Origin: a virus
Length of the DNA: 43,714 bases
Virus record (IMG/VR): IMGVR_UViG_3300049795_000032
Location: 1 to 43,714 of that record
Direction: 5' to 3' (one strand)
Part shown: positions 1 through 43,714 of the stretch, one piece after another
Layout: each line of letters opens with the position of its first letter
Position numbering within the stretch: the first letter of the stretch is position 1
The notes under the pieces: generated by a model
Databases searched by the model: none
The model's input: the letters and a program-made list of their open reading frames with translations, nothing else
What the model was told of the DNA's origin: nothing
Made by a program: the position numbers and the translations under genes

Positions 1-127
1 AGCCTTGACGATCGGCTTATGCAGGGACATCGCGAACGCACATTCAATGTACGTTTCGTGTCCCGAGTAGTCCGGGTCCCATAAAAGCAAGACTTCTCGG
101 CCCATGTGCTCATCGGATGGCCTCCAA
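1..127. repeat. Terminal overlap, copy A (identical to 43588-43714). Indicates a circular or circularly permuted genome
   Basis: Read directly: the first 127 bases are letter-for-letter the same as the last 127 bases. Confidence 0.95.
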
Positions 128-227
128 GCTCACGGATGACGGCGTGGAAGCCTCGCACGTTCGGGGCTTCGTGGTAGGGCGCCGCGATGTAGATTCCGCG
201 CTTGGCTTCAAAGTCTCGATCGATCAT
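1..227 (-). pseudogene. Nucleoside 2-deoxyribosyltransferase-like / DUF4406-like gene, 5' part. The gene spans the circular junction and its frame breaks near 87-113
   Basis: ATG at 227-225, one base after the polymerase stop. Translates MIDRDFEAKRGIYIAAPYHEAPNVRGFHAVIRELGGHPMSTW, then becomes R/S-rich junk. The coding-like continuation is in the -1 frame (see 43483-43692). Confidence 0.45.
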
Positions 228-228
228 G

Positions 229-2352
229 TCAACCCGCTTTCTTCCACTCGTGCCTAGCGCACGCGCCCTTACCCGCAATCTCTTTAGACACGTGCTCCCC
301 GGTCAAGGGATGCCAGAGAGAGATAAGTGACGCCTTACACAGCGAGCAATCGTCTTGGCCGTCCCACACGAGTAGCTGCCCGTCGTCATGGTAATGTGTT
401 CCGGCGTTCTTGGACCAATGCGTCATGAGCACCGGTTCCAACTCTGAGGGCTTGAATGGAACATCAGGTAACCAACGATTGGCCCCGATGCGCATGACCT
501 CGGCCAAGCGATGCGCGGCGCCGTGCCCGTGCTCGGGCTTGACCTCGCCTATCAACTCGTCGTGAATGTCGTTCACGGTGCGCGTACCGAACAAGGGGCT
601 ATTCGTGTCGACGTATTGCTCCCAAGCGGCCTGGAAGCCTGCTTCATTCATGGCATCCGCACCCAAGCCTTGAAACCAAGTGTTACACGTTTGCGTGTAA
701 TTGCACTTGCCTCGCACGCGGTTGGAGCCGAATTGCTTTACGCTGTGTGCGTACCCTTCCGGGGTGTCGCACATGTTGCCCACGATGCGAAAGTATTCCC
801 GCATCTCGGTCCAACGGCCTTGCCATTGTTGCTTGAGGCGCTTGGCTCCATCCTCGTCAAGCACAACGCCTTGCGGGCGTGCGAAGTCAATGAAGGTCTT
901 ATACCCTAATCCGCCGGGGTAACCGAAGTTTGCGACCTTAGCGAGCTGCCTAGCGTTCTTTACTTCCTTATCGCCTGCCTTATGCCGGCGCTTGCACTCG
1001 TCGTAATCTAGCCCGAGCATGTCCGCCGCGAGCATTAGGTGAGGGTCTTGCCCGGCGTTGATTGCCTTGGCAAGCTCACTGTAACCGCACACCCATATCG
1101 CGCACTGTGCAAGTGTTTTTAGCTCCAAGCCCGGGAAGTCGGCTTGCATGTACACGAAACCTGGCCGCGGCACGAAGCATTCGCGGATGCCAGGCAAGCG
1201 TCGGATATTCTGCACGTTCGGCTTACTGCTGGTCTTGCGGCCGGATGCCGCGATGTCGAAGCGCGTATGTATCGCACCATCCATGCCTTGATCCAGCATG
1301 ACTATATCCTTGGATTTGACGGCGCCAAGGGTGGACAGCTCGGCATACAGCCCCATCACGTAATCGTCGACGCGCTCGCACGTATCCGCGTCCAACGCCA
1401 CGCCCTTGCCAGTCTCATACGCTTGCGTGACGAAGGCGGAATAATCCGACTTGGCCAGTGCTTCCGATCCCTCCGTCGCTACGACGGGAGTGATCCACAT
1501 GCCATCCGCCGTGATACCTTGCTCCCTGCACGCGTCGATCATCCGTCGCGCCGCGGCTTTGGTGTCTCGAGTACCGTTCGAGCGAACCAAGCCATGTTGC
1601 ACTAGCTCGGCTTGGATCTCCGTCAAGCGCTCCTCCACTTCGACTTCCAACTTAGCTACACCATCGATGTGCGTGCGAAGACCCCACGCGCTAATAAGCG
1701 TGAGTCGGAATTGCGCACGGGCTTGTCGGAACTGGTCGTCAAGCCATCCTGCCTTATTACCCGCGTGCTCCTCTTGAGCGAGCCACACGCCCGCCGTCGC
1801 GCGAGCGTCGTGCAGTGGATACGTCCTCGCGCCTTCTGGCCATTGGTCCAAGGGCACATCCAAGAATTCCCCGTACCGAAGGCGCCACTCGTCTTTTTCG
1901 AGGGTCCATCCCAAGTAGCGGCGGGAGAGATCTGCGAGGGTGTAGTTCAGTTTGCGGTACACGCCGTCAATGAACCCGCCCCTAAACTTGCCAGCCGCGA
2001 TGTCTAAGAGCTGCGCCCGGAGCTTGGTACACGTGACGCGATTGTCACGGTACGCCGCGAAGACAAGCGGCACGAGGGATGGATCATTGGCCATCATGAC
2101 AGCGAAGTCAAAGGCTACGTAGTGCCCGACAAATCCAACGGATGGCGTTTCGAGCATGGCGCGCATCCAACGCAACGCGCTGGATCGATCCGCGATGCGA
2201 GCGTCCCATTCGGTCGGGTGTCGACCCGAAAGACGTCCCGCACGCGCCGCGCCTTCGGTCGTATAGGTCAGGCACGCAAGCTCGGGAGCCGTCACGCCCG
2301 GGCGAATGAGCGCGGTTTCAGTGTCCCAACAGATCCATTGCGTGACGGTCAT
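229..2352 (-). CDS. Family A DNA polymerase with 3'-5' proofreading exonuclease domain
   Basis: Exonuclease motifs WDTETALI, HYVAFDF and YPLHDA. Polymerase motifs ADFPGLELKTLA (A), RQLAKVANFGYPGG (B) and IHDELIGEV (C). Start set at ATG 2352 (MTVTQWICWDTET), which forms an ATGA overlap with the upstream 48-aa ORF. The track ORF extends to 2412. Confidence 0.9.
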   Translation of the reverse strand: MTVTQWICWDTETALIRPGVTAPELACLTYTTEGAARAGRLSGRHPTEWDARIADRSSALRWMRAMLETPSVGFVGHYVAFDFAVMMANDPSLVPLVFAAYRDNRVTCTKLRAQLLDIAAGKFRGGFIDGVYRKLNYTLADLSRRYLGWTLEKDEWRLRYGEFLDVPLDQWPEGARTYPLHDARATAGVWLAQEEHAGNKAGWLDDQFRQARAQFRLTLISAWGLRTHIDGVAKLEVEVEERLTEIQAELVQHGLVRSNGTRDTKAAARRMIDACREQGITADGMWITPVVATEGSEALAKSDYSAFVTQAYETGKGVALDADTCERVDDYVMGLYAELSTLGAVKSKDIVMLDQGMDGAIHTRFDIAASGRKTSSKPNVQNIRRLPGIRECFVPRPGFVYMQADFPGLELKTLAQCAIWVCGYSELAKAINAGQDPHLMLAADMLGLDYDECKRRHKAGDKEVKNARQLAKVANFGYPGGLGYKTFIDFARPQGVVLDEDGAKRLKQQWQGRWTEMREYFRIVGNMCDTPEGYAHSVKQFGSNRVRGKCNYTQTCNTWFQGLGADAMNEAGFQAAWEQYVDTNSPLFGTRTVNDIHDELIGEVKPEHGHGAAHRLAEVMRIGANRWLPDVPFKPSELEPVLMTHWSKNAGTHYHDDGQLLVWDGQDDCSLCKASLISLWHPLTGEHVSKEIAGKGACARHEWKKAG

Positions 2353-2495
2353 TCGAGCGGTTCCCCAAAGCGTTCGTGTTGCGCACGAATCTCGAGTTCC
2401 GCGAAAGGCCATTCGTAAGTGTGATCATAGCCGCATAGCTCCCAATCTTTCGCCACGATGTCCCGGCCCATAAGGGTGTCCCCGGATTCGCTCAT
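2349..2495 (-). CDS. Hypothetical 48-aa protein (below the ORF-track length cutoff)
   Basis: MSESGDTLMGRDIVAKDWELCGYDHTYEWPFAELEIRAQHERFGEPLE. ATGA start/stop overlaps at both ends, suggesting translational coupling. Confidence 0.5.
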   Translation of the reverse strand: MSESGDTLMGRDIVAKDWELCGYDHTYEWPFAELEIRAQHERFGEPLE

Positions 2496-2737
2496 AGCGA
2501 AAGCAGCCTAAGGGTATCGGGGTAAGCCTCCATGTTCACCACAGCAACTAGCCGCCCGTCGATATCCCATCCATGATACGCAAGTAACTCCAAATGGTCT
2601 AGACTGTACGTCACTAACTCGCCGTTAGGTCTGCGGAAAATGTGCGCCAGTTGCTCGGCATTGGGCTCATCAGGCAAGGGTGCGGATGTCTTGATCATGT
2701 GATGCCCTCCAAACGCGTCAAATTCTTCCTTCGACAT
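2492..2737 (-). CDS. Hypothetical protein
   Basis: Track ORF 2492-2797. The likely start is ATG 2737 (MSKEEFDAF...), 4 nt after the stop of the upstream ORF. Confidence 0.55.
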   Translation of the reverse strand: MSKEEFDAFGGHHMIKTSAPLPDEPNAEQLAHIFRRPNGELVTYSLDHLELLAYHGWDIDGRLVAVVNMEAYPDTLRLLSL

Positions 2738-2741
2738 TTGC

Positions 2742-2957
2742 TTATGCACGGCGGATGCGCGATGGGGCCGAGGGTGGAACGAGCGTACCGCAGACACAAT
2801 TCGAATCCGCCCCGATGCGCGCGAGATGATATCCTCGCTTCATGCATCGGAGCTTTAGCAGGTGCTCTTCTCCATTGTCGGCCGCTTCGTGCGCCGCTAC
2901 AGAATCAGTGGAGTACTCGTCCTCCCGCATCTGTGCGTCCACTTGCATTTGTTTCAC
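2742..2957 (-). CDS. Hypothetical acidic protein (GTG start)
   Basis: 71-aa ORF with a GTGA overlap to the stop of the 2954-3379 ORF. Confidence 0.45.
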   Translation of the reverse strand: MKQMQVDAQMREDEYSTDSVAAHEAADNGEEHLLKLRCMKRGYHLARIGADSNCVCGTLVPPSAPSRIRRA

Positions 2958-3349
2958 GGCGCACCGAATTTCTTACGCACTCGAACGACGAGGGAAATGA
3001 TAAACGCGCGTGTGCTAGGGAACGTACACCTAAGAGTCTCGTCCAGAATGTATAAGCACACTTCCTCTACTGCGTTGGCTCGGCCCTTGGCGTAGGCGCG
3101 TCGTTCCAGTGTTTCGGTGTGCTCGCGTGCTATCTCTATCAGCGTGAGTGCGGCGGGAGCCTCATACTCCCACCCTTGGACATCCGGATGCGCGTTGCAA
3201 ATGTCAATGAAGCTGTCCCCGTACTTGCCCCTGGCCCATTCTCGTGCATCGTACCAACATCGGGCTTTGACTGTTACCACGAATGTCGCCTCTTCCGTGC
3301 CTCGTGACGTCAATTGGGGCAATCGATAGTGCGCTTCATAAATCGGCAT
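2954..3349 (-). CDS. Hypothetical protein
   Basis: Track ORF 2954-3379. The longest form would run into the tRNA 3' end. ATG 3349 (MPIYEAHY...) is preceded by GGAG with a 6-nt spacer. Confidence 0.6.
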   Translation of the reverse strand: MPIYEAHYRLPQLTSRGTEEATFVVTVKARCWYDAREWARGKYGDSFIDICNAHPDVQGWEYEAPAALTLIEIAREHTETLERRAYAKGRANAVEEVCLYILDETLRCTFPSTRAFIISLVVRVRKKFGAP

Positions 3350-3370
3350 CTTGCTCTCCATTGTAATCGT

Positions 3371-3445
3371 TGGTTCCACGTCTAGGATTCGAACCTAGGT
3401 AAGCGAATTCAAAGTCCGCTGTCTTGCCAATTGGACGAACGTGGA
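3371..3445 (-). tRNA. tRNA-Gln (anticodon UUG) with encoded CCA
   Basis: Folded by hand from the reverse complement. Acceptor stem TCCACGT/ACGTGGA, D-loop AATTGGCA with GG, anticodon stem GCGGA/TTCGC, loop CTTTGAA (U33, TTG), T-arm CTAGG-TTCGAAT-CCTAG, discriminator A then CCA; 75 nt. Confidence 0.85.
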
Positions 3446-3499
3446 ATAGCGCCACACTTCACCTTATGAGGGTAGGTAGTGGCCACTCTTGGACCCGTA

Positions 3500-4300
3500 C
3501 TAGGCGGGCTGCTTCACCTTCGAGTATTTGATCGCTGTGATTGTGACCTTGTTGCCCTTGGTCTGGTGAGGGAAGGTGCTCACGTGCACCAATTTGCCGT
3601 TGAAGGTCTTAGCCTTAGAGGCCTCGTTCCAAATCTGTTCGAGCATTCCGGACAGCTTGGTGTTGATTGCCTGGAAGTGTTCGGGGATGGACTTGTCATA
3701 CCCGAGGATAGCTCCCGCGCACTCCAGCAATTGCGGGAAAGCGACTTGACGATTTGCGAGCTTGAACACCACACCGTGTTTGCTGCCCGGGGGATTGTTG
3801 GTTGACGTGCTTTGCAGCGTCTCCAACTCGAGAATGAGCACAGCGCCGTTTTTCTGGCTGTTCTTGAGAATGACGTCCACGACGCGGCAATCTGCCTCCG
3901 CCGTCTCACAGGGGAAATAGTTGCCGCTTTCGTACATCTGCGCGCCGTTCAGGCCCGCGAGCGCGCTCGGATCGACCAGTGCACTCGGCGGGGCTTGGTA
4001 TCCTTGCGGCGGACCGTATCCGGGGGGTGCGCCGGGCACCGGTGCGGGGTATCCCGGGGGTTGCGCGTACCCCGGAGGACCGTACGGAGGGAGCGGCGCG
4101 GGGGGTGGAGGGGCTTGGCCCGGGGGCGCGAAGCCGGGGGGCGCCATGGGGGGCGGCGCGTACCCCGGGTGTGCGCCGGGTGCGGGAGCCGCAGGCGCTT
4201 GGGGAACGTAACCGGGGGGGTATCCGTAGCCGGGCGCGGGAGCCTCGGGCGCTTGGGGAACGTAACCGGGGGGGTATCCGTAGGGATTGGAGGGATTCAT
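3500..4300 (-). CDS. Hypothetical protein with a Pro/Gly/Tyr-rich low-complexity N-terminal half and a globular C-terminal domain
   Basis: 266-aa ORF with an ATGA overlap to the upstream gene. N-terminus is NPYGYPPGYVPQAP repeats. The C-terminal ~150 aa are of normal composition; function not recognised. Confidence 0.75.
   Translation of the reverse strand: MNPSNPYGYPPGYVPQAPEAPAPGYGYPPGYVPQAPAAPAPGAHPGYAPPPMAPPGFAPPGQAPPPPAPLPPYGPPGYAQPPGYPAPVPGAPPGYGPPQGYQAPPSALVDPSALAGLNGAQMYESGNYFPCETAEADCRVVDVILKNSQKNGAVLILELETLQSTSTNNPPGSKHGVVFKLANRQVAFPQLLECAGAILGYDKSIPEHFQAINTKLSGMLEQIWNEASKAKTFNGKLVHVSTFPHQTKGNKVTITAIKYSKVKQPA
4194..4283. repeat. 36-bp direct repeat pair (4194-4229 and 4248-4283) inside the Pro-rich coding region
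   Basis: ggcgcttggggaacgtaaccgggggggtatccgtag occurs twice, 54 nt apart. It encodes the duplicated YGYPPGYVPQAP unit. Confidence 0.9.
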
Positions 4301-4668
4301 GCGTCGATCTCTGCTTTCTTGTTCGTGTCGTGTTTGCGATAACCGTACTCAGTAAGAGCGTATCCGTGCGCTTCCATGATTGCTTTCGTGTATGCTTCCC
4401 TTTCCTTTATTCGTGTGTAGTGCAATCGCCCCGAGTGAACCCACGCTTGACGCATCTTTTCTTTGGCTCGTTCGTCCACGCGGTTATCACGCGCGATGTC
4501 CTCGAAAGAAAGCGCGAAGCGGGAATCTCCCGGGAGCAAGCCCGGACTGGATTCGAAAGGCGGGTTGCGCCGATCGAGCATGACCAATCCCGTGTCAGGG
4601 TCCCGCTTCACGGGAGACACGACATGCGCGCTATCGATCACGAGCGTAAAGCCTTCTGCGTTTTTCAT
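4297..4668 (-). CDS. Hypothetical protein
   Basis: 123-aa ORF with ATGA overlaps at both ends. Confidence 0.7.
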   Translation of the reverse strand: MKNAEGFTLVIDSAHVVSPVKRDPDTGLVMLDRRNPPFESSPGLLPGDSRFALSFEDIARDNRVDERAKEKMRQAWVHSGRLHYTRIKEREAYTKAIMEAHGYALTEYGYRKHDTNKKAEIDA

Positions 4669-5051
4669 TTGTCCCCCGGGAGTGCTGCAGCGAGCAAGGC
4701 CCCTGCCTCTTTAGCGACTAAGTGCCGCACGGTGCGATTGAGGATATCCGCCACGCGCTCCCAAGGCGCTTGTGCTTTCTTGGACAAATCGGACCAACTA
4801 CCCGCGTCATTCGCCGTGCTTCGGAAATATGTGTCGTGTGCGATTTGGCCTAGGCTTCGTTGCTTACTGGACTCGCGCGAGAGTTGCTCCGTAGTCGCAA
4901 TGCGCTCCCACCGTTCTCGACCCGATGCGGACAAGCAAGCCCAATCCCGCGTCAGTACCGCTTCGGTCTGGTCGTACCAGTAAGCTCGGAATTTAATCTC
5001 CCCGGGGGACATGATTGCATCACTCATCGTCTTCGCCCTCTGCTTTGCCAC
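4665..5051 (-). CDS. Hypothetical protein (start uncertain: 5051, 5027 or 5012)
   Basis: 128-aa ORF. The longest form overlaps the helicase 3' end by 32 nt. Confidence 0.6.
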   Translation of the reverse strand: MAKQRAKTMSDAIMSPGEIKFRAYWYDQTEAVLTRDWACLSASGRERWERIATTEQLSRESSKQRSLGQIAHDTYFRSTANDAGSWSDLSKKAQAPWERVADILNRTVRHLVAKEAGALLAAALPGDK

Positions 5052-6792
5052 TCGACTTATCCCATCGCGCGCTTTGACGGGCGTATTCCCGCACTTCGCT
5101 CGGGGATGGAAGTACCAAATCTGCGATGAGCAATTTCTTACTCTCGCCCATGAGCTGCTCTGTCACGCGGCTGCGCTCAATGGCACGTTGCATGGCGTCC
5201 CAATGCTCGCGGCATCCTTGTAAGACGTCGAACGTCACTGTATCGGCCGACTGCCCCGGTCTATGCATGCGGCCGAGCAATTGTTGCCACGTGTCATGTC
5301 CCGTCGGGGGCGACGTCACTAGGCCCCGAGCCCATGCCTGCAGGTTCCGGCCCGTGGCGTTGGCTTTGATTGACGCGATGAGAGAGCGTTTAGGGTCCGC
5401 GTCAAAGATGGATTTGCCGCCATCGGTCAAACCCTGTTCGCCGTAATACTCCAAACCAGTCTGCTTAGCAAGCTCGCGAGCGAAAAAGCTATGCTCCGTC
5501 CACATTATGCCCGGTCCGCTCTTGGTGTCGGCCCACTTGGCACAGAGCTTTAGCGCGCTGTCATCGTGCCATACTGGGACACTGTTGATCGCGAACGTCG
5601 GGTGTCGACGATTCCACTCGTCCAGTAGTTCGCGACCCTGCATATGTCCGCCCTCGACGGCGTGACGTACCTGTAGCTCCGTGTCGAGGCTCCGTGAGTG
5701 TGAGAGCACTTCGCGCACGTACTTACCCCACGCCTTCCGCGCATCCATCCAAGGCACGGGAGGACGGGGAGACCACACGTAGTGCATGCCTAAAGCAAGC
5801 TGCCTAGCCGTGCGCCACAAGTCGACAGCCATCGTAAGCGCCCATCCATCAGGCGTTTCCCAAGTCGTGCGGAGGGTCGCGAAATTCGCCTCGGTCGCGG
5901 CGTTGACTTTATAGGTCATGCCACGAACAAGCAGAGAGCACGTAACATCCTCCCCGGGGGGTGACGCGACGTATCCCGGGGTATCGGCCAGGCGACGGCG
6001 GAACACCTTACGCGCTGCGCTATTGACGTCTGTGTCTCGATCGTCGGGGTGCGGGGGGTGGACCAACTCGAGTAAGGGCCCGGGGTGGACTTGTCGCAAG
6101 GGATTGAGCTTCGCACCCAAGCACTCGGACCATTCCATAAGCTCCCCCGTGTCAAAGGGGACGGGCGCATTGTGCTTGAGTGACCACGCCGCGATGTGCG
6201 CGAAATCTTCCAGATCATCTCGGTACAGCGTGCCACTAAGGCCCACGAAAAAGGTTTGGGGGCGCGCTCGCATGTAGCGGATGAATCGACGGGTGACGGC
6301 CGCTTTATTGTTCTTGACCTTGTGGATCTCGTCTCCAATGATCATGTCCGGTTGGACCTTGTCAAACCACTCCGCGGCGTTCTCGCGCCCGAGCGTTTCG
6401 TAAGATTGCATTTCGATGTATCGGGGAATCTGCCAGTGCATAGACAGCTCTGACATTTCCCGGCGGGTCTTTTCGATTAGGGACGCGGGCAGAAAGAGCA
6501 CGGGCCGGCGCGCTCCCACCATCGCAGGGGCGAGCAGGGTAATAATCGTCTTGCCTCCACCTACGTTGATTGCCCCGAGTAATCCTCGACACGTGGCCAG
6601 TTCATGCAACGCGATGGCTTGCAAGGGGCGAAGAGTCATCTTGCCCCCGGGCGTGCGAAGCTTGTGCGTGTAGTACGCCACGGCTTGCTGCGTCGTCGCA
6701 TCGTCCCACGCACGACGGGGCAAGGATCGAATGCGGTGGAAGTCCGCGCTCGCCTTTATCGTAGAGCGTGAGACGATGGACAGGGGTTGCAC
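5020..6792 (-). CDS. SNF2/DEAD-like superfamily 2 helicase
   Basis: Walker A GGGKTIITLL, DExH box GDEIHKVKN and motif VI QQLLGRMHRPGQ. 590 aa, GTG start. Confidence 0.8.
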   Translation of the reverse strand: MQPLSIVSRSTIKASADFHRIRSLPRRAWDDATTQQAVAYYTHKLRTPGGKMTLRPLQAIALHELATCRGLLGAINVGGGKTIITLLAPAMVGARRPVLFLPASLIEKTRREMSELSMHWQIPRYIEMQSYETLGRENAAEWFDKVQPDMIIGDEIHKVKNNKAAVTRRFIRYMRARPQTFFVGLSGTLYRDDLEDFAHIAAWSLKHNAPVPFDTGELMEWSECLGAKLNPLRQVHPGPLLELVHPPHPDDRDTDVNSAARKVFRRRLADTPGYVASPPGEDVTCSLLVRGMTYKVNAATEANFATLRTTWETPDGWALTMAVDLWRTARQLALGMHYVWSPRPPVPWMDARKAWGKYVREVLSHSRSLDTELQVRHAVEGGHMQGRELLDEWNRRHPTFAINSVPVWHDDSALKLCAKWADTKSGPGIMWTEHSFFARELAKQTGLEYYGEQGLTDGGKSIFDADPKRSLIASIKANATGRNLQAWARGLVTSPPTGHDTWQQLLGRMHRPGQSADTVTFDVLQGCREHWDAMQRAIERSRVTEQLMGESKKLLIADLVLPSPSEVREYARQSARWDKSSGKAEGEDDE

Positions 6793-6794
6793 GA

Positions 6795-6926
6795 CTAAAC
6801 GCCCTCCACACAGATGCGCAACGGGCCTATGGCAAAGAACACAGCGATAGATTGCATGTCGCCTTGCATGTCGACGATATCAAACATGACGGCTTGCCAG
6901 CGCCACTTACGGCCCATGGAGATCAT
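6795..6926 (-). CDS. Hypothetical 43-aa protein (below track cutoff)
   Basis: MISMGRKWRWQAVMFDIVDMQGDMQSIAVFFAIGPLRICVEGV, preceded by GAGGAGG. Fills the gap between neighbouring genes. Confidence 0.4.
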   Translation of the reverse strand: MISMGRKWRWQAVMFDIVDMQGDMQSIAVFFAIGPLRICVEGV

Positions 6927-6928
6927 GG

Positions 6929-7102
6929 TTAATTGACCTCCTCGTCTTCCTCGTCGTCTTCGGCGTGTTCGGACCTAAAGTGTTTTAGCAGCACGTTGAA
7001 TTCCAATTCATCGATCGCCAGGGCAAGCCTTCTGAGAGCATCCGCCAAGACGATGCCCGAAAGAAGCACGGCAACGGCTAGAAGGGAGATGACGGCAATC
7101 AC
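6929..7102 (-). CDS. Hypothetical 57-aa membrane protein with an acidic tail (below track cutoff)
   Basis: GTG start with GGAGGA 3 nt upstream and a GTGA overlap with the upstream stop. Has the hydrophobic segment IAVISLLAVAVLLSGIVLA and ends in EDDEEDEEVN. Confidence 0.5.
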   Translation of the reverse strand: MIAVISLLAVAVLLSGIVLADALRRLALAIDELEFNVLLKHFRSEHAEDDEEDEEVN

Positions 7103-7257
7103 TTGTCCTCCAATCCATGGTAAGCGGCGAGATGGTTGCGCGCCCCGTCCATGGTAGCGAATTTCCGGGGCTTGCCTCGTTCCTGGCAGAGCTTACAGCC
7201 GTATACTTGACGCACGGCTTTATCCCGCTCGCGGGGCTTGGGCGGATCAGGTTCCAT
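7099..7257 (-). CDS. Small C2H2-like zinc-finger protein
   Basis: Inner start of track ORF 7099-7374: MEPDPPKPRERDKAVRQVYGCKLCQERGKPRKFATMDGARNHLAAYHGLEDK (CxxC...HxxxxH). Confidence 0.4.
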   Translation of the reverse strand: MEPDPPKPRERDKAVRQVYGCKLCQERGKPRKFATMDGARNHLAAYHGLEDK

Positions 7258-7438
7258 CGCTTGCCCTAGTAAGCTCGGCTCGGGTATTGAACGCGATGCC
7301 CCAAGGCCAGGATACGCCGATAGCCCCGCTAGGGAGCTGGCAAATGATGACGCCCGTTTTCTGCGCACGTTCATTGGCCGTTCGGGGGTAGTGTTGCATG
7401 CCTACTTCCGTGAGCTGGACGCGCGTGCCGGGGCTCAT
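7247..7438 (-). CDS. Hypothetical protein
   Basis: 63-aa ORF. Its start overlaps the stop of the upstream gene (ATGA). Confidence 0.5.
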   Translation of the reverse strand: MSPGTRVQLTEVGMQHYPRTANERAQKTGVIICQLPSGAIGVSWPWGIAFNTRAELTRASDGT

Positions 7439-8472
7439 CGGACCCCCTTGACGACCACGCCCGCGATCGGGAGCAAGGTATTGATCACTTGGGAAGTCTC
7501 GCGCGATGCCGTGCTTACGAGCAAGACGAGGTCACGATCGGCAAGATGCTTTCGCACTTCCTCCGTCACGTAATGCGCCAGCAGTGCGCCACCCTTGTAA
7601 TCGATGAATGCGTAATCCGCCACCTTATGATCGGCGAGAATGCGCGCGCCAGCGAGCTTGACGAAGTGGGAGAGATCTACGGGCTCGGCGTCGAATCCCG
7701 TCATCGGGTGCGCGTCGATCAAGATGGTAAAGCCCCCGTCCCTTTGGTCGTCTCCGATCTTGGGTGACGGGTCGCGCATCGTGACGATGGCCGTCATATC
7801 GGGGGCGGGGCCCGCGGGCATCACGATGGCCGGCGCGGCGGGCGCAGGGGCCGCCGCGTTCTTGGGCGGGCGTCCACGCCGCTTCGGTGCATCGGACGAC
7901 GCGGGCTGTCCGGGAGCAGGCGAGGGCGGGACGGGGTTGCCGATGCTCTCGGGGGGATTGACCGGGCTCGGTTGCGGGAGTTGGTACCCCGAGCCTTGCA
8001 TCGGGGCAGGCGCCATTTGCATCGGCACAGGTGCCTGGAATTGCGGGGCGGGTGCCGCGGGCGGGGGCGGTTGCTGCCCGGCGGGAGCCCACCCTTGCAT
8101 GCCAGCGGGAGGGGCCGCGAACTGTTGCGGCGCGGCCGCGAGGACGACTGGAGGGATCGGGGCTTGTGGACCGAACGCCGCGGGATTGGCCGCGTACTGA
8201 TCAGCGACGGAAGCCAAGAGATTGGCAAGCTCGATTCCGATCGTCCCACTGAGAGGGAAATAGGAATTCGTGACCTTGGGATTTGCTACGTGCTGCGTCG
8301 CCACAATCTGCGGCGGCAAGGGCTTGCCGTTGAGTGCATGCGTGATCTGACCCTGCGCGTTTCGCACGAACAGACCCGCGAGGGAATGGACTTGCTCCCC
8401 TGCGCCGGGGGAAGGACCTTGCATGGTGGCGGGGGTTGCTTGCGGGGCGGACAGTTCGTCAAAGAGCGACAT
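7435..8472 (-). CDS. Hypothetical protein with a long Pro/Gln/Ala-rich linker and an AT-hook (KRRGRPPKN)
   Basis: 345-aa ORF. Has a structured N-terminal ~100 aa, a ~140-aa low-complexity centre, a GRP AT-hook core and a C-terminal ~110-aa domain. Sits beside the nuclease gene. Confidence 0.7.
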   Translation of the reverse strand: MSLFDELSAPQATPATMQGPSPGAGEQVHSLAGLFVRNAQGQITHALNGKPLPPQIVATQHVANPKVTNSYFPLSGTIGIELANLLASVADQYAANPAAFGPQAPIPPVVLAAAPQQFAAPPAGMQGWAPAGQQPPPPAAPAPQFQAPVPMQMAPAPMQGSGYQLPQPSPVNPPESIGNPVPPSPAPGQPASSDAPKRRGRPPKNAAAPAPAAPAIVMPAGPAPDMTAIVTMRDPSPKIGDDQRDGGFTILIDAHPMTGFDAEPVDLSHFVKLAGARILADHKVADYAFIDYKGGALLAHYVTEEVRKHLADRDLVLLVSTASRETSQVINTLLPIAGVVVKGVR

Positions 8473-9274
8473 ATGATTTCAGGCTTTCTTCCGGTGATAG
8501 GTTGCACATGTGACGGTAAGCACAACCCCCGTACTTCTCGCACGATTCAGGGTTGTATGGTAATTGCTCGGCACTTGATACGGCATTGCGCCACGCATCG
8601 ATTTGCGCCGCTATGGCATCGATACGCGCAAATTCGGCGTCCACCCTACTGCGGTGGAGTGGCACCATGACGGCTTCGGAACGCTTAGGTCCCTTGCTTT
8701 GGATGTACTCCCACTGCCCGAGCGCGGCGTGCAGCTCGGGATACTTCCGAAGGACCCACTTGCCGTAAATATTGGCTTGTGGGTCCTCCAACAAATCCGC
8801 TTCCGTCTTAGCCCATTTGGCGATGCTCGACGTGGACTTGTGGTCTCCGATGAGCGCGCCACTATCACGGACCAAGTAGTCAATGCGCCCGGACCAAATG
8901 CGCGGCGCGTCGTTCAAGCGCTCGAAAAACGACAACTCCACGCTAAGCCCGGGGGACTTGGGCTCAGGTAGTAGGTGGAGCGCACCGGACACGCGCGCAG
9001 CCATATCCGGATCGTGCACGTGATCGATAGGCTCCCCGGTCTTGAGATAGTGCTCCACCATCTCGTGCATGCGGGTGCCCCATTCCGCGGATGCATTGGC
9101 GGGGCCCTTTATGCCGTTGAGTTTATCCCACCCCCATTTACGAGGGCAGTCCAGCCACGTCGAGATCTGTGACGCGCTGTACGCGTACGCGACGATATAG
9201 ACCGTCTCGGTCTCGTCAAGCGCAAACAGCCAACGCCCGTGCGTCCATTGGACGGCTGCGAAGGTCACGATCAA
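8459..9274 (-). CDS. Cas4/RecB-like PD-(D/E)xK exonuclease with a Cys cluster
   Basis: N-terminal Cys in SQISTWLDCPRKWGW. Nuclease core GRIDYLV...IGDHKSTS. C-terminal CEKYGGCAYRHMC, a 1+3 Cys pattern typical of the Cas4/AddB iron-sulfur nucleases. Confidence 0.75.
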   Translation of the reverse strand: MIVTFAAVQWTHGRWLFALDETETVYIVAYAYSASQISTWLDCPRKWGWDKLNGIKGPANASAEWGTRMHEMVEHYLKTGEPIDHVHDPDMAARVSGALHLLPEPKSPGLSVELSFFERLNDAPRIWSGRIDYLVRDSGALIGDHKSTSSIAKWAKTEADLLEDPQANIYGKWVLRKYPELHAALGQWEYIQSKGPKRSEAVMVPLHRSRVDAEFARIDAIAAQIDAWRNAVSSAEQLPYNPESCEKYGGCAYRHMCNLSPEESLKSYVAL

Positions 9275-9546
9275 CCGTGCCGCAAGTTGCCTTGCGCCCT
9301 CCCACGATCGGACAGCTCGAAAAACACGATGCGCACGCGGTCGTGACAGCGCACGAAGTAAGGATCGAGTGAGGTATCACGCGCGCCCGGCCCCTTCATT
9401 TGGATCTTAGCGCCATGTCGCTTACCCGTGACTTGATCGAGCTGCGCGATCACATAGTCGCGGCATTGAACGACCGACTCGATAGACGAGAGATCGAACA
9501 AGTCTGGCACCGTGGACGCGATGTCAGCGAACGCGCGGGGGTTCAT
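9271..9546 (-). CDS. Hypothetical protein
   Basis: 91-aa ORF, overlap-coupled at both ends. Confidence 0.6.
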   Translation of the reverse strand: MNPRAFADIASTVPDLFDLSSIESVVQCRDYVIAQLDQVTGKRHGAKIQMKGPGARDTSLDPYFVRCHDRVRIVFFELSDRGRAQGNLRHG

Positions 9547-9797
9547 TATCCGGCCGCCGCAAGGGTATTGAATTTGGCGAGAAGGCGCTGGTAATCGAGC
9601 TGCTTATCCCGGTGAACGCGCTTCAGATTGCCCACTACCTCTTCGGCCTTTTCGACCTGGGCAAGCGCCTCGTGCAATTCCGCTTTGGTCGCCTGGAGAT
9701 CGCGAGCGACGTCCGCAAGGGTTTCGCGCTCGTCGCCTTCCGCGGCGAATTGTTCCGCAAGCGTGCGCGGCTGCTGAGGTGTGTTTTTCGGGGCCAT
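9546..9797 (-). CDS. Hypothetical coiled-coil protein; first gene of the leftward arm
   Basis: 83-aa ORF rich in heptad-like E/K/L/A. Borders the divergent control region. Confidence 0.65.
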   Translation of the reverse strand: MAPKNTPQQPRTLAEQFAAEGDERETLADVARDLQATKAELHEALAQVEKAEEVVGNLKRVHRDKQLDYQRLLAKFNTLAAAG

Positions 9798-9803
9798 GTG
9801 TAA

Positions 9804-9832
9804 ATTCTCCCGCGGATGACTTGGCGCGTCAA
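9804..9832 (-). promoter_or_regulatory. Candidate host-type promoter for the leftward arm (TTGACG-N17-GAGAAT, 6 nt before the ATG)
   Basis: Reverse complement reads ttgacg cgccaagtcatccgcgg gagaat ttacac ATG. The GGGAGA overlapping the -10 could instead be a Shine-Dalgarno (SD) sequence. Confidence 0.35.
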
Positions 9833-9849
9833 TTCACGCACCGTACGTT
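9821..9849 (+). promoter_or_regulatory. Candidate host-type promoter for the rightward PrimPol block (TTGGCG-N17-TACGTT)
   Basis: The two divergent -35 boxes abut and form the near-palindrome TTGGCGCGTCAA (9821-9832). Confidence 0.3.
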
Positions 9850-9876
9850 CAGGGTTCCAAGGTTTACACCGAGCCC

Positions 9877-12291
9877 TTGCATGGAGTCAAGTGGCCGTGT
9901 ACAGATTGCCGGGTGCGTGATCCGAGATGCCCGGGCGCAATCCCATTTCCAAAAACCGGCCCCATATACGGCTTGACAGCGGACGGGCTATGTGCCTGCA
10001 GCCGTCCGACCTGTGCGGGACCGGGCAAACACCAACGCCTATATGGTGCGCCTGTCGCACTGAACGGGGAGGGGTACGCGATTTATACAGGTGCGGCCGG
10101 TGAACACGGCTCCGGCGTGTTCGTGGTCGACTGCGACGAGAAGCCCGGCATTTCAGGGTTTGCTAATTTCCGAAATCTGTGCCTACAGCACGGCCACGAC
10201 ATCCCCGACACCCTTATGGTCGTCTCGGGGGGTGGAGGCGTTCATTTCTTTTTTCAAGCCCCGGAATTTCCAGTCAAGTCGTCAAAGTCGGGCGCGCTTG
10301 GCAAGGGGATAGATATCAAGGGCGAGGGCGGATACGTCGTCGGCCCGGGCAGTCCTCACAAATCAGGCAACGCGTATTACGTGTGGCGAGATGCGCCCGT
10401 GGCAATTGCCCCTAAATGGCTGCTCGATTGGCCGGGCCTACGTAGGACGTCCAAGACGATAGACGAGTTGGATCCATCCGACTTGGGTGCGTATGCCCCC
10501 GCATTTATTGACCCCTCCACCCCTGTAGGCGCGTTTCGCATTGCGTCGTTCGTCGCAGAGTGCAAGGGCGAAGCTGGCACCCTAAAACCGTCCATCGAAG
10601 GCGAGGGTGGGAGCGCGCGGCTCGTCCACGCCGCGAAGCGTGGAACGCTCTACTGGCAGATCGAGCCGGTGCTTTGCGCGGCGATCATGCTGGATCACTT
10701 CGTTCCCCGGTGCATCGATCGGGGGCGGCCGTGGACCCATGACGAAGTGCATCGCGCGTGCATCCGAGCCGTGCAAACGAATGAGGACGTATCCCCCGGG
10801 CCCATCCCCGACAATTGGGGTCAGGACCTTTTACGCGCGGCCATCACAGGGCTTACCCCCGCGCAGCTCGATACGTCCATAGCCCCTCGAGTGCCCGGAG
10901 AACACGCAGCGCATTGCACGTGCGGGGGCGGGTCAGAGCACCGCTACAAGATCAGGGCAGGGGAATCGATCGCCAACGGCAAGATATTGCCCAAGTCGTT
11001 TAGCGAATTGGTATTTTACCTCCATCGTCACCCTGATTGGCAAGGCGTGCTCCGATACGACGCGATGCATGAGCGCATTCGCGCGGTGCAACCACCGGTG
11101 CACTTGGACGGCGAGGACAATTTCGAGGGTGTGACCGAAGTGGATGTGGGCCGCGCCAAGATTTGGATGGAATGCGTGGCGGATGCGTCCGTTTCCTTTG
11201 ACGCGCTATGGCCAGCCGTGGAAGCAGCGGCCAAGCTACACGAATTCCACCCCGTCAAAGACTACTTCAACGCGCTACCCGCGGGCAATCCCCGAGTATT
11301 CGACACCCTCGCACACGAATGGTTCGGGGTGCCCAAGGATGATTTGCTCTCCCATGAGATGCTAAAGCGTTTCTTGGTCGCCTCTGTCCGTAGAACGCTA
11401 TGGCCTAACACCGATTTGGCCAAGGTGGATACGGCTTTGGTTCTAATCGAGCCTACGGGTGGCGCAAAGAAGACTACCTTTATCGATGCGATGTGGCACA
11501 GGGAATGGGCGGTACACCAATTGCCCAATTTCGATAAAGCCGCGGACATGAGTAACCAAATCTCCCGTAAGGCTGTTGCGGAATTCGGGGAGATCGAGCG
11601 CATTCTTAGGCAAGACCCCGAGACATTCAAGGATTTCTTGACTCGAGAGTGGGACGAATTCCGCCGAGCGTACGCACGTGACACGGTAGTTAAGCCTAGG
11701 ACGTGTGTGATCGTCGCAACGACTAATAAAGAGCGGTATGTCAGGTCGGATTGTGACGATGCCGTCCTACGTCGTCTATGGTCCATCCGCGTCCGTCGTA
11801 TCATTCCCTTGGACCTGGTCCGGGAAATGCGGGACGAGGTATGGGCCGCGGCCGTGGGTCTCGCACATGACTCGCAATTCCACCACTGGTTCGATAAGGG
11901 CGATCGGTGGGACGTGGCACTCATGTCCTTGCATAAACAGGATCACGTGCAGGAAGATACCTGGACGGATGACGTGCTCAATTACTGCATAGGTAAGACC
12001 TTCGTCACGGGTGCGGAAGTGTTTCGCTTCGCCATCGCCAAGGGAGATTTGAATTGGTTGCTCACCTACGGCCGGGATAAATCCGCGCAGTGGAAGGTCG
12101 GATCGTGTCTTCGCTCGATAGGTTGCGAGGAAGGTGTGACGCGGGACAAGTCGACGCAGCGCTTGATTCGAGGGTGGAAGGTCCCGGAAGCCGTGACCAA
12201 TGCACGGCCCACGGCGGATGCCCTGCGCGAAAAGACGATCACGGAGGGTAGAACCCTCTCGGTATTGACGAACGAAGCCAAAGGAGTATGA
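9877..12291 (+). CDS. Bifunctional primase-polymerase (PrimPol) fused to a D5/VirE-like P-loop helicase
   Basis: N-terminal motifs GYAIYTG...VFVVDCD, GGGGVHFFF and GIDIKGEGGYVVGPGSPH. C-terminal P-loop LIEPTGGAKKTTF followed by CVIVATTN. 804 aa. The TTG start is uncertain; GTG 9913 is an alternative. Confidence 0.8.
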   Translation: MHGVKWPCTDCRVRDPRCPGAIPFPKTGPIYGLTADGLCACSRPTCAGPGKHQRLYGAPVALNGEGYAIYTGAAGEHGSGVFVVDCDEKPGISGFANFRNLCLQHGHDIPDTLMVVSGGGGVHFFFQAPEFPVKSSKSGALGKGIDIKGEGGYVVGPGSPHKSGNAYYVWRDAPVAIAPKWLLDWPGLRRTSKTIDELDPSDLGAYAPAFIDPSTPVGAFRIASFVAECKGEAGTLKPSIEGEGGSARLVHAAKRGTLYWQIEPVLCAAIMLDHFVPRCIDRGRPWTHDEVHRACIRAVQTNEDVSPGPIPDNWGQDLLRAAITGLTPAQLDTSIAPRVPGEHAAHCTCGGGSEHRYKIRAGESIANGKILPKSFSELVFYLHRHPDWQGVLRYDAMHERIRAVQPPVHLDGEDNFEGVTEVDVGRAKIWMECVADASVSFDALWPAVEAAAKLHEFHPVKDYFNALPAGNPRVFDTLAHEWFGVPKDDLLSHEMLKRFLVASVRRTLWPNTDLAKVDTALVLIEPTGGAKKTTFIDAMWHREWAVHQLPNFDKAADMSNQISRKAVAEFGEIERILRQDPETFKDFLTREWDEFRRAYARDTVVKPRTCVIVATTNKERYVRSDCDDAVLRRLWSIRVRRIIPLDLVREMRDEVWAAAVGLAHDSQFHHWFDKGDRWDVALMSLHKQDHVQEDTWTDDVLNYCIGKTFVTGAEVFRFAIAKGDLNWLLTYGRDKSAQWKVGSCLRSIGCEEGVTRDKSTQRLIRGWKVPEAVTNARPTADALREKTITEGRTLSVLTNEAKGV

Positions 12292-12839
12292 TCATGTCTA
12301 TGGACCAAACCAAATTCAATTCGATCGTGTGTCTGAAATCCGGCTCGCATCCGAAGCCCCCGAACATGGACGAGCTCCCGCAAGAGGCTTGCGTCATGGA
12401 GGCCGTTGCTTGGATTACGGGGGATGTGTGGAGTGATGCCCCGATTTGCGTGCCCGAAACGATTGCGTGCGTGGCACGTAGTCTGAACGACTCAATAAAA
12501 GATGACGCGTTCCGCACGGAATTGTTGCTCCCGCTTATTCCTAAAATGCTAGGCTTGTCTAAGTCCCCCGCCTTGGAGTCGAAACGTGCTTACGTTGCGG
12601 CCAATTTCGTATTGCGTACGCTTATGCCCTCGCTAATGGAAGATATCGGGCAAATCTCTCTGGCGGAGCAATACAGGTCCATTCCTGAAATTGTAGATTC
12701 TCAATCCGCCGCCCGTGCCGCCGCCCGTGCCGCCGATGCGGCCGCCGCCTATGCCGCCGCCCGTGCCGCCGCATGTGCCGCCGCCGCCGATGCGGCCGCC
12801 CCGAAAAAGTATCACCCCATGTGTGAGGTATCCGAATGA
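12288..12839 (+). CDS. Hypothetical protein with an alanine-rich periodic C-terminus
   Basis: 183-aa ORF. ATG 12294 is better placed relative to AAAGGAG than ATG 12288. The C-terminus is AARAAARAADAAAAYAAARAAACAAAADAAA. Confidence 0.65.
   Translation: MIMSMDQTKFNSIVCLKSGSHPKPPNMDELPQEACVMEAVAWITGDVWSDAPICVPETIACVARSLNDSIKDDAFRTELLLPLIPKMLGLSKSPALESKRAYVAANFVLRTLMPSLMEDIGQISLAEQYRSIPEIVDSQSAARAAARAADAAAAYAAARAAACAAAADAAAPKKYHPMCEVSE
12707..12802. repeat. Imperfect 12-nt periodic GC-rich repeat (gccgcccgtgcc and gccgatgcggccgcc units)
   Basis: Seen directly. Encodes the Ala-rich tract and generates a spurious poly-Gly ORF on the opposite strand. Confidence 0.8.
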
Positions 12840-13249
12840 GCGCGGATGAATTTCATTTCACGGGCGTGCTCCAAATCATCGCGGATGTAGGTTGGGAGCA
12901 CGTAACCACGAACCTGGAGAGGGATGACGGGAGCAAGGCCGTGACCTTGTGCGACCTCTCGTACACCCTGCGCGCGGGGAAGTGGACCCGTTGGGTGCGG
13001 ACCGTGGGCAAGCTCTGCCGGCGCGTGATCAAGTGCCCCACGTGTGAGCGCCGCATGACCGTCGCACAAGGGCTCGTGTTTATGGGCCTCTCCATCCAAC
13101 GCGTAGCGCTGCCCGTCGTCCTCCCTTGCTTCTGCGACGCGGTTGGAGACGGGCCCTGTCCGAGGCACCCTAATCCAAACGTCGCGGCGTGCCCCCACGG
13201 CCAGTACGCGGACACGGAGTGTTACCCTTGCATTCGGGCGGGCACCTAG
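12836..13249 (+). CDS. Hypothetical Cys-rich protein
   Basis: 137-aa ORF with an ATGA overlap to the upstream gene. CPTC...CFC...CP.H...CPH...CYPC suggests metal binding. Confidence 0.6.
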   Translation: MSADEFHFTGVLQIIADVGWEHVTTNLERDDGSKAVTLCDLSYTLRAGKWTRWVRTVGKLCRRVIKCPTCERRMTVAQGLVFMGLSIQRVALPVVLPCFCDAVGDGPCPRHPNPNVAACPHGQYADTECYPCIRAGT

Positions 13250-13276
13250 CTCCCGACGCACGGACGGCCCCAAAGA

Positions 13277-13311
13277 AACGCCCCGCTCCCTGGTTACAGG
13301 GGCGGGGCGTT
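13277..13311. terminator. Hairpin between convergent genes (candidate bidirectional terminator)
   Basis: aacgccccgc / gcggggcgtt 10-bp stem with a 15-nt loop, followed by gtcgttcgt. Confidence 0.5.
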
Positions 13312-13366
13312 GTCGTTCGTGGGCTCCCGGCGTCAATCTCCGCGAGCTGCGTCTCGATATACGCCC

Positions 13367-13705
13367 CTAAGGTGGCAGGCGAACATTTGCGCCTTGCGTA
13401 AGCCCTTGGCCGCGATCTTTGCCACTTCCAAATCCTTCATACCATACTGCCCCGCACATGGCTCGGGCGTGTTCGGAACGAATGGACGCAAGGCGCTGGA
13501 AGTACGTTTGCGCGTCCATGCACGCTCTGCATTGTAGATCGTAACAGACCATCACAGGCATGTGCTTCTGCGGTTGCGTGACGTCACGGCTCCACTCATA
13601 CAGCACGGCACATATGCGCTGCTCAGCCACGCATTTGACCTGCAAATCCGTCATTGCGTGGACTTGGTACGCGCTTGGACCGGGGTGGGAGAACGGGTAG
13701 AGCAT
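13367..13705 (-). CDS. Hypothetical Cys-containing protein; lone leftward gene abutting the iteron array
   Basis: Track ORF 13367-13732. ATG 13705 (MLYPFSHPG...) is preceded by GGAGG with an 8-nt spacer. Confidence 0.55.
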   Translation of the reverse strand: MLYPFSHPGPSAYQVHAMTDLQVKCVAEQRICAVLYEWSRDVTQPQKHMPVMVCYDLQCRACMDAQTYFQRLASIRSEHARAMCGAVWYEGFGSGKDRGQGLTQGANVRLPP

Positions 13706-13780
13706 AACGGTAACCTCCATGTATGGGAGCAATAGCGTGTCACGGCTTTGGAGTCAAGCTTTGGGTCGAAATGCTTCTGG

Positions 13781-14101
13781 CACCTACATAGTAACCGTAA
13801 CAACCGTAACGCCTAACCGTAACAGAATTTACTTTCCTTTTCCCGAGGTATCTTGATCTTGTTACGGTGTTACGGTTGTTACGGTTAGTTGGAGAAGACT
13901 ACCCCGGCACTCCTCCCCAAATGTATTTAAGTATTAAGAGAAATAAATACACAGAAGTCGCGCGCCGTGACGTGCCGGGGGACTTTGCCAAAACTAACCG
14001 TAACAACCGGAACACCGTAACAAGATCGAAAAACACCGAGAAATAGAAAGTCAAAATCTGTTACGGTTATGTTACGGTTAGTTACGGTATTTATGTAGGT
14101 G
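13781..14101. repeat. Origin-like iteron palindrome: 12 copies of the octamer ACCGTAAC/GTTACGGT in two ~108-bp inverted arms around an AT-rich core
   Basis: ACCGTAAC at 13794, 13803, 13816, 13997, 14006 (degenerate, ACCGGAAC) and 14014. GTTACGGT at 13861, 13869, 13878, 14060, 14071 and 14081. The outer ends cacctacata (13781-13790) and tatgtaggtg (14092-14101) are complementary. Confidence 0.85.
13918..13956. other. AT-rich core at the dyad centre of the iteron palindrome (candidate DNA unwinding element)
   Basis: aaatgtatttaagtattaagagaaataaatacacagaag, in an otherwise GC-rich genome. Confidence 0.5.
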
Positions 14102-14369
14102 CATGTAGTTATTCGCTGAAATGCTACGTTTGGACGGAAAGATAAATCGATGGCGGATCCTGTGTGGCGGAACGATTTTTCGCGTAATGTTCGCATTACA
14201 CTCGGGGAGTGTGATTTTACGTTCACACTTGGCATTATTTTGACCCTATCGAGATATGACTCCGTTGTCATAGCGGAAACCTCGGGAAACCATTTATTTG
14301 ATTTATTTGCTATGACAATGGTGTCAGGGTTCAAAGGCTAGGACATTAGCGTGACGCGGCTTTGCTCGC

Positions 14370-14585
14370 ATGGCACGACGGGTGCAATCATTTGGGAGCA
14401 TGACAAGCGCCTCCATATCCAACGCCACGCGTCAATGTCTCGGCCGCGCGTCCTCCGAAGAGCTGCGCGCCATCGTCAAGCATACGGTCAGCGAGCCCTT
14501 GACCGAGACGGAGAAACAATTCCGTGATCTGGCCGTTGACATTCTGCTGTCACGGCGTAATACTCGTGCATTCAAGGGAGATTGA
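14370..14585 (+). CDS. Hypothetical protein
   Basis: 71-aa ORF; first rightward gene after the non-coding island. Start uncertain (14370 or 14400). Confidence 0.5.
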   Translation: MARRVQSFGSMTSASISNATRQCLGRASSEELRAIVKHTVSEPLTETEKQFRDLAVDILLSRRNTRAFKGD

Positions 14586-14587
14586 AC

Positions 14588-14728
14588 ATGGACGAGCGTA
14601 AAGAAGTGGAACCCTTGGTCAAACCTTGGGAAGGAGAATTTGACGGGGACGACAGCGAAGGCATGGACGATGAAGCCGTGCGCATTCTCTTGGAAACCAT
14701 GCGGCTCGGCAGGGACGTGCGGCCGTGA
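14588..14728 (+). CDS. Hypothetical acidic 46-aa protein (below track cutoff)
   Basis: MDERKEVEPLVKPWEGEFDGDDSEGMDDEAVRILLETMRLGRDVRP. Its stop overlaps the next GTG start (GTGA). Confidence 0.45.
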   Translation: MDERKEVEPLVKPWEGEFDGDDSEGMDDEAVRILLETMRLGRDVRP

Positions 14729-14940
14729 GCTACCGCGTCATTCCGGCCCCTAGAGGCCGCAACCCTCATGGGTGCCGTGTTCTCGTTCGCGGTTCCTTGC
14801 GGGCTGCGCGCGCCATCGCAAGGGAGATCGCTTGGTGTGTAGGGGATGCGAGCATCTGGGAAACTGAAGAGATTGCAGACCAATCTGCGCCCTTGCTAGT
14901 ATTCAAGCGCCGTGGCGCCTCCGTCGTCAAACTCCCTTGA
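14725..14940 (+). CDS. Hypothetical protein (GTG start)
   Basis: 71-aa ORF with a GTGA overlap to the upstream ORF. Confidence 0.5.
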   Translation: MSYRVIPAPRGRNPHGCRVLVRGSLRAARAIAREIAWCVGDASIWETEEIADQSAPLLVFKRRGASVVKLP

Positions 14941-14965
14941 CACGTTCGCACCCATCCCTTAGAAC
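14937..14965 (+). promoter_or_regulatory. Candidate host-type promoter (TTGACA-N17-TAGAAC) upstream of 15013
   Basis: Perfect -35 hexamer, 17-nt spacer and a weak -10, about 48 nt before the ATG. Confidence 0.3.
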
Positions 14966-15012
14966 CACACTTCCTAACCGCGTCGCTTAGACGCACGAAA
15001 AGAGAGACCCAC

Positions 15013-15591
15013 ATGGCCAATGCAGCTCTGACCGATTCCATCCGCGCCGCGGGTGACAAGTTTTTTACCGCGCTCAAGCCCTCGTTCGGAGACCTCGTCA
15101 CGAAGGACGGCGAAAAGGTGGACGTGGGCGCGACGAAGCGCGCGATGTTTTACGCGCTCAAGTCCTACCTTCGTAGCACCGGACAGATCGCCACTCGCGC
15201 GCCGATCGCGCATAGCGTCGATTGGGCGGAAGTAATCAACGCGGCCGTTACCACGTTCGCGAAGCAGGCGACGGACGCCGCGAGCAGCATCGAAATGATG
15301 GCCGTGTGCTACGGCGCAGTGAGCGAGCTGCAACCGAGCTTCGCGGATTACCAGAAGGTTCAGAAGCTCGTGCACGAGGCGCTGCTTCGCCCCGAAAGTC
15401 CTCTCGAGATCTACAAGCCCGGAAAAGGCGTGGGCGCGAACCTCGTCAGGATCAAGGCAGATACCAAGCTGCCCAAGCCCCACCCGGTCAAGTTGTGGGC
15501 CGATCTGACGGCGGGAGCGTCGGACGACGGCGAGCCCGAAGCGCCCAAGGCGGAAGCGACCAAGGGTAAGGGTAAGGGCAAGGGCAAGTGA
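15013..15591 (+). CDS. Hypothetical protein with a (KG)n C-terminal tail
   Basis: 192-aa ORF ending in KGKGKGKGK and followed by a strong hairpin terminator. Confidence 0.7.
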   Translation: MANAALTDSIRAAGDKFFTALKPSFGDLVTKDGEKVDVGATKRAMFYALKSYLRSTGQIATRAPIAHSVDWAEVINAAVTTFAKQATDAASSIEMMAVCYGAVSELQPSFADYQKVQKLVHEALLRPESPLEIYKPGKGVGANLVRIKADTKLPKPHPVKLWADLTAGASDDGEPEAPKAEATKGKGKGKGK

Positions 15592-15684
15592 GAGGCACAT
15601 CCTAGGCGCATAGGGTTATTGCGCACGTCCGTTACGAATGCGGCGTCGACATCCCCGGGGTAGCTAGGATCCCCTCTCGCATTC

Positions 15685-15725
15685 AAGGGCCCGGCATCGA
15701 AAGGTGTCGGGCCCTTGTCTATTTG
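15685..15725 (+). terminator. Rho-independent terminator
   Basis: aagggcccggca-tcgaaagg-tgtcgggccctt stem-loop (one mismatch), then gtctattt. Confidence 0.6.
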
Positions 15726-15738
15726 GCTACCCTAGTGT
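15726..15738 (+). promoter_or_regulatory. GCTACCCTA motif copy 1 (late-promoter candidate) abutting a GTG start
   Basis: gGCTACCCTAgtgtGTG. The TACCCT hexamer ends 5 nt before the start codon at 15739. Confidence 0.55.
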
Positions 15739-16872
15739 GTGGCACTCCAAGTATTACGCATTGACGTGACCTCTGGCTCTCTCTCCAAAGCGATCGAGCT
15801 TGCGGACGGTTCATTGCGCATCCCTGCCCGCGTCGCACGCACGGGCGTGCAGGTCTACCAATATGCGGATGGAAGCACGGTCAGGGAATACCGTTCCCCT
15901 GCCGAGGTATTCTCTAAGGATGCCGTCCAGTCATTCGATGACGTGGCCGTGACCATCGGGCACCCCCTCTCGCCCGTGTCACCCGTGAACTGGAATTCCC
16001 TTGCCAAGGGACATATCGACGATCCGCAGAAATCGGAAACGTTTCTGACCGCGGATGTCATTGTCAAGGATGCCGCCACGATCAACGCGATCAAGGCCGG
16101 CGATTTGGTAGAATTGAGCGCTGGGTATTACGTCACGGTCGACCCTACGCCAGGCGTCACGCCCGAGGGCGAGCCCTACGATGCCGTGCAAACGAATATC
16201 GTAGGCAACCACGTGGCGCTGCTCCCCAAGGGGCAAGGGCGCGCGGGCCCTGACGTGCGACTTTATGCGGACAGCAAGGATGGATCCGCGATTTGCTACC
16301 CTAAGGTCGAACCCGATAACGCACCGTCAACGGAGATTGCACCAATGGCCGACAAGATCACGACCGAAGCCCGCACCGATAATGCCCCGGTTGTGCCCGT
16401 CGCAGTGTATGACAAGGCGTGCGCGGAGCGAGACGCGGCCCTCGCCAAGCTCGCGACCGTCGAGAGTAATGTCACCAAGGCGGATTCGGCCCTTGCCGAT
16501 CGTGTTGCCCGTCGCGTGCTCGCTTGCCGAGTTGATTCGAGCGAAGCAACGATCAAGCTCGCTACCGATTCCAAGGTGAGCGACCGCGACGTCATGGTGG
16601 CGGTCATTGCCGCCAAGCGCCCGAGTATCAAGCTCGATGGCAAGAGCGACGAATACGTGGCCGCGATGTTCGACGTGTGCGCCTCGGAAGCGCAGACCGA
16701 TACCGCCGCGCGTAATGACGCGAAGCGCGCGAACACGCAAGCTGTGAGCGGTCTCGTCAATGCGCTTACCGGAGCGGATAAGCCACTCGAGCAACGTAAT
16801 GACGGAGTCGAGGATATGGCCGAACGCGCCAAGCAAGAACGCGATCGTAAGAACCGCGGAATCAAAGCCTGA
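15739..16872 (+). CDS. DUF2213-type prohead scaffold/protease-like protein
   Basis: Motifs ARVARTGVQVYQY, VTIGHP, ELSAGYY and VGNHVALLPKGQGRAG match my recollection of DUF2213. The helical, charged C-terminal half looks like scaffold. Lies upstream of the capsid gene. Confidence 0.6.
   Translation: MALQVLRIDVTSGSLSKAIELADGSLRIPARVARTGVQVYQYADGSTVREYRSPAEVFSKDAVQSFDDVAVTIGHPLSPVSPVNWNSLAKGHIDDPQKSETFLTADVIVKDAATINAIKAGDLVELSAGYYVTVDPTPGVTPEGEPYDAVQTNIVGNHVALLPKGQGRAGPDVRLYADSKDGSAICYPKVEPDNAPSTEIAPMADKITTEARTDNAPVVPVAVYDKACAERDAALAKLATVESNVTKADSALADRVARRVLACRVDSSEATIKLATDSKVSDRDVMVAVIAAKRPSIKLDGKSDEYVAAMFDVCASEAQTDTAARNDAKRANTQAVSGLVNALTGADKPLEQRNDGVEDMAERAKQERDRKNRGIKA
16295..16303 (+). promoter_or_regulatory. 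GCTACCCTA motif copy 2, internal to the scaffold/protease gene
   Basis: atttGCTACCCTAAGGtcg. It is 42 nt upstream of in-frame ATG 16345, which has a GGAG 10 nt upstream. Confidence 0.4.
16345..16872 (+). CDS. Possible nested in-frame scaffold product (C-terminal 175 aa of the 15739-16872 gene)
   Basis: In-frame ATG (M203) with GGAG upstream and an internal motif copy. The product MADKITTEARTD... is helical and charged. Confidence 0.3.
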   Translation: MADKITTEARTDNAPVVPVAVYDKACAERDAALAKLATVESNVTKADSALADRVARRVLACRVDSSEATIKLATDSKVSDRDVMVAVIAAKRPSIKLDGKSDEYVAAMFDVCASEAQTDTAARNDAKRANTQAVSGLVNALTGADKPLEQRNDGVEDMAERAKQERDRKNRGIKA

Positions 16873-16919
16873 CCTGAACGAGCACGGACCAAAGAAAGCA
16901 ATAGGAGCTTAGCAAGACA

Positions 16920-17417
16920 ATGGCGCAAACTGGTACCTACTCGTTCGATCGTGCGGTTGCTGTCCCCGGAATGACGGATGACGGCCCGAAGGAAATCGAC
17001 ACCTTTATCGCGTACGAAGATCTCCCCTTCGGTCGCGCGGTTCGCCTGCACACGGGCACCACCGATCAAGTGGAATTGCCCACGGACGACTCCGGCGCGA
17101 TCGTTGGATTCGTCGTTTACAAGGATATGCTGGAAATGGCATACCCGCCCGCTGGCGCCGCAGTGATCAAGGCAGGCACCCCGGTCGCAATCCTGCGTAA
17201 AGGCCGCATGTGGGCCGCTTGGGATGGCGCAGGTACTGTCGCTGTGTTTACGCAATTCAACATCCGCAACAATGCCGCCGCGCCCACGACCAAGGGCATG
17301 GTTACTGCGGCCGCAGCGTCCGCGGACGTCGTTCGCGCGGGCACTCGCGGCACCTTTTACAAGGCGCGCAAGGATGCCACGCTCGGCATTGCGCAAATCG
17401 AAGTCTCGCTCCCGTGA
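16920..17417 (+). CDS. Head decoration/cement-like structural protein
   Basis: 165-aa ORF between the scaffold and major capsid genes, with AGGAG upstream. Function assigned by position only. Confidence 0.4.
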   Translation: MAQTGTYSFDRAVAVPGMTDDGPKEIDTFIAYEDLPFGRAVRLHTGTTDQVELPTDDSGAIVGFVVYKDMLEMAYPPAGAAVIKAGTPVAILRKGRMWAAWDGAGTVAVFTQFNIRNNAAAPTTKGMVTAAAASADVVRAGTRGTFYKARKDATLGIAQIEVSLP

Positions 17418-17465
17418 TCGGGTGACACGCACCACAGCAGAAAGCACGCAAAGGAATCACCTGTC

Positions 17466-18473
17466 ATGAAAAGCGCTCTTATCCGTCAATTGCTCGCACA
17501 GTCGCTGCCTCAAGTCGATCCGCAGTACGGGCAAGCCCGTCCCGATGGTCGCGGGTTGCATGGCGACGCAAACGAGACCGCGCTTTTCGCGCGTCAATTG
17601 GAGTACGTTTTCACGGAGCTTTACCGCTTCGAGTACCCCGACGCGATTGGACGCACGATCGTCCCCCTCGATTTCAGCGTGCCCACGGGTGCGAATTCGC
17701 ACACGTATCGCATGCTCGATCAAGTCGGAGAGGCGACGATCGGTGACTCCTACGCCACGGACGTGCCGTATGTCGACGTCAAGGGCCAAGAGAACAGCCA
17801 GAAGATCGTTCCGATTTTCTCGGGCTTCTATGTGTCGATGCAAGACCTTCGCGCCGCTGCGATGTCGGGCGTGCCTATCGACCAAGAAAAGGCCGAAACC
17901 GCGCGCATTGCAATCGAGCAACGGCTTGACGCAGCCCTCGCGGTGGGTGAATCGTCCGTGAGCCTTACGGGTTTCGCGAATGACGCCAACGTCACCGCAT
18001 CGGCCCTCTCGGGGCTCACGGGTACTTGGTCAGGCGCGACCGCCGCGCAGATCCAGGCCGACCTGGAATTGATCGCGAAGACCATTTTCGATCAAACCCT
18101 CGGCATCCGAGGCAATCCCGAGAACGGTACGCAAATCGATCTCGTGCTCCCGACTACGCTGTATAGCATCCTCTCCACCAAGAGGATTGACACGTACAAC
18201 ATGATGACGGTACTCGAGTACGCTCGTACCAAGATGCCCATGATCAAGTCGATCAAGCCGTGGGGTCGACTCAATACCGCGGGCGCTTCCAACGTCGCGC
18301 GTATCGTCGCCTTCCACAACGATAAGCGCGTTGTGCAAGGCATCATCTCGCAAGATTTCGAGATCATGCCGATGCAGCCCAAGGGCTTCGGTTGGTCCGT
18401 CCCCTGTCACATGCGCTTTGGAGGGACCGTCGTGCGTTACCCCAAGGGTATGCGCTACATTGACGGCTGCTGA
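17466..18473 (+). CDS. Major capsid protein (HK97-fold, DUF2184-like)
   Basis: 335 aa. Position after scaffold and decoration genes fits the DUF1073 portal / DUF2213 / DUF2184 gene set. Followed by the strongest terminator in the window. Confidence 0.7.
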   Translation: MKSALIRQLLAQSLPQVDPQYGQARPDGRGLHGDANETALFARQLEYVFTELYRFEYPDAIGRTIVPLDFSVPTGANSHTYRMLDQVGEATIGDSYATDVPYVDVKGQENSQKIVPIFSGFYVSMQDLRAAAMSGVPIDQEKAETARIAIEQRLDAALAVGESSVSLTGFANDANVTASALSGLTGTWSGATAAQIQADLELIAKTIFDQTLGIRGNPENGTQIDLVLPTTLYSILSTKRIDTYNMMTVLEYARTKMPMIKSIKPWGRLNTAGASNVARIVAFHNDKRVVQGIISQDFEIMPMQPKGFGWSVPCHMRFGGTVVRYPKGMRYIDGC

Positions 18474-18492
18474 TTAGCACAGCGACTTACTT

Positions 18493-18524
18493 ACGCCCGC
18501 GGACCAGTGCCGCGGGCGTTTTTC
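18493..18524 (+). terminator. Rho-independent terminator after the capsid gene
   Basis: Perfect 10-bp stem acgcccgcgg/ccgcgggcgt, 7-nt loop, then a T-run. Confidence 0.85.
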
Positions 18525-18530
18525 ATTTCC

Positions 18531-18543
18531 GCTACCCTAGTGC
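18531..18543 (+). promoter_or_regulatory. GCTACCCTA motif copy 3 abutting an ATG start
   Basis: cGCTACCCTAgtgcATG. The hexamer ends 5 nt before ATG 18544. Confidence 0.55.
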
Positions 18544-18825
18544 ATGCTGCTCGCGGCGTTTCGGATTCGCTTTCCCGAGCTAAAGCAAGCGGTGGATCAA
18601 TTGGTCCAAGCTTCGCTAGACGCGGCCGCATTGTCCGTGGATCCGGTCGTGTGGGTTGAGAAGTACGACGAGGGGCACGGATTGCTAGCGGCGCACTTGC
18701 TTACTCTCAGTCCCTTCGGTCAAGCCGTGCGCCTCGTGACCAATAACGACAAGTCTACCACGTATCTCGCTCACTATCAGCGCATGCAAGTCAATCTCGG
18801 GGATGCGCATTTCTTGGTGCTGTGA
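18544..18825 (+). CDS. Head-tail adaptor (DUF4054-like)
   Basis: 93 aa. FRIRFPEL...DEGHGLLAAHLLTLSPFGQ resembles DUF4054 connector proteins. First gene after the capsid. Confidence 0.5.
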   Translation: MLLAAFRIRFPELKQAVDQLVQASLDAAALSVDPVVWVEKYDEGHGLLAAHLLTLSPFGQAVRLVTNNDKSTTYLAHYQRMQVNLGDAHFLVL

Positions 18826-19355
18826 TGGCAGGTAAAGCAACCGTCAAAGTCATTCGATTGACTGACAGGGGCCTTAGGTCCGCTGTCAAAAAGCTGTTCG
18901 GGCTCCAACGCGCTAGCGTCAAGGTGGGCGTGTTTGGCGATAAAGGCGATGCGCAAGAGACAGGAAGCAGCCTCACCGTATCGGAGATTGCTGCGGTGCA
19001 CGAGTTTGGTCTTGGTGTCCCCGAGCGTTCTTGGTTGCGTGGATACATCGATGAAAATCAAGAGAGCATCGCGCGCGCTGCATTGCTCATTATGACTAAG
19101 ACGCTCGCTCGAGTGGTCGCCAGTGGCAAGCCCGTATCCCCGGGCGTGCAACGCGGTGCGCTCGCCAAGCTCGGCATGTTCATGGTCGCAGGCATTCAAG
19201 AGCGCATGACAGCGGGTATTGCCCCCGAGCTGGCGCAAAGCACTATCGATCGTAAAGGTTCGAGCACGCCGTTGATAAACACGGGGCAGTTGCGCGCTTC
19301 CGTCACGTATGAAGTAGACCTTGACGGCTCTGTCTCTAAAGGGGTGGAGACATGA
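18825..19355 (+). CDS. Head-tail joining protein (HK97 gp10-like)
   Basis: IAAVHEFGLGVPERSWLRGYIDE motif. ATG 18825 overlaps the upstream stop (TGATG); the track lists GTG 18822. Confidence 0.5.
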   Translation: MAGKATVKVIRLTDRGLRSAVKKLFGLQRASVKVGVFGDKGDAQETGSSLTVSEIAAVHEFGLGVPERSWLRGYIDENQESIARAALLIMTKTLARVVASGKPVSPGVQRGALAKLGMFMVAGIQERMTAGIAPELAQSTIDRKGSSTPLINTGQLRASVTYEVDLDGSVSKGVET

Positions 19356-19996
19356 GCACGCCGCAATTCCCCGCGGCCGTGTTCAAGGATACGGTCCAAG
19401 CCCTGGCGGGCCCGTATGTGCCCGTGGCTTGGGATAATGAGCCCATGCCCGTAGACGTGTTCTCGGGCCTCGACGCCAACGGCGTGCCCTTGGTTGGAGT
19501 CACCCAAGCGAGCACCGTGGCGGACGCAGGGCTGCCCTGTTCTATTGAGCTGGCCATCACTTCCGCGACCGGCTTGGGGGTGGACGAGTATCGCAGGCTG
19601 TATCACGCCGAAAGTGTCCCGGCCGCGGGCGATGATTATCAGGACGTGACCGTGGTAGGACATCGCGCGCTCACCGTCACGATGAAAGTCATCTCTGACG
19701 TGCTGCCTATTGCCTTGGACGTGGCGGAGAGAATCCGCACGCGCGTCTATTGGCCGTCCTCCCTCAATCGTTTGCGCGCAGGGGGGCTTACCGTGCGCCA
19801 AGTGGGGCAGGCCCGGACCATTCCTGGACCTAATCGCGACAATCGAGTGGTTGATTACGTGATCGTTGAATACTTCCTTTACTTCGTGTCGTCGGAAACG
19901 GACCCCCTTGGGGAGACTGAGGAAGTGACGGGGTATCCAACCACTAAAAACAATTACATAGCGGCCGTGACGACCACGTTTACCAAGGTGCCGTAA
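19352..19996 (+). CDS. Hypothetical neck/tail-completion protein
   Basis: 214-aa ORF with an ATGA overlap. Function by position only. Confidence 0.35.
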   Translation: MSTPQFPAAVFKDTVQALAGPYVPVAWDNEPMPVDVFSGLDANGVPLVGVTQASTVADAGLPCSIELAITSATGLGVDEYRRLYHAESVPAAGDDYQDVTVVGHRALTVTMKVISDVLPIALDVAERIRTRVYWPSSLNRLRAGGLTVRQVGQARTIPGPNRDNRVVDYVIVEYFLYFVSSETDPLGETEEVTGYPTTKNNYIAAVTTTFTKVP

Positions 19997-20733
19997 TGCC
20001 TAACGAGACCGTTTACCTCGGCCAAGGCGGGAATGCGCAGAACGCTATTAATCTCGTGGGAGATGGACAATGCTCCGTCAACGCTGATAGCGTAATCGTC
20101 GCTCTCGGCGCGGGTCAATACTCCAAACGACTAATTATCGTCAACGGATCGGCCCCCTTGGGCGTTGTGTTCCCCGTACTTCGCGGCGCGGCGTGGCTTA
20201 TTGACGTACGTTCGGCGGGGGATTGCCCCGTAACCACGACGTTCGGGACGCTCGATCTCCCAACTGGCGTATATCTGCTTTGGATCAACGATGACGGCTT
20301 GCCCAAAGCCGCGAGCTTTACCCCGCTCGGGTCCATCCCTATCAATTCGCTCTCTGTTGCTGGCGCGTTGGCGGGATATGTAATCACGTTCAACGGTACG
20401 AACGTCGTTTGGTCGGCCCCTACAGGGGGTGCGAGCAACCCGGATATTGTCCATAACTCGAGTACGGGCACCGTTACGCTCGTGCGCAAGGCTTATCAAA
20501 TCGTTGTGCACCATGGAGACTCTGCAGGTAACTGCACGTACAGATTTCCGGCTGCTCCTACGGATTTAGATATTGTGGAATTTGTTCGAGGCAATCCCCT
20601 CTCGGATGCCACCACCCCGTCATTCGACGGCAACAGTCACAACATCGACGGGGCAAGCGGATGGTCTAACACGTCGCTGCTTTCGGGGCAGTGGAGATTT
20701 TACGCGGGTGGCGAGAACGTTTGGAGATCCTGA
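19996..20733 (+). CDS. Hypothetical structural protein
   Basis: 245-aa ORF with a TAATG overlap. Confidence 0.4.
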   Translation: MPNETVYLGQGGNAQNAINLVGDGQCSVNADSVIVALGAGQYSKRLIIVNGSAPLGVVFPVLRGAAWLIDVRSAGDCPVTTTFGTLDLPTGVYLLWINDDGLPKAASFTPLGSIPINSLSVAGALAGYVITFNGTNVVWSAPTGGASNPDIVHNSSTGTVTLVRKAYQIVVHHGDSAGNCTYRFPAAPTDLDIVEFVRGNPLSDATTPSFDGNSHNIDGASGWSNTSLLSGQWRFYAGGENVWRS

Positions 20734-20736
20734 CTC

Positions 20737-21864
20737 ATGCTCAATTTCCCCTTTGATAGACTCCTCGCGCTTCTCCCGGCTAGCCTCGGGCAGAAAGTCA
20801 AATCGCTTTCTCTCGCTGTCACCATTGCGTCAGATCAGGATATTGCTACAGGCGCAAAGCAGGATGACCAGCAAACGGCGCTGGACAGCATCGATGGTAA
20901 GGTACTGAATTGCGATACTACAGATGTCACGATTACATCGCTACCTAGTGTAACGGTGGGTACGTGCGCGCTTCCCACTGGCGCAGCAACGGCCGCGAAG
21001 CAAGACACGGTCATTGCGGGGTTGTCGTCCATTGACGGGCACGTGGACGGATTGGAAGCTTCGTGCTCTAGCATCGACGGCAAGATTACCGCGTGCAATA
21101 CGGGTGCGGTTGTCGTTTCTTCTAGTGCGCTTCCCACGGGGGCCGCGACCAGCACGAAGCAGAGCGACGGCACACAGAAAACGCAAGTAGTTGACGGCTC
21201 GGGCAACGTGCAACCGAGCGGGGATACAGCGGCGCGACCCATTTGGGCCAAGCTGTCCGACGGCGCGGCGGCGCTGTTTGACGCAGCTGTACGTGCTGGC
21301 TTCGTCAAGCTTACTGACGGGACTAACACCGCAGCAGTCAAGGCTGCGTCCACAGCAGCAGCTGCGACCGATCCGGCCATTGTCGTAGCGCTAAGCCCTA
21401 ATCTTGGTGTCGTGCAAGGCGCTCCGGCCGCAGCCGGAGCGCCTTGGGCCGTAAGGCAGTCAGACGGCTCGGCGTTCTACACTGGCGCGAAAACCGGGCA
21501 GCTCCCAAGTGCATTGGGTACGGCAGTGATGTCCGCATCCTTGCCTGTAACGTTCGCGACCGATGACGCTGCGGTAAAGGCGCTCACTCCACAGGGATCC
21601 TGCACGACGCTCGCCGAGGTTACGACTGGTGCGAACACGACGGCAGCAGCCCTTAATTCCATGGCGGCGACGCACGGTGTGATTGTGCAGGCACATCCTA
21701 CTAATACGATAAATGTTAGAATTGGAGACAGCAATACGAGCTCCACTCGGGGTATTGCGCTCACACCAGGTAAAGCCATTTTCCTCCCCGTGACTAATGC
21801 AAATCAGATTACCTACTGTAATGAATCTAGCGTAGCCTCTAAAATCGAGGCATTGGCGATCTGA
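20737..21864 (+). CDS. Fibre-like structural protein with internal TGA(AT)xxKQ...SIDG repeats
   Basis: 375 aa. Contains ATGAKQDDQQTALDSIDGKV, PTGAATAAKQDTVIAGLSSIDGHV, SSIDGKI and PTGAATSTKQSDG. Ala/Thr/Gly-rich. Confidence 0.45.
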   Translation: MLNFPFDRLLALLPASLGQKVKSLSLAVTIASDQDIATGAKQDDQQTALDSIDGKVLNCDTTDVTITSLPSVTVGTCALPTGAATAAKQDTVIAGLSSIDGHVDGLEASCSSIDGKITACNTGAVVVSSSALPTGAATSTKQSDGTQKTQVVDGSGNVQPSGDTAARPIWAKLSDGAAALFDAAVRAGFVKLTDGTNTAAVKAASTAAAATDPAIVVALSPNLGVVQGAPAAAGAPWAVRQSDGSAFYTGAKTGQLPSALGTAVMSASLPVTFATDDAAVKALTPQGSCTTLAEVTTGANTTAAALNSMAATHGVIVQAHPTNTINVRIGDSNTSSTRGIALTPGKAIFLPVTNANQITYCNESSVASKIEALAI

Positions 21865-23138
21865 TGCCGGGATGGATGGCGATGGAAGGGAACCTACTCG
21901 TTACCGTGGACTGGGATCGACCAGTCTTCGTTCTTGACGGGGACGATAACCTTATTTTCAATTTCGATTTCTCCGCGCAGCCCCTATCCGACGGTACCAA
22001 CTCGGCAACGATCAAATCGGCCGTATCTGGTGCTGGATTCACTTACACGCGCGCTAGTGTCGCGACCTGTCAGACGAGCGCGAATGCAATCGTCACGAGC
22101 GGCATCGCTGTTGACGATCCGCGCATCGGCGACCGAGGCCAGGGGCGAGGGCTTTTCTCTGAGGACGGGCGCACTAACGTCTGTCAGCGTGCGCGCAACG
22201 TTGGCGGCACAGGTTGGGGCGCAGGCTCCACGGTCACGTCAGGACAGACCGGTCCTGACGGCGGTACATCGGCGGCGCGAGTCCAGACGACCAGCAGCGC
22301 AACAGGCACGTCGGTTACGTGCACCACGACAGCAAACTTCCGCTATGTGACGTCGGCTTGGGTCAAGGACGCCGGATCTGGTGGCTCCGAGCAGATGTCC
22401 ACGGCCGGCGCGTCGACCAACGCTGTTGCTACCACGCCCGGAGGCACATGGACTCGAATCGAGTACATCCACGCCGACACCGGGACCTCGCTCACGCTTG
22501 CGGCGGCCGATGGTACAGATCAGCATACGGTGGGCGGAACCACCGCTGGTGCCCGAGACACGCTCATCGATCTCGTCCAGCACGAGAACTCCGGCTCCAC
22601 GAGCGGAGGCGAAACACGGGCGACGTCCGCCATCATCACCACCGGCGCGAACGCGACCCGATCTCCAGACCGACTGAAGCTCCCGTGGGCTAAGTTCTCG
22701 GTCAACGGGCGCGCACGGTTGCGCATTCGTTTCATTCCGTTCTTCACGCTCTACTCGGAAGAAAGCGGCAACCGCTACCTTGTGAGCGACGGTACCGAGT
22801 ATTTCTACTTCTCGTCAGGCCAGCCTATCTGTCGTGTTGGAGGCACCAACTCCTCAGCTATGATCGGCTTCAGTCAGCCCGCGTGGGCGGTCGGCGATCT
22901 CGTCGAGATGTACTTGGAATTTGGGAATGGTTATCCCTATTTCGCCAGCCGAATCAACGGCGGCCAGCCGTACACCGTTCCGTCGTCGTCGACGGGATGG
23001 AGTGCCTCGCATACTACGCTGGCCCTCACAGCTGATCCGCACATCATGTCTTGGATTGACGGAACCCTGAAGCTCCAGGGCCTGATCCAGAACGTCAGCG
23101 GATATGCTTATGAATCTAAACCGGGGTGGGTGCCATAA
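21864..23138 (+). CDS. Hypothetical fibre or receptor-binding-like structural protein
   Basis: 424-aa ORF with a TGATG overlap. Ser/Thr/Gly-rich. Confidence 0.4.
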   Translation: MPGWMAMEGNLLVTVDWDRPVFVLDGDDNLIFNFDFSAQPLSDGTNSATIKSAVSGAGFTYTRASVATCQTSANAIVTSGIAVDDPRIGDRGQGRGLFSEDGRTNVCQRARNVGGTGWGAGSTVTSGQTGPDGGTSAARVQTTSSATGTSVTCTTTANFRYVTSAWVKDAGSGGSEQMSTAGASTNAVATTPGGTWTRIEYIHADTGTSLTLAAADGTDQHTVGGTTAGARDTLIDLVQHENSGSTSGGETRATSAIITTGANATRSPDRLKLPWAKFSVNGRARLRIRFIPFFTLYSEESGNRYLVSDGTEYFYFSSGQPICRVGGTNSSAMIGFSQPAWAVGDLVEMYLEFGNGYPYFASRINGGQPYTVPSSSTGWSASHTTLALTADPHIMSWIDGTLKLQGLIQNVSGYAYESKPGWVP

Positions 23139-23593
23139 TGCCCGTACAATCTGGCCTCGTTATGGCTGCAGCGGTTGTCTTGCTCTCCGACGACGGTAGC
23201 GGAAACGGAGAGGTAACGCCGTCGTCGCAGTTCGTATACCAAGGCGGCATTGACGTTGGGGGATACCCGGCGCGCGAATTCCGCCGGGAATCTGACGGAG
23301 CCCTGTTCATCTTACAGCGCATTCGCAGCGGCGGAACGCCGAAGAGATGGCTAGTTGTGGTGTGGACCGCATTCACGCAACGTGATCCAGCACTGACCGC
23401 GTTCGCAGCGCTCACTTCCGACCTAGGGGCGAACGTAATAAAGGGATGGCGCGTGACGCAAACTAGCGGCCGTCTCATGGTCCCGACGCTCGATAGCGAT
23501 GCGACCGCCGCCGGAACAGCGGTCAAAGCCGTATGGCCCGCGGAATGGGTGGACGGTAGCGGGGCTAGATTCGTAGGTAATGTAATTGCTTAG
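23138..23593 (+). CDS. Hypothetical protein
   Basis: ATG 23138 overlaps the upstream TAA (TAATG); the track lists GTG 23126. Confidence 0.5.
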   Translation: MPVQSGLVMAAAVVLLSDDGSGNGEVTPSSQFVYQGGIDVGGYPAREFRRESDGALFILQRIRSGGTPKRWLVVVWTAFTQRDPALTAFAALTSDLGANVIKGWRVTQTSGRLMVPTLDSDATAAGTAVKAVWPAEWVDGSGARFVGNVIA

Positions 23594-23602
23594 TTAGACC
23601 GC

Positions 23603-23611
23603 GCTACCCTA
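23603..23611 (+). promoter_or_regulatory. GCTACCCTA motif copy 4, upstream of the lysis cassette
   Basis: gcGCTACCCTAatatagaggactatcaactATG. GAGGA SD lies 9 nt before ATG 23631. Confidence 0.5.
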
Positions 23612-23630
23612 ATATAGAGGACTATCAACT

Positions 23631-23819
23631 ATGACTAAAGCTAAAGTGCTGGCCTACCTCCTTTCATTGGCAACTATTGCCGCCGCTGTGCAGGCGCAAC
23701 TCGCCACCACTGGCGCGAAAGTGCCTGCTTGGTTTGCTGGCGTGCTCGCACTTGCCACGCTCTTCGCCCCGCAACCGCATAAGAATGACGTGCAAGCGCC
23801 TAAGGAAGAAAGCAAATGA
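23631..23819 (+). CDS. Holin-like small membrane protein (two predicted TM segments)
   Basis: 62 aa. Hydrophobic segments VLAYLLSLATIAAAV and WFAGVLALATLFA, with a charged C-terminus. Lies two genes upstream of the endolysin. Confidence 0.5.
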   Translation: MTKAKVLAYLLSLATIAAAVQAQLATTGAKVPAWFAGVLALATLFAPQPHKNDVQAPKEESK

Positions 23820-24136
23820 CTGACAACCCTAATAGCCGTCTCGACGGATTCAACGATCCGCAATATCGGGCGGACGCTGCGGCTCTGGAGCAAGCTAAGA
23901 GCAAGTTCGATCACGCGTATTACGCGAAGCTCATTTCGGAGGCCCTTAATGGTGCATTGACCTTGGAAGATCTCCCCGACGACGTGCGTAAGCTTGTCGC
24001 TATGCCGGGGGGCGTGCAATCGTTGATCGATATCGTCAAAGGTACTGACTGGCCTGACGATTTCGGCGACTTGCGGGACGACGTTGACGCGCTCGTGAAG
24101 CTCGGGCGCATCTTCCTCGCCCTGTTCGGGGGTTGA
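23816..24136 (+). CDS. Hypothetical acidic protein within the lysis cassette
   Basis: 106-aa ORF with an ATGA overlap. Confidence 0.55.
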   Translation: MTDNPNSRLDGFNDPQYRADAAALEQAKSKFDHAYYAKLISEALNGALTLEDLPDDVRKLVAMPGGVQSLIDIVKGTDWPDDFGDLRDDVDALVKLGRIFLALFGG

Positions 24137-24138
24137 TC

Positions 24139-24999
24139 ATGTCCGAGCAGTGGGGTGTTTGCGAAGAGCCGTGCATCATTCTCGATGTCTCCCACTGGCA
24201 AGGGACTGACATTGATTTCCCCGCGTGTAAAGCGTTGGGAGTGCGCGGCGTTATCGTCAAACGCTACCACGGCTCGGGCTATGTCAAGGCTTACGATGAG
24301 CAATTCCCCTCCGCACAGCTCGCGGGAATTGAGCTGCTTGGGGATTACGCTTGGCTTGTCCCCACGTCTGTGCCCGTTGACTTGCAAGTCGCGGCATGGG
24401 CAACCCCCGCGAAGGGGAGACTTCCATTCACGATCGATTGGGAGGACCCTAGCACCAAGCTCCGGGGCAAGCCTCTCGTATCCATTCTCGAGCGGGCGAT
24501 TGAGATCAAGTCGGACAAGGATGGACGCAGGCCCACGATTTACACAGGCGCTTGGTACTGGCGGGACTTCTGTCAGGGCGTGGATAGCGAGATCGTTGCA
24601 GCGTGCGATTTGCATCTTGCCGCATACCCCCGCAAGACGAATACAGGCTTGAGGTACACCGAAGCGCAGCAAGAGGTATGCGGCGGGCACATGCCCGGCG
24701 TGCCACTCCCTTGGGCCAAGAGGGGTTTGCAGCCCTTGATCTGGCAATTCTCCGGGGACGCGCAGCCGCTTCGCTTGCCCCCGTCCAAGAACGGTGCGAG
24801 CCCTGCCGTGGACGTCAATACAGGGGACGCGCGTCGTCTGTTCGCGACGATCGACGCGCCCCCTGACACGCTGCCAGAAGGCGAGACGGGCCGGCGTAGA
24901 AGTAGTCAGCGTGTCAAGGCGTTTTCGGACGCCGCTACCCTATTGCGAGCGCCCGAAGGGGAGCACACTCCCATCGTACTTGAGAGCGAAAAAGAATGA
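24139..24999 (+). CDS. Endolysin, glycoside hydrolase family 25 (muramidase)-like
   Basis: ILDVSHWQGTDIDFPACKALGVRGVIVKRYHGSGY, LLGDYAWL and FTIDWED match the GH25 pattern. ATG 24139 is preferred over the TTG 24133 in the track. Confidence 0.7.
   Translation: MSEQWGVCEEPCIILDVSHWQGTDIDFPACKALGVRGVIVKRYHGSGYVKAYDEQFPSAQLAGIELLGDYAWLVPTSVPVDLQVAAWATPAKGRLPFTIDWEDPSTKLRGKPLVSILERAIEIKSDKDGRRPTIYTGAWYWRDFCQGVDSEIVAACDLHLAAYPRKTNTGLRYTEAQQEVCGGHMPGVPLPWAKRGLQPLIWQFSGDAQPLRLPPSKNGASPAVDVNTGDARRLFATIDAPPDTLPEGETGRRRSSQRVKAFSDAATLLRAPEGEHTPIVLESEKE
24934..24942 (+). promoter_or_regulatory. GCTACCCTA motif copy 5, inside the endolysin 3' end and 54 nt upstream of ATG 24996
   Basis: gccGCTACCCTAttgcgagc. 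Confidence 0.4.
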
Positions 25000-25280
25000 T
25001 GGAGCTTTCCCCGTCCCTGATCTTGTCCGCCGTTCTCGGTGCCGGGGGCGCATACGTCGCGGTGCGCACTGGACTTGCGCAAGTGACGACGATGATCGGC
25101 GTGCTCACATCCGCCGTGTCCGATCTCAAGGCTTCGTTCGAGAAAACTCGAGAGAGTCATGGAGAAGAGATAGGCGAATTGAAAGAACGCGTAGCAGTGC
25201 AGGGCGCGAATATCGCCACCCTTCAAATGCAAATGTCCAAGCTCCTTTCTACGGATCGATTCAAGGCCGTACGCGAATAA
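24996..25280 (+). CDS. i-spanin-like protein (or second holin): N-terminal TM plus coiled coil
   Basis: 94 aa. TM segment SLILSAVLGAGGAYVAV, then a heptad-rich segment. ATGA overlap with the endolysin. Confidence 0.4.
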   Translation: MMELSPSLILSAVLGAGGAYVAVRTGLAQVTTMIGVLTSAVSDLKASFEKTRESHGEEIGELKERVAVQGANIATLQMQMSKLLSTDRFKAVRE

Positions 25281-25288
25281 CGAGCCAC

Positions 25289-25297
25289 GCTACCCTA
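25289..25297 (+). promoter_or_regulatory. GCTACCCTA motif copy 6, upstream of the sheath gene
   Basis: cacGCTACCCTAAGGtaagtacaaATG. Confidence 0.5.
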
Positions 25298-25309
25298 AGG
25301 TAAGTACAA

Positions 25310-26626
25310 ATGAGCTTTCTTGACGATCTCGTTTCAATCTCCATTTCGGCTAGCACCAAGACGCCCACGCGTCCGGGCTTTGGTACGCCGCTGCTTCTGT
25401 CGCAAGAGAAGCCCGCGGGATGGGGCTCGGCTAAGGCTAAGTCTTTCGCGGATACGGATGCGCTCATTACCGCGGGATTCACGACTAACAGCCCGGTCTA
25501 TAAGGCCGCTGTCAAAGTCATGTCGCAAGACCCTGCGCCCGATCGATTCAAGGTAGGCATTCGCGCGCTCACCGTCGCGCATCACGTTACGCTGGTCGTC
25601 ACCATCGCCACCGAAGGGTACGTGTACGACTTTACGGTTGACGGCGTCCACATCCTTTACACGGTGCTCGCGTCCGCGACCACTAGCACGGTCGCCACTG
25701 CGCTCGCCCTGTTGATCACGGGCGGCACTACGGGCGCGACCGCTACGGCCAGCACGGCAACCATTACGGTTATCGCGGCTGCTGGTAAAGTGTTCGACGT
25801 GTCGGGGCATTACGAGAACGGTCTCACGCTTACGGACACCACTACGGATCCTGGCATCGCCACGGATCTCGCTGCGATTTACACGTTCGATTCGGATTGG
25901 TATGGCCTCGTGCCCGACCATTTCGGCAAGGCGGAAGCGCTCGCCGCAGCAGCGTGGATCGAGACGCACCGTAAGATCATGGTGGTCGACACGGCCGACA
26001 CGGCTGTCATGGACAGCGGTTCGACCACGGACATCCTGTATGCACTGAACGCGCTGGCGTATACGCGCACCGCTGTCATGTTCTCGCGTAACCAGCTCAT
26101 GCACTACCAAGGTGCGGCGTGGCAAGGTTCGCGTCTGCCGCAAACGCCCGGCAGTGATACTTGGAAATTCAACGCGCTGGTCGGGTGCGTCGCCTCCAAT
26201 TTCACGTCAGCCGAACGCGACGCCATTCTCGCTAAGAAGGGCAACGATTACATCCGCGTCGCAGGCATCGATATGACCGAAGAGGGTTGGTCGGTCGCCG
26301 GAGAATTCATGGATACGGTCCGTTTCATTGACTGGCTCCAAGCCGAGGGGCAGATCCGAATCTTCGGACAGCTCACCGGGGGCCAGAAGATCCCCTACAC
26401 GGATGCCGGCATCACTTCCGTGTGCGGTACCCTGCTCGGCGCGCTTTACGCGGGCGTCAAGGCGGGAGGGCTTGCGAAAGACCCAGAGCCCACGATCACG
26501 GCACCCAAGGTGGACGATATCGATGTTTCCGACCGTGCCGCGCGTTTGGTCGAAGGCATCGAATTCACCGGCCGCCTTGCTGGCGCGATTCACAAGCTCA
26601 AGATCAAGGGCCGTCTCACGGTCTGA
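25310..26626 (+). CDS. Tail sheath protein (DUF3383-like)
   Basis: 438 aa. First gene of the canonical order sheath, tube, chaperone, tape measure. Confidence 0.6.
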   Translation: MSFLDDLVSISISASTKTPTRPGFGTPLLLSQEKPAGWGSAKAKSFADTDALITAGFTTNSPVYKAAVKVMSQDPAPDRFKVGIRALTVAHHVTLVVTIATEGYVYDFTVDGVHILYTVLASATTSTVATALALLITGGTTGATATASTATITVIAAAGKVFDVSGHYENGLTLTDTTTDPGIATDLAAIYTFDSDWYGLVPDHFGKAEALAAAAWIETHRKIMVVDTADTAVMDSGSTTDILYALNALAYTRTAVMFSRNQLMHYQGAAWQGSRLPQTPGSDTWKFNALVGCVASNFTSAERDAILAKKGNDYIRVAGIDMTEEGWSVAGEFMDTVRFIDWLQAEGQIRIFGQLTGGQKIPYTDAGITSVCGTLLGALYAGVKAGGLAKDPEPTITAPKVDDIDVSDRAARLVEGIEFTGRLAGAIHKLKIKGRLTV

Positions 26627-26641
26627 TAGGGAAGCAAGACA

Positions 26642-27073
26642 ATGGCCGAACCTAAAAACTACGATCTCAAGCGCCAGACGCTTTGCTGTATGGGCCTGCT
26701 CATCGATAGCGGCTTTGCAGAAGATGACGTGTTTACGCTCGCGCGTAACTCGCCGATCTTTACCCGCAAGGTGGGAGCGGACGGACAAGTCACGCGTTCA
26801 AAGACGAACGACAATAGCGGCATGATCACGATCAAGCTCCTCCAATCGTCGGAAGCGAATGCACTTCTTTCCGCGTTCGCCATCTTGGACAGCAAGGGCA
26901 ACAATGGATTGGGCGTGGGGCCACTCATCGTCAAAGATCTAGACGGCACTACGCTTATCAGCGGAACCTGTTGGGTGGAGAAGTGGCCCGACCTCACGCT
27001 CGGCAAAGAGGCTTCCGAACGCGAATGGCAACTTGGTTGTGATATCGATTTCATGCTCGTCGGCGGGAACTGA
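26642..27073 (+). CDS. Tail tube protein (DUF3277-like)
   Basis: 143 aa, directly after the sheath. TNDNSGMITIKLLQSSEANALLSAF resembles the family as I recall it. Confidence 0.6.
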   Translation: MAEPKNYDLKRQTLCCMGLLIDSGFAEDDVFTLARNSPIFTRKVGADGQVTRSKTNDNSGMITIKLLQSSEANALLSAFAILDSKGNNGLGVGPLIVKDLDGTTLISGTCWVEKWPDLTLGKEASEREWQLGCDIDFMLVGGN

Positions 27074-27084
27074 TTAGCGCGTAG

Positions 27085-27093
27085 GCTACCCTA
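27085..27093 (+). promoter_or_regulatory. GCTACCCTA motif copy 7 abutting an ATG start
   Basis: agGCTACCCTAAGGGGtATG. The hexamer ends 7 nt before ATG 27100. Confidence 0.5.
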
Positions 27094-27099
27094 AGGGGT

Positions 27100-27624
27100 A
27101 TGGCTGATCCGCTGACATTTCAATCTCAATCCAAGCGCATTGGGGACACGACGTATTACGTCACGCCCCTCGGCTTCGTGCAAGCGCGTCAAGCGCTTGT
27201 CAAGCTGACTAACCTTATTGGCCCGGCTCTGCGCGAATTGTCTAGCGCGGAGCTTGGCAATTTGAAAGGCGAGCTGTCCGCATTGGGCGGGCTGCTGTCC
27301 GGGCTTGCGGATAAGGACTTGGTCTATTTTCAAGACCTGTTCGCGCCGAAAACTGAAATCGAACTGGACTACGAGCCCAGTAAGCGTCCGTACCTGCATA
27401 AGCCTTTGCCTACGGGGGGCTCACGTATTGAGTCGCACTTCGCACCCACGGGACCGCGCTTCGGAGATTATTTCGAGTGGCTCGTGTTCTGTATTCAGGT
27501 GAACTACGCACCTTTTTTCAAAGGCATTTGGGCGAAGGTCGCAGCGTCCAAAGTGCTCGGAAAGCAGGCGACGGAATCAAGCTCCAATTCCCCGACGGAA
27601 TCGAATGGTCCGAGTGGCGACTAG
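27100..27624 (+). CDS. Tail assembly chaperone (gpG-like, zero-frame product)
   Basis: 174 aa between the tube and tape measure genes. Contains a slippery heptamer. Confidence 0.65.
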   Translation: MADPLTFQSQSKRIGDTTYYVTPLGFVQARQALVKLTNLIGPALRELSSAELGNLKGELSALGGLLSGLADKDLVYFQDLFAPKTEIELDYEPSKRPYLHKPLPTGGSRIESHFAPTGPRFGDYFEWLVFCIQVNYAPFFKGIWAKVAASKVLGKQATESSSNSPTESNGPSGD

Positions 27625-27779
27625 TCACGGACCCTCGCTGTAAGGTGCCGAGTCGCGCGTACCTGAATAAGCACTTCTCGTTCACAGACGGAATGGACTT
27701 GCACGCCGTGCTAGACGAGCTGGATAGGTGCGAACAGGAAGCGCATAAGCGAGCAACCGATAAGGTCAGGACCAAGTAA
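27477..27779 (+). CDS. -1 frame extension of the tail chaperone (gpGT-like fusion, 27100..27519 joined to ..27779)
   Basis: Overlapping ORF in the -1 frame relative to 27100. This is the classic G/GT arrangement. Confidence 0.6.
   Translation: MARVLYSGELRTFFQRHLGEGRSVQSARKAGDGIKLQFPDGIEWSEWRLVTDPRCKVPSRAYLNKHFSFTDGMDLHAVLDELDRCEQEAHKRATDKVRTK
27513..27519 (+). promoter_or_regulatory. -1 programmed ribosomal frameshift slippery site T TTT TTC
   Basis: In the zero frame it reads CCT TTT TTC, which fits X XXY YYZ. The -1 frame stays open to 27779, ending 1 nt before the tape measure ATG. Confidence 0.65.
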
Positions 27780-29360
27780 ATGCTTCGAGAGATTGCCGCT
27801 AAGCTTGGTGTCCAGATCGACGATAAGGACGTTGACACGTTCATGTCGTCGCTGGACAAGGCTAAATCCTTGCTCGGCACTTTCGGCGCGGCGCTCGGCA
27901 TCGGGGCATTCGTTCACTTCGCTAAAGAGACGATCGACTCCGCGGATCGTTTGCAGGATATGTCAGAGCGATTGGGCATTGCTACGGAAGACATTGAACG
28001 CTTCCAGTACGCGGCGAAGCTCACGGGGGCGGAAGTCGAGGGGGTGGAGAAGTCGCTTTTCATCTTCTCTAAGACGCTGGGCGAAGCGGTCAAGGCGGGA
28101 GGCTCGGACCCATTCTCCGAACTGAAGATCAATTTCAAGGATGCGGCAGGCAACGCTAAACCTCTTATGGAGGTATTGCCAGACGTCGCGGACAAGATTG
28201 CGGAAGCTAAGAGCGAAGCCGAAAAGGTGGCGCTCGCTACCAAGTTTTTCGGCAAGTCCGCTCTGTCTCTCGTGCCATTGCTAAAGCGTGGACGAGAGGG
28301 CGTCAAAGAGCTGTCCGCGGAATTCGACGATCTCGGGCTTGGCATGAGCCAAGATATGATCAAGCAATCTGCGGATTTCAACGATCAACTAGACCGCATG
28401 GGCTTCGTGTCCAAAGCGGCAGGCACGCAAATTATCAAGGGTCTACTGCCCATCATCTCGTTTCTCGCTAAGTACATTCTGAAGAGCGCCGCGGCGTTCA
28501 ATCAATTTGCTAAGACCACGTCACTCGTGCATACGGGCATCGCGTTACTCGGCGCACTACTCGCGGCCAAGTTCCTGCCCACGCTCATATCAGGCATTGG
28601 CACCCTGATGAAAATGCGCACCGTCGTGCTCGGCACGTCGCTTCCATTCCTGCTAGTGGCCGCGGCCGTAGCATTCCTCTATCTGCTGTTCGATGACCTG
28701 TGGGTCCTCATGAATGGCGGGGAATCCGTCATTGGAGATTTGCTCGTCAAGTTTGGCGGGGTGGAGGCTAAGACCAAATTCGTAAACGACATGAAAGCAG
28801 CGTGGGATACGCTGGTCGAATTCTGGAAGGGTATTGACTGGAAAGCTGTTTGGGCGTTCTTGTCCGAAGGGCAGAACATTGTAGGGGATTTGCTCGCCGC
28901 GCTAAACGCGGTGGTACGTGTCATCCTTGGCGCGGGCCGGGCCCTCGTGTCCCTTGGCAAGCTCGCGGGCATGGCCGTAAACAAGGATTGGTCGGGCATG
29001 GCCAAAGAAGTCGGCGAGGCGTCTAAGACCATTTTCGGGCAACGTAATTCCTATTGGGATCCGAAGACAGGCGAGCAGAAAGAGGGATACGTAGGCGGAT
29101 TGCTCGGCTCAAGTCAGGCGGAATGGAATAACCAAATGTCCGCAGCGGGAGTGCCTCCCACGATCAATGCGCCCGTGTCCGCCCCCATCACGGCCAAGGT
29201 AACGGTTACCGTGCCGCCAGGCACGCCCCCGGGGCAGGCTGCGGCGGCAACGGTGGACGGCGTACAGAAGGGCGTACAAGGCGCGCTAAACAACGCCGGA
29301 GCGGGCGCCGCGCAGTACATCGATACGGCAGTCTCGGATAGCGCGCCGGGGGTAAAGTAA
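27780..29360 (+). CDS. Tail tape measure protein
   Basis: 526 aa. Helical N-terminal part and a long hydrophobic central segment (LLPIISFLAKYIL...FLLVAAAVAFLYLLF). Position after the chaperone. Confidence 0.8.
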   Translation: MLREIAAKLGVQIDDKDVDTFMSSLDKAKSLLGTFGAALGIGAFVHFAKETIDSADRLQDMSERLGIATEDIERFQYAAKLTGAEVEGVEKSLFIFSKTLGEAVKAGGSDPFSELKINFKDAAGNAKPLMEVLPDVADKIAEAKSEAEKVALATKFFGKSALSLVPLLKRGREGVKELSAEFDDLGLGMSQDMIKQSADFNDQLDRMGFVSKAAGTQIIKGLLPIISFLAKYILKSAAAFNQFAKTTSLVHTGIALLGALLAAKFLPTLISGIGTLMKMRTVVLGTSLPFLLVAAAVAFLYLLFDDLWVLMNGGESVIGDLLVKFGGVEAKTKFVNDMKAAWDTLVEFWKGIDWKAVWAFLSEGQNIVGDLLAALNAVVRVILGAGRALVSLGKLAGMAVNKDWSGMAKEVGEASKTIFGQRNSYWDPKTGEQKEGYVGGLLGSSQAEWNNQMSAAGVPPTINAPVSAPITAKVTVTVPPGTPPGQAAAATVDGVQKGVQGALNNAGAGAAQYIDTAVSDSAPGVK

Positions 29361-30094
29361 TGGGCACCTTCCTGTCATGGAAAGGAACGGATACGAGCGA
29401 GGGAGGCTCGCTCGAATTCGACGTCACGCTTATGTCGTCCATTACCAAGCGCGCCACGCCCACATCCCTGCCAGTGGAGAGGGGCGCCAACGTTTCCGAC
29501 CACGTGCGAGAGGAGCTTGACTCAGTATCCTTGGAAGTGTTCGTTTCCAATTCGCCGATCTCCCCTAAGAACAATGTAAACCCCGCAGACACAAGAGGTT
29601 TTCTAAACGCAGTCGTTATGGACGTGGCGACGTATACTCCTCCGCTCAATAGCCTGTCTAGATTGATCTCTAAGATCGGAAGCCTGTTTAGCGGACCTAA
29701 GCCCAAGCCTAAGGCTTTGCTGCTTTCGTTTCCTTCCGAGTTTAGCGCACCCACCGAAACGTTCGACGTACTTACACAATTGCTGGAAGAAAAGCGACTA
29801 GTCAACGTGTTCGCTCGCGATTGGATTGCGGACGATATGGTCATTACGTCCGTGACCAATCCGCAGACTTTCGAGGAAGGCGACGGAGCGAAGATCTCTA
29901 TCGAGCTGCAACACATTCGCATTGTAGAGACAGTGCGCGTCACGTCCCCCGTAAGCGAGGAGCCTCGCGCTAAGAGCCCCGTAAGCGCGGGAAAGAAAGA
30001 CCCTAAGGGGGCGTCCCCACCAATGCGCAGCGTAGCTAAAGCCACGGTAAAAGCGGCTGCCGAGGCTCTTCCCTCAATTCACGGAGGCGAATAA
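29360..30094 (+). CDS. Tail/baseplate-associated protein
   Basis: 244-aa ORF with a TAATG overlap. Function by position after the tape measure. Confidence 0.35.
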   Translation: MGTFLSWKGTDTSEGGSLEFDVTLMSSITKRATPTSLPVERGANVSDHVREELDSVSLEVFVSNSPISPKNNVNPADTRGFLNAVVMDVATYTPPLNSLSRLISKIGSLFSGPKPKPKALLLSFPSEFSAPTETFDVLTQLLEEKRLVNVFARDWIADDMVITSVTNPQTFEEGDGAKISIELQHIRIVETVRVTSPVSEEPRAKSPVSAGKKDPKGASPPMRSVAKATVKAAAEALPSIHGGE

Positions 30095-30432
30095 TGGCTT
30101 TCGTTACCATTCCCTTGCTCTCAGATACGCCACATTGGGAGCAAACGACTACGCTTGACGGGACGGATTACCTGTTGCGCTTTCGATATAGTCAACGGGA
30201 GCAAACGTATTACGTTTCGCTGTACCTTGGTAATGGAACGGAGATTATCAAGGGTCAGCGCATGATCTGCAATTGGCCATTGTTCGCCGATTGCGTCGAT
30301 CCTAATATGCCTCCAGGTACGTTCGTGCTCATCCCTTCCGACCCTACGGACGAAAGCCCACCCAAGCTAGGCGACCTTGGTGATAACCGCCGGTGCACGT
30401 TGGTCTATGACGCGGCGAACGAGGGCACGTGA
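30094..30432 (+). CDS. Tail/baseplate-associated protein
   Basis: 112-aa ORF with a TAATG overlap. Confidence 0.35.
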   Translation: MAFVTIPLLSDTPHWEQTTTLDGTDYLLRFRYSQREQTYYVSLYLGNGTEIIKGQRMICNWPLFADCVDPNMPPGTFVLIPSDPTDESPPKLGDLGDNRRCTLVYDAANEGT

Positions 30433-31280
30433 GTAAGCTTTACGATCGTGTATGGTCCGTGACCGTCAACGATACGGAAGTATCGTCTCGACGCGACGGC
30501 GTGGCAGAAGGCTTGGCTTGTCGCTGGTCCATCACTAAGACGCTCAAGCCCGAGCCGAACACCGCGAGCTTGACGGTATACAATCTCTCGCCCTCAACGC
30601 GTGCGAGATTGACCAAGCCGGGCAAGGCGACCATTCGCATCGAAGCGGGGTACGGTAAGACCCTTAGCCAGATCTATTTGGGCGACGTGCGTGCCATCAT
30701 GCCCGGCGAAGTGCAGGGATCCGAGATCTCGACCGAGTTTACCTCGGGGGATGGAGAAAAGGAGATCGCGCGCTCGCACCTTGCCATCCCCATCGGCGCG
30801 AAGACGGACAACGGCAAGGCGTTGCAGGCCATCGCCAAGGCTTTGGGCGTGGGGATGGGGAATGTGTCGGCCGTCGCGTCCAAACTCGCGACCAGCGGGC
30901 GCGCCGTGTTCCCCCGAGGGACTGTCCTAGTGGGCAACGTCGCGCGCCAACTTACGGATTTCTGCCGTTCGGCCAATCTCGAGTGGAGTATTCAGGACGG
31001 TGCGTTGCAGATCTTGGACGTAGGCGCGTCGATCGACAAATACCCCTACGTCTTGCGCGCGGATTCCGGGCTCATTGGTTCGCCCAAGGTGGGTAATGAC
31101 GGCAAGGTGTCCGCTCAAGTCATGATGCTGCCAGGGTTGCGTCCAGGCTTACGTGTCATGTTCGACACTTTGGAGGTTTCGGGCCTCTATCGCATCGTGC
31201 AAACGGACTGCGACGGGGAGACGCACGCGGATGCGTGGGGCTTCAAACTCTCGTGCGAGAAAAGTAAGGCCGTCGTATGA
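30429..31280 (+). CDS. Baseplate hub-like protein (Mu gp44 / P2 gpD position)
   Basis: 283 aa, GTGA overlap. Precedes the spike gene. Confidence 0.35.
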   Translation: MSKLYDRVWSVTVNDTEVSSRRDGVAEGLACRWSITKTLKPEPNTASLTVYNLSPSTRARLTKPGKATIRIEAGYGKTLSQIYLGDVRAIMPGEVQGSEISTEFTSGDGEKEIARSHLAIPIGAKTDNGKALQAIAKALGVGMGNVSAVASKLATSGRAVFPRGTVLVGNVARQLTDFCRSANLEWSIQDGALQILDVGASIDKYPYVLRADSGLIGSPKVGNDGKVSAQVMMLPGLRPGLRVMFDTLEVSGLYRIVQTDCDGETHADAWGFKLSCEKSKAVV

Positions 31281-31948
31281 AACAATGGAGCATAAACGAG
31301 GTAATCGAGCAGGGGATCGTGTCCGCATTGCGTTGGTTGCATGTCGCATTGCCCGGGCGCGTCAAGGCATACGACAAGGCAAGGGGTACAGCGGACGTAG
31401 AGATCTGCGTCAAGCTCCCGACGCGCACCTTACAGGACTTGATTTACTACTTTCCCCTCCCGACCATCCCCGATGTGCCCGTGGCGTGGCCTAGCGGGGG
31501 TGGATACTTCGTAGCAATGCCCCTTGCGGTGAACGATCCGGTGCTACTCGTGTTCGCTGACATCGCTATGGGCGAATACTTGGAGAATGCAGACATTAGT
31601 GACCCTGTAGATACGCGACGCCATAGCCTAGGCTACCCTATAGCAATCCCGGGAGGCGCACGCCCTAACCCTAAAGCGCTTTCCGATTTGCCTGATGACG
31701 GGGTAATCGTCGGTAAAGATGGGTCGGACCAACAAATCAAGATTGACAATTCGTTTATTTCTTTGGGAAAGGGCGCTACGGATTTCGCTGCGCTCGCTTC
31801 ACTGGTGAAATCCGAGTTGCAAGCCATAAAAACCATATTCGACGCACACACGCACCCCGTCCCGGCGGGGCCCGGGACTTCTAGCCCTAGCGCCACCCCC
31901 CTCAATCCCATTGGCGAAGTAAAAGCCACGCTAGTCAAAGCCAAATGA
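31277..31948 (+). CDS. Baseplate central spike (gpV / Mu gp45-like)
   Basis: 223 aa. OB-fold-like VPVAWPSGGGYFVAMPLAVNDPVLLVFAD and a C-terminal HTHPVPAGPG apex-like motif. Confidence 0.5.
   Translation: MKQWSINEVIEQGIVSALRWLHVALPGRVKAYDKARGTADVEICVKLPTRTLQDLIYYFPLPTIPDVPVAWPSGGGYFVAMPLAVNDPVLLVFADIAMGEYLENADISDPVDTRRHSLGYPIAIPGGARPNPKALSDLPDDGVIVGKDGSDQQIKIDNSFISLGKGATDFAALASLVKSELQAIKTIFDAHTHPVPAGPGTSSPSATPLNPIGEVKATLVKAK
31632..31640 (+). promoter_or_regulatory. GCTACCCTA motif copy 8, internal to the spike gene
   Basis: ctagGCTACCCTAtagc. No start codon nearby, so it may serve downstream baseplate genes or be non-functional. Confidence 0.3.
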
Positions 31949-32379
31949 GTTGCCTCGTTCTCACGGATCAGAATGACTTCGACGTGACGGTAAACCCCGC
32001 CACGGGTAAACGCACGTTTATGATTGTCCGGGACCGCGTATTGTGTGGTTCGTTCAAGCTCTATTTGCGTTTCCAGTTTTTCGAGGGGGAGTGGTACCTC
32101 GACACGCGCGAAGGGGTGCCGTACTTCCGCCTTATCTTCGTGAAAAACCCTGACTTCTCTGTGGTGCGCAACGTATTGCGGCGAGTCATCTTGTCCATTC
32201 CCACCGTCGCCACGGTCAAGGATATAACGTTCGATTACGCTCCGGGCACGCGCGAGCTGCAATATACGTTTGAAGCGCGCGCGACGGACGGGCGAAAGAT
32301 TCAGGGTGGAAGTGGTAAGCCCTTTATCATTGACGGTAAAGACTTGAGCGACCTTGCTCGTAACGAGGCCATCACATGA
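31945..32379 (+). CDS. Baseplate wedge protein (gpW/gp25 position)
   Basis: 144 aa, ATGA overlaps, immediately upstream of the J-like gene. Confidence 0.45.
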   Translation: MSCLVLTDQNDFDVTVNPATGKRTFMIVRDRVLCGSFKLYLRFQFFEGEWYLDTREGVPYFRLIFVKNPDFSVVRNVLRRVILSIPTVATVKDITFDYAPGTRELQYTFEARATDGRKIQGGSGKPFIIDGKDLSDLARNEAIT

Positions 32380-33560
32380 GCGGACTTTCCATTGCTGGCT
32401 TCGAGCTGAAAACGCTCTCAGAGTGCCTTGACGATATCGTTGCGGGTTTGCTGGTAGACGTTGACAGCGAGTTAGACACGTCCACGGACCAACCGATCGG
32501 GCAAATCGCCGGCACGTTCGCTAAGCCTAATGCGGAAGTATGGGAGATCCTCGGACAAGCAATGTCCGGTTGGGACGACAAGAACGCTACAGGGTCTTTG
32601 CTTGACGCAGTGTGCGCGATTACTGGCACTCGCCGCATTCCACAGCGCAAATCTGTCGTCGCTATGGATTGCACGCTCAATATCGGCACGGCGCTTACGA
32701 CTACCGCAATGGTCCAAGTGCTCGGGGATCCCACGCGACAGTTCACGCTGCGCGCTCCGTTCACCGCGCCGAGCACGGGGGTGCACTCGCTCGTGTTCGA
32801 GGCCGTGTTCTACGGGCCGATCGAAGCGCTCGCGGGAACCGTGACCACGATCGTCACGCCCGTGACGGGGTGGACCGTCGCGACCAACCCTGATGACGCG
32901 GACCCCGGTGCCACGACCGAGAAAGACTCGACCCTCCGCATCCGTCGACGTAAAGAGCTGCGCGCGCAGGGTGCCAGCACCTTGCCCGCATTGGAGGCTG
33001 CACTCAATCCCGCGGACATCCCCGGGCTCATCTCCGCAACCGTACTCGAGAACGACACGATGGCCACGGTCGGGGGGCTCCCTGCGAAATCATTCGAGGC
33101 CATCATTTGGGACGGAGCCACGCCCGCGGCGGATGACGAAACCATCCGAAAAACGATTTGGAAGCACAAGCCTCTCGGCATCCAAAGCGTTGGCGACAAT
33201 GTTGGGACGTTCGTGGACGCCAAGGGTGTTACTAGGACCGTTCCATTTAGCCGAGCCGTCCAGCGTCGGATCATTATCTCTATGATCGTGCAGCGTGACG
33301 CGTCCCTCTTCCCCTCGGATGGCGCTACACAAATCAAGCAAGCTATCGCGGATGACGGTTTGCTGTACGGATCGGGGCAAGACGTCATCCGTTTGCGCGT
33401 GCAGAAGCTTGCTCTGCCTATCGCGGGCGTTATTGACGTGCCGAGTTGCCTGCTCAATATCTACAGCTTGACATCGCCAGCGGAGGCCAACGTCACGATC
33501 GATGAACTGGATATCGCGACCTTCAATACGGCCGACATTACCATTACGTTGACCCCATGA
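32376..33560 (+). CDS. Baseplate J-like protein
   Basis: 394 aa. The N-terminal pattern ...IAGTFAKPNAEVWEILGQAMSGWDDKNATGSLLDAVCAITGTRRIPQRKS resembles Baseplate_J family proteins. Confidence 0.65.
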   Translation: MSGLSIAGFELKTLSECLDDIVAGLLVDVDSELDTSTDQPIGQIAGTFAKPNAEVWEILGQAMSGWDDKNATGSLLDAVCAITGTRRIPQRKSVVAMDCTLNIGTALTTTAMVQVLGDPTRQFTLRAPFTAPSTGVHSLVFEAVFYGPIEALAGTVTTIVTPVTGWTVATNPDDADPGATTEKDSTLRIRRRKELRAQGASTLPALEAALNPADIPGLISATVLENDTMATVGGLPAKSFEAIIWDGATPAADDETIRKTIWKHKPLGIQSVGDNVGTFVDAKGVTRTVPFSRAVQRRIIISMIVQRDASLFPSDGATQIKQAIADDGLLYGSGQDVIRLRVQKLALPIAGVIDVPSCLLNIYSLTSPAEANVTIDELDIATFNTADITITLTP

Positions 33561-34213
33561 GCGACGTTGTAACCGAAGTGACGGACCATGCCGCGCGTGC
33601 TCGCGCGTTGCTGACGTCCATGTTCAAGGGTCGGCGCTACATAGAAGGCGTGCTCACGGCATTCGTGGGCAAGGATAAAGAAGCGGGGCTCCAGGAAGTG
33701 GAGCACGCAACGCACTTGTTTCTGGCTCGAATGGAGCAATGGCAAGACACGTCTGTCATTACCGATCCGTTGGAAGACGCGATCCGTGACTACGTGCTTT
33801 ATCTCGTCGGTCGCATCGTAGGGATCGATCGAGAGGGTCGGGACGTCGCACACTTCGTTGCCGCCCTCCAATTGCAGATCATCATAAACCGATCGGACGG
33901 CACCAACCCGAACGTGATCGAGATCTTGGATCTCGCCACGCAAGAGTCGGGAGATTACGAGCTTTACGACTATTACCCGGCAGGCTTCGTGGCTTTGCTT
34001 TCGGATGCGCCCGAATACTTCCGAGCGTTCGCGAGTCGCGCCACGTCAATCAAGCCTATCGGCGTGGAAGCCGATATCAAGTATACGGGCTTGCCTCTTG
34101 ACGGGCTAGTGAGATACGCTTCCAGCCACGGCGCAACTATTCGAGCTAAGGGCTTCGCTTCTGATCACGGTGGCGCTTTGACGGCCGCATTCCCTCACGT
34201 GGAGATCTCGTAA
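33557..34213 (+). CDS. Baseplate wedge protein (gpI / Mu gp48 position)
   Basis: 218 aa, ATGA overlap. Sits between the J-like gene and the fibre. Confidence 0.4.
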   Translation: MSDVVTEVTDHAARARALLTSMFKGRRYIEGVLTAFVGKDKEAGLQEVEHATHLFLARMEQWQDTSVITDPLEDAIRDYVLYLVGRIVGIDREGRDVAHFVAALQLQIIINRSDGTNPNVIEILDLATQESGDYELYDYYPAGFVALLSDAPEYFRAFASRATSIKPIGVEADIKYTGLPLDGLVRYASSHGATIRAKGFASDHGGALTAAFPHVEIS

Positions 34214-35577
34214 TGTCCAATATCACGATCCTTACTAAGACCGATCCGGTTACGACGATCCCGCGTTGCGCGACGGATACGAATTTCCCGGCCGGGTCGG
34301 ATCCCTGGAGTGCGCTGGCAACTAAGGTCGCCCCGTCGTCAGGCATGCAAACGCAAGGGCGCGTGCCCGATGAGCCCTCGTCCGCGGAGGAAGAGAATTA
34401 CTACACGGCGCACTTCGCGGATTCGCATCTCGAGTTGCAAGTCCAAGCGTGCTCGCTTCACGCGACGGGCCTGAACAATGCGAACGGAGTATGTTTCGGG
34501 TGGGCGGATAAGGCGCATTTGCTCGTAAGCCTGGAGAACCCTTCCGGGACGCAGCAAAGGCGTTTCGTTTCCATTGACCATGCGCGAAGCAAGGTCGCGA
34601 ACATGACCAACGCATTCACGGGGGGTGGCTCATACGGCCCTAATATGAGCGCGGCGATTCCTAACGTAATCGGTGGAGGGTCTACCGTCTATTTCCTTTA
34701 TCAAGGATTGGCAGGCGGCGCGAACCTCAACGCGGTAAACTCCACCACACCTTCCGATACGCTCGTCGCCATCCCCGGAGCAGGTACTACACAGTTCACG
34801 GACATTGATACGGCTGCGATGGGCTTCAATGCCGTTTTGTTGCTCGGCTCGCGTGGTACCACGTTTGAGCTTTCGCGCATTCCTGTAGCTGGATCTCCTG
34901 GCGCCGTCACCATCGCGTCGTGGTCCACGGATTCCGACGGCGTGCTCGCACAGAAGCCCGGGGAGAATCGCGCTTGGCAGACATCGGGCACGACGCGTAA
35001 GACGTTCGGCACGACGGACGGAGGCGTTACACTCGGCGCCACGGTAACGACCACTTGGGACGGCGGTTCCCTTGGCGCCAACGTCGTCATGATGCGGCCC
35101 ACGTGGGACGAAGTAAAAGAACGCTGGATCGTTGGCACGGCGGACATTAGCGGAGGTAGTACCTCGGCTTGCTACGCCAACATGGTGAGCAGCTCCAAGC
35201 TTTGGACGTCCACGGATGGAGTCGCTTGGACCACGCTTCACGATTCCCCTAACGTGATGTTCGCCTGTATCAGGTATCATCGCGGGTTGCTTTGGGCCAT
35301 CGGGTTGCAATTGAACGAACACCAGGGCATGGAGATTTGGTGCTCGCGTGACGGCGGGGATTCATGGATGCGCACGGGTCACGTCCTGTCCCTATACAAG
35401 GCGTTCACCGGAATGTTCCCCGGGCTGTTCTTGCGGGATACCCGGATCAAGGCATTGTCAGGGCAACTCTTGTTCCAGACCACTATTTCCCTACAGGGAT
35501 CGGCATTCTCGCCCGGGGGCTTGACGGGCTGCGAATACGTGGTACTAAGGACATCGGATTGTTACTCGAACGTTTGA
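34213..35577 (+). CDS. Tail fibre / receptor-binding protein with C-terminal BNR (Asp-box) repeats
   Basis: 454 aa. Asp-boxes STDGVAW (35209-35229) and SRDGGDSW (35344-35367). Last gene of the baseplate operon. Confidence 0.55.
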   Translation: MSNITILTKTDPVTTIPRCATDTNFPAGSDPWSALATKVAPSSGMQTQGRVPDEPSSAEEENYYTAHFADSHLELQVQACSLHATGLNNANGVCFGWADKAHLLVSLENPSGTQQRRFVSIDHARSKVANMTNAFTGGGSYGPNMSAAIPNVIGGGSTVYFLYQGLAGGANLNAVNSTTPSDTLVAIPGAGTTQFTDIDTAAMGFNAVLLLGSRGTTFELSRIPVAGSPGAVTIASWSTDSDGVLAQKPGENRAWQTSGTTRKTFGTTDGGVTLGATVTTTWDGGSLGANVVMMRPTWDEVKERWIVGTADISGGSTSACYANMVSSSKLWTSTDGVAWTTLHDSPNVMFACIRYHRGLLWAIGLQLNEHQGMEIWCSRDGGDSWMRTGHVLSLYKAFTGMFPGLFLRDTRIKALSGQLLFQTTISLQGSAFSPGGLTGCEYVVLRTSDCYSNV

Positions 35578-35591
35578 CGGAGAATACCCAC

Positions 35592-35822
35592 ATGCACCGC
35601 TCGATCATTGTTCTCGCCCTGTTCTGTCTTTTCCTCACGCCCGGCTGCGGCGCGGCTCCCGATGCGCCCGAGCCCGAACAGGGGACGGAAGTCGTGCCCC
35701 TCCCCACGGACGACGCAGCGCCCGCCCCTGCCCTCACGTCACACCCTGCGCCCTTCTCGCAGGCTTCGTTCTGCGAAGCGCACCCGACCGATGCGGCGTG
35801 CGCGGATGGGGGTGCGAAGTGA
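35592..35822 (+). CDS. Small Pro-rich lipoprotein (o-spanin-like or superinfection-exclusion candidate)
   Basis: MHRSIIVLALFCLFLTPGC, a signal peptide with lipobox L-T-P-G-C. The mature part is Pro/Ala-rich with 3 further Cys. GGAG lies 9 nt upstream. Confidence 0.6.
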   Translation: MHRSIIVLALFCLFLTPGCGAAPDAPEPEQGTEVVPLPTDDAAPAPALTSHPAPFSQASFCEAHPTDAACADGGAK

Positions 35823-35956
35823 CCTCGGCACGTGACGTGGCGCGCGCCGCGGGCAAGCTCGCTTTGACGACGCTGGTCGCCGCGCCGCTCGTGTTCCTCG
35901 GGTTGCTTTGGTACTTCCGCGGGATGCCGCCTGTTGACGGATTTGCGGAGCCGTGA
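35819..35956 (+). CDS. Hypothetical 45-aa single-pass membrane protein (below track cutoff)
   Basis: GTGA overlap with the lipoprotein stop. MTSARDVARAAGKLALTTLVAAPLVFLGLLWYFRGMPPVDGFAEP. Confidence 0.4.
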   Translation: MTSARDVARAAGKLALTTLVAAPLVFLGLLWYFRGMPPVDGFAEP

Positions 35957-35988
35957 GAACCTCGCCGCATAGCAGCGGCACGAATCCT

Positions 35989-36018
35989 AGCCCGGCCCCC
36001 TAAAAAGGCCGGGCTTTG
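35989..36018. terminator. Hairpin terminator between convergent operons
   Basis: agcccggcc-ccctaaaaa-ggccgggct, followed by tt. Confidence 0.6.
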
Positions 36019-36023
36019 ACTAT

Positions 36024-36479
36024 TTACCGCATGCGACTAAGGCGCCAAAGTCCAAGCGCGACAGCATCCATCATGTTGTGCGCTTGCGTCTTCGGTAGTT
36101 TGGGGATTCGTGCCAGCTCGGCGGGAAAGAGTACCTTTGACGCGCGTGCATGGTGCACGTCCTTAGGGACCTGCCCTTTCCATTCTGCAGGTTTCACCAG
36201 GGATGGAAGCACGCCGATCGATTCGAAGCGACCTCGCCAGCGGCCGACTTCCTCGGCCACTTGGATCAGATCATTGGGATCGCCCTTACTTTGCGCGGCG
36301 CGGTAGATTTGGGGAAGCTCGATTACCACGTTCAAGTGTGTCGGATGTTCGACCCATTCCAGGGGCCAAATGTCTTTAGAGGCGATGGACGTGACCCCGC
36401 ACGTATGCAGCTCACAGCTTGCGGTAAACAGCGCCCACCCCGTACAGCGACCCGGATCGATGGCCAATAAATATGCCAT
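36024..36479 (-). CDS. RuvC-like Holliday junction resolvase
   Basis: MAYLLAIDPGRCTGWALF (first catalytic Asp), VVIELPQ (Glu) and HNMMDAVALGLW (C-terminal Asp). 151 aa. Confidence 0.7.
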   Translation of the reverse strand: MAYLLAIDPGRCTGWALFTASCELHTCGVTSIASKDIWPLEWVEHPTHLNVVIELPQIYRAAQSKGDPNDLIQVAEEVGRWRGRFESIGVLPSLVKPAEWKGQVPKDVHHARASKVLFPAELARIPKLPKTQAHNMMDAVALGLWRLSRMR

Positions 36480-36485
36480 TGCTCG

Positions 36486-37013
36486 TTACCCTTTCGATGA
36501 CTTGGACAATTCCAGCAAGCGAGATTCCATCGCGGCAAGCTCCTCGGATGACGCGCCCGAGAGATCGATGTGAGTGTCTACCTTTTCGGTACTCTCCCCG
36601 CGCATGAGACGATCCAGCTTGACGATCGCCTCCGTCAAGCGGATCAAGTCCCCCGGGCGCAAGGTGGAGTGCGCGCCGGCTTCGACATCCGATAGGAGCT
36701 TTTCCATCTCGCGACGGACGACGGATCGCCCGAGCGCGGTAATCTCCATGTGCTCGGCGCTGATTTCCTCGGTCCGCTGCTCGAGCAGCGAGCGAATGGT
36801 GTCTTGCCGCACGCCGTCTAGGTGCTCGTCCCAAAGCGCAGCGCGTTGCGCCCAGTAGTGCGCCGCCATCCAATCCCGCACCTTGATTGGATCGACCCTG
36901 CGACCCTTCAAAAACACGATGAGAGCGCGACGAGGGCGGGCGTCGCGGAAAGCTTGGAACACTTCCCATGATTCGTCGGTATCGTACGGCTGGCGGTCCC
37001 AAGGGTTGGACAC
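36486..37013 (-). CDS. Terminase small subunit-like protein
   Basis: The N-terminal ESWEVFQAFRDARPRR...VRDWMAAHYWAQRAALWDEH resembles the HTH/WxxR pattern of a common TerS family, followed by a coiled-coil C-terminal part. GTG start with GGAGAC upstream. Confidence 0.45.
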   Translation of the reverse strand: MSNPWDRQPYDTDESWEVFQAFRDARPRRALIVFLKGRRVDPIKVRDWMAAHYWAQRAALWDEHLDGVRQDTIRSLLEQRTEEISAEHMEITALGRSVVRREMEKLLSDVEAGAHSTLRPGDLIRLTEAIVKLDRLMRGESTEKVDTHIDLSGASSEELAAMESRLLELSKSSKG

Positions 37014-37032
37014 GATACAAGTCTCCTACACT

Positions 37033-37061
37033 AGTATAGCGCAATTAGCAAGCGTGCAATT
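37033..37061 (-). promoter_or_regulatory. Candidate host-type promoter for the TerS-RuvC operon (-10 TATACT)
   Basis: Reverse complement reads ...TTGCAC/ATTGCA...TATACTagtgtaGGAGACttgtatcGTG. The -35 spacing is ambiguous (15-17 nt). Confidence 0.3.
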
Positions 37062-37063
37062 AG

Positions 37064-37076
37064 GCTACCCTAGTGC
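37064..37076 (+). promoter_or_regulatory. GCTACCCTA motif copy 9 abutting the portal ATG
   Basis: agGCTACCCTAgtgcATG. The hexamer ends 5 nt before ATG 37077. Confidence 0.55.
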
Positions 37077-38540
37077 ATGGCACGTCAGAAGACGAGTAAA
37101 GGCCCTATCGTGTCGCCTGAGATCAAGGGGGATGGGTGGGTCAACCCCTATACGGGCTTCGGTACGTCGCGCGATCGTTCCACGGCAGGGTATTATGCCA
37201 GGGATGGACAGCTCTATTCCCAGGAATTGAAGTCTCTTTACTATGGCGACGACATTTGCGCGACCATTGTAGACGCGCCCGTCGAGGAATCGTTCCGTAA
37301 CGGGTATTGCTTGACCGCGAAGGACAAGCAACTCGCCGAGGAATTCGATAAGTGGACGGAATCCGAGCTTCACCTGTCCGAGAAATTGGAGGAAGCCGAG
37401 ACATACGCCCGCATTTACGGGGGCTCGCTTATCGTGCTCGGCTTGGACGACGGCCAAACCCTCGATAAGCCGCTCAATCCCAACGCTGTCAAGTCCATTG
37501 ATTGGATGCTCACGTTGGATCGGCGCTATGCGCAACCCATGAGCTACTATTCAGACCTTGGACCCAAGCTCGGCATGCCTGCCAGCTATAACATTTCGTA
37601 TTACGCCGGGCGTTCGACCAAGTCTTTCCTAGTTCATGAGTCGCGCTGCGTTCGTTTTCGCGGCGTCAAGGTGGATTTCCAGCGCCAAGCCGAGTTGGCG
37701 GGGTGGGACCAAAGCGTATTGCAGCGCCCGTATGACGTGTTGCGCAAGTTTGCGGCCGGTTGGGACAATGCAGCCGCGATGCTTGGCGACGCGTCGCAGG
37801 GCATTTTCAAGATGCAAGGGCTTACCGAGCTACTTAGCACCAAGAATGAAAGCACCAAGCTTGCCGATCGTATGCGCGCGGTGGATATGACGCGCTCCGT
37901 CACTCGTTCTATGGTCGTGGATAAGGAGCGCGAGGACTTTACCCGCGTGACTCAGTCCTTTTCGGGCGTGCCAGAAATGCTAGACCGCTTCATGCAACGC
38001 CTTAGCGCGGCTTGTAAGATCCCCGTTTCCATTCTCATGGGCCGATCGGCCGCGGGAATGAACGCAACGGGAGACTTGGATGTCAAGTCGTGGGAGAAGC
38101 AAGTAGCGGCATACCAGAAGCGTTCGCTCACTCCCCGCATCAGGGAAGTGCTTTCCCTATTGCAACTCGCCAAGGATTCCCCGAGCAAGGGCAAGGCTAT
38201 TGAGAAGCTCGAAACTAAGTGGCATCCCCTCAGCCAGCCTAGCACGAAAGAGGAAGCGGACACTCGCCTCGCCGTCGCCAATGCGGACGCGGTCTACCTC
38301 GACCGCGACGTATATAAGCCCGAGCAAATAGCCATCGCGCGCAGCGGACGCGGGGAGTGGAGCATGGACGCGCCGGAAGTGGACGTGGAGGCGCTGGAAG
38401 CGGCAATGCAGCGCGCTGAGACTTTCGAGGACACGCCCACCCCGAACACCCCGCAAGGTCCCAATGCATTACCGCAAGCCCAGCAAAGCCCGAATCCGCC
38501 TAGCTATGACAACCAATCGCAACCGGGTGCGAAAGATTGA
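37077..38540 (+). CDS. Portal protein (DUF1073-like)
   Basis: 487 aa, followed by a MuF-like gene. Family assignment is from recollection of the DUF1073 portal class. Confidence 0.7.
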   Translation: MARQKTSKGPIVSPEIKGDGWVNPYTGFGTSRDRSTAGYYARDGQLYSQELKSLYYGDDICATIVDAPVEESFRNGYCLTAKDKQLAEEFDKWTESELHLSEKLEEAETYARIYGGSLIVLGLDDGQTLDKPLNPNAVKSIDWMLTLDRRYAQPMSYYSDLGPKLGMPASYNISYYAGRSTKSFLVHESRCVRFRGVKVDFQRQAELAGWDQSVLQRPYDVLRKFAAGWDNAAAMLGDASQGIFKMQGLTELLSTKNESTKLADRMRAVDMTRSVTRSMVVDKEREDFTRVTQSFSGVPEMLDRFMQRLSAACKIPVSILMGRSAAGMNATGDLDVKSWEKQVAAYQKRSLTPRIREVLSLLQLAKDSPSKGKAIEKLETKWHPLSQPSTKEEADTRLAVANADAVYLDRDVYKPEQIAIARSGRGEWSMDAPEVDVEALEAAMQRAETFEDTPTPNTPQGPNALPQAQQSPNPPSYDNQSQPGAKD

Positions 38541-39231
38541 GCGCACATTCGTAGCGGATGTGACGGCCATCGTTCGGGGCATGCATGACGTGTTTATGCG
38601 TCGGCTGTCCCCTCGTCTCGCGAGCGCGGTCAAGGTGGACGCCACGACGGCGGGCGTAATCGAAGGGGCTTTGCGCACCGTGCTCCCGCAAATCGGAGCC
38701 AAGGTAGGCAAGGCGCACGACAAGATGAGCAACGCCTTGGACCAGACCTACAAGCAAACGGTCGGGGAGATCTTGCCCGTGGGCTTCCAGTCGCTCGGCA
38801 AGGGCGTACAACGCGCCGCGCGCGACGCCCGCGCGGTGTCCATCTCCCTGGTCGAAACCGCAGCAAGGGACTACGCAGCACAGGTGCGAGCCATCTTCTC
38901 GGACCCCGCCAAGCCGCTCGGGCGTAGGGTGGAGAACTTGCGCGACGACTTGATCGAGCGGGGCAACGTGTCGGAATCCCGCGCCGAGTTGATCGCGCGA
39001 GACCAAACCCTCAAATTGAACGGAGCGATCAATAAGGCGAGGCAGGAATCAGTAGGGGTGGAGCGCTACACATGGAGCACGTCAGGGGATGAGCGCGTGC
39101 GGGACGAGCACGCGGCACTGGACAGGGAAACCTTTTCGTGGGGCTCACCCCCGAGCGTCGGCCACCCTGGCGAGGACATCCAATGCCGGTGCATCGCGTT
39201 GCCTATCATTGACGACTTGGCGGATTTGTGA
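38464..39231 (+). CDS. Head morphogenesis protein (Mu F / SPP1 gp7-like); start uncertain (38464, 38506 or 38560)
   Basis: C-terminal ERYTWSTSGDERVRDEHAALDRETFSWGSPPSVGHPGEDIQCRCIALPI is the characteristic Mu F motif. Confidence 0.75.
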   Translation: MHYRKPSKARIRLAMTTNRNRVRKIERTFVADVTAIVRGMHDVFMRRLSPRLASAVKVDATTAGVIEGALRTVLPQIGAKVGKAHDKMSNALDQTYKQTVGEILPVGFQSLGKGVQRAARDARAVSISLVETAARDYAAQVRAIFSDPAKPLGRRVENLRDDLIERGNVSESRAELIARDQTLKLNGAINKARQESVGVERYTWSTSGDERVRDEHAALDRETFSWGSPPSVGHPGEDIQCRCIALPIIDDLADL

Positions 39232-39261
39232 AAATAAAATCGTGTTCGACACGAAATTGGC
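39228..39261. repeat. Inverted repeat, left arm (34 bp, 33/34 complementary to 39681-39714). A weaker match extends inward to about 39280
   Basis: gtgaaaataaaatcgtgttcgacacgaaattggc. It begins at the last base before the MuF TGA stop. Confidence 0.9.
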
Positions 39262-39300
39262 ACGGGGCTTGCTATTGCGAATTCCGTGCCAGGGGTTGGC

Positions 39301-39334
39301 AGCCCGGCCGAGAAATCGGACCGGGCTTTCTGTT
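39301..39334 (+). terminator. Hairpin terminator inside the cassette (U-tract on the plus strand)
   Basis: agcccgg...ccgggct stem, followed by ttctgtt. Confidence 0.5.
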
Positions 39335-39585
39335 CAGTCGTTCGAATCAGCGCCGAACATTTCCGCCAAGCGCTCCGCTTTGGTCGGGCGCTTATAGCTG
39401 TAAGCTTTACCGTTGACAGAGACGATTCGATCTTGCGTGGAGTATTTCGGGATTTCGATCCCTTCCGCCTTGGCGTGGATTCCGCTGCGCTCGTCCCCGT
39501 CGCCGTGGTGTCCGACAGAGGTGACAATGCCGGTCCACTCTTTGCCGGTGAAACCCTTGCAAACCACCGCATCGCCTTGCTTCAT
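39334..39585 (-). CDS. Hypothetical 83-aa protein carried by the inverted-repeat-bounded cassette
   Basis: MKQGDAVVCKGFTGKEWTGIVTSVGHHGDGDERSGIHAKAEG... Small, beta-rich (SH3/Tudor-like impression only). Confidence 0.6.
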   Translation of the reverse strand: MKQGDAVVCKGFTGKEWTGIVTSVGHHGDGDERSGIHAKAEGIEIPKYSTQDRIVSVNGKAYSYKRPTKAERLAEMFGADSND

Positions 39586-39591
39586 GAAGAT

Positions 39592-39619
39592 ACAATAGCG
39601 CGTGCAACGAGAAGGTCAA
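39592..39619 (-). promoter_or_regulatory. Near-consensus host-type promoter of the cassette gene (TTGACC-N16-TATTGT, 6 nt before the ATG)
   Basis: Reverse complement reads TTGACCttctcgttgcacgcgcTATTGTatcttcATG. Implies a leaderless transcript. Confidence 0.5.
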
Positions 39620-39680
39620 TAAACTATTTCACGTCGCGTGCATTATTTCTTGGCAGGCTTATTGCTATAGCAAGGACCGC

Positions 39681-39714
39681 GCCAATTTCGTGACGAACAC
39701 GATTTTATTTTCAC
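39681..39714. repeat. Inverted repeat, right arm (pairs with 39228-39261). A weaker match extends inward from about 39662
   Basis: gccaatttcgtgacgaacacgattttattttcac. It ends at the last base before the TGA stop of the minus-strand gene 39711-39914. Confidence 0.9.
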
Positions 39715-39914
39715 ATTTCGCCGCGGTCCCGGTCGAACCTTTCCAAGACGTCATCCGAGACGCGCTCGCGGGAGATAATGCCTTGCGTGCGGCACCTGGC
39801 CATTACGCCGGAATGTATGTACTCGATCCAGCCGTCAAGCTCCACGTCCGTGTACGCTTCACGCAATTCCGTCATCGCTTCCAAATACGGAATCTGTACC
39901 GTCAGGCTGTCCAT
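39711..39914 (-). CDS. Hypothetical protein
   Basis: 67-aa ORF. Its stop codon lies inside the right inverted repeat. Confidence 0.55.
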   Translation of the reverse strand: MDSLTVQIPYLEAMTELREAYTDVELDGWIEYIHSGVMARCRTQGIISRERVSDDVLERFDRDRGEM

Positions 39915-40755
39915 TGTTCTTGCCTTTCATGCTGCAAAGTGCGATGGCTTCCGCGTCAGTCATGCAATCCTTGACGGCGTTGGCGAGTCTCGCGCGTGCG
40001 CGCTCGCACCACGTCGCGTCAAAGTCCATTCCGATGTACCGGCGGCCGAGCATCGTGCAGGCCCGATTGCGCCCGATCCGCAGAACGGGTCGAAGACCGT
40101 TTCCCCTCGTTCGCTGAATTTGGCGACCAGCATAAGGGCGAGGGCGAGGGGCTTCTCGTTCGGGTGTCTGCCTGCCTTACCTCGGGTGCCCGAACATTTC
40201 CAGATCATGCACCGGACAGGGGAAAAGAAGCGTTGGAACGGCCACGGGAGCTACGGAAGGCCACGCCTTCATACGCGGCCGCGGGACGGTCCGCTGTGAG
40301 CTGCCCCATGCTGTTCGGCTTGTACCACACACCCGAGCGTACGAATTCTTTGCGGCCCAAGGTCAGGTCAAAGCGCCCAAGATCTTCTATCGTGCAGAAT
40401 GAGAGTGCCCATCGTTTGGAGACGCGCACTAGGTCGCGGGCGAATTCGTAGGATTGGAGCGCGGCAAATGTTCGCTTGACAGTGCTCGGAGTACGGGGGA
40501 TCCGTGATCGTCACGTCAACGCACGCATCGGGCATCGGGCAGGGTGCGCAATGTCTCGAAAGCATCCGTGACGTGTTTGATAATGAAGCTCATGTGTAAT
40601 TTATCCGGTGCACGGGACAAGCTTGCCGGGCTTCTATTGTTGCGGGCGTGGCGTAGCAATCCAGGCACGTGCACCCCCGTAGAGCGCAATTGTTTTTCGT
40701 ACTTCTCTCTAGCATCCAATGCGGCGCGGCGCCATTCTACGGAACCGTATTTCAC
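39859..40755 (-). pseudogene. Beta-class N4/N6 DNA methyltransferase (N6_N4_Mtase type) broken into at least four reading frames
   Basis: Colinear fragments: MSFIIKHVTDAFETLRTLPDA | CVDVTITDPPYSEH | VKRTFAALQSYEFARDLVRVSKRW...VWYKPNSMGQLTADRPAAAYEGVAF | IWKCSGTRGKAGRHPNEKPLALALMLV...VFDPFCGSG | RACTMLGRRYIGMDFDATWCERARARL. A 7-bp tandem duplication lies at 40524-40537. Confidence 0.75.
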
Positions 40756-41135
40756 GTGCACCCTCCATTCGTATCGAGGTAGAGAAGGAACATCGCGCAG
40801 CATATCGCGTGCGCCAAATGACTCTCCCCTGTGTCCGCATCTTTGGACTTGGGGTCTTGCCACCAAGCATCCATGTGACGCATGAGAGCATCGTAATATC
40901 GTTGCCGAGCTTCTGGCACTTGGATCCAATTCTCGCGCCCGTACTTCTTAGCCCCGAACATGAGCACGCGAATGACAGCGTGCGACGAGCCCTTGGGCAA
41001 AAGGGACCATTCCAGCTTGCCCGCGTCGTCCTTACGCCCTTGTCCGACCGGCTGCGCGTCCCGCACGCGACACGGACAAGCGCAAGCGTGCGGACCGTCG
41101 CCACCATGGCACACGCACGGGCACTTGTCGGTCAT
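40752..41135 (-). CDS. MazG-related dATP/dGTP diphosphohydrolase-like protein with a Cys-rich N-terminus
   Basis: DAGKLEWSLLPKGSSHAVIRVLMFGAKKYGRENW...YYDALMRHMDAW...DADTGESHLAHAICCAMFLL matches the phage dGTP_diPhyd_N-type pattern as I recall it. ATG 41135 has GGGAGGA 7 nt upstream. N-terminus is CPCVCHGGDGPHACACPC. Confidence 0.6.
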   Translation of the reverse strand: MTDKCPCVCHGGDGPHACACPCRVRDAQPVGQGRKDDAGKLEWSLLPKGSSHAVIRVLMFGAKKYGRENWIQVPEARQRYYDALMRHMDAWWQDPKSKDADTGESHLAHAICCAMFLLYLDTNGGCT

Positions 41136-41290
41136 GGCCAAATCCTCCCGAACGCCAGTCCTAGCAATATGCCCGCACCCAACGCCATGATCCAAATGAA
41201 CAGACGCTCCGTCCAATGCTTTTCGAGGCAGCGGCATCGCTCGTCCCCTAAGACAATCTCGTCACAATCCTTGCACCAACGCACTCTCAT
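41132..41290 (-). CDS. Hypothetical 52-aa zinc-ribbon plus TM microprotein (below track cutoff)
   Basis: MRVRWCKDCDEIVLGDERCRCLEKHWTERLFIWIMALGAGILLGLAFGRIWP. ATGA overlaps with the TerL stop and the MazG-like start. Confidence 0.45.
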   Translation of the reverse strand: MRVRWCKDCDEIVLGDERCRCLEKHWTERLFIWIMALGAGILLGLAFGRIWP

Positions 41291-42816
41291 CCGAGTAGCT
41301 CCCTTTCGAGATTGTCCACTGCGTCTTTCATGTCAGGAATAAAGGTCATGTTAGAAGCCGCATACTCTAGCGCCTGTGAGGTGCTGTCCACCTGATCGTC
41401 ATGCGCCGCGCGTGGGAACCCTATAAGCTCGGTTTCATAGTCGTGCGCCCATACCGCCGCGTACTCGTTACCCGTGTCAGGGAAAAATACGTTACCTGCC
41501 CTGAACACACCTTGCACGGCCATGGCGCGCGTGACCTTGCTGTCCGCGCCGGGCGAATATGGAACCATGCCAGGGACGACGCGCTTTAGGGTGGACATGA
41601 TAGCGGGCCCGTTGGCCTTGTCCTCGATAAGAATCGTGTGAGCCTTAGGCCATTTCGCCGCGAAGCTCTTTACCTCGTCCACGAGATCCGCGAATTCGAG
41701 GCGCCGCCGCACCAAGTCTATCAGGGAGAATTGCGCGCCCGCTACGTACCAGCAAGTACCCACGCACCAATCGGAGCCGTCCGTGCCCTTGAAAGAAAAG
41801 TCCCAAGACTGGAGATAGAAACCGTCAGAGGGCAGAGAAGATTTGACTCGCCCTTGATACGTGTAGTCGTCCACTGTAGCGGGGGAGAGCGTCCAGCGCT
41901 TGAATGTCTCGGCTTTGAATATGGAACCGCCGGGGGGAACGGGGTTCTGCCCGTACTGCGCGGAAACGACGGTCGGATCGTTGTTAGTTTTTATTTCTTG
42001 AATGACTGTAGGGGTAAAGCGCTCTTGCCAGAATGACTCGCCTTCCACCGCGCGCGGGTCTTCCCATCCGATGGACGTAGAGAACGTCTTACCTGTGTAC
42101 TCGAGAGGGATGCACACGTGCTCCCATCCGCTTTCGTGTGCCAGCACGTGGCCCGAAAGATCGTTCTCCGCTACGCGTTGCATGATGATGCCGGTGCGGC
42201 GCACGCGATGATCGCCGCGGGAGGCCATCGTTGTTTGCCACCAATTGACTACCTCGTCCAATGACAGCTTAGTGACGTTCTTAGGCTTGATAGGATCGTC
42301 AATTACGCGGTTCAGGGGGTGGCGCCCCGTCGTTTTACCGTCCACCGAAGTGGAGAAGCGCCAACCACCCGTAGGCTGGCCGTGCGCGTCGTACACGTTG
42401 AATTCGCCCACGCCGTCATTAGGATCCAAGCGAAACAAATCGCTCCACCTGGCTTGGAACCAAGGCGAGGATATGAGTGTTTGCACCTTGCCCGCGTCTC
42501 GCTTGGTGAGCAATCCGTCGAATGACGTATAAAGGAAGGTCTCCGCAGGGTTGCGGAGCCATGCCCACGCGTTCCACAGCACGCTAACGACGTTGGATTT
42601 GCCCGAGCCCGGCGGGACGTTGAATATCACGTTACGCAATTGCCCGGCCGTCATCGCTTGGAGGTGCTCGGCTATACATGCGACGTGCCAATTGTCCATG
42701 TAAGGCGCGGCAGGTTCGATAACGTGCCAGGCTTTAGAGATGAAATAGTGTAGAGAACGCCTACCGCGCTCCCTCTCAATCTCGATCAAGTGCTCTTCTA
42801 CGGTACGCTTACGCAT
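41287..42816 (-). CDS. Terminase large subunit
   Basis: Walker A-like FNVPPGSGKSNVV and Walker B-like NRVIDDP. Nuclease-domain acidic motifs ILIEDKANG and AAHDDQVDS. 509 aa. Confidence 0.85.
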   Translation of the reverse strand: MRKRTVEEHLIEIERERGRRSLHYFISKAWHVIEPAAPYMDNWHVACIAEHLQAMTAGQLRNVIFNVPPGSGKSNVVSVLWNAWAWLRNPAETFLYTSFDGLLTKRDAGKVQTLISSPWFQARWSDLFRLDPNDGVGEFNVYDAHGQPTGGWRFSTSVDGKTTGRHPLNRVIDDPIKPKNVTKLSLDEVVNWWQTTMASRGDHRVRRTGIIMQRVAENDLSGHVLAHESGWEHVCIPLEYTGKTFSTSIGWEDPRAVEGESFWQERFTPTVIQEIKTNNDPTVVSAQYGQNPVPPGGSIFKAETFKRWTLSPATVDDYTYQGRVKSSLPSDGFYLQSWDFSFKGTDGSDWCVGTCWYVAGAQFSLIDLVRRRLEFADLVDEVKSFAAKWPKAHTILIEDKANGPAIMSTLKRVVPGMVPYSPGADSKVTRAMAVQGVFRAGNVFFPDTGNEYAAVWAHDYETELIGFPRAAHDDQVDSTSQALEYAASNMTFIPDMKDAVDNLERELLG

Positions 42817-43429
42817 GGGGACACGAATGCTCGTCGCCTTTACACTTCCAGCAATAGAGATCCTCAGCCACGTCTACAATTTCCGTCGCTTGTTCGCGCA
42901 ATGCGTCAACTAGTTCCAAAGCTTTACGGGGGTCGCAACGAAGCAGCTCACCTAATTCTTTGGGTGTCGCGCCCTCCCATGCTGCGATCAAGGCTTCCAA
43001 CTCTCGGGGGTGGAGATCTCGCACGACACGGCGCACCGTCCTACGGGCTTCCGCGCGTTCGGCCCCTACCTCAGTCTGCGAGTTGTCACGCCGTGAGCCG
43101 TCCAACGGACCGTAAAGGCAATCGGCTGCGTCATTCTTGGTCAGTTTATTGCGCGACGTGGATACGCCTTTCTTTAGGCGGATGCACTCTTGTATGCGGT
43201 AAAGTACCTTCCACTTGGCGTAGGAGTAGAACCCTCCCTTGTCGGGCTGATAATTATGGAGCGCCTCAATCAACCCAATGGCGCCTTCCTGCGCCAAGTC
43301 CTCATAGTCCGAGCCTTTAGCGAAGCGGTGCACGATATTGTGCACTATGCGCATATTGTCGAGGACGAGTTTATCTCTCAGCCTAAGGCTTCCGGTGCGT
43401 CGCCATTCGAAAAAAACGGATTTGTCCAT
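42809..43429 (-). CDS. Sigma-70 family RNA polymerase sigma factor
   Basis: Region 2 reads DLAQEGAIGLIEALHNYQPDKGGFYSYAKWKVLYRIQECI. Region 4 HTH reads LHPRELEALIAAWEGATPKELGELLRCDPRKALELVDALREQ. C-terminal CWKCKGDEHSCPH. Overlaps the TerL start by 8 nt. Confidence 0.8.
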   Translation of the reverse strand: MDKSVFFEWRRTGSLRLRDKLVLDNMRIVHNIVHRFAKGSDYEDLAQEGAIGLIEALHNYQPDKGGFYSYAKWKVLYRIQECIRLKKGVSTSRNKLTKNDAADCLYGPLDGSRRDNSQTEVGAERAEARRTVRRVVRDLHPRELEALIAAWEGATPKELGELLRCDPRKALELVDALREQATEIVDVAEDLYCWKCKGDEHSCPHA

Positions 43430-43482
43430 GCGGCGGCCCTAGGAAGGGGCGCGCATCGGGCCATCGCTTCGCTAGTAGCCTA

Positions 43483-43692
43483 TCAGAGGGGGAGGCTAAG
43501 CGCAAAGCGGATGGCATGAGCGATGTTCGGGCACCGGAAAAGCTTGGCATAGACGTCCATTGACAGGGGGACACGCTCATGCTGGCCAGCCTTGACGATC
43601 GGCTTATGCAGGGACATCGCGAACGCACATTCAATGTACGTTTCGTGTCCCGAGTAGTCCGGGTCCCATAAAAGCAAGACTTCTCGGCCCAT
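43483..43692 (-). pseudogene. Nucleoside 2-deoxyribosyltransferase-like / DUF4406-like gene, 3' part in the -1 frame relative to the 5' part
   Basis: REVLLLWDPDYSGHETYIECAFAMSLHKPIVKAG resembles the C-terminal S/G-x-E...A...KP motif of this fold. The N-terminal GIYIAAPY part is encoded at 227-128 in another frame. Confidence 0.45.
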
Positions 43693-43714
43693 GTGCTCAT
43701 CGGATGGCCTCCAA
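43588..43714. repeat. Terminal overlap, copy B (identical to 1-127)
   Basis: Read directly. Confidence 0.95.

Follow-up and report, generated by a model that had tools for sequence, protein, structure and literature searches.

A palindromic array of twelve iterons as the probable replication origin of an uncultured myovirus-like phage

We analysed a 43,714-nucleotide stretch of viral DNA, referred to below as the window, and conclude that a palindromic array of short repeats within it is probably the replication origin of the phage, of the type known from the staphylococcal pathogenicity islands (SaPIs) and from satellite phage P4, and that it is probably recognised by the phage's own PrimPol-VapE protein. 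This conclusion draws on the sequence, on predicted protein structure and on homology. It agrees with the main reading of the preliminary description of this DNA, which had proposed an iteron origin read by the phage's own primase-helicase, and it is the best supported of the explanations considered here.

Results

Anatomy of the octamer array

When the 43.7-kb window was scanned on both strands, 11 exact ACCGTAAC/GTTACGGT octamers were found, all of them within 13794-14088, and no exact octamer was present elsewhere in the window. The chance expectation for ACCGTAAC in the whole window is 1.17, and the maximum among 100 shuffles was 5, with none of the 100 reaching 11. A degenerate twelfth octamer, ACCGGAAC, lies at 14006. 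One-mismatch octamers beyond the array number 33, as compared with about 26 expected over the whole window, which is background level. These exact and mismatch scans bear out the earlier count of 12 octamers, one of them degenerate, in four triplets. Within a triplet the octamers are spaced 8-13 nt from start to start, and their extended consensus is (T/A)A-ACCGTAAC-A (10 bp). Six octamers lie on each side of the centre, and each side carries both orientations. A 111-nt centre separates the two inner triplets, which face it as GTTACGGT on the left and as ACCGTAAC on the right. In the literature, a search for the octamer yielded nothing but primers and unrelated sequences, and Rfam gave no RNA family at the array. 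The parts of the candidate origin are the following:

13767 to 14115, unstranded: whole origin candidate, an imperfect palindrome of about 350 bp with its centre near 13941, delimited by inverted repeats and arm alignment
13794 to 13823, plus strand: outer-left iteron triplet, ACCGTAAC at 13794, 13803 and 13816, from exact matches and the extended consensus
13824 to 13860, unstranded: left spacer, 37 nt, about 35% G+C, mirror of the right spacer
13861 to 13885, minus strand: inner-left iteron triplet, GTTACGGT at 13861, 13869 and 13878
13915 to 13958, unstranded: AT-rich centre, candidate DNA-unwinding element, 23% G+C, within the non-palindromic middle
13997 to 14021, plus strand: inner-right iteron triplet, ACCGTAAC at 13997 and 14014, degenerate ACCGGAAC at 14006
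14022 to 14059, unstranded: right spacer, 38 nt, reverse complement of the left spacer
14060 to 14088, minus strand: outer-right iteron triplet, GTTACGGT at 14060, 14071 and 14081

The palindrome and its AT-rich centre

Alignment of the two arms (13767 to about 13905, and about 13975 to 14115) shows them to be near-identical except for the central ~70 nt, a non-palindromic middle at 13906-13975, and their reverse complementarity includes the spacers. The arms had previously been described as imperfect reverse complements at 13781-13888 and 13994-14101; that description holds, and the symmetry reaches past those limits on both sides. Folded as ssDNA, the 349 nt form a single long hairpin of -107.6 kcal/mol (z = -18.4 relative to shuffles). 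A hairpin of this strength would fit an origin of the stem-loop type, as in pRN1 and the BPP-1-like phages, in which the extruded hairpin or cruciform would be recognised and the octamers would be mainly building blocks of the symmetry. We consider such an origin quite unlikely here. The repeat clusters of three relatives (L140, L135 and L129) have little or no long-range palindrome, indicating that conservation lies in the repeats and not in the symmetry; the closest solved homologue of the proposed initiator is an iteron binder; and the pRN1 origin, which is about 100 nt long, is described as being without iterons (PMC4234260). A protelomerase or telomere-resolution site, which a large palindrome can also suggest, was rejected on the grounds that the centre is not palindromic and that no such gene was recognised.

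The centre of the array is the weakest duplex of the phage. Positions 13920-13959 have 23% G+C, as compared with 58.5% genome-wide, and no 40-bp duplex in the whole genome is less stable than the one beginning at 13919, at -43.0 kcal/mol (mean -60.9 kcal/mol, sd 4.0), confirming the strongly AT-rich core that had been placed between the arms. The 40-bp windows starting at 13824 and 14041, in the arm spacers, are also among the ten least stable of the genome. Cumulative GC skew, which had been proposed as a check on the position of the origin, has its minimum at ~3.4 kb and its maximum at ~39.4 kb, with neither a turning point at the array nor a change of sign across it (13.9 kb). The skew tracks gene orientation, and for a 43-kb phage we treat it as uninformative and not as a refutation.

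Genomic setting

The window closes into a 43,587-bp circle and carries genes for a capsid, sheath, portal, terminase and DNA polymerase of its own; it is a complete myovirus-like phage and no satellite. No DNA similarity to cultured phages was found. The genes that bear on the array are:

8459 to 9274, minus strand: PD-(D/E)XK nuclease gene (Pfam PDDEXK_1, 2e-15)
9877 to 12291, plus strand: PrimPol plus VapE-type SF3 helicase, the proposed initiator (Pfam Prim-Pol, PF09250, 2e-23; VapE-like, 3e-37)
11959 to 12201, plus strand: C-terminal domain of the initiator, residues ~695-775, a predicted winged helix (AlphaFold model, pLDDT ~90)
13367 to 13705, minus strand: leftward orphan gene, with a GGAGG ribosome-binding site before its ATG at 13705

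The array was previously placed about 1.5 kb downstream of the PrimPol-helicase gene, and the distance from the stop codon of that gene (12291) to the first octamer (13794) is indeed 1.5 kb, with three genes between. It occupies a node of divergent transcription, with the leftward gene on one side and rightward genes on the other, just upstream of the structural gene block. On a six-frame open-frame map, which we used after discarding a GC3-based gene map as too crude, 13733-14369 contains no open frame save one of 135 codons (13927-14334, minus strand), which extends across the repeats and has no homologue; all other low-ORF stretches are shorter than 300 bp. The claim that this is the only sizeable gene-poor stretch of the genome is plausible, with the qualification that one open frame crosses the repeats.

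The product of the leftward gene has no Pfam or PHROG match and no homologue in any related locus; it was rejected as the octamer binder on the latter ground, and the gene probably does not belong to the origin machinery. A near-iteron, ACGGTAAC, is present at 13707-13714, between the ribosome-binding site and the start codon of this gene. The other small genes around the array likewise have no homologues in any relative, and small flanking genes of this kind cannot be a conserved partner of the array. The only gene that consistently accompanies the PrimPol-VapE gene is that of the PD-(D/E)XK nuclease, with tblastn matches in more than 40 related loci. The phage carries its own sigma-like factor gene. 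No gene for a partition protein, a repressor or an integrase was detected, nor was a DnaA box: TTATCCACA, allowing up to one mismatch, does not occur anywhere near the array.

The proposed initiator

SaPI1 Rep1 (PDB 7PDS), a proven self-loading initiator that binds iterons, is homologous to the helicase half of the window's PrimPol-VapE protein, with E-values of 6.8e-46 for the profile comparison and 2.9e-12 for the single sequence. Likewise, a Foldseek comparison of the predicted structure of residues 345-804 matched all six 7PDS chains (E ~1e-15, TM 0.58, ~450 aligned columns), and the structural alignment spans the whole chain, including the C-terminal domain. AlphaFold predicts the C-terminal ~80 residues, with pLDDT ~90, to follow the order H-b-H-H-b-b (helix-strand-helix-helix-strand-strand). 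When this domain alone was used in Foldseek, the top matches were winged-helix proteins, at non-significant scores (best E 0.018); the assignment as a winged helix thus rests on predicted topology. We propose this domain as the putative reader of the iterons. PDB searches with the initiator gave no sequence match to the P4 alpha protein.

Arrays near the same gene in relatives

Related loci were searched for with a 9-sequence alignment, a 16-sequence alignment being too diverse; a search of viral contigs for loci with the single protein found nothing. At least 15 of the fetched relatives, with about 10 distinct repeat motifs among them, carry an array of short repeats downstream of the PrimPol-VapE gene. 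The preliminary description had staked the origin on related phages keeping an equivalent array together with the replication genes, and relatives do carry equivalent arrays. The association of array and gene holds across the family and is lineage-specific in its repeat, the motif differing among lineages, and the small genes next to the array show no conservation. In relatives of the same synteny (L121, L289, L287, L258 and L291), an equivalent palindromic array lies at the same node, and in more distant homologues the array begins within ~0.4 kb of the stop codon. The repeats are:

L121, same synteny: TGTAAYGG/CCRTTACA
L289, same synteny: CGTTACA, 11 copies, also a nested palindrome
L287, same synteny: CGTTAC, 6 copies
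L258, same synteny: GGATCCATTGG/CCAATGG
L291, same synteny: AAAACAG
L124 and L125, distant homologues: GCAGAGG x5 ... CCTCTGC x4, the same array at both loci
L122, distant homologue: ATCGGATAC
L131, distant homologue: CCTCACC
L140, distant homologue: GGCCAAC
L146, distant homologue: GGATCA, 11 copies
L153, distant homologue: GTGACA
L259, L206 and L135, distant homologues: TAGGAAC

At a further locus, L123, only three GTGTAAC copies occur, widely spaced. In a crude 7-mer count, the window's array and only six loci (L122, L124, L125, L131, L140 and L146) scored above nearly all control windows; these six amount to 4-5 independent sequences, with L124 and L125 sharing one array, and the arrays that did not score, with 3-4 exact copies each, were picked out by eye. 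The proteins P0001, P0005 and P0006 have near-identical recognition-helix regions and a CGTTACA-type iteron common to all three, and the other lineages differ in protein and repeat alike.

The position of the array relative to its neighbours bears on whether it could be a transcriptional operator only, through which the initiator, the 13367-13705 product or another small protein would regulate the divergent promoters that drive the leftward gene on one side and the rightward late genes on the other, with replication starting elsewhere. The divergent layout, which recurs around the arrays of L121, L287, L289, L291 and L258, is consistent with such a role, as are the near-iteron preceding the leftward start codon and the possession of a sigma-like factor by the phage. 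In many distant relatives, however, the array comes straight after the initiator gene among co-directional genes rather than at a divergent node, and the adjoining small genes lack conservation. Moreover, a promoter scan found no sigma-70-like promoter inside the array, and twelve sites around the least stable duplex of the genome look more like an origin than an operator. We regard an array serving solely as an operator as unlikely.

Adjoining the array in two of the relatives, L121 and L287, is a leftward gene for a protein of 190 residues whose N-terminus is helix-turn-helix-like. This protein was rejected as the octamer binder, being absent from L289 and from the window, which share the array type. 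Its presence beside the array would also suit a packaging site (pac/cos) or a partition centromere, to which a terminase small subunit or a ParB/ParR-like protein would bind. Pac sites and plasmid centromeres, too, can have a central site flanked by short repeats of both orientations, and the structural gene block lies just downstream of the array. Nevertheless, such a site is highly improbable: the large terminase gene is 27 kb away and on the other strand, no member of the ParA, ParB or ParM families was found among 30 predicted window proteins scanned against Pfam, the 190-residue protein is missing where the same array type persists, and across the relatives the array goes with the helicase gene and not with packaging genes. 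Operator, partition and packaging functions had been named as alternatives in the preliminary description; each is conceivable as a secondary role, with less support than the origin.

A scan of viral contigs for the octamer-pair pattern returned mostly period-6 (GTTACG)n coding repeats, which are irrelevant. The remaining matches belong to a low-G+C gut-phage family that has no protein similarity to the window and was not counted among the relatives. The octamer of this unrelated phage family is identical to that of the window, and the initiator of these gut phages is of the other SaPI Rep family (PriRep5-like). A reader domain common to both was considered and dropped as a supported claim, hhalign giving a probability of 3% for the C-terminal domains. 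The identity of the octamers could reflect a constraint on winged-helix reading, or an exchange of reader domains, rather than chance.

Discussion

The closest known system is SaPI Rep/ori, and the published SaPI origin fits the array almost point for point. The array is most likely the replication origin; it resembles the proven SaPI origins, and is in this respect well supported and not a new kind of thing. SaPI Reps, of which SaPI1 Rep1 (PDB 7PDS) and SaPI5 PriRep5 (PDB 7OLA) have known structures, bind short iterons via a C-terminal winged helix; their origins have 6-12 iterons just downstream of rep, with half of the iterons on each side of an AT-rich centre and at least two per side in opposite directions, and two Rep hexamers probably self-load (PMC9371898). 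The window has a homologous initiator with a VapE-type SF3 ATPase and a C-terminal domain, and its 12 iterons (11 exact and one degenerate) fall within the published range, are split six and six around a centre of 23% G+C and occur in both orientations on each side. It also has neither DnaA boxes nor a separate loader gene, and, as in SaPI5, an AEP/PrimPol-type primase is fused to the helicase.

There are differences as well. A SaPI is a satellite island (a phage-inducible chromosomal island), whereas the window is a complete 43.6-kb tailed phage; the two share an origin type, not an element type. The iterons of the window are octamers (with a 10-bp extended consensus) as opposed to penta- or hexamers (5-6 nt), and their four triplets, with two conserved spacers of 37-38 nt, make up a nested palindrome. 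The SaPI origin lies immediately downstream of rep, whereas the window's array lies 1.5 kb from the initiator gene, at a divergent node and beyond three other genes. The SaPI-like position, immediately downstream of the gene, is found in the distant homologues L122, L124/125, L131, L140, L146, L153 and L259.

Satellite phage P4, which has the origin octamer TGTTCACC and a second cis site, crr, had been taken as the closest parallel. P4 alpha has a bacterial-type (Toprim) primase, and its C-terminal winged helix binds the origin repeats (PMC4234260). Both systems have octamer origin repeats in both orientations, and both combine a primase, an SF3 helicase and a C-terminal winged-helix origin binder (predicted in our case) in one polypeptide. 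The N-terminal domain of the window's protein, however, is of the Prim-Pol family and not of the Toprim type, and P4 needs the repeat-bearing crr several kb away, whereas the window has no octamer outside the array. Since the initiator is, in addition, a SaPI1 Rep1 homologue, we replace P4 by the SaPIs as the closest system.

Two further comparisons are informative. In pRN1 (ORF904) and in phages of the BPP-1/BIP-1 type, the replication protein is accompanied by a stem-loop origin 3' of its gene (PMC4234260). The order PrimPol, SF3 helicase and winged helix (the last predicted here) is the same as in our protein, and a large palindrome or stem-loop downstream of the gene is likewise common to both; the palindrome of the window differs in extending over 350 bp and in being built of twelve iterons around an AT-rich, non-palindromic centre. 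Theta origins of iteron plasmids (RepA/pi-type, with a DnaA-assisted unwinding element) resemble the array in having repeated initiator sites beside an AT-rich unwinding element. Plasmid initiators are not helicases, however; they usually bind direct repeats of 17-22 bp, and their origins typically carry DnaA boxes.

With the array as a SaPI-type origin, the predicted winged helix at the C-terminus of the PrimPol-VapE protein would recognise the twelve (A)ACCGTAAC(A) iterons, and the protein would assemble to the left and right of the centre; the simplest arrangement would be a pair of hexamers, each on the six iterons of its half. The AT-rich centre (~13915-13958) would then be melted without a separate loader, and the PrimPol domain of the same protein would prime synthesis before handing over to the phage DNA polymerase A (encoded at 229-2412), with the origin presumably firing in both directions. 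Since the array lies between divergently transcribed gene blocks, the same binding may, speculatively, also affect the flanking promoters. The nested palindrome might even mark a hybrid origin. For PrimPol-SF3-winged-helix initiators, iteron recognition (as in SaPI and P4) and a long extruded hairpin or cruciform (as in pRN1 and BPP-1) are at present taken as alternatives; a hybrid origin would require both, and each arm, made up of three iterons, an easily melted 37-nt spacer and three inverted iterons, would be a loading unit of its own. We think this doubtful, albeit conceivable.

The array and the PrimPol-VapE gene together provide a concrete pair of candidate origin and initiator for a group of uncultured myovirus-like phages of ~42-44 kb. 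The group has no cultured relative, the best cultured-phage match to the initiator having 26-28% identity over about half of the protein. The pair suggests that the SaPI-type design of a self-loading helicase and an iteron origin is used by complete phages far outside the staphylococci. The set of relatives, which pairs one protein family with about 10 repeat motifs, offers material for learning how the C-terminal winged helix reads DNA, and the 350-bp fragment together with one gene is a candidate minimal replicon.

An octamer array within an imperfect palindrome

The octamer ACCGTAAC occurs 11 times in the whole window when both strands are counted, and all of these copies lie within 13794-14088. 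By comparison, dinucleotide-preserving shuffles of the window gave a mean of 1.17 copies and a maximum of 5. A twelfth octamer, ACCGGAAC at 14006, is one base off ACCGTAAC. Together, the octamers form four triplets, given here by start position:

13794, 13803, 13816: triplet 1, forward
13861, 13869, 13878: triplet 2, reverse
13997, 14006, 14014: triplet 3, forward
14060, 14071, 14081: triplet 4, reverse

Start-to-start spacing inside the triplets is 8-13 nt, the intra-arm spacers are 37 and 38 nt, and the gap between the arms is 111 nt. Alignment of all twelve copies yields a longer consensus, (T/A)A-ACCGTAAC-A. The arms are mutually reverse-complementary, as are the outer flanks and the spacers, whose sequence is kept between the two arms, indicating that the true object is an imperfect palindrome of approximately 350 bp (13767-14115, centre near 13941) in which only the central ~70 nt are asymmetric. 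The G+C content is 23% at the centre, compared with 58.5% for the genome. Calculated from nearest-neighbour energies, the least stable 40-bp duplex genome-wide starts at 13919, and both arm spacers are among the ten least stable 40-bp windows. With respect to copies, layout, arms and AT-rich centre, the preliminary description of the array was right at every point that could be checked. The leftward orphan gene also has a one-mismatch iteron, ACGGTAAC, at 13707-13714, placed after its GGAGG ribosome-binding site and before its start codon (ATG, 13705).

Genomic surroundings of the array

Bases 1-127 of the window are identical to bases 43588-43714, which is the signature of a circular assembly and gives a genome length of 43,587 bp. 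The following genes were identified:

229-2412, minus strand: family-A DNA polymerase
5020-6792, minus strand: DEAD/SNF2-like helicase
8459-9274, minus strand: PD-(D/E)XK nuclease
9877-12291, plus strand: PrimPol plus VapE-like helicase, 804 residues (PrimPol-VapE)
from 15739, plus strand: head protease, cement protein, major capsid protein, tail sheath, portal, Mu-F-like protein
41287-42816, minus strand: large terminase
42809-43429, minus strand: sigma-70 region-2 protein (Pfam 5e-11; PHROG 'RNA polymerase sigma factor' 3e-19), adjoining the large terminase gene on its upstream side

The array lies in a non-coding stretch (13733-14369) crossed by a single open frame, which has no homologue and passes through the repeats; the remaining low-ORF stretches of the window are all shorter than 300 bp. 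We found no Rfam family in the array region and no DnaA box near the array. Scanning 30 predicted window proteins, we recognised no integrase, repressor, ParA/ParB or protelomerase family. A packaging or partition site is a very improbable reading of the array. A telomere-resolution site was also considered and was dropped, no protelomerase having been recognised in that scan.

Cumulative GC skew, proposed in the preliminary description as a check on the origin, is lowest at 3.4 kb and highest at 39.4 kb, with no inflection at 13.9 kb, and it follows the switch in gene orientation. Such a profile carries little weight in either direction for a small phage genome, but the site gains no support from it.

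Several other elements were observed in the genome. The entire non-coding region is enclosed by a 21-nt direct repeat, CAATAGCGTGTCACGGCTTTG / CATTAGCGTGACGCGGCTTTG (13730-13750 and 14344-14364; the copies are 86% identical); since each copy adjoins the start of a flanking gene, both may be sites for a promoter or a regulator. An 18-nt inverted repeat (14257-14326, 89% complementary) with two tandem copies of ATTTATTTG in its loop follows the array, ahead of the first rightward gene, and may be a terminator or an operator. A 183-residue protein with an Ala-rich, low-complexity C-terminus is encoded at 12288-12839 (plus strand) and matches the phage polarity suppression protein Psu below the gathering score (Pfam E 0.0014). 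Just upstream of the head protease gene, 15013-15591 (plus strand) encodes a protein with counterparts in three related loci (L121:9426-10016, L287:8405-9007 and L289:7606-8217); its C-terminal tail is KGKGKGK in each of the four genomes, and it may be scaffold-like. A tRNA-Gln gene (anticodon TTG; 3371-3445, minus strand) lies among the leftward early genes.

Homology of PrimPol-VapE to SaPI Rep proteins

The helicase half of PrimPol-VapE is homologous to SaPI1 Rep1 (PDB 7PDS, deposited under the title 'Similar to D. nodosus vapE'), with E = 2.9e-12 for the window protein as a single sequence and E = 6.8e-46 for a profile combining it with eight relatives. Likewise, an AlphaFold model of residues 345-804 matches all six 7PDS chains (Foldseek E about 1e-15, TM 0.58), and with about 450 of about 455 residues aligned, the match spans the entire Rep chain, C-terminal domain included. 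In the structured part of the window protein, the last ~80 residues (about 695-775) are modeled as helix-strand-helix-helix-strand-strand with pLDDT about 90. This is the winged-helix order, and the model is consistent with a C-terminal winged helix in PrimPol-VapE without proving one. When this small domain alone was used in a fold search, the top matches were winged-helix proteins (TFE-alpha, PadR, MarR, FOXO and Cdc6), all of them weak (E >= 0.018).

SaPI Reps are self-loading replicative helicases that double as initiators, and the winged helix of their C-terminal domain recognises short iterons (PMC9371898). The SaPI origin, just downstream of rep, has six to twelve iterons, half on each side of an AT-rich centre, with at least two on each side in opposite directions (PMC9371898). 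The anatomy of 13767-14115 is that of a SaPI origin except for repeat length and distance from the gene. We consider it probable, with good confidence, that the array is a replication origin. The preliminary proposal of an origin is supported, with SaPI Rep/ori as the closest known system in place of phage P4, to which it had drawn a parallel.

As single-stranded DNA, the palindrome region is predicted to fold as a single long hairpin with an energy of -107.6 kcal/mol, which is 18 standard deviations under shuffled sequences. For pRN1 and phages of the BPP-1 type, whose proteins combine PrimPol, SF3 and winged-helix parts, a stem-loop origin 3' of the gene is described (PMC4234260). That an origin of this kind operates here, with the palindrome being read and not the repeats, seems quite unlikely to us.

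Repeat arrays in related loci

Metagenome assemblies contain relatives of the window protein at 37-44% identity, and soil and peat metagenomes contain more distant ones. MAG contigs labelled Polyangiaceae, Myxococcales and Gemmatimonadaceae carry some of them. No close homologue was found in cultured phages. The shared gene order is nuclease, PrimPol-VapE, small genes, gap, protease, cement and capsid, and relatives with this order have an equivalent non-coding node where the leftward gene block meets the rightward structural genes. In more distant homologues, the array begins no more than about 0.4 kb past the stop codon.

Repeats in related loci (L numbers)
L121, same order: TGTAAYGG x3 plus one inverted copy on the left; mirror image on the right, CCRTTACA
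L289, same order: CGTTACA, eleven copies, nested-palindrome layout as in the window
L287, same order: CGTTAC, six copies
L258, same order: GGATCCATTGG / CCAATGG, 450-bp palindrome
L291, same order: AAAACAG
L124/L125, distant: GCAGAGG x5 at 10-nt period, centre with A+T run, CCTCTGC x4
L122, distant: ATCGGATAC in both orientations, flanking a 130-bp AT-rich core
L131, distant: CCTCACC/GGTGAGG
L140, distant: GGCCAAC
L146, distant: GGATCA, 11 copies
L153, distant: TGTCAC/GTGACA about an AT-rich centre
L259, L206, L135, distant: TAGGAAC

As a crude gauge of repeat enrichment, the most frequent 7-mer was counted over 700 bp following the stop codon and compared with control windows from the same locus. 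By this count, L122, L124, L125, L131, L140 and L146 lie above 94-100% of control windows and the window's own array is the genome-wide maximum, while arrays with only three or four exact copies are not set apart by it; L123 has three dispersed copies only. The repeat differs by lineage, yet it is common to P0001, P0005 and P0006, proteins of the PrimPol-VapE family with nearly identical putative recognition-helix regions.

The location of the array at a node of divergent transcription in the closest relatives suggests that a regulatory role, alone or additional, is possible. No sigma-70-like promoter was found inside the array, and the small genes flanking the array of the window have no homologue in any related locus. 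A 190-residue protein adjoins the arrays of L121 (7856-8437, minus strand) and L287 (7118-7690, minus strand), the two copies being 67% identical, with an N-terminus that appears helix-turn-helix-like by eye and a C-terminus rich in Cys; neither L289 nor the window encodes it. Thus, the PrimPol-VapE gene and the adjacent nuclease gene are the arrays' only constant partners. The link between gene and arrays gains its weight from three observations: the lineage-dependent repeat, the lack of homologues of the small flanking genes, and the absence of the 190-residue protein from two of the loci. We judge it unlikely that the array is an operator only.

The same octamer in gut-phage contigs

An octamer-pair scan of viral contigs returned low-G+C gut-phage contigs with the identical octamer, GTTACGGT / ACCGTAAC (L003, L070, L087, L106, L108, L062, L045, L046, L118 and others). 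Their arrays (L070:6401-6650, L003:7559-7810, L087:6230-6470, L106:745-990, L046:1-290, L118:1000-1260 and others) flank an AT-rich core of ~100 bp on both sides; a PrimPol plus D5-type helicase lies 0.9-1.6 kb upstream of them, and a small regulator-like gene, terS and terL follow closely downstream. This PrimPol-D5 helicase is homologous to PriRep5 of SaPI5, the other solved SaPI initiator (7OLA, E = 5e-38). We detected no pairwise similarity between it and the window protein, no relation between the C-terminal domains of the two initiators (hhalign probability 3%), and no other protein similarity between this phage family and the window. Both the PriRep5-like and the window Rep families have putative SaPI-type origins, so the identical octamer occurs with Rep proteins of two distinct families. 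Given that there are very many phage origins and some 33,000 possible octamers, chance would be a sufficient explanation.

Long period-6 runs resembling (GTTACG)n on one strand were also seen in many viral contigs (L051:1132-1490, L033:5892-6125, L090, L047, L111 and others). They probably encode dipeptide repeats and have nothing to do with the iteron arrays.

A proposed model for initiation

For the array as an origin, we propose that the C-terminal winged helices of PrimPol-VapE would bind the twelve iterons, the six sites on each side being suited to one hexamer per side. The AT-rich centre would then melt, SF3 rings would load onto the single strands, and the N-terminal PrimPol would make the first primers before the phage polymerase takes over. 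We infer all steps past iteron binding from the SaPI system and the stability profile. Since each arm consists of three iterons, an easily melted 37-nt spacer and three inverted iterons, loading may occur at the arms and not at the centre.

Both the initiator family and the origin logic were already established; the new elements are the host range of the design, which extends to a complete, uncultured myovirus-like phage, the nested-palindrome layout of the octamers, and the displacement of the array from the gene.

Follow-up and report, generated by a model that had tools for sequence, protein, structure and literature searches.

A repeated -10-like word in the late genes of an uncultured myovirus as a candidate promoter for the phage's own sigma factor

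What does a nine-letter word, GCTACCCTA, do at nine places among the late genes of an uncultured phage? The window, meaning the whole stretch of 43,714 nucleotides analysed here, is a myovirus genome, and the 127-bp exact terminal repeat at its ends identifies it as a complete circular genome of 43.6 kb; since the genome is complete, the nine copies are the full set. A preliminary description had taken the word for a late promoter read by a sigma factor of the phage. The promoter half of that proposal stood up to shuffling and to synteny, while the reader is something that we can only infer. From its distribution and surroundings, we consider it very probable that the sites are promoters of some kind.

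Searching both strands of the whole genome recovered nine exact copies on the plus strand, at the positions first reported, and none on the minus strand. Dinucleotide shuffles, a control that the preliminary description had suggested, contained 0.09 copies on average and never more than one. When one mismatch was allowed, only two further sites were obtained, both on the minus strand, against 4.6 expected; because one-mismatch variants are not in excess, the word is invariant rather than the peak of a degenerate family. Three minus-strand sequences once regarded as weaker relatives proved to be at chance level, with neither conserved flanks nor support from synteny. Of the 25 bare TACCCT hexamers in the genome, the 16 outside the word are about as many as chance would give (about 21 estimated for any 6-mer). 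All nine copies are inside the head, lysis, tail and portal module, and scanning the complete genome found no copy across the approximately 22 kb of replication genes. Six of the nine occupy intergenic spacers, which make up a few per cent of the late region as estimated from gene coordinates. No conserved -35 element was seen upstream when the sites were compared, and a sigma-70 -35/-10 scan detected none of the nine, in agreement with the first reading.

For comparison we used seven metagenomic phage genomes related to this one, whose portal or sheath proteins are 40-57% identical. The core C-TACC(C/T)T is conserved across these relatives before the same genes (protease, protease-internal linker, post-capsid gene, lysis genes, sheath, tail chaperone and portal), and the closest relative has a syntenic GCTACC copy for eight of the nine window sites. 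The core was thus present at syntenic positions, where the preliminary description had proposed to look, but the motif is not phage-specific as was claimed there: the core C-TACCYT is family-wide and only the flanks are genome-specific. It also tracks gene orientation, as L001 and L002 carry back-to-back divergent copies with divergent genes.

Seven copies had been placed directly before gene starts, and their ends were indeed found 4-53 nt upstream. Copy 1 (15726..15734, plus strand), a candidate late promoter, carries TACCCT at 15728-15733, leaving 5 nt to the GTG (15739) where the head protease/scaffold gene begins (protease, phrog_530, 1e-75), with syntenic copies at L084 558 (GCTACCTCT) and L085 25. 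Copy 3 (18531..18539, plus), likewise a candidate, has the hexamer 5 nt before the ATG (18544) of a DUF4054 (E217 gp27-like) head-completion gene and is matched at L085 2782, L087 4315, L088 653 and L006 4279. Immediately upstream of these two copies stand the plus-strand hairpins that had been pointed out before, both real, strong and intrinsic-terminator-like: one at 15684..15717 (15 pairs, 10 G-C) and one after the major capsid gene at 18493..18519 (10 pairs, 9 G-C, then TTTTCATTTC). The same layout of hairpin and motif after the capsid gene was found at L085 2782, L087 2147 and 4315, and L088 653. As only about 10 nt are left between these strong terminator hairpins and the two copies, transcription that resumes there has to rely on the motif itself.

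The putative promoters of the lysis, tail and portal genes are also on the plus strand. Copy 4 (23603..23611) ends 19 nt short of the ATG (23631) for a holin-like protein of 62 aa that has two hydrophobic stretches; AGAGGA stands between, and syntenic copies are at L085 8093, L087 8069 and L084 7842. Copy 6 (25289..25297) ends 12 nt short of the tail sheath ATG (25310), with a Shine-Dalgarno-like AAGG between them; its counterparts are L084 9974, L085 9986, L086 4857, L088 9989 and, as CTACCTT-N6-ATG, a site in L087. Copy 7 (27085..27093) leaves 7 nt between its hexamer and the tail assembly chaperone ATG (27100), and it recurs at L001 76, L087 11816 and L088 11777. Copy 9 (37064..37072), in which 5 nt separate the hexamer from the portal ATG (37077), is matched at L001 9987, L088 20997, a CTACCTT-N6-GTG site in L087 and L002 9989, the last having a divergent twin at 9975 on the minus strand.

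The earlier view of the copies as operon starts needs correcting, since two are internal to genes. Copy 2 (16295..16303, plus) lies in a non-conserved linker of the protease gene, and an in-frame ATG (16345) follows 41 nt downstream with GGAG between. The linker carries GCTACCGTA in L084 (1134) and CCTACCCTA in L085 (622), in both cases with an in-frame ATG or GTG after it. Other nested protease/scaffold genes suggest by analogy that 16345..16872 (plus, 175 aa, in frame with the protease C-terminus) may be a nested scaffold ORF, and copy 2 would then supply this in-frame C-terminal scaffold protein with a more abundant transcript of its own. Copy 5 (24934..24942, plus), still inside the GH25 endolysin gene at its 3' end, lies 53 nt ahead of the ATG (24996) for a membrane/coiled-coil protein of 94 aa, and copies at the endolysin gene end recur at L084 9616, L086 2411 and L088 about 8355. 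Copy 8 (31632..31640, plus) is inside a baseplate gene (PF18352), where it encodes G-Y-P of the peptide RRHSLGYP.AIPG. This peptide is invariant in seven of seven genomes, and the codons are GGC TAC CCT in four of them, with CCC or CCA in the others; copy 8 is probably a coding coincidence, and its role as a promoter is doubtful.

At 26 start-adjacent sites the hexamer stands 6 nt (22 sites), 5 nt (three) or 7 nt (one) before an ATG or GTG, and in 23 of the 26 a pyrimidine directly precedes the start codon. Such spacing fits the usual distance from a -10 element to the transcription start, and the pyrimidine fits the preference of initiation for a pyrimidine at -1 and a purine at +1. The pattern CTACCYT-N5-6-RTG was strongly enriched on the gene strand, where it was found seven times in L087 (0.48 expected over both strands), four times in L088 (0.15 expected), four times in L006 (0.20) and four times in the window (0.30). 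The spacing is bimodal: copies stand either 5-7 nt from the start codon or 12-53 nt from it with a purine-rich Shine-Dalgarno-like stretch between, and Shine-Dalgarno-like stretches are present at genes that lack the motif.

A -10 element so placed would begin its transcript with the start codon and so yield a leaderless mRNA; we regard leaderless starts at the close-spaced copies as a likely prediction. The preliminary description, probably right about the promoter, had missed this main consequence: with the hexamer 5-6 nt from ATG or GTG, four transcripts out of nine would lack a leader. Initiation is predicted 6-7 nt past the last T of the hexamer, so that for the protease, DUF4054 and portal genes it would begin with the A or G of the start codon and leave no leader, and the 7-nt spacing of the tail chaperone would allow a leader of at most 1 nt. 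The sheath, holin-like, 94-aa and nested scaffold units would have short leaders carrying the Shine-Dalgarno-like stretch. Leaderless middle and late transcripts are also reported for Thermus phage phiYS40 (Sevostyanova et al. 2007).

Two minus-strand candidates of the host type were found in the same genome. At 9804..9832, TTGACG, 17 nt, GAGAAT and 6 nt precede the ATG (9797) of the gene that heads the leftward replication operon; at 39592..39619, TTGACC, 16 nt, TATTGT and 6 nt precede the ATG (39585) of an 83-aa ORF that is followed by hairpins. Their -10 hexamers vary and they share the N6-ATG leaderless layout. The division into two promoter classes, host-type with TTGAC -35 boxes versus motif sites with no -35 box, appears clear from the sequence.

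A candidate reader of the motif is encoded on the minus strand at 42809..43429, overlapping the start of the large terminase gene. This 206-aa protein had been called a sigma factor, and it is a genuine member of the sigma-70 family (Pfam Sigma70_r2, E=5e-11; TIGR02937, E=9e-18, residues 17-168). It was aligned from region 2 through region 4 with RpoS, SigA and SigB, and RpoS was the best solved-structure match of its family profile. Region 2.3 (FYSYAKW) keeps the equivalents of sigma-70 Y430 and W433, and the hexamer keeps T(-12), A(-11) and T(-7), the bases captured by sigma region 2 in group 1-3 sigmas. A compact sigma gene lies beside the large terminase in every relative checked (the seven clearest), and its position is kept in L001, L002, L003, L169, L170 and L172. 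The clade to which it belongs is small and divergent: a search of 1.84 billion representatives gave 16 clusters at E<=1e-10. The structure predicted for the phage sigma is of low confidence (pLDDT 40).

On balance we favour the phage's own sigma as the reader of GCTACCCTA. The reading as a whole, in which the sites are -35-less late promoters served by this sigma and leaderless at the close copies, seems to us somewhat better founded than not. The word would be the core of an extended -10-type late promoter, with G at -14, C at -13, TACCCT from -12 to -7 and A at -6, the -35 box being dispensable. Host RNA polymerase with the main host sigma would first transcribe the leftward replication operon from the -35/-10 promoter near 9830, and this operon would continue past the DNA polymerase gene and, beyond the circular junction, into the sigma and large terminase genes. 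The phage sigma, compact, with regions 2 to 4 and most like RpoS and other group-2/3 sigmas, would then bring core polymerase to eight or nine GCTACCCTA sites on the rightward strand and turn on the head, lysis, tail and portal genes as separately dosed units. This would be a tidy case of a known kind of phage regulation and involves no new principle. Several observations count against it: the phage sigma has a region-4-like segment despite the missing conserved -35 box, the large terminase gene serves a late function yet belongs to the leftward operon and carries no motif, and neither the major capsid gene nor the tail tube gene has its own copy.

Phage sigmas with dedicated middle or late promoters include T4 gp55 (TATAAATA), SPO1 gp28 and gp33/34, and phiEco32 gp36. 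The present phage resembles these systems in a short near-invariant motif before late genes and in a sigma gene expressed, as proposed here, from an earlier unit. The likeness to T4 drawn in the preliminary description is loose; the -10-only promoter is common to both, whereas the motif is unrelated to TATAAATA, looking nearer to the sigma-S consensus KCTAYRCT, and the phage sigma aligns over regions 2 to 4 (RpoS, SigA, SigB), unlike the minimal factor gp55. Neither gp33 nor a sliding-clamp co-activator was identified in the phage genome. The sites also differ from ECF promoters, having no AAC -35 box and no CGT -10.

Alternatively, a sigma of the host reads the promoters, either a housekeeping sigma with a -10-only, leaderless habit, as in Deinococcus-Thermus and Actinobacteria, or an RpoS-like one, and the phage sigma does something else. 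We hold this to be unlikely, although it is the most serious competitor. In Deinococcus-Thermus, experiments have validated a TANNNT -10 lying a few bp ahead of ORFs as a promoter of leaderless genes, for which the spacing is required (PMC12340547). This is thus a validated mode of host expression, in which -10-only fragments act as promoters and the primary sigma can read TANNNT at start codons with no -35 box (PMC12340547). The phage pattern is similar in its TAnnnT hexamer at a fixed short distance to ATG or GTG, in lacking a Shine-Dalgarno there, in its dispensable -35 and in the Shine-Dalgarno-like stretches of operon-internal genes. Both host-type promoters share the N6-ATG layout, so the host evidently handles leaderless mRNAs. 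The more distant L172 and L081, which have the sigma gene or the same layout, use variable hexamers (TAACCT, TATCCT, TAGACT, TATTCT and others) that look like ordinary host-type -10 boxes, which weakens the case for a dedicated reader.

Against a host sigma as reader, the middle bases and flanks of the phage word (GC-TACCCT-A) are invariant within the genome, with no graded variants, and the CC at -10/-9 and the C at -13 are kept family-wide at 40-57% protein identity, beyond what a housekeeping TANNNT needs. Unlike in Deinococcus-Thermus, the sites are limited to late genes, lack the TTGAC -35 of the host-type promoters, and belong to a phage with its own sigma. With a host reader nothing would delay the late genes, and a universally conserved phage sigma would be left targetless.

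The RpoS-like variant draws on proteobacterial sigma-S promoters, for which PMC5650638 (citing Weber et al. 2005) gives the -10 consensus KCTAYRCTTAA and a -35 that is weak or generally held absent. GCTACCCT matches KCTAYRCT at seven of eight positions, and the listing there includes TACCCT as the -10 of the E. coli stationary-phase aldB promoter (PMC5650638). The phage sites share G/T at -14, C at -13, TAY.CT and the lack of a -35 consensus. They differ in having C rather than a purine at -9, no TAA after the hexamer, and a leaderless geometry that is not known for sigma-S promoters; the candidate phage reader, at 206 aa, is only about 30-40% identical to RpoS in region 2.

A motif acting in RNA, as an endoribonuclease processing site before start codons or as a site for a translational regulator or enhancer, is very improbable. 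It would explain why the word is always on the coding strand near start codons, and cleavage a few nt downstream would likewise make leaderless mRNAs; however, the distance to the start codon is not fixed, and little upstream RNA is expected at the two copies directly after strong terminators. The bases that are conserved (T, A ... T) match a sigma-70-type -10, and a pyrimidine at -1 followed by a purine at +1 is characteristic of transcription initiation. Inspection by eye, unscored, showed no complementarity with the anti-Shine-Dalgarno, and the only Rfam match in the window was a tRNA. The start-associated sequences (SAS) of Cluster K mycobacteriophages are also conserved coding-strand words repeated just before the starts of a subset of genes (PMC3203893). 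The word studied here, unlike SAS, has no Shine-Dalgarno-like stretch, shows -10 features and varies in distance when not leaderless; SAS words are reportedly 13 bp long, with a Shine-Dalgarno-like GGAG and a role in translation.

A DNA site for another process (a Chi-like recombination hotspot, a signal for packaging or replication, or a word linked to restriction/modification) would share the strand bias and over-representation typical of Chi-like, polar sequences, but is hardly credible here, as such sites are scattered in coding DNA across a genome and do not lie in intergenic spacers, at a fixed 5-6 nt before starts or flipped with divergent genes, while the replication half holds no copy and the candidate origin lies elsewhere with a different repeat.

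An exact 127-bp direct repeat was found at both ends of the window (1-127 and 43588-43714), so the window represents a complete genome of about 43.6 kb, assembled as a circle, and the nine copies of GCTACCCTA in it are therefore the full complement. The phage is myovirus-like, comes from a JGI metagenome and has no cultured close relative. When 24 kb of the window was searched by megablast against 50,697 phage records no match was returned, tblastn of the portal and sigma proteins against phages gave distant matches only (≤33% identity), and two scans of IMG/VR viral contigs, with portal and with sigma, did not find relatives. Sheath-profile scans of JGI metagenomes and GTDB genomes recovered only relatives of ≤48% identity, which were located in taxonomically mixed MAGs, and no host was assigned.

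The replication genes run leftward on the minus strand and comprise a PD-(D/E)XK nuclease, a helicase, one tRNA-Gln (anticodon TTG, 3371-3445) and DNA polymerase A (229-2412). Past the circular junction from them lie the gene for a 206-aa sigma-70-family protein (42809-43429, minus strand) and, leftward after it, the large terminase gene (41287-42816, minus strand); owing to the terminal repeat and circularity, both belong to the same leftward unit as the DNA polymerase gene and follow it there. The plus strand carries the primase-helicase (9877-12291), head protease (15739-16872), cement protein (16920-17417), major capsid protein (17466-18473) and neck genes (18544-23593), and then a lysis cassette encoding a 62-aa holin-like protein, a 106-aa protein, a GH25 endolysin and a 94-aa membrane protein (23631-25280). 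These are followed by the tail sheath (starting at 25310), tail tube (26642), tail assembly chaperone (27100), the tape measure, baseplate and fibre genes (to about 35.8 kb), the portal (37077) and a Mu-F-like protein, all likewise rightward.

All copies of GCTACCCTA were on the plus strand and within the rightward late block. The exact recount confirmed the preliminary description, which had reported nine same-strand copies (15726, 16295, 18531, 23603, 24934, 25289, 27085, 31632 and 37064) and no reverse-complement copy, and 100 dinucleotide-preserving shuffles of the window did not reproduce this number (mean 0.09 copies, maximum 1). With one mismatch allowed, only two extra sites appeared, both on the minus strand, against 4.6 expected; since near-variants are so few, the motif is an invariant word rather than the peak of a degenerate family. 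The minus-strand "weaker relatives" proposed earlier (2507-2518, 3468-3476 and 43471-43480) were at chance level and had neither the flanks nor synteny.

The copies at 15726, 18531 and 37064 lie 4 nt upstream of the GTG or ATG of the protease, DUF4054 and portal genes, and the copy at 27085 lies 6 nt upstream of the ATG of the tail chaperone. The gap to the ATG widens to 12 nt at 25289 (sheath), 19 nt at 23603 (holin-like gene) and 53 nt at 24934 (94-aa gene); the last of these copies is within the endolysin gene, at its 3' end. Copies 16295 and 31632 are internal to the protease and a baseplate gene, respectively. Strong terminator-like hairpins were located at 15684-15717 (15 pairs) and 18493-18519 (10 pairs and a T-run), each with a motif copy about 10 nt after it, so that both hairpin-then-motif pairs described earlier were recovered. 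Purine-rich Shine-Dalgarno-like stretches are present at operon-internal genes without the motif, such as cement, capsid, tube and tape measure, and the four closest-spaced copies leave too little space for one.

The hexamer TACCCT was present in 9/9 window copies and in 36 curated family sites (themselves selected on TACCCT), and its conserved T(-12), A(-11) and T(-7) correspond to the -10 box of sigma-70-family (group 1-3) promoters. Variant hexamers in related phages (TACCTT, TACCAT and TACCGT) hold TACC and mostly the final T. Alignment of the 36 family sites on the hexamer gave information at -13 (C, 1.3 bits) and -12 to -7 only; in the window sites, G at -14 and A at -6 are conserved as well, with GC ahead of TACCCT in 9/9. 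From -50 to -15 the hexamer-aligned sites showed no information above background, which upholds the earlier statement that there is no conserved -35 element and rules out a conserved -35 or UP-like element. A TTGACA-like hexamer 16-18 nt upstream of the -10, as in canonical housekeeping promoters, was absent from the motif sites, and a sigma-70 -35/-10 consensus scan picked up 0/9 of them. The sites do not have the TGn of an extended -10 (positions -14 and -13 are G and C in the window, and only the C is family-wide), nor the AAC-containing -35 box or CGT-type -10 box of ECF promoters. Across the family, the element is a -10-type box that has no accompanying -35 box.

In sequence the motif resembles a sigma-S-type -10 box. 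The sigma-S -10 consensus is KCTAYRCTTAA, sigma-S promoters are generally held to have no -35 consensus, and TACCCT is given as the -10 of the E. coli aldB promoter (PMC5650638). GCTACCCT agrees with KCTAYRCT at 7/8 positions, including the diagnostic C(-13), and K at -14 and the missing -35 box are also shared; the differences are C instead of a purine at -9 and, of the TAA at -6 to -4, conservation of only A(-6) in the window. The parallel with T4 late transcription drawn in the preliminary description is a loose one. T4 late promoters (gp55/gp33/gp45) have the -10 motif TATAAATA, unlike GCTACCCTA, and gp55 is a minimal sigma without region 4 that is helped by a clamp-tethered co-activator, whereas the alignment of the phage sigma here covers regions 2 to 4. 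The partial, non-exhaustive annotation of the window showed neither a clamp gene nor a gp33-like gene.

Among 26 start-adjacent family sites, the gap from hexamer to start codon was 6 nt in 22, 5 nt in three (all in the window) and 7 nt in one; the start codons were ATG (16) or GTG (10), and the preceding base was C or T in 23/26. A sigma-70-type -10 hexamer spans -12 to -7, and initiation favours a purine after a pyrimidine about 7 nt past the hexamer. The first base of the start codon is therefore the expected transcription start and leaderless mRNAs are predicted; from this geometry, leaderless starts at the close-spaced copies appear likely. A -10 motif adjacent to the ORF was found at 4/9 window copies (15726, 18531, 27085 and 37064) and at the 26 family sites, while the remaining start-linked window copies have leaders of 12-53 nt with Shine-Dalgarno-like stretches, GGAG, AGAGGA or AAGG standing between motif and start codon. 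Such either/or spacing fits a promoter, not a translational signal at a fixed distance. Experiments in Deinococcus radiodurans and Thermus showed that TANNNT located a few bp ahead of an ORF is the promoter of leaderless genes, with a spacing requirement, and that -10-only fragments suffice there (PMC12340547). The four close-spaced window copies follow this pattern, with TANNNT near the start, constrained spacing and no Shine-Dalgarno. The start-associated sequence of Cluster K mycobacteriophages differs, having a Shine-Dalgarno-like core at a fixed short distance, whereas the window motif has no GGAG-like core and lies 4-53 nt away.

Related phages were gathered by portal and sheath protein searches and their contigs were then retrieved. 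Gene order is kept among them, including a Sigma70_r2 gene directly upstream of the large terminase, and the exact 9-mer is scarce in them but the motif core is not. When syntenic positions in these relatives were checked for its absence, the motif was found there. In the closest relative (contigs L084/L001) the conserved part is GCTACC followed by N-T/C-N, with copies at 8/9 positions syntenic with the window, and a perfect palindrome with the halves aatGGTAGC and GCTACCatt (L001, 9975-9995) places back-to-back motifs between the portal gene and its divergent neighbour. A second genome (L085/L002) has CC-TACCCT-ACCGG at the protease-internal linker and before the protease gene, the gene that follows the capsid terminator, the first of the lysis genes, the sheath gene and the portal gene, and a divergent twin motif on the opposite strand for the divergently transcribed neighbour (L002, 9975 (-) and 9989 (+)). 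In L087, C-TACCCT-CTGGGT-ATG is ahead of five genes and CTACCTT-N6-ATG/GTG ahead of sheath and portal; in a further genome (L088/L169) the motif is ahead of the post-capsid gene, sheath, tail chaperone and portal. Another genome (L086/L003) carries three times a cassette of about 35 nt consisting of a G+C-rich hairpin (ccccTCGGGAGGGGccc), TACCCT and tggggtgcgATG. The L086 cassettes (2390-2430, 4835-4875 and 7430-7472) are before different genes, with a spacing of 9 nt rather than 6.

The pattern CTACCYT-N5-6-RTG was counted on the gene strand, and the expected number was taken from both strands together in order-2 Markov simulations. It was observed 7 times in L087 (0.48 expected), and 4 times each in L088 (0.15), the related contig L006 (0.20) and the window (0.30). 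Two more distant relatives keep the layout with other hexamers. One (L172), which likewise carries a sigma gene adjoining the large terminase, has nine C-TAnnnT-N5/6-RTG sites (1061-18017) with TAACCT, TATCCT, TAGACT, TATTCT and TATCTT; the other (L081) has eight on the gene strand, 4/8 of them GGCTAGACT (7992, 11337, 17617 and 19737). These hexamers could reflect sigma-promoter co-evolution or simply host habit. Two further candidates were rejected: CGTACTGCG as an alternative L001 motif is a tandem repeat within coding sequence at the locus end, and CTAGGG and CTTAAGG in contig L028 are just abundant words on both strands.

The two internal copies differ in standing. Copy 16295 sits in the linker, itself poorly conserved, that joins the protease domain to the C-terminal domain, and the equivalent spot holds GCTACCGTA in L084 and CCTACCCTA in L085, though the surrounding peptide is not conserved. 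In 3/3 genomes this linker site has, within about 20 codons, an in-frame ATG or GTG with a Shine-Dalgarno-like stretch before it, and we infer that copy 16295 serves as a promoter within the gene, from which a nested scaffold protein (16345-16872) would be made. Copy 31632 codes for G-Y-P of RRHSLGYP.AIPG, a peptide invariant in 7/7 genomes, and the codons are GGC TAC CCT in 4/7 and have CCC or CCA/TAT in 3/7; at a CCT usage of 22%, this speaks at best weakly for DNA-level selection. It was therefore downgraded as an independent promoter and is probably a coding coincidence. The credible promoter sites are eight rather than nine. The motif is very probably a promoter of some kind; the promoter interpretation of the preliminary description was largely right, and it is sharpened here to a family-wide, sigma-S-like element with leaderless geometry and corrected in the number of sites.

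Promoter candidates of host type were found elsewhere in the genome, both on the minus strand. At 9832-9797, TTGACG-17-GAGAAT-N6-ATG precedes the first gene of the leftward replication operon, and at 39619-39240, TTGACC-16-TATTGT-N6-ATG precedes an isolated 83-aa ORF that has no Pfam match and is followed by two hairpins; this cassette looks like an independently transcribed, leaderless "moron"-type gene with a host-type promoter. Two classes of promoter sequence are therefore distinguished, a host-like one with a -35 box and variable -10, and a -35-less, invariant extended -10. Leaderless geometry in both suggests a host that readily translates leaderless mRNAs.

The phage sigma matched Pfam Sigma70_r2 (5e-11) and TIGR02937 (9e-18, residues 17-168), and a profile from six family members aligned over regions 2-4 with RpoS (3e-17), cyanobacterial SigA and mycobacterial SigB and SigF. 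It is therefore a shortened group-2/3-like sigma, neither gp55-like minimal nor obviously ECF. Its region 2.3 reads FYSYAKW and retains the equivalents of sigma-70 Y430 and W433. In sigma-70 these residues handle the -11 adenine, so their retention fits the TA...T hexamer. The sigma of the closest relative (L001, 16176-16826) is without the region-2.3 tryptophan (AKSHIRY vs AKWKVLY in the window), and the L001 promoters tolerate more variation in their last three positions (GCTACC-N-T/C-N), a possible case of covariation. The clade is small (16 clusters at E≤1e-10 among 1.84 billion representative proteins), a word-indexed homologue search with the sigma returned only itself, and, because there was no homologue alignment, its AlphaFold model was made from the single sequence and was unusable (pLDDT 40). 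The C-terminus (42809-42850) contains a CxxC...CxH motif (YCWKCKG..SCPHA), common to the L001 and L002 (14673-15455) homologues and absent from the other three, which may be a zinc-binding tail.

The sigma gene is at the downstream end of the leftward operon, and from this position a simple cascade is proposed, in which host polymerase would make the phage sigma and the phage sigma would then switch on the rightward late genes. We lean slightly towards the phage sigma as reader of the motif. Alternatively, a host sigma may read these sites, the layout being a host-imposed habit; the variable hexamers of L172 and L081, which look like ordinary host -10 boxes in the same layout, are in keeping with this, but the motif is invariant within each genome, CC and C(-13) are conserved throughout the close clade, the motif is limited to late genes, and it contrasts with the -35-bearing promoters of the same genome. 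A role in RNA, as a processing or translational site, agrees with the strand and the closeness to start codons and disagrees with the bimodal spacing, the layout of terminator followed by motif, the -10 box character and the Rfam search, in which the tRNA alone was matched and no other RNA family. A Chi-like or packaging site does not fit, as spacing to start codons is fixed and the motif flips along with gene orientation.

With the phage sigma as reader, a fuller reading can be offered, though as a whole it is rather doubtful: a private, compact RpoS-like sigma of this myovirus family would read the -35-less GC-TACC(C/T)T through contacts at -14 to -9 and give leaderless late mRNAs, the protease-internal promoter would set the protease:scaffold ratio, and the hexamer middle and the sigma would drift jointly from lineage to lineage (TACCCT in the window, TAGACT in L081, and GCTACC-N-T-N in the closest relative, whose sigma lacks the region-2.3 tryptophan). 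No new principle is involved, phage sigma cascades, late promoters with only a -10 box and leaderless mRNAs all being familiar. If correct, this would be a complete transcription map of an uncultured phage family from sequence alone, with a -35-bearing early operon, the phage sigma at its end and eight late promoters without -35, and leaderless expression from a -10 box by the start codon would extend from host genomes to a phage late programme with its own sigma. The small sigma might be paired with its 9-bp target for orthogonal expression, and the lineage-specific hexamers would form a natural series on how sigma region 2 reads a non-consensus -10 middle.

Several minor features were also recorded. 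The word CCTACCCTC, 24 nt upstream of the tRNA-Gln gene, matches the family core yet is indistinguishable from chance. ORF 43383-43700 is doubtful as a true gene, its product being low-complexity and Arg/Ser-rich. A 192-aa ORF without family match (15013-15591), just upstream of the first terminator-promoter pair, ends in KGKGKGKGK. The region between the early and late blocks (13790-14093) holds some twelve copies of GTTACGGT/ACCGTAAC, grouped into four clusters that alternate in orientation, around an AT-rich core (about 13915-13960); this array could be a replication origin with iterons or an operator array.

What the first reader, a model, noticed from the sequence alone, without database searches (positions are those of the whole stretch)
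15726..15741. Promoter-like hexamers abut start codons, implying leaderless translation of key late and early genes
At four motif copies the TACCCT hexamer ends 5-7 nt before the start codon, leaving no room for a Shine-Dalgarno sequence:
- 15728-15733, then agtgt, then GTG 15739 (scaffold).
- 18533-18538, then agtgc, then ATG 18544 (adaptor).
- 37066-37071, then agtgc, then ATG 37077 (portal).
- 27087-27092, then aaggggt, then ATG 27100 (chaperone).

Two host-type promoters show the same geometry:
- TTGACC-N16-TATTGT-N6-ATG for 39585 (minus strand).
- TTGACG-N17-GAGAAT-N6-ATG for 9797 (minus strand).

A -10 hexamer 5-7 nt from the initiation codon places the transcription start on or next to the A/G of that codon. 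That is the signature of leaderless mRNAs, which are common in actinobacteria and the Deinococcus group. Other genes in this genome have ordinary GGAG-type SD sites, so both initiation modes appear to coexist. This could also be a clue to host lineage.
Basis: inference. Interest (0 to 1): 0.62.

Follow-up and report, generated by a model that had tools for sequence, protein, structure and literature searches.

The report
Phage late promoters abutting start codons
An uncultured 43.6-kb tailed phage and its relatives put a short phage-specific promoter-like motif (CTACCCT) 5-7 bases before the start codons of key virion genes that have no ribosome-binding site. These genes are therefore probably made from leaderless mRNAs, a strategy already shown for Thermus phages, but here paired with a phage-encoded sigma factor.

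Summary
GCTACCCTA occurs 9 times, all on the + strand, against 0.09 expected. At four genes (protease-scaffold 15739, adaptor 18544, tail chaperone 27100, portal 37077) TACCCT ends 5-7 nt before the start codon.

Eight syntenic metagenomic relatives (about 45-57% protein identity, GC 56-69%) keep the arrangement. In the window plus five relatives, CTACC(C/T/A)T precedes 18 ATG/GTG starts by 6 nt (13), 5 nt (4) or 7 nt (1).
- The base before the start is a pyrimidine in 18/18, against 52% of other genes.
- An SD-like word is present in 1/18, against 120/173.

N-terminal alignments fix the starts. Terminator hairpins sit directly upstream at several sites. At one conserved internal site the in-frame ATG either abuts the motif without an SD, or lies 36-42 nt away with GGAG.

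All five genomes with the region in hand encode a sigma-70-family protein next to TerL. No -35 element is conserved.

Best reading: a -10-only late promoter, probably read by the phage sigma, giving leaderless mRNAs.

The two "host-type" promoters are no more than chance matches. The one at 9797 overlaps a GGGAG SD. The host is unknown.

This scan had already noted the motif and the sigma gene on this same window.

The parts
15684..15717 (+). Strong terminator-like hairpin (15 pairs, 10 G-C) followed by TCTATTTGG. It ends 8 nt before motif copy 1.
   Evidence: sequence
15726..15734 (+). Motif copy 1, GCTACCCTA. The -10-like TACCCT lies at 15728-15733, 5 nt before GTG 15739.
15739..16872 (+). 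Head maturation protease/scaffold gene (377 aa) with a GTG start. There is no SD (duplex -1.5 kcal/mol). The N-terminus aligns with relatives from residue 6 or so.
16295..16303 (+). Internal motif copy at codon 186 of the protease-scaffold gene. GGAG and an in-frame ATG at 16345 follow, giving a nested 175-aa C-terminal product. The site is conserved in 4 of 4 genomes. In relatives the ATG lies 6, 9 or 36 nt after the motif.
18493..18519 (+). Terminator-like hairpin (10 pairs, 9 G-C) plus TTTTCATTTCC, directly upstream of motif copy 3.
18531..18539 (+). Motif copy 3. TACCCT ends 5 nt before ATG 18544.
18544..18825 (+). Adaptor / virion structural gene (93 aa). Conservation starts at residue 2-3, which fixes the start. 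No SD (+1.0 kcal/mol).
23603..23611 (+). Motif copy 4. It lies 20 nt before ATG 23631, with a GAGGA SD in between, so this is the leadered version.
24934..24942 (+). Intragenic motif copy 5, about 55 nt upstream of ATG 24996.
25289..25297 (+). Motif copy 6. TACCCT ends 13 nt before the ATG 25310 of the sheath-like gene, so a leader of 6-7 nt is expected. In relative L081 the sheath gene has the motif 6 nt before its ATG.
27085..27093 (+). Motif copy 7. TACCCT ends 7 nt before ATG 27100.
27100..27624 (+). Tail assembly chaperone gene (174 aa). The start is fixed by the N-terminal alignment and by the lack of any upstream in-frame start.
31632..31640 (+). Intragenic motif copy 8 (codons GGC TAC CCT). 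CTACCCT is kept letter for letter in 6 of 6 genomes. Its role is uncertain: it may be an internal promoter or simply conserved coding sequence.
37029..37040 (-). Variant GCTATACTAGTG facing the divergent gene 36486-37013(-). An AGGAG SD and GTG 37013 follow. At this place relatives have a true CTACC(C/A)T.
37064..37072 (+). Motif copy 9. TACCCT ends 5 nt before ATG 37077.
37077..38540 (+). Portal gene (487 aa). In six relatives the motif lies 6 nt before the start.
42809..43429 (-). Phage sigma-70-family protein (206 aa). It has a clear region 2 and a four-helix C-terminal domain, and ends in CWKCKGDEHSCPH. Its stop overlaps the TerL start. It is the candidate reader of the motif.
39592..39619 (-). 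TTGACC-N16-TATTGT, 6 nt before ATG 39585 of an orphan 83-aa gene with no SD. The geometry is leaderless-like, but the promoter match is at chance level.
9804..9832 (-). TTGACG-N17-GAGAAT, 6 nt before ATG 9797. The 'GAGAAT' overlaps GGGAG (9811-9807), which sits 9 nt before the ATG and reads as an ordinary SD.

Best explanation
**What it is.** CTACC(C/T/A)T, extended to GCTACCCTA in this genome, is the -10-like core of this phage clade's late promoters: C at -13, T at -12, A at -11, CC, then T at -7. No -35 element goes with it.

**Who reads it.** RNA polymerase opens the DNA at TAnnnT and starts at the purine 6-7 nt downstream.

**Consequence.**
- At the protease-scaffold, adaptor, tail-chaperone and portal genes that purine is the A or G of the start codon. 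The mRNA then has no 5' leader, or one of 1-2 nt, and no Shine-Dalgarno. It would be translated by the leaderless route, in which the ribosome recognises a 5'-terminal AUG or GUG.
- Where the motif lies further from the start (23631, and the nested scaffold ATG at 16345) a GGAG/GAGGA site is supplied instead.
- Terminators just upstream isolate some of these units.

**Shown:** the motif, its strand bias, the spacing, the missing SD, the start codons, conservation across relatives, and the presence of a sigma gene.

**Inferred:** that the motif is a promoter, where transcription starts, that the phage sigma reads it, and the mode of translation.
For: 1. **Motif excess and strand bias.** 9 copies against 0.09 expected, all on the + strand.
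2. **Adjacency to starts.** P is about 4e-8 in the window.
3. **Conservation in relatives.**
   - In the window plus five relatives (L079-L083), 18 gene starts sit 5-7 nt after the motif: 13 at 6 nt, 4 at 5 nt, 1 at 7 nt.
   - All use ATG or GTG, never TTG.
   - The -1 base is a pyrimidine in 18/18, against 90/173 other genes (Fisher 2e-5).
   - An SD-like 4-mer is present in 1/18, against 120/173 (1e-7).
   - Three further relatives (L107-L109) add five sites with the same features.
4. **Starts are fixed.** N-terminal alignments and in-frame stops fix the starts of the adaptor, chaperone and protease genes.
5. **Terminators.** Terminator hairpins end 8-20 nt before the motif at the protease, adaptor and sheath genes in several genomes. 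The following genes need a new promoter, and the motif is all that fits.
6. **Divergent pairs.** Motif pairs, palindromic in L079, occupy the 40-60-nt gap between the portal gene and the opposite-strand gene.
7. **Internal scaffold site.** At the conserved site inside the protease-scaffold gene the in-frame ATG lies at 6 nt (L083) or 9 nt (L081) without an SD, or at 36 nt (L082) or 42 nt (window) with GGAG.
8. **Invariant positions.** The T, A and T that never vary are the three conserved bases of the TANNNT -10 consensus (own knowledge: sigma region 2 contacts these bases).
9. **Sigma factor.**
   - The protein passes TIGR02937 (64.4 bits, cut-off 42.9) and Pfam Sigma70_r2 (42.6 bits, cut-off 24).
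   - All top fold matches are sigma factors.
   - It sits next to TerL in all 5 genomes where that region is held.
10. **Range of GC content.** The motif is constant across phages of 56-69% GC, which fits a phage-borne reader.
11. **Precedent.**
   - Thermus phage Lalka27a has late TAGGGT promoters with mapped starts 6 nt downstream, and mostly leaderless transcripts (bioRxiv 10.64898/2026.04.20.719267).
   - In D. radiodurans a TANNNT motif lies 6-7 bp before about one third of ORFs (PMC12340547).
   - In mycobacteria a 5' ATG or GTG is sufficient (PMC4633059).
Against:
- The link between the sigma factor and the motif is co-occurrence only. No relatives lacking the sigma were available as a contrast.
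- Three window sites have 5 nt rather than the clade's usual 6. The start may then fall one base off and give a very short leader.
- Three starts in relatives (L080 9963, L083 8152 and 11123) and one in L109 were re-assigned by me to the motif-adjacent codon. The alignment supports only L083 8152 well.
- The sheath gene (25310) would get a 6-7-nt leader without an SD, which this model leaves unexplained.
- Region 4 of the sigma is only weakly recognisable by sequence.
- The host is unknown, so its ability to translate leaderless GUG mRNAs is untested.
Confidence: 0.65

Rival explanations
1. The promoter and the leaderless outcome are the same, but the reader differs. The host primary sigma recognises the motif as a TAnnnT -10. 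A non-sigma phage factor may restrict it to CTACCYT, as proposed for the Thermus phage Lalka27a. The phage sigma would serve other genes.
For: - TACCCT, TACCTT and TACCAT all fit the TANNNT -10 consensus reported for Thermus and Deinococcus (PMC12340547).
- Lalka27a has an analogous late TAGGGT motif but no sigma gene (bioRxiv 10.64898/2026.04.20.719267).
- At the divergent gene 37013(-) the window has TATACT, a near-consensus host -10, where relatives have the motif.
Against: - Strict conservation of C-13 and of the central CC in phages of 56-69% GC argues for a dedicated reader.
- A sigma gene is kept in every genome of the clade where the region is visible.
- No other candidate factor was identified.
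Confidence: 0.17
2. The motif is not a promoter. It acts on DNA or RNA in another way: as a site for a phage DNA-binding protein (stoperator-like, as in mycobacteriophage L5), or as an RNA cleavage site that trims polycistronic mRNAs just before the start codon. The genes would then be translated from long transcripts without an SD, or from processed leaderless RNAs.
For: - All copies share one orientation along the transcribed strand, and most sit at gene boundaries. L5 stoperators show the same pattern (own knowledge).
- Cleavage just before AUG can create leaderless mRNAs, as described for MazF (own knowledge).
- No 5' end data exist that would tell primary ends from processed ends.
Against: - The invariant T, A and T, the fixed 6-nt gap and the pyrimidine/purine pair at -1/+1 are transcription-start features.
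- Strong terminators directly upstream would leave no transcript to process.
- A repressor or stoperator reading does not explain why motif-adjacent genes lack an SD while motif-distant genes have one.
- No repressor or integrase was found among the genes searched (about half of the predicted ORFs).
Confidence: 0.12
3. The motif is an mRNA element that replaces the Shine-Dalgarno in ordinary leadered transcripts. Its distance from the start codon matches that of an SD.
For: The 5-7-nt gap equals the optimal SD-to-start spacing. Motif and SD are mutually exclusive.
Against: - CUACCCU has no complementarity to the conserved 16S 3' tail (own knowledge).
- Other genes of the same phage use GGAG.
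- Copies occur 20-42 nt before starts that carry their own SD, and inside genes.
- Experiments on the analogous motif in D. radiodurans showed that it acts as a -10 element and could not be replaced by an RBS (PMC12340547).
Confidence: 0.05

Closest known systems
Late promoters of Thermus phages (Lalka27a; phiYS40 as cited there)
   Same: - A phage-specific -10 hexamer of the TAnnnT type (TAGGGT) marks many late promoters.
- There is no canonical -35 element.
- Mapped starts lie 6 nt downstream.
- Most transcripts are leaderless, with the A or G of the start codon at the 5' end.
- Divergent late promoters share one short intergenic gap.

Source: bioRxiv 10.64898/2026.04.20.719267.
   Different: - The hexamer here is TACCCT, with a conserved C before it.
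- No conserved C at -25 was seen.
- Lalka27a encodes no sigma factor, whereas this clade does.
- The virion genes are unrelated in sequence to any cultured phage: the best capsid identity is 33%.
- Nothing here has been mapped experimentally.
-10 motif adjacent to ORFs in Deinococcus-Thermus, and leaderless genes of Actinobacteria
   Same: - TANNNT lies 6-7 bp before the ORF and acts as the -10 element. The mRNA has no leader or a very short one.
- This mode coexists with GGAG-led genes (PMC12340547).
- ATG or GTG at the 5' end is sufficient (PMC4633059).
   Different: - Those are host housekeeping promoters with variable central bases.
- Here a fixed 7-9-mer is confined to one strand of one phage module.
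- The host of this phage is unknown.
Phage-encoded sigma factors with -10-only promoters (phiEco32 gp36; T4 gp55)
   Same: A small, diverged sigma encoded by the phage redirects host core polymerase to middle or late promoters. These promoters are defined by a short -10-region motif without a -35 element (own knowledge; phiEco32-type system discussed in PMC12276001 and PMC8948821, not read in detail).
   Different: - As far as I know, those systems produce leadered, SD-containing mRNAs.
- Sequence similarity to this sigma is confined to region 2. The best phage hits are 36-39% identical over about 80 residues.
Lambda cI mRNA from PRM, the classic leaderless phage mRNA
   Same: Transcription starts at the A of the AUG and translation proceeds without an SD (own knowledge).
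   Different: That is a single regulatory gene read by host sigma-70. Here a set of highly expressed structural genes share a dedicated motif.

Membership tests
Leaderless genes (-10 element abutting the ORF) | A TANNNT-type -10 element ends about 6-7 nt before the start codon. | tested here: met
   The gap is 5, 5, 5 and 7 nt in the window. Over 18 sites in six genomes it is 6 nt (13), 5 nt (4) and 7 nt (1).
Leaderless genes (-10 element abutting the ORF) | There is no Shine-Dalgarno between the promoter and the start, and the start codon is ATG or GTG. | tested here: met
   An SD-like word is present in 1/18, against 120/173 controls. Starts are 13 ATG, 5 GTG and no TTG. Duplex energies are -1.5, +1.0 and -2.4 kcal/mol at 15739, 18544 and 37077.
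Leaderless genes (-10 element abutting the ORF) | The annotated start codon is the true start. | tested here: met
   In-frame stops lie one codon upstream. N-terminal alignments are conserved from residues 2-6 for the adaptor, chaperone and protease. The portal is fixed only by the stop.
Leaderless genes (-10 element abutting the ORF) | The primary transcript 5' end coincides with the start codon. | not testable with these tools
No RNA data were reachable.
Leaderless genes (-10 element abutting the ORF) | The 5'-terminal AUG or GUG is translated. | not testable with these tools
   This needs ribosome profiling, toeprinting or reporter fusions in the unknown host.
Sigma-70 family (protein 42809-43429, minus strand) | Region 2 is present (core binding and -10 recognition). 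| tested here: met
   Pfam Sigma70_r2 scores E 5e-11, 42.6 bits against a cut-off of 24. TIGR02937 scores 64.4 bits against 42.9. The protein aligns to regions 2.1-2.4 of SigA and RpoS.
Sigma-70 family (protein 42809-43429, minus strand) | Region 4 is present (helix-turn-helix, flap and -35 contact). | tested here: inconclusive
   The TIGR02937 match runs to residue 168. The model shows four helices at 122-186 with pLDDT 82-87, and full-length fold matches are to sigma factors. Pfam region 4 reaches only E 0.014, and only in one relative.
Sigma-70 family (protein 42809-43429, minus strand) | It binds core RNA polymerase and directs initiation at the CTACCYT motif. | not testable with these tools
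   Only co-occurrence is shown: sigma and motif are both present in 5 of 5 genomes with that region in hand.
Host sigma-70 promoters (the 9797 and 39585 examples) | The -35/-10 match is better than chance. | tested here: not met
   Both are 9-of-12 matches. Such matches are no more frequent than in shuffled sequence.
Host sigma-70 promoters (the 9797 and 39585 examples) | No SD lies between the -10 and the start (the leaderless reading). | tested here: not met
   At 9797 GGGAG lies 9 nt before the ATG (-7.4 kcal/mol), and the homologous gene in relatives carries an SD. The criterion is met at 39585 (+0.9 kcal/mol).

The most novel reading that the evidence does not exclude
A clade of uncultured myovirus-like phages carries a self-contained late expression system. 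A small phage sigma factor with a C-terminal Cys/His knuckle reads a 7-bp, -10-only promoter. The promoter is placed so that one short DNA word sets both the transcription start and the translation start of the virion genes. This includes an internal promoter that makes a nested scaffold protein from within the protease gene. It would be the first phage sigma regulon built around leaderless mRNAs, and a candidate minimal orthogonal expression module.
Probability: 0.45. Interest if true: 0.62.

Novelty: new variant of a known kind. Interest (0 to 1): 0.5.

Why it matters
**If confirmed**
- Leaderless late-gene expression, so far documented for Thermus phages, would extend to an unrelated and widely sampled metagenomic phage clade.
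- It would also tie that expression mode to a phage-encoded sigma factor and a 7-bp promoter.

**Immediate uses**
- It gives a rule for correcting start codons in these genomes. Gene callers mis-set the starts of L083 8080/11129, L109 10001 and L080 9969.
- It gives a transcription map of the late region.
- It suggests a clean biochemical test: purified sigma, core polymerase and a motif template.

**Host inference**
Leaderless GUG starts suggest a host whose ribosomes handle such mRNAs well. That narrows the host only weakly.

Tried and rejected
- **Close relatives.**
  - blastn against cultured phages gave nothing.
  - IMG/VR scans with the portal and with the sigma alignment gave nothing.
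  - The metagenome scan with the sigma alignment gave only an unrelated 33%-GC contig, L106.
  - The word-based protein search with the sigma found only itself.
- **Exact 17-mer.** A scan of IMG/VR for GGCTACCCTAGTGCATG found one hit, L060. It lies inside an HExxH protease-like ORF of an unrelated contig and is chance.
- **Host inference.** Prophage-like relatives in bacterial genomes were sought with the protease and the portal. Only distant hits (36% identity or less) in mixed phyla came back, so there is no host call.
- **Whole-record pattern search.** Relatives' records are not held, so only about half of each relative could be examined.
- **-35 element.** None was found in 28 aligned sites.
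- **ATTAGC upstream.** This word recurs near some copies. I judged it unremarkable from a rough own estimate of about 20 chance copies in the window, without counting it.
- **Opposite-strand reading.** The window's 9-mer contains TAGGGT on the other strand, the Lalka27a late -10. I rejected that reading because the A after CTACCCT is not conserved in relatives and all genes lie downstream on the + strand.
- **tRNA promoter.** A CTACCCT ends 23 nt before the window's tRNA-Gln, but relatives' tRNAs lack it. It is suggestive only.
- **5' folding analysis.** One script for mRNA 5' folding was abandoned.
Full report
**What the window is**

The 43,714-bp window is a complete IMG/VR virus record with a 127-bp terminal repeat.

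Its gene layout:
- The + strand from 9877 to 39231 carries a primase/VapE gene and then the virion module. That module comprises a protease-scaffold, a decoration protein, the major capsid, an adaptor, tail genes with a DUF3383 sheath-like protein, a chaperone, a tape measure, baseplate genes, the portal and a Mu-F-like gene.
- The - strand carries replication genes (9797 down to 229). After the circular junction it carries a sigma-like gene, the large terminase, a MazZ-like gene and an orphan gene.
- No phage RNA polymerase was found among the proteins searched.
- No cultured phage is close. blastn found nothing, and the best capsid identity is 33%.

**The observation**

- GCTACCCTA occurs nine times, all on the + strand and all inside the virion module. 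Dinucleotide shuffles give 0.09 copies.
- Six copies are intergenic and three are inside genes.
- At 15739, 18544, 37077 and 27100 the TACCCT hexamer ends 5, 5, 5 and 7 nt before the first possible start codon of a long ORF.
- The chance that four of nine copies do so is about 4e-8.
- At three of these sites the TAG inside the motif is in frame, so the reading frame cannot start further upstream.

**Are the starts right?**

N-terminal alignments with homologues from syntenic relatives were made.
- Conservation begins at residue 2-3 of the adaptor, residue 5 of the chaperone and residue 6 of the protease. For these three genes a downstream start is unlikely.
- The portal N-terminus is not conserved in sequence but is similar in length.
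- Anti-SD duplex energies in the 18 nt before these starts are -1.5, +1.0, -2.4 and -4.6 kcal/mol. Ordinary genes of the same phage score -6 to -10.

**Relatives**

Protein searches with the portal and the capsid gave eight syntenic metagenomic contigs: L079-L083 and L107-L109. Their GC content is 56-69%, and the portal and capsid proteins are about 45-57% identical. All eight show the same arrangement.

In the window plus L079-L083:
- CTACC(C/T/A)T precedes 18 gene starts, by 6 nt (13), 5 nt (4) or 7 nt (1).
- The start is ATG (13) or GTG (5), never TTG.
- The base before the start is C or T in 18/18, against 52% of 173 other genes (Fisher 2e-5).
- An SD-like 4-mer is present in 1/18, against 120/173 (1e-7).

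L107-L109 add five more sites with the same features.

Three starts in relatives, and one in L109, were re-set by me to the motif-adjacent codon. For L083 the re-set start (8152, MAREIRLD...) is the one that aligns with the other protease N-termini. The gene caller had run the ORF upstream through a hairpin.

More distant protease homologues do not show the motif, apart from one candidate, L010.

**Why a promoter**

1. The invariant letters T, A and final T are the three conserved positions of the TANNNT -10 consensus. A 6-nt gap then puts +1 on the A or G of the start codon. The pyrimidine/purine pair at -1/+1 is the usual start-site preference. A purely translational signal would not need either feature.
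2. Strong terminator-like hairpins with T-tracts end a few bases before the motif. This holds at the protease and adaptor genes here (15684-15717, 18493-18519), and similar G+C-rich inverted repeats with T-runs precede the motif at the protease, adaptor and sheath genes of relatives, as read by eye from the sequences. Whatever is expressed after them needs a new promoter within about 20 nt.
3. In the short gap between the portal gene and the opposite-strand gene, relatives carry two divergent motif copies. In L079 they form a perfect palindrome.
4. A motif copy lies at codon 186-197 of the protease-scaffold gene in all four genomes that could be examined. It is followed by an in-frame ATG:
   - at 6 nt (L083) or 9 nt (L081) with no SD;
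   - at 36 nt (L082) or 42 nt (window, ATG 16345) with a GGAG 9 nt before the ATG.

Adjacent starts therefore lack an SD and distant starts have one, at the same functional site.
5. Copy 4 (23603) likewise has a GAGGA leader before ATG 23631.

No -35 element is conserved in 28 aligned sites.

**The likely reader**

The 206-aa protein at 42809-43429 (-) is a sigma-70-family member.
- Pfam region 2 scores E 5e-11. TIGR02937 scores 64.4 bits against a cut-off of 42.9.
- The best solved relatives are SigA and RpoS, matched over region 2.
- The model has a confident region-2 domain and a four-helix C-terminal domain.
- All top fold matches are sigma factors.
- Region 4 is weak by sequence, which fits promoters without a -35 element.
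- Homologues (32-48% identity), three of the four with a similar C-terminal CxxC...H ending, lie next to TerL in L079, L080, L107 and L108. That is every relative for which this region is held.
- The motif stays constant across a 13-point GC range. This argues for a phage-borne reader, but it remains co-occurrence only.

**The two 'host-type' promoters**

The strings are there, but 9-of-12 matches are no more common than in shuffled sequence.
- At 9797 the proposed -10 (GAGAAT) overlaps GGGAG, 9 nt before the ATG (-7.4 kcal/mol). The first leftward gene of three relatives has a plain SD. This example is best read as SD-led.
- At 39585 there is no SD and the geometry fits. The gene is an orphan, however, and nothing further can be tested.

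**Comparison with known systems**

- *Thermus phage Lalka27a.* It has sixteen late promoters with a conserved TAGGGT, starts mapped 6 nt downstream, and mostly leaderless transcripts. The same authors reported leaderless transcripts for phiYS40. Lalka27a has no sigma gene (bioRxiv 10.64898/2026.04.20.719267).
- *D. radiodurans.* A TANNNT motif 6-7 bp before about one third of ORFs was shown to act as the -10 element of leaderless genes. It could not be replaced by an RBS (PMC12340547).
- *Mycobacteria.* A 5' ATG or GTG is necessary and sufficient (PMC4633059).

The mechanism proposed here is therefore of a known kind. Four things are new: the motif, its pairing with a phage sigma, its conservation across an uncultured clade, and its internal use for a nested scaffold.

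**Limits**

- The host is unknown.
- Only about half of each relative could be held.
- The sheath gene here (25310) would have a 6-7-nt leader without an SD, which is unexplained.
- The intragenic copy at 31632 is kept letter for letter in six genomes (codons GGC TAC CCT). It lies about 300 nt from the next gene, so its role is open.

**Verdict**

- The leaderless reading is well supported by inference for the four motif genes.
- It is not supported for 9797 and is open for 39585.
- I put 0.65 on a -10-only late promoter, probably read by the phage sigma, that yields leaderless mRNAs.
- I put a further 0.17 on the same outcome read by the host sigma.

Noticed in passing
window 16295-16345; L081 8717, L082 8726, L083 8739: An internal motif copy at codon 186-197 of the protease-scaffold gene is conserved in 4 of 4 genomes. 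An in-frame ATG follows it, which implies a nested C-terminal scaffold protein (175 aa here) made from its own internal promoter. The lambda C/Nu3 pair is comparable, but there the nested product arises at the level of translation.
   Followed up: partly
window 31632-31640 (gene 31277-31948); L079 4622, L080 4402, L107 4418, L108 5210, L109 5116: An intragenic CTACCCT (codons GGC TAC CCT, Gly-Tyr-Pro) is identical in six genomes, including the rare CCT codon. ATC or ATT follows after 6 nt. It may be an internal promoter for the baseplate genes about 300 nt downstream, or only conserved coding sequence.
   Followed up: partly
window 3371-3445 (-) and 3469-3475 (-): The phage carries a tRNA-Gln(TTG). 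A minus-strand CTACCCT ends 23 nt before the tRNA 5' end, which would suit a promoter for an untranslated gene. The tRNAs of relatives lack it. Relatives L080, L107 and L108 carry tRNA-Leu(TAG).
   Followed up: partly
window 40752-41237 (-): A MazZ-like dATP/dGTP diphosphohydrolase N-terminal domain is present (Pfam PF18909, E 2e-29). It is also present in L080 and L107. No PurZ-like gene was seen among the proteins searched, so a 2-aminoadenine genome is not indicated.
   Followed up: no
window 16903-16919 and 26627-26641; L081 9465, 10001, 20264: SD-led, highly expressed genes (decoration, tube; capsid in L081) share a near-identical leader ending in aAGACA-ATG after the SD. This looks like a conserved translation-initiation context.
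   Followed up: no
window 42809-42850 (-), C-terminus of the sigma protein: The sigma factor ends in CWKCKGDEHSCPH. The first two Cys and the last His are invariant in the three-genome alignment (window, L079, L080). Its stop overlaps the TerL start by 8 nt.
   Followed up: partly
L083 8080/11129, L109 10001, L080 9969: Automatic gene calls in relatives place starts away from the motif-adjacent ATG or GTG. In L083 the call runs through a terminator hairpin. The motif rule would correct these starts.
   Followed up: partly
window 1-127 and 43588-43714: A 127-bp exact direct terminal repeat is present. The record is treated as circular or terminally redundant, so the leftward operon continues from 229 across the junction to the sigma and terminase genes.
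   Followed up: no

Follow-up and report, generated by a model that had tools for sequence, protein, structure and literature searches.

A 489-bp inverted-repeat unit with one orphan gene at the junction of two convergent operons in a phage genome

What is a 489-bp stretch with one orphan 83-aa gene, enclosed by mirrored repeats, doing at the point where two operons of a circular, 43.6 kb phage genome converge? We examined this locus within the window, by which we mean the whole stretch of DNA analysed (43,714 nucleotides, positions 1 to 43,714 of IMG/VR virus record IMGVR_UViG_3300049795_000032). The original prediction, a reading of the letters and their open reading frames, had described a self-contained promoter-gene-terminator cassette bounded by 34-bp near-perfect inverted repeats and had offered a moron, a MITE-like element, an invertible segment or a long-range RNA stem as possible interpretations. 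The repeat arms and the genes on either side of them are as follows.

38464..39231, plus strand: left neighbour, a MuF / SPP1 gp7-type head morphogenesis gene
39227..39291, no strand assigned: left arm of the inverted repeat (from repeat search, shuffles, arm alignment and folding), which reads inward as MuF stop codon, A-tract, 15-nt hairpin A, AATT and 36-nt hairpin B
39651..39715, no strand assigned: right arm of the inverted repeat, mirroring the left arm and containing the stop codon of the 67-aa gene
39711..39914, minus strand: right neighbour, a 67-aa gene (p67), closing the sigma-terL-accessory operon ahead of the cassette

A single further match to the 34-mer at 39228-39261 lies at 39681-39714 as its reverse complement with one mismatch (33/34 positions complementary), as had been predicted, and none of 100 shuffles gave such a match (0.00 expected). 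Ungapped extension lengthens the arms to 65 nt each, 83 % complementary and with 359 nt between them. Alignment of the arms divides them into an outer 35 nt complementary at 34/35 positions, of which the outer 22 nt are identical, and an inner 30 nt with 10 mismatches; the weaker inner complementarity, previously put at about 19 bases, actually runs for about 31 nt. Inverted repeats of at least 30 nt with 80 % identity within 2 kb were found only five times in 556 kb from 61 other phage loci, and none of those five was longer than 34 nt. The arm motif occurs exactly twice in the genome, in inverted orientation. The 34-nt arm cores have 38 % G+C compared to 58.5 % for the genome and fall in the lowest 1.4 % of its 34-mers, in agreement with the AT-richness claimed for them. 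Equally, both neighbours do end in G-TGA inside the arms, the MuF gene with TTG-TGA (stop at 39229-39231, left arm) and the 67-aa gene with ATG-TGA (stop at 39711-39713 on the minus strand, right arm). Inverted-duplication chimeras are known in some assemblies, and a repeat of this kind might in principle be an assembly artefact or arise by chance. We regard this as scarcely credible, since a Logan contig (SRR35783400) that was assembled independently shows 100 % identity over 9.3 kb and includes the unit, at the same site and in the same orientation, the shuffles failed to reproduce the repeat, the arms are diverged rather than identical copies, and the enclosed ORF is a good coding sequence. 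The features of the arms and the unit described here are those of one genome.

The interior of the unit contains the following gene and upstream elements.

39334..39585, minus strand: orphan 83-aa gene (p83), with phage-like codon usage and no homologue or family match
39592..39619, minus strand: sigma-70-type promoter-like site TTGACC-N16-TATTGT, located by motif search
39620..39650, minus strand: AT-rich stretch upstream of the -35 hexamer

Judged by its composition the 83-aa ORF is a real coding sequence, as had been proposed for the minus strand at 39334-39585. Its 57.1 % G+C and GC3 of 0.70 are like those of the genome's genes, and its codon score of 0.384 exceeds those of the other five frames and is at least as high as the scores of confident phage genes. 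Remote homology and structure searches, envisaged by the original prediction, returned nothing for the protein. Comparison with Pfam and PHROGs gave nothing credible, the only Pfam match being Calsequestrin at 16.5 bits, below the cutoff; a word-indexed search of 5.8 billion protein clusters found p83 only, and the best tblastn match among phages had an E-value of 0.2. Full HMMER against 1.84 billion representative proteins identified no homologue, retrieving p83 itself together with seven large proteins. These seven were rejected as spurious products of summed repeat scores, several being matched over multiple stretches; those checked comprised one ankyrin-repeat protein and others with type IX secretion sorting domains. 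An AlphaFold model from the single sequence is of low confidence (pLDDT 55.7), with beta strands at the N-terminus, and Foldseek gave no match in the PDB below E = 0.6. The top Foldseek matches were Tudor-like, a weak and non-significant likeness to Tudor/SH3-like beta-barrels that is not usable as evidence.

The -10 hexamer ends 6 nt ahead of the p83 ATG and a Shine-Dalgarno sequence is absent, so a leaderless mRNA is predicted. The near-consensus promoter for a leaderless start that had been called here does lie at 39619-39592 on the minus strand; however it matches at only 9/12 positions, which is not significant alone, 7.8 such sites being expected in the region 24000-43714 and 4 found. 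The portal gene and the gene at 15739 likewise begin directly after a promoter-like motif, and the 65-nt promoter region of p83 (39586-39650) has 41.5 % G+C. We infer from this arrangement that the site may act as a promoter with a leaderless start for p83.

Transcription from such a site would have to end somewhere, and the following elements of the unit bear on where.

39230..39254, minus strand: terminator-like site of the left arm, UCGUGU-CGA-ACACGA followed by UUUUAUUUUC, hairpin of about -6 kcal/mol
39257..39292, no strand assigned: hairpin B of the left arm, UUGGCACGGGG...CCGUGCCAG, from folding and arm alignment
39301..39335, plus strand: GC-rich hairpin AGCCCGGCCGAGAAATCGGACCGGGCT, -21.9 kcal/mol, with its tail on the plus strand
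39650..39685, no strand assigned: hairpin B of the right arm, including the 12-nt palindrome TTGCTATAGCAA
39688..39712, plus strand: terminator-like site of the right arm, UCGUG-ACGAA-CACGA followed by UUUUAUUUUC, hairpin of about -5 kcal/mol

The GC hairpin proper spans 39301-39327 and is followed by a T-rich tail, TTCTGTTC, only on the plus strand. It had been assigned, at 39301-39334, as the terminator of the 83-aa gene; because of the strand of its tail it instead resembles a terminator of the MuF operon. Its stem matches in sequence and length that of the hairpin at 35989-36015, where the genome has its other convergent junction, and it is likely the terminator of the portal-MuF operon.

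The arms share one build, a 36-nt hairpin (B), then a 15-nt hairpin (A), then TTTTATTTT, and since they are inverted each resembles an intrinsic terminator only for a polymerase leaving the unit. Terminator scoring was likewise positive for each arm only on the outward-reading strand, and with both strands counted the genome has no more than 4 sites where at least 8 of 9 nt are T; two of these are the arms, each directly after a hairpin. The small internal hairpin noticed earlier in each arm is thus present, with the correction that it is followed by TTTTATTTT on the outward strand and so scores as an outward terminator. The left-arm site is placed to end the p83 transcript and read-through of the terL operon before antisense entry into MuF, the right-arm site to stop plus-strand transcripts before antisense entry into the 67-aa gene and the terL operon. 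The latter looks partly redundant, as the GC hairpin is already placed to stop MuF transcripts. Hairpin B is retained in both arms even though that half is about 33 % diverged between them, and the two-hairpin layout is common to both despite the 10/30 mismatches of the inner half. The palindrome TTGCTATAGCAA was considered as an operator and rejected, having no good further copies in the genome. Counting against a terminator role, hairpin A is weak (5-6 bp, -5 to -6 kcal/mol) and differs in style from the remaining terminators of the genome, GC-rich ones whose stems measure 10-15 bp. Nor would terminator function alone explain the near-identity of 35 bp, including 8 nt past the hairpin. Terminator activity of the arms therefore stands as a prediction from their layout. 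That a cassette had split an ancestral palindromic bidirectional terminator was rejected as the sole explanation, because each arm contains the whole hairpin and about 38 further similar bases.

Complementary arms could also act at the level of RNA. Transcripts spanning both of them, by read-through from terL or MuF, would fold into a stem of about 65 bp that could be cut by RNase III, separating the RNAs of the convergent operons or controlling the stability of the p83 message. The long-range stem is present in both the minimum-free-energy and centroid structures of both strands (z-scores of -8.4 and -8.0), and on the plus strand G-U pairs lengthen it inward by about 8 positions. However any long inverted repeat yields such a stem and the fold says nothing on function, while the local hairpins of each arm would form first during transcription. 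The transcript of p83 itself would hold only one arm, its promoter lying within the arms, and the mismatches of the inner half are mostly not G-U compatible. No Rfam family was matched at the gathering threshold or at E values up to 1. We consider an RNA-level role unlikely.

The genomic setting of the unit indicates how it came to lie where it does. MuF is the last gene of a two-gene portal-MuF operon and its C-terminal length is within the range of its relatives. Five independent relatives (L002, L051, L052-54, L061 and L062) share with this phage an unusual layout with portal-MuF on one strand and terL on the other, and all five lack the unit, the closest being only 59 % identical in MuF. 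As to the empty sites for which the original prediction proposed to look, the MuF stop overlaps the stop of the convergent gene by 4 bp in 4/5 relatives, and 8 bp separate the two stops in L002. None of the five has an intergenic spacer at the MuF junction, and the MuF-terL slot carries different accessory genes in each. In the phage studied here this slot also contains a broken methyltransferase. The 67-aa gene is a further orphan for which no homologue was found. A different repeated hairpin-plus-promoter module is found in the structural region of the genome. Absence from five relatives with abutting or overlapping stops points to the unit being an insertion into a variable accessory-gene slot. 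It is in our view a real lineage-specific insert, and nothing shows it moving or flipping.

Whether it arrived as a mobile element depends largely on whether other copies exist. The unit could be a MIC- or MITE-like mobile insertion cassette with a passenger gene, transposed into the MuF/terL junction, the arms being its terminal inverted repeats, recognised by a transposase that the host or another element would provide in trans. Its size of 487-489 bp and its arms, with their sharply bounded near-perfect outer part of 34-35 bp, fit this description. Terminal inverted repeats are present as in MITEs and MICs (65 nt, 83 %; outer part 34/35), the termini read 5'-TGTG...CACA-3', and a 4-bp direct repeat, ATTT, flanks 39228-39714 (39224-39227 and 39715-39718). 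Further points in favour are the AT-richness of the arms, which do not resemble the genome's own terminators, the absence of the unit from relatives, and the lack of an internal transposase, as in MICs (PMC3913671). However, four pattern scans of IMG/VR, GTDB genomes (185,579 species) and JGI metagenome contigs revealed no other arm copy, although the scans demanded an exact match to 20-24 specified bases and diverged copies could escape them. Second copies numbered 0 in IMG/VR and 0 in the GTDB species genomes, which likewise held no arm match that could mark a parent IS with matching ends. Five JGI pattern matches represent a single homologous tandem-repeat ORF in which only the pattern letters match, and were dismissed as chance. 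BLAST of the arm against plasmids and phages gave nothing, and sensitive BLAST of the 61 loci matched neither arm nor GC-hairpin sequence. As p83 has no homologue in the searched protein collections, these hold no other full copy of the unit, and exact-protein look-ups for p83, p67 and MuF retrieved only one further contig, which is identical and has the unit in the same orientation. The only other occurrence seen is the same genome in the second assembly.

The ends of the unit also argue against transposition. No target-site duplication with a workable empty site was found; the ends share a single direct repeat, ATTT, which as a 4-bp repeat at a freely chosen boundary is weak evidence, and if an empty site is reconstructed from it neither MuF nor the 67-aa gene keeps its stop codon. 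Both the codon usage of p83 and the native type of the GC hairpin speak for either a long stay in this genome or local assembly. The MITE-like element first suggested is not supported as a multi-copy mobile element by these observations, and we view a mobile cassette of this type as unlikely.

The arms might alternatively be crossover sites for a host-encoded site-specific invertase, making the unit a programmed invertible segment (inverton). In length the arms fit known inversion sites, and given the symmetry of the cassette either orientation would be viable. Both neighbours had been expected to remain intact upon inversion or excision; for inversion this holds, the arms being identical over their outer 22 nt so that both stops survive, whereas excision would take both stop codons with the arms. 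However, no recombinase or transposase, serine or tyrosine recombinases included, was found among the scanned ORFs (large likely-gene ORFs and several smaller ones), none of which matched Resolvase, Recombinase or Phage_integrase. The phage has a lytic appearance, encoding a DNA polymerase, primase, sigma factor and nucleases of its own, and this counts against an inverton. A flip would change nothing obvious, as the gene has its own promoter and both ends the same terminator, leaving no switch logic, and the two available assemblies share the same orientation. Programmed inversion is in our estimation highly improbable.

The explanation we favour, with a probability of about one half, is that the unit is a single-copy, lineage-specific expression cassette for an orphan gene, a moron in Hendrix's sense, with a duplicated terminator module as its insulation. 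Its site would be a variable accessory-gene slot where the portal-MuF operon (plus strand) meets the sigma-terL operon (minus strand). A host-type RNA polymerase would start at the TTGACC/TATTGT promoter and produce a leaderless mRNA for the 83-aa protein. This transcript, and read-through from the terL operon, would pass the GC hairpin, which lacks a U-tract on the minus strand, and end at hairpin A and the U-tract of the left arm, ahead of an antisense run into MuF. In the opposite direction portal-MuF transcripts would end at the GC hairpin with its U-rich tail on the plus strand, and those that escape would run antisense through p83 to end at hairpin A and the U-tract of the right arm, before the 67-aa gene and the terL operon. 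The inverted repeat would thus be a single terminator or insulator module, made up of hairpin B, hairpin A and a U-tract, in two oppositely oriented copies, each arm stopping outgoing polymerase only. The near-identity of the outer 35 bp may stem from an inverted duplication of recent date or from conversion of one arm by the other. Homologous recombination between the arms could incidentally flip the cassette, without harm since the design is symmetric.

Morons, as introduced by Hendrix et al. 2000 and summarised in PMC2839356, are single extra genes with their own promoter and terminator. The unit resembles them (PMC2839356) as a single extra gene absent at that position in relatives, lying between two genes of a conserved module with a promoter and terminator of its own (predicted here). 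It differs in that its mirrored 65-nt repeat gives terminators in both outward directions, that the coding composition of p83 is the same as that of the host phage, only the arms and promoter region being AT-rich, and that it resides in a phage without sign of a temperate life, with p83 co-directional with one of two convergent operons. The original description as a self-contained moron cassette is accordingly borne out for a gene added between convergent genes and missing from relatives. The composition distinct from the surrounding genome that is expected of a moron is not seen in p83. PeSL cassettes of T4-type phages are similar in that short, conserved promoter/stem-loop modules flank orphan genes in hyperplastic regions, combining transcription insulation with homology for recombination-driven shuffling (PMC2839356). 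They occur however in about 50 copies per genome, as direct repeats yielding mini-circles (PMC2839356), whereas the unit has two inverted copies only, so recombination would invert it and not excise it. Mobile insertion cassettes such as MIC231 and the qnrD and qnrS2 mic elements also have imperfect terminal inverted repeats around a passenger gene and no transposase inside, but depend on the transposase of a parent IS in trans, generate a target-site duplication and occupy several sites (PMC3913671), none of which was found here. The mycobacteriophage mobile elements MPME1 and MPME2 resemble the unit in their ultra-small size (439-440 bp), inverted-repeat ends, a small ORF and presence in some phage genomes but not in close relatives. 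They differ in that several closely related genomes carry identical copies of them at different sites, a sign of their mobility, and in adding 6 bp at IR-L (PMC3029335). The unit in contrast is single copy with 65-nt arms, its only other occurrence being the same site in the second assembly. The inverted repeats of MPMEs are short, about 11 bp. A quite unlikely extension of these comparisons is that the unit represents the first example seen of a new kind of gene-carrying, ultra-small cassette in lytic phages, whose long arms would be both insulators and handles for moving or flipping, by a trans-acting enzyme or by the homologous-recombination machinery of the phage, which encodes a PD-(D/E)XK nuclease and a Holliday-junction resolvase. 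Such a cassette could be the inverted-repeat counterpart of PeSLs and MPMEs, delivering ready-to-express orphan genes to points of operon convergence.

How phages acquire orphan genes and express them safely is only partly understood. With its single copy and orphan protein the unit is for now a well-documented curiosity. p83 sits exactly where two late operons collide, with the same predicted stop signal on both sides, and if both arms terminate transcription the cassette would be insertable either way without antisense exposure of its neighbours. Should more examples come to light, mirrored terminator arms may represent a general packaging format for phage accessory genes.

The cassette between MuF (an SPP1 gp7-type head morphogenesis gene) and p67 (a 67-aa gene) is a real and cleanly delimited unit. 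The near-perfect 34-bp inverted repeat of the original prediction was confirmed, the 34-mer occurring exactly twice in the window, inverted and with one mismatch, and never being reproduced in shuffles. No inverted repeat longer than 34 nt within 2 kb was found in the 556 kb of other phage loci compared. As had also been proposed, the TGA stops of MuF and p67 both lie inside the arms, and the arm cores are AT-rich (38 % G+C vs 58.5 % for the genome). The unit and its surroundings comprise:

38464-39231, plus strand: MuF
39227-39291 and 39651-39715, inverted: full arms of 65 nt, 83 % complementary and 359 nt apart
39301-39327, T-rich tail on the plus strand: GC hairpin between the left arm and p83, -21.9 kcal/mol
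39334-39585, minus strand: p83, an 83-aa gene
39711-39914, minus strand: p67

The arms contain a sharp boundary, with 1 mismatch in the outer 35 positions vs 10 in the inner 30. An assembly artefact was rejected because a Logan contig from a separate assembly matches the window without a single difference across 9.3 kb. The MuF C-terminus is of normal length, extending 14 residues past its CRC motif vs 10-16 in relatives, and the arm therefore starts at the natural MuF end.

Read outward, each arm presents hairpin B (36 nt), three bases further hairpin A (15 nt, -5 to -6 kcal/mol) and then the run UUUUAUUUUC; the fold of the whole arm, hairpin A included, ranges from -17 to -28 kcal/mol among the arms and strands. 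As the hairpins precede UUUUAUUUUC on the outward strand, each arm is terminator-like only toward a polymerase exiting the unit, which is the minus-strand polymerase for the left arm and the plus-strand one for the right. Only four T-runs of this strength (at least eight T in 9 nt), a very low number, exist in the genome with both strands counted, and two of them are in the arms. Also among these four is 41965-41997 (+), a terminator-like hairpin with TTTTTATTT antisense to the terL coding sequence, which might stop antisense transcription into terL. The two-hairpin layout is retained in both arms despite inner halves that differ at one third of positions, which from two sequences is a hint and no proof. 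That the complementary arms would act as a long-range RNA stem seems improbable.

The GC hairpin had been assigned to p83 as its terminator (39301-39334), an assignment we revise, since its T-rich tail exists only for the plus strand, the direction of portal-MuF. A hairpin identical in stem sequence and length lies at the other convergent junction (35989-36015). Both are 27 nt long and have AGCCCGG.C / G.CCGGGCT as their stem, with TT(T) behind it on the plus strand, and a minus-strand gene has its stop codon 6-8 nt away in each case. No shuffle yielded a comparable pair. The two make up a predicted, genome-specific terminator family, which the relatives lack. The plus-strand T-tail and the shared stem mark 39301-39327 as the predicted, native-style terminator of the portal-MuF operon. 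The arms are unlike the genome's own terminators, which are GC-rich.

The p83 ORF is very likely translated, as its codon score, the best of six frames (GC3 0.70), matches or exceeds those of confident phage genes. Both p83 and p67 are orphans; protein family, protein collection and phage searches returned no homologues of p83, and the suggested remote homology and structure searches gave a poor model without significant fold matches. The proposed promoter, TTGACC-N16-TATTGT on the minus strand, does end 6 nt ahead of the ATG, with no Shine-Dalgarno sequence upstream, as expected for a leaderless start; its activity is predicted from sequence. Such a start would fit the habits of this genome, as one base separates the motif GCTACCCTAGTG from the start codons of the portal gene and of the gene at 15739. 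This motif occurs 10 times vs 1.9 expected (15726, 16295, 18531, 23603, 24934, 25289, 27085, 31632 and 37064 on the plus strand, 37029-37040 on the minus strand), two of the copies lying back to back in the terS-portal gap. Most likely it serves leaderless late genes as a phage-specific promoter, and the sigma factor that the phage encodes (42809-43429) may recognise it. The promoter-like site of p83 is of another kind, resembling sigma-70 promoters. At 15684-15738 and 18493-18543, long hairpins that are rich in GC and bear T-tracts directly precede GCTACCCTAGTG; lying between structural genes, they form with it putative composite terminator-promoter modules that recall the PeSL cassettes of T4-type phages.

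The contig starts and finishes with the same 127-bp direct repeat (1-127 and 43588-43714), indicating a complete genome of ~43,587 bp that is circular or was assembled as a circle. It encodes DNA polymerase A, a primase-polymerase/VapE protein, helicase, PD-(D/E)XK nuclease, Holliday-junction resolvase, small and large terminases, sigma factor, portal protein, MuF and a myovirus-type structural block (capsid, cement, sheath-like, tape-measure and baseplate proteins). A single tRNA-Gln gene (anticodon TTG) lies at 3371-3445 (-). Tandem repeats within ORFs occur at 4008-4282 (54-nt and 30-38-nt units, Gly/Pro-rich) and 12706-12797 (a 12-nt GC-rich unit encoding the Ala-rich tail of a 183-aa protein, 12288-12839). 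Between divergent gene blocks, a nested inverted-repeat region (13767-14115; 83-nt arms, 80 % complementarity) has an AT-rich centre flanked by ~10 copies of GTTACGG / TAACCGTAAC that run in either direction. It resembles an iteron-type replication origin or a master operator region.

The window ORFs scanned yielded no integrase, invertase or transposase. A programmed inversion switch is thus very unlikely, as a recombinase is missing from these ORFs and flipping the symmetric cassette would alter nothing obvious. It is plausible that the arms occasionally undergo homologous recombination and flip the cassette, which could also maintain their likeness.

The best-supported reading, at even odds (about 0.5), sees in the unit a moron-type cassette that carries an orphan gene and is insulated by two copies of a predicted terminator module. 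It would work as morons do, and its regulatory bracketing resembles that of PeSL cassettes (PMC2839356). This moron reading accounts neither for the near-identity of the outer 35 bp, nor for the need for a right-arm terminator, nor for an arm style that differs from the GC-rich terminators of the genome. These three points keep alive an origin as a mobile insertion cassette (MIC) or MITE-like element, which we regard as doubtful. The 439-bp MPMEs of mycobacteriophages (PMC3029335) and mobile insertion cassettes (PMC3913671) have a similar shape, but the multiple copies, target duplication and parent transposase that define such families were not found for the unit. Arm patterns had no match in IMG/VR or GTDB species genomes, nor by BLAST in plasmids and phages; JGI metagenome contigs gave one chance match, in five homologous contigs and limited to the pattern. 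The direct repeat ATTT on both sides of 39228-39714 is probably coincidence, since MuF and p67 would both be open-ended in the corresponding empty site. The native-type GC hairpin and native codon usage argue against recent import of the whole unit.

The window has no DNA-level relatives in the phage collection, and MuF homologues reach 59 % identity at best. Its unusual gene order, in which portal and MuF form a two-gene plus-strand unit flanked by minus-strand terS/resolvase and sigma-terL-accessory genes, is common to five independent relatives. Across this group of uncultured phages (window 36024-43429; L002, L051, L052, L061, L062), resolvase and terS lie on one strand and portal-MuF on the other, with terL-sigma-DNA polymerase converging on MuF. 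The MuF-terL slot varies:

L002 (IMG/VR): convergent stops 8 bp apart; several small minus-strand ORFs
L051 (JGI): 4-bp stop overlap (CTAG); SprT-like, 185-aa, methylase and two small genes
L052-54 (Logan): 4-bp stop overlap (CTAG); one 127-aa gene
L061 (NCBI): 4-bp overlap between the MuF and terL stops; no genes
L062 (JGI): 4-bp stop overlap; two small genes
Window: p83, p67, a methyltransferase broken into four frames, a dGTP diphosphohydrolase-like gene and a 52-aa gene

The methyltransferase (39859-40565, minus strand; four overlapping frames including DPPY-motif and N6_N4_Mtase fragments) looks like a decaying accessory gene, as the break is identical in the second assembly; the homologous L051 region is likewise called as separate short genes.

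All five relatives lack cassette, spacer and terminator at the MuF junction, where four show the 4-bp stop overlap (CTAG where sequence was read). The methylase region is common to the window and L051, whereas the stretch from the MuF stop to ~39880 is unique to the window; relative to the nearest relative, this novel segment also takes in p67 and is larger than the repeat-bounded unit. Given its absence from relatives and this unique stretch, the cassette represents a lineage-specific addition in a hyperplastic slot.
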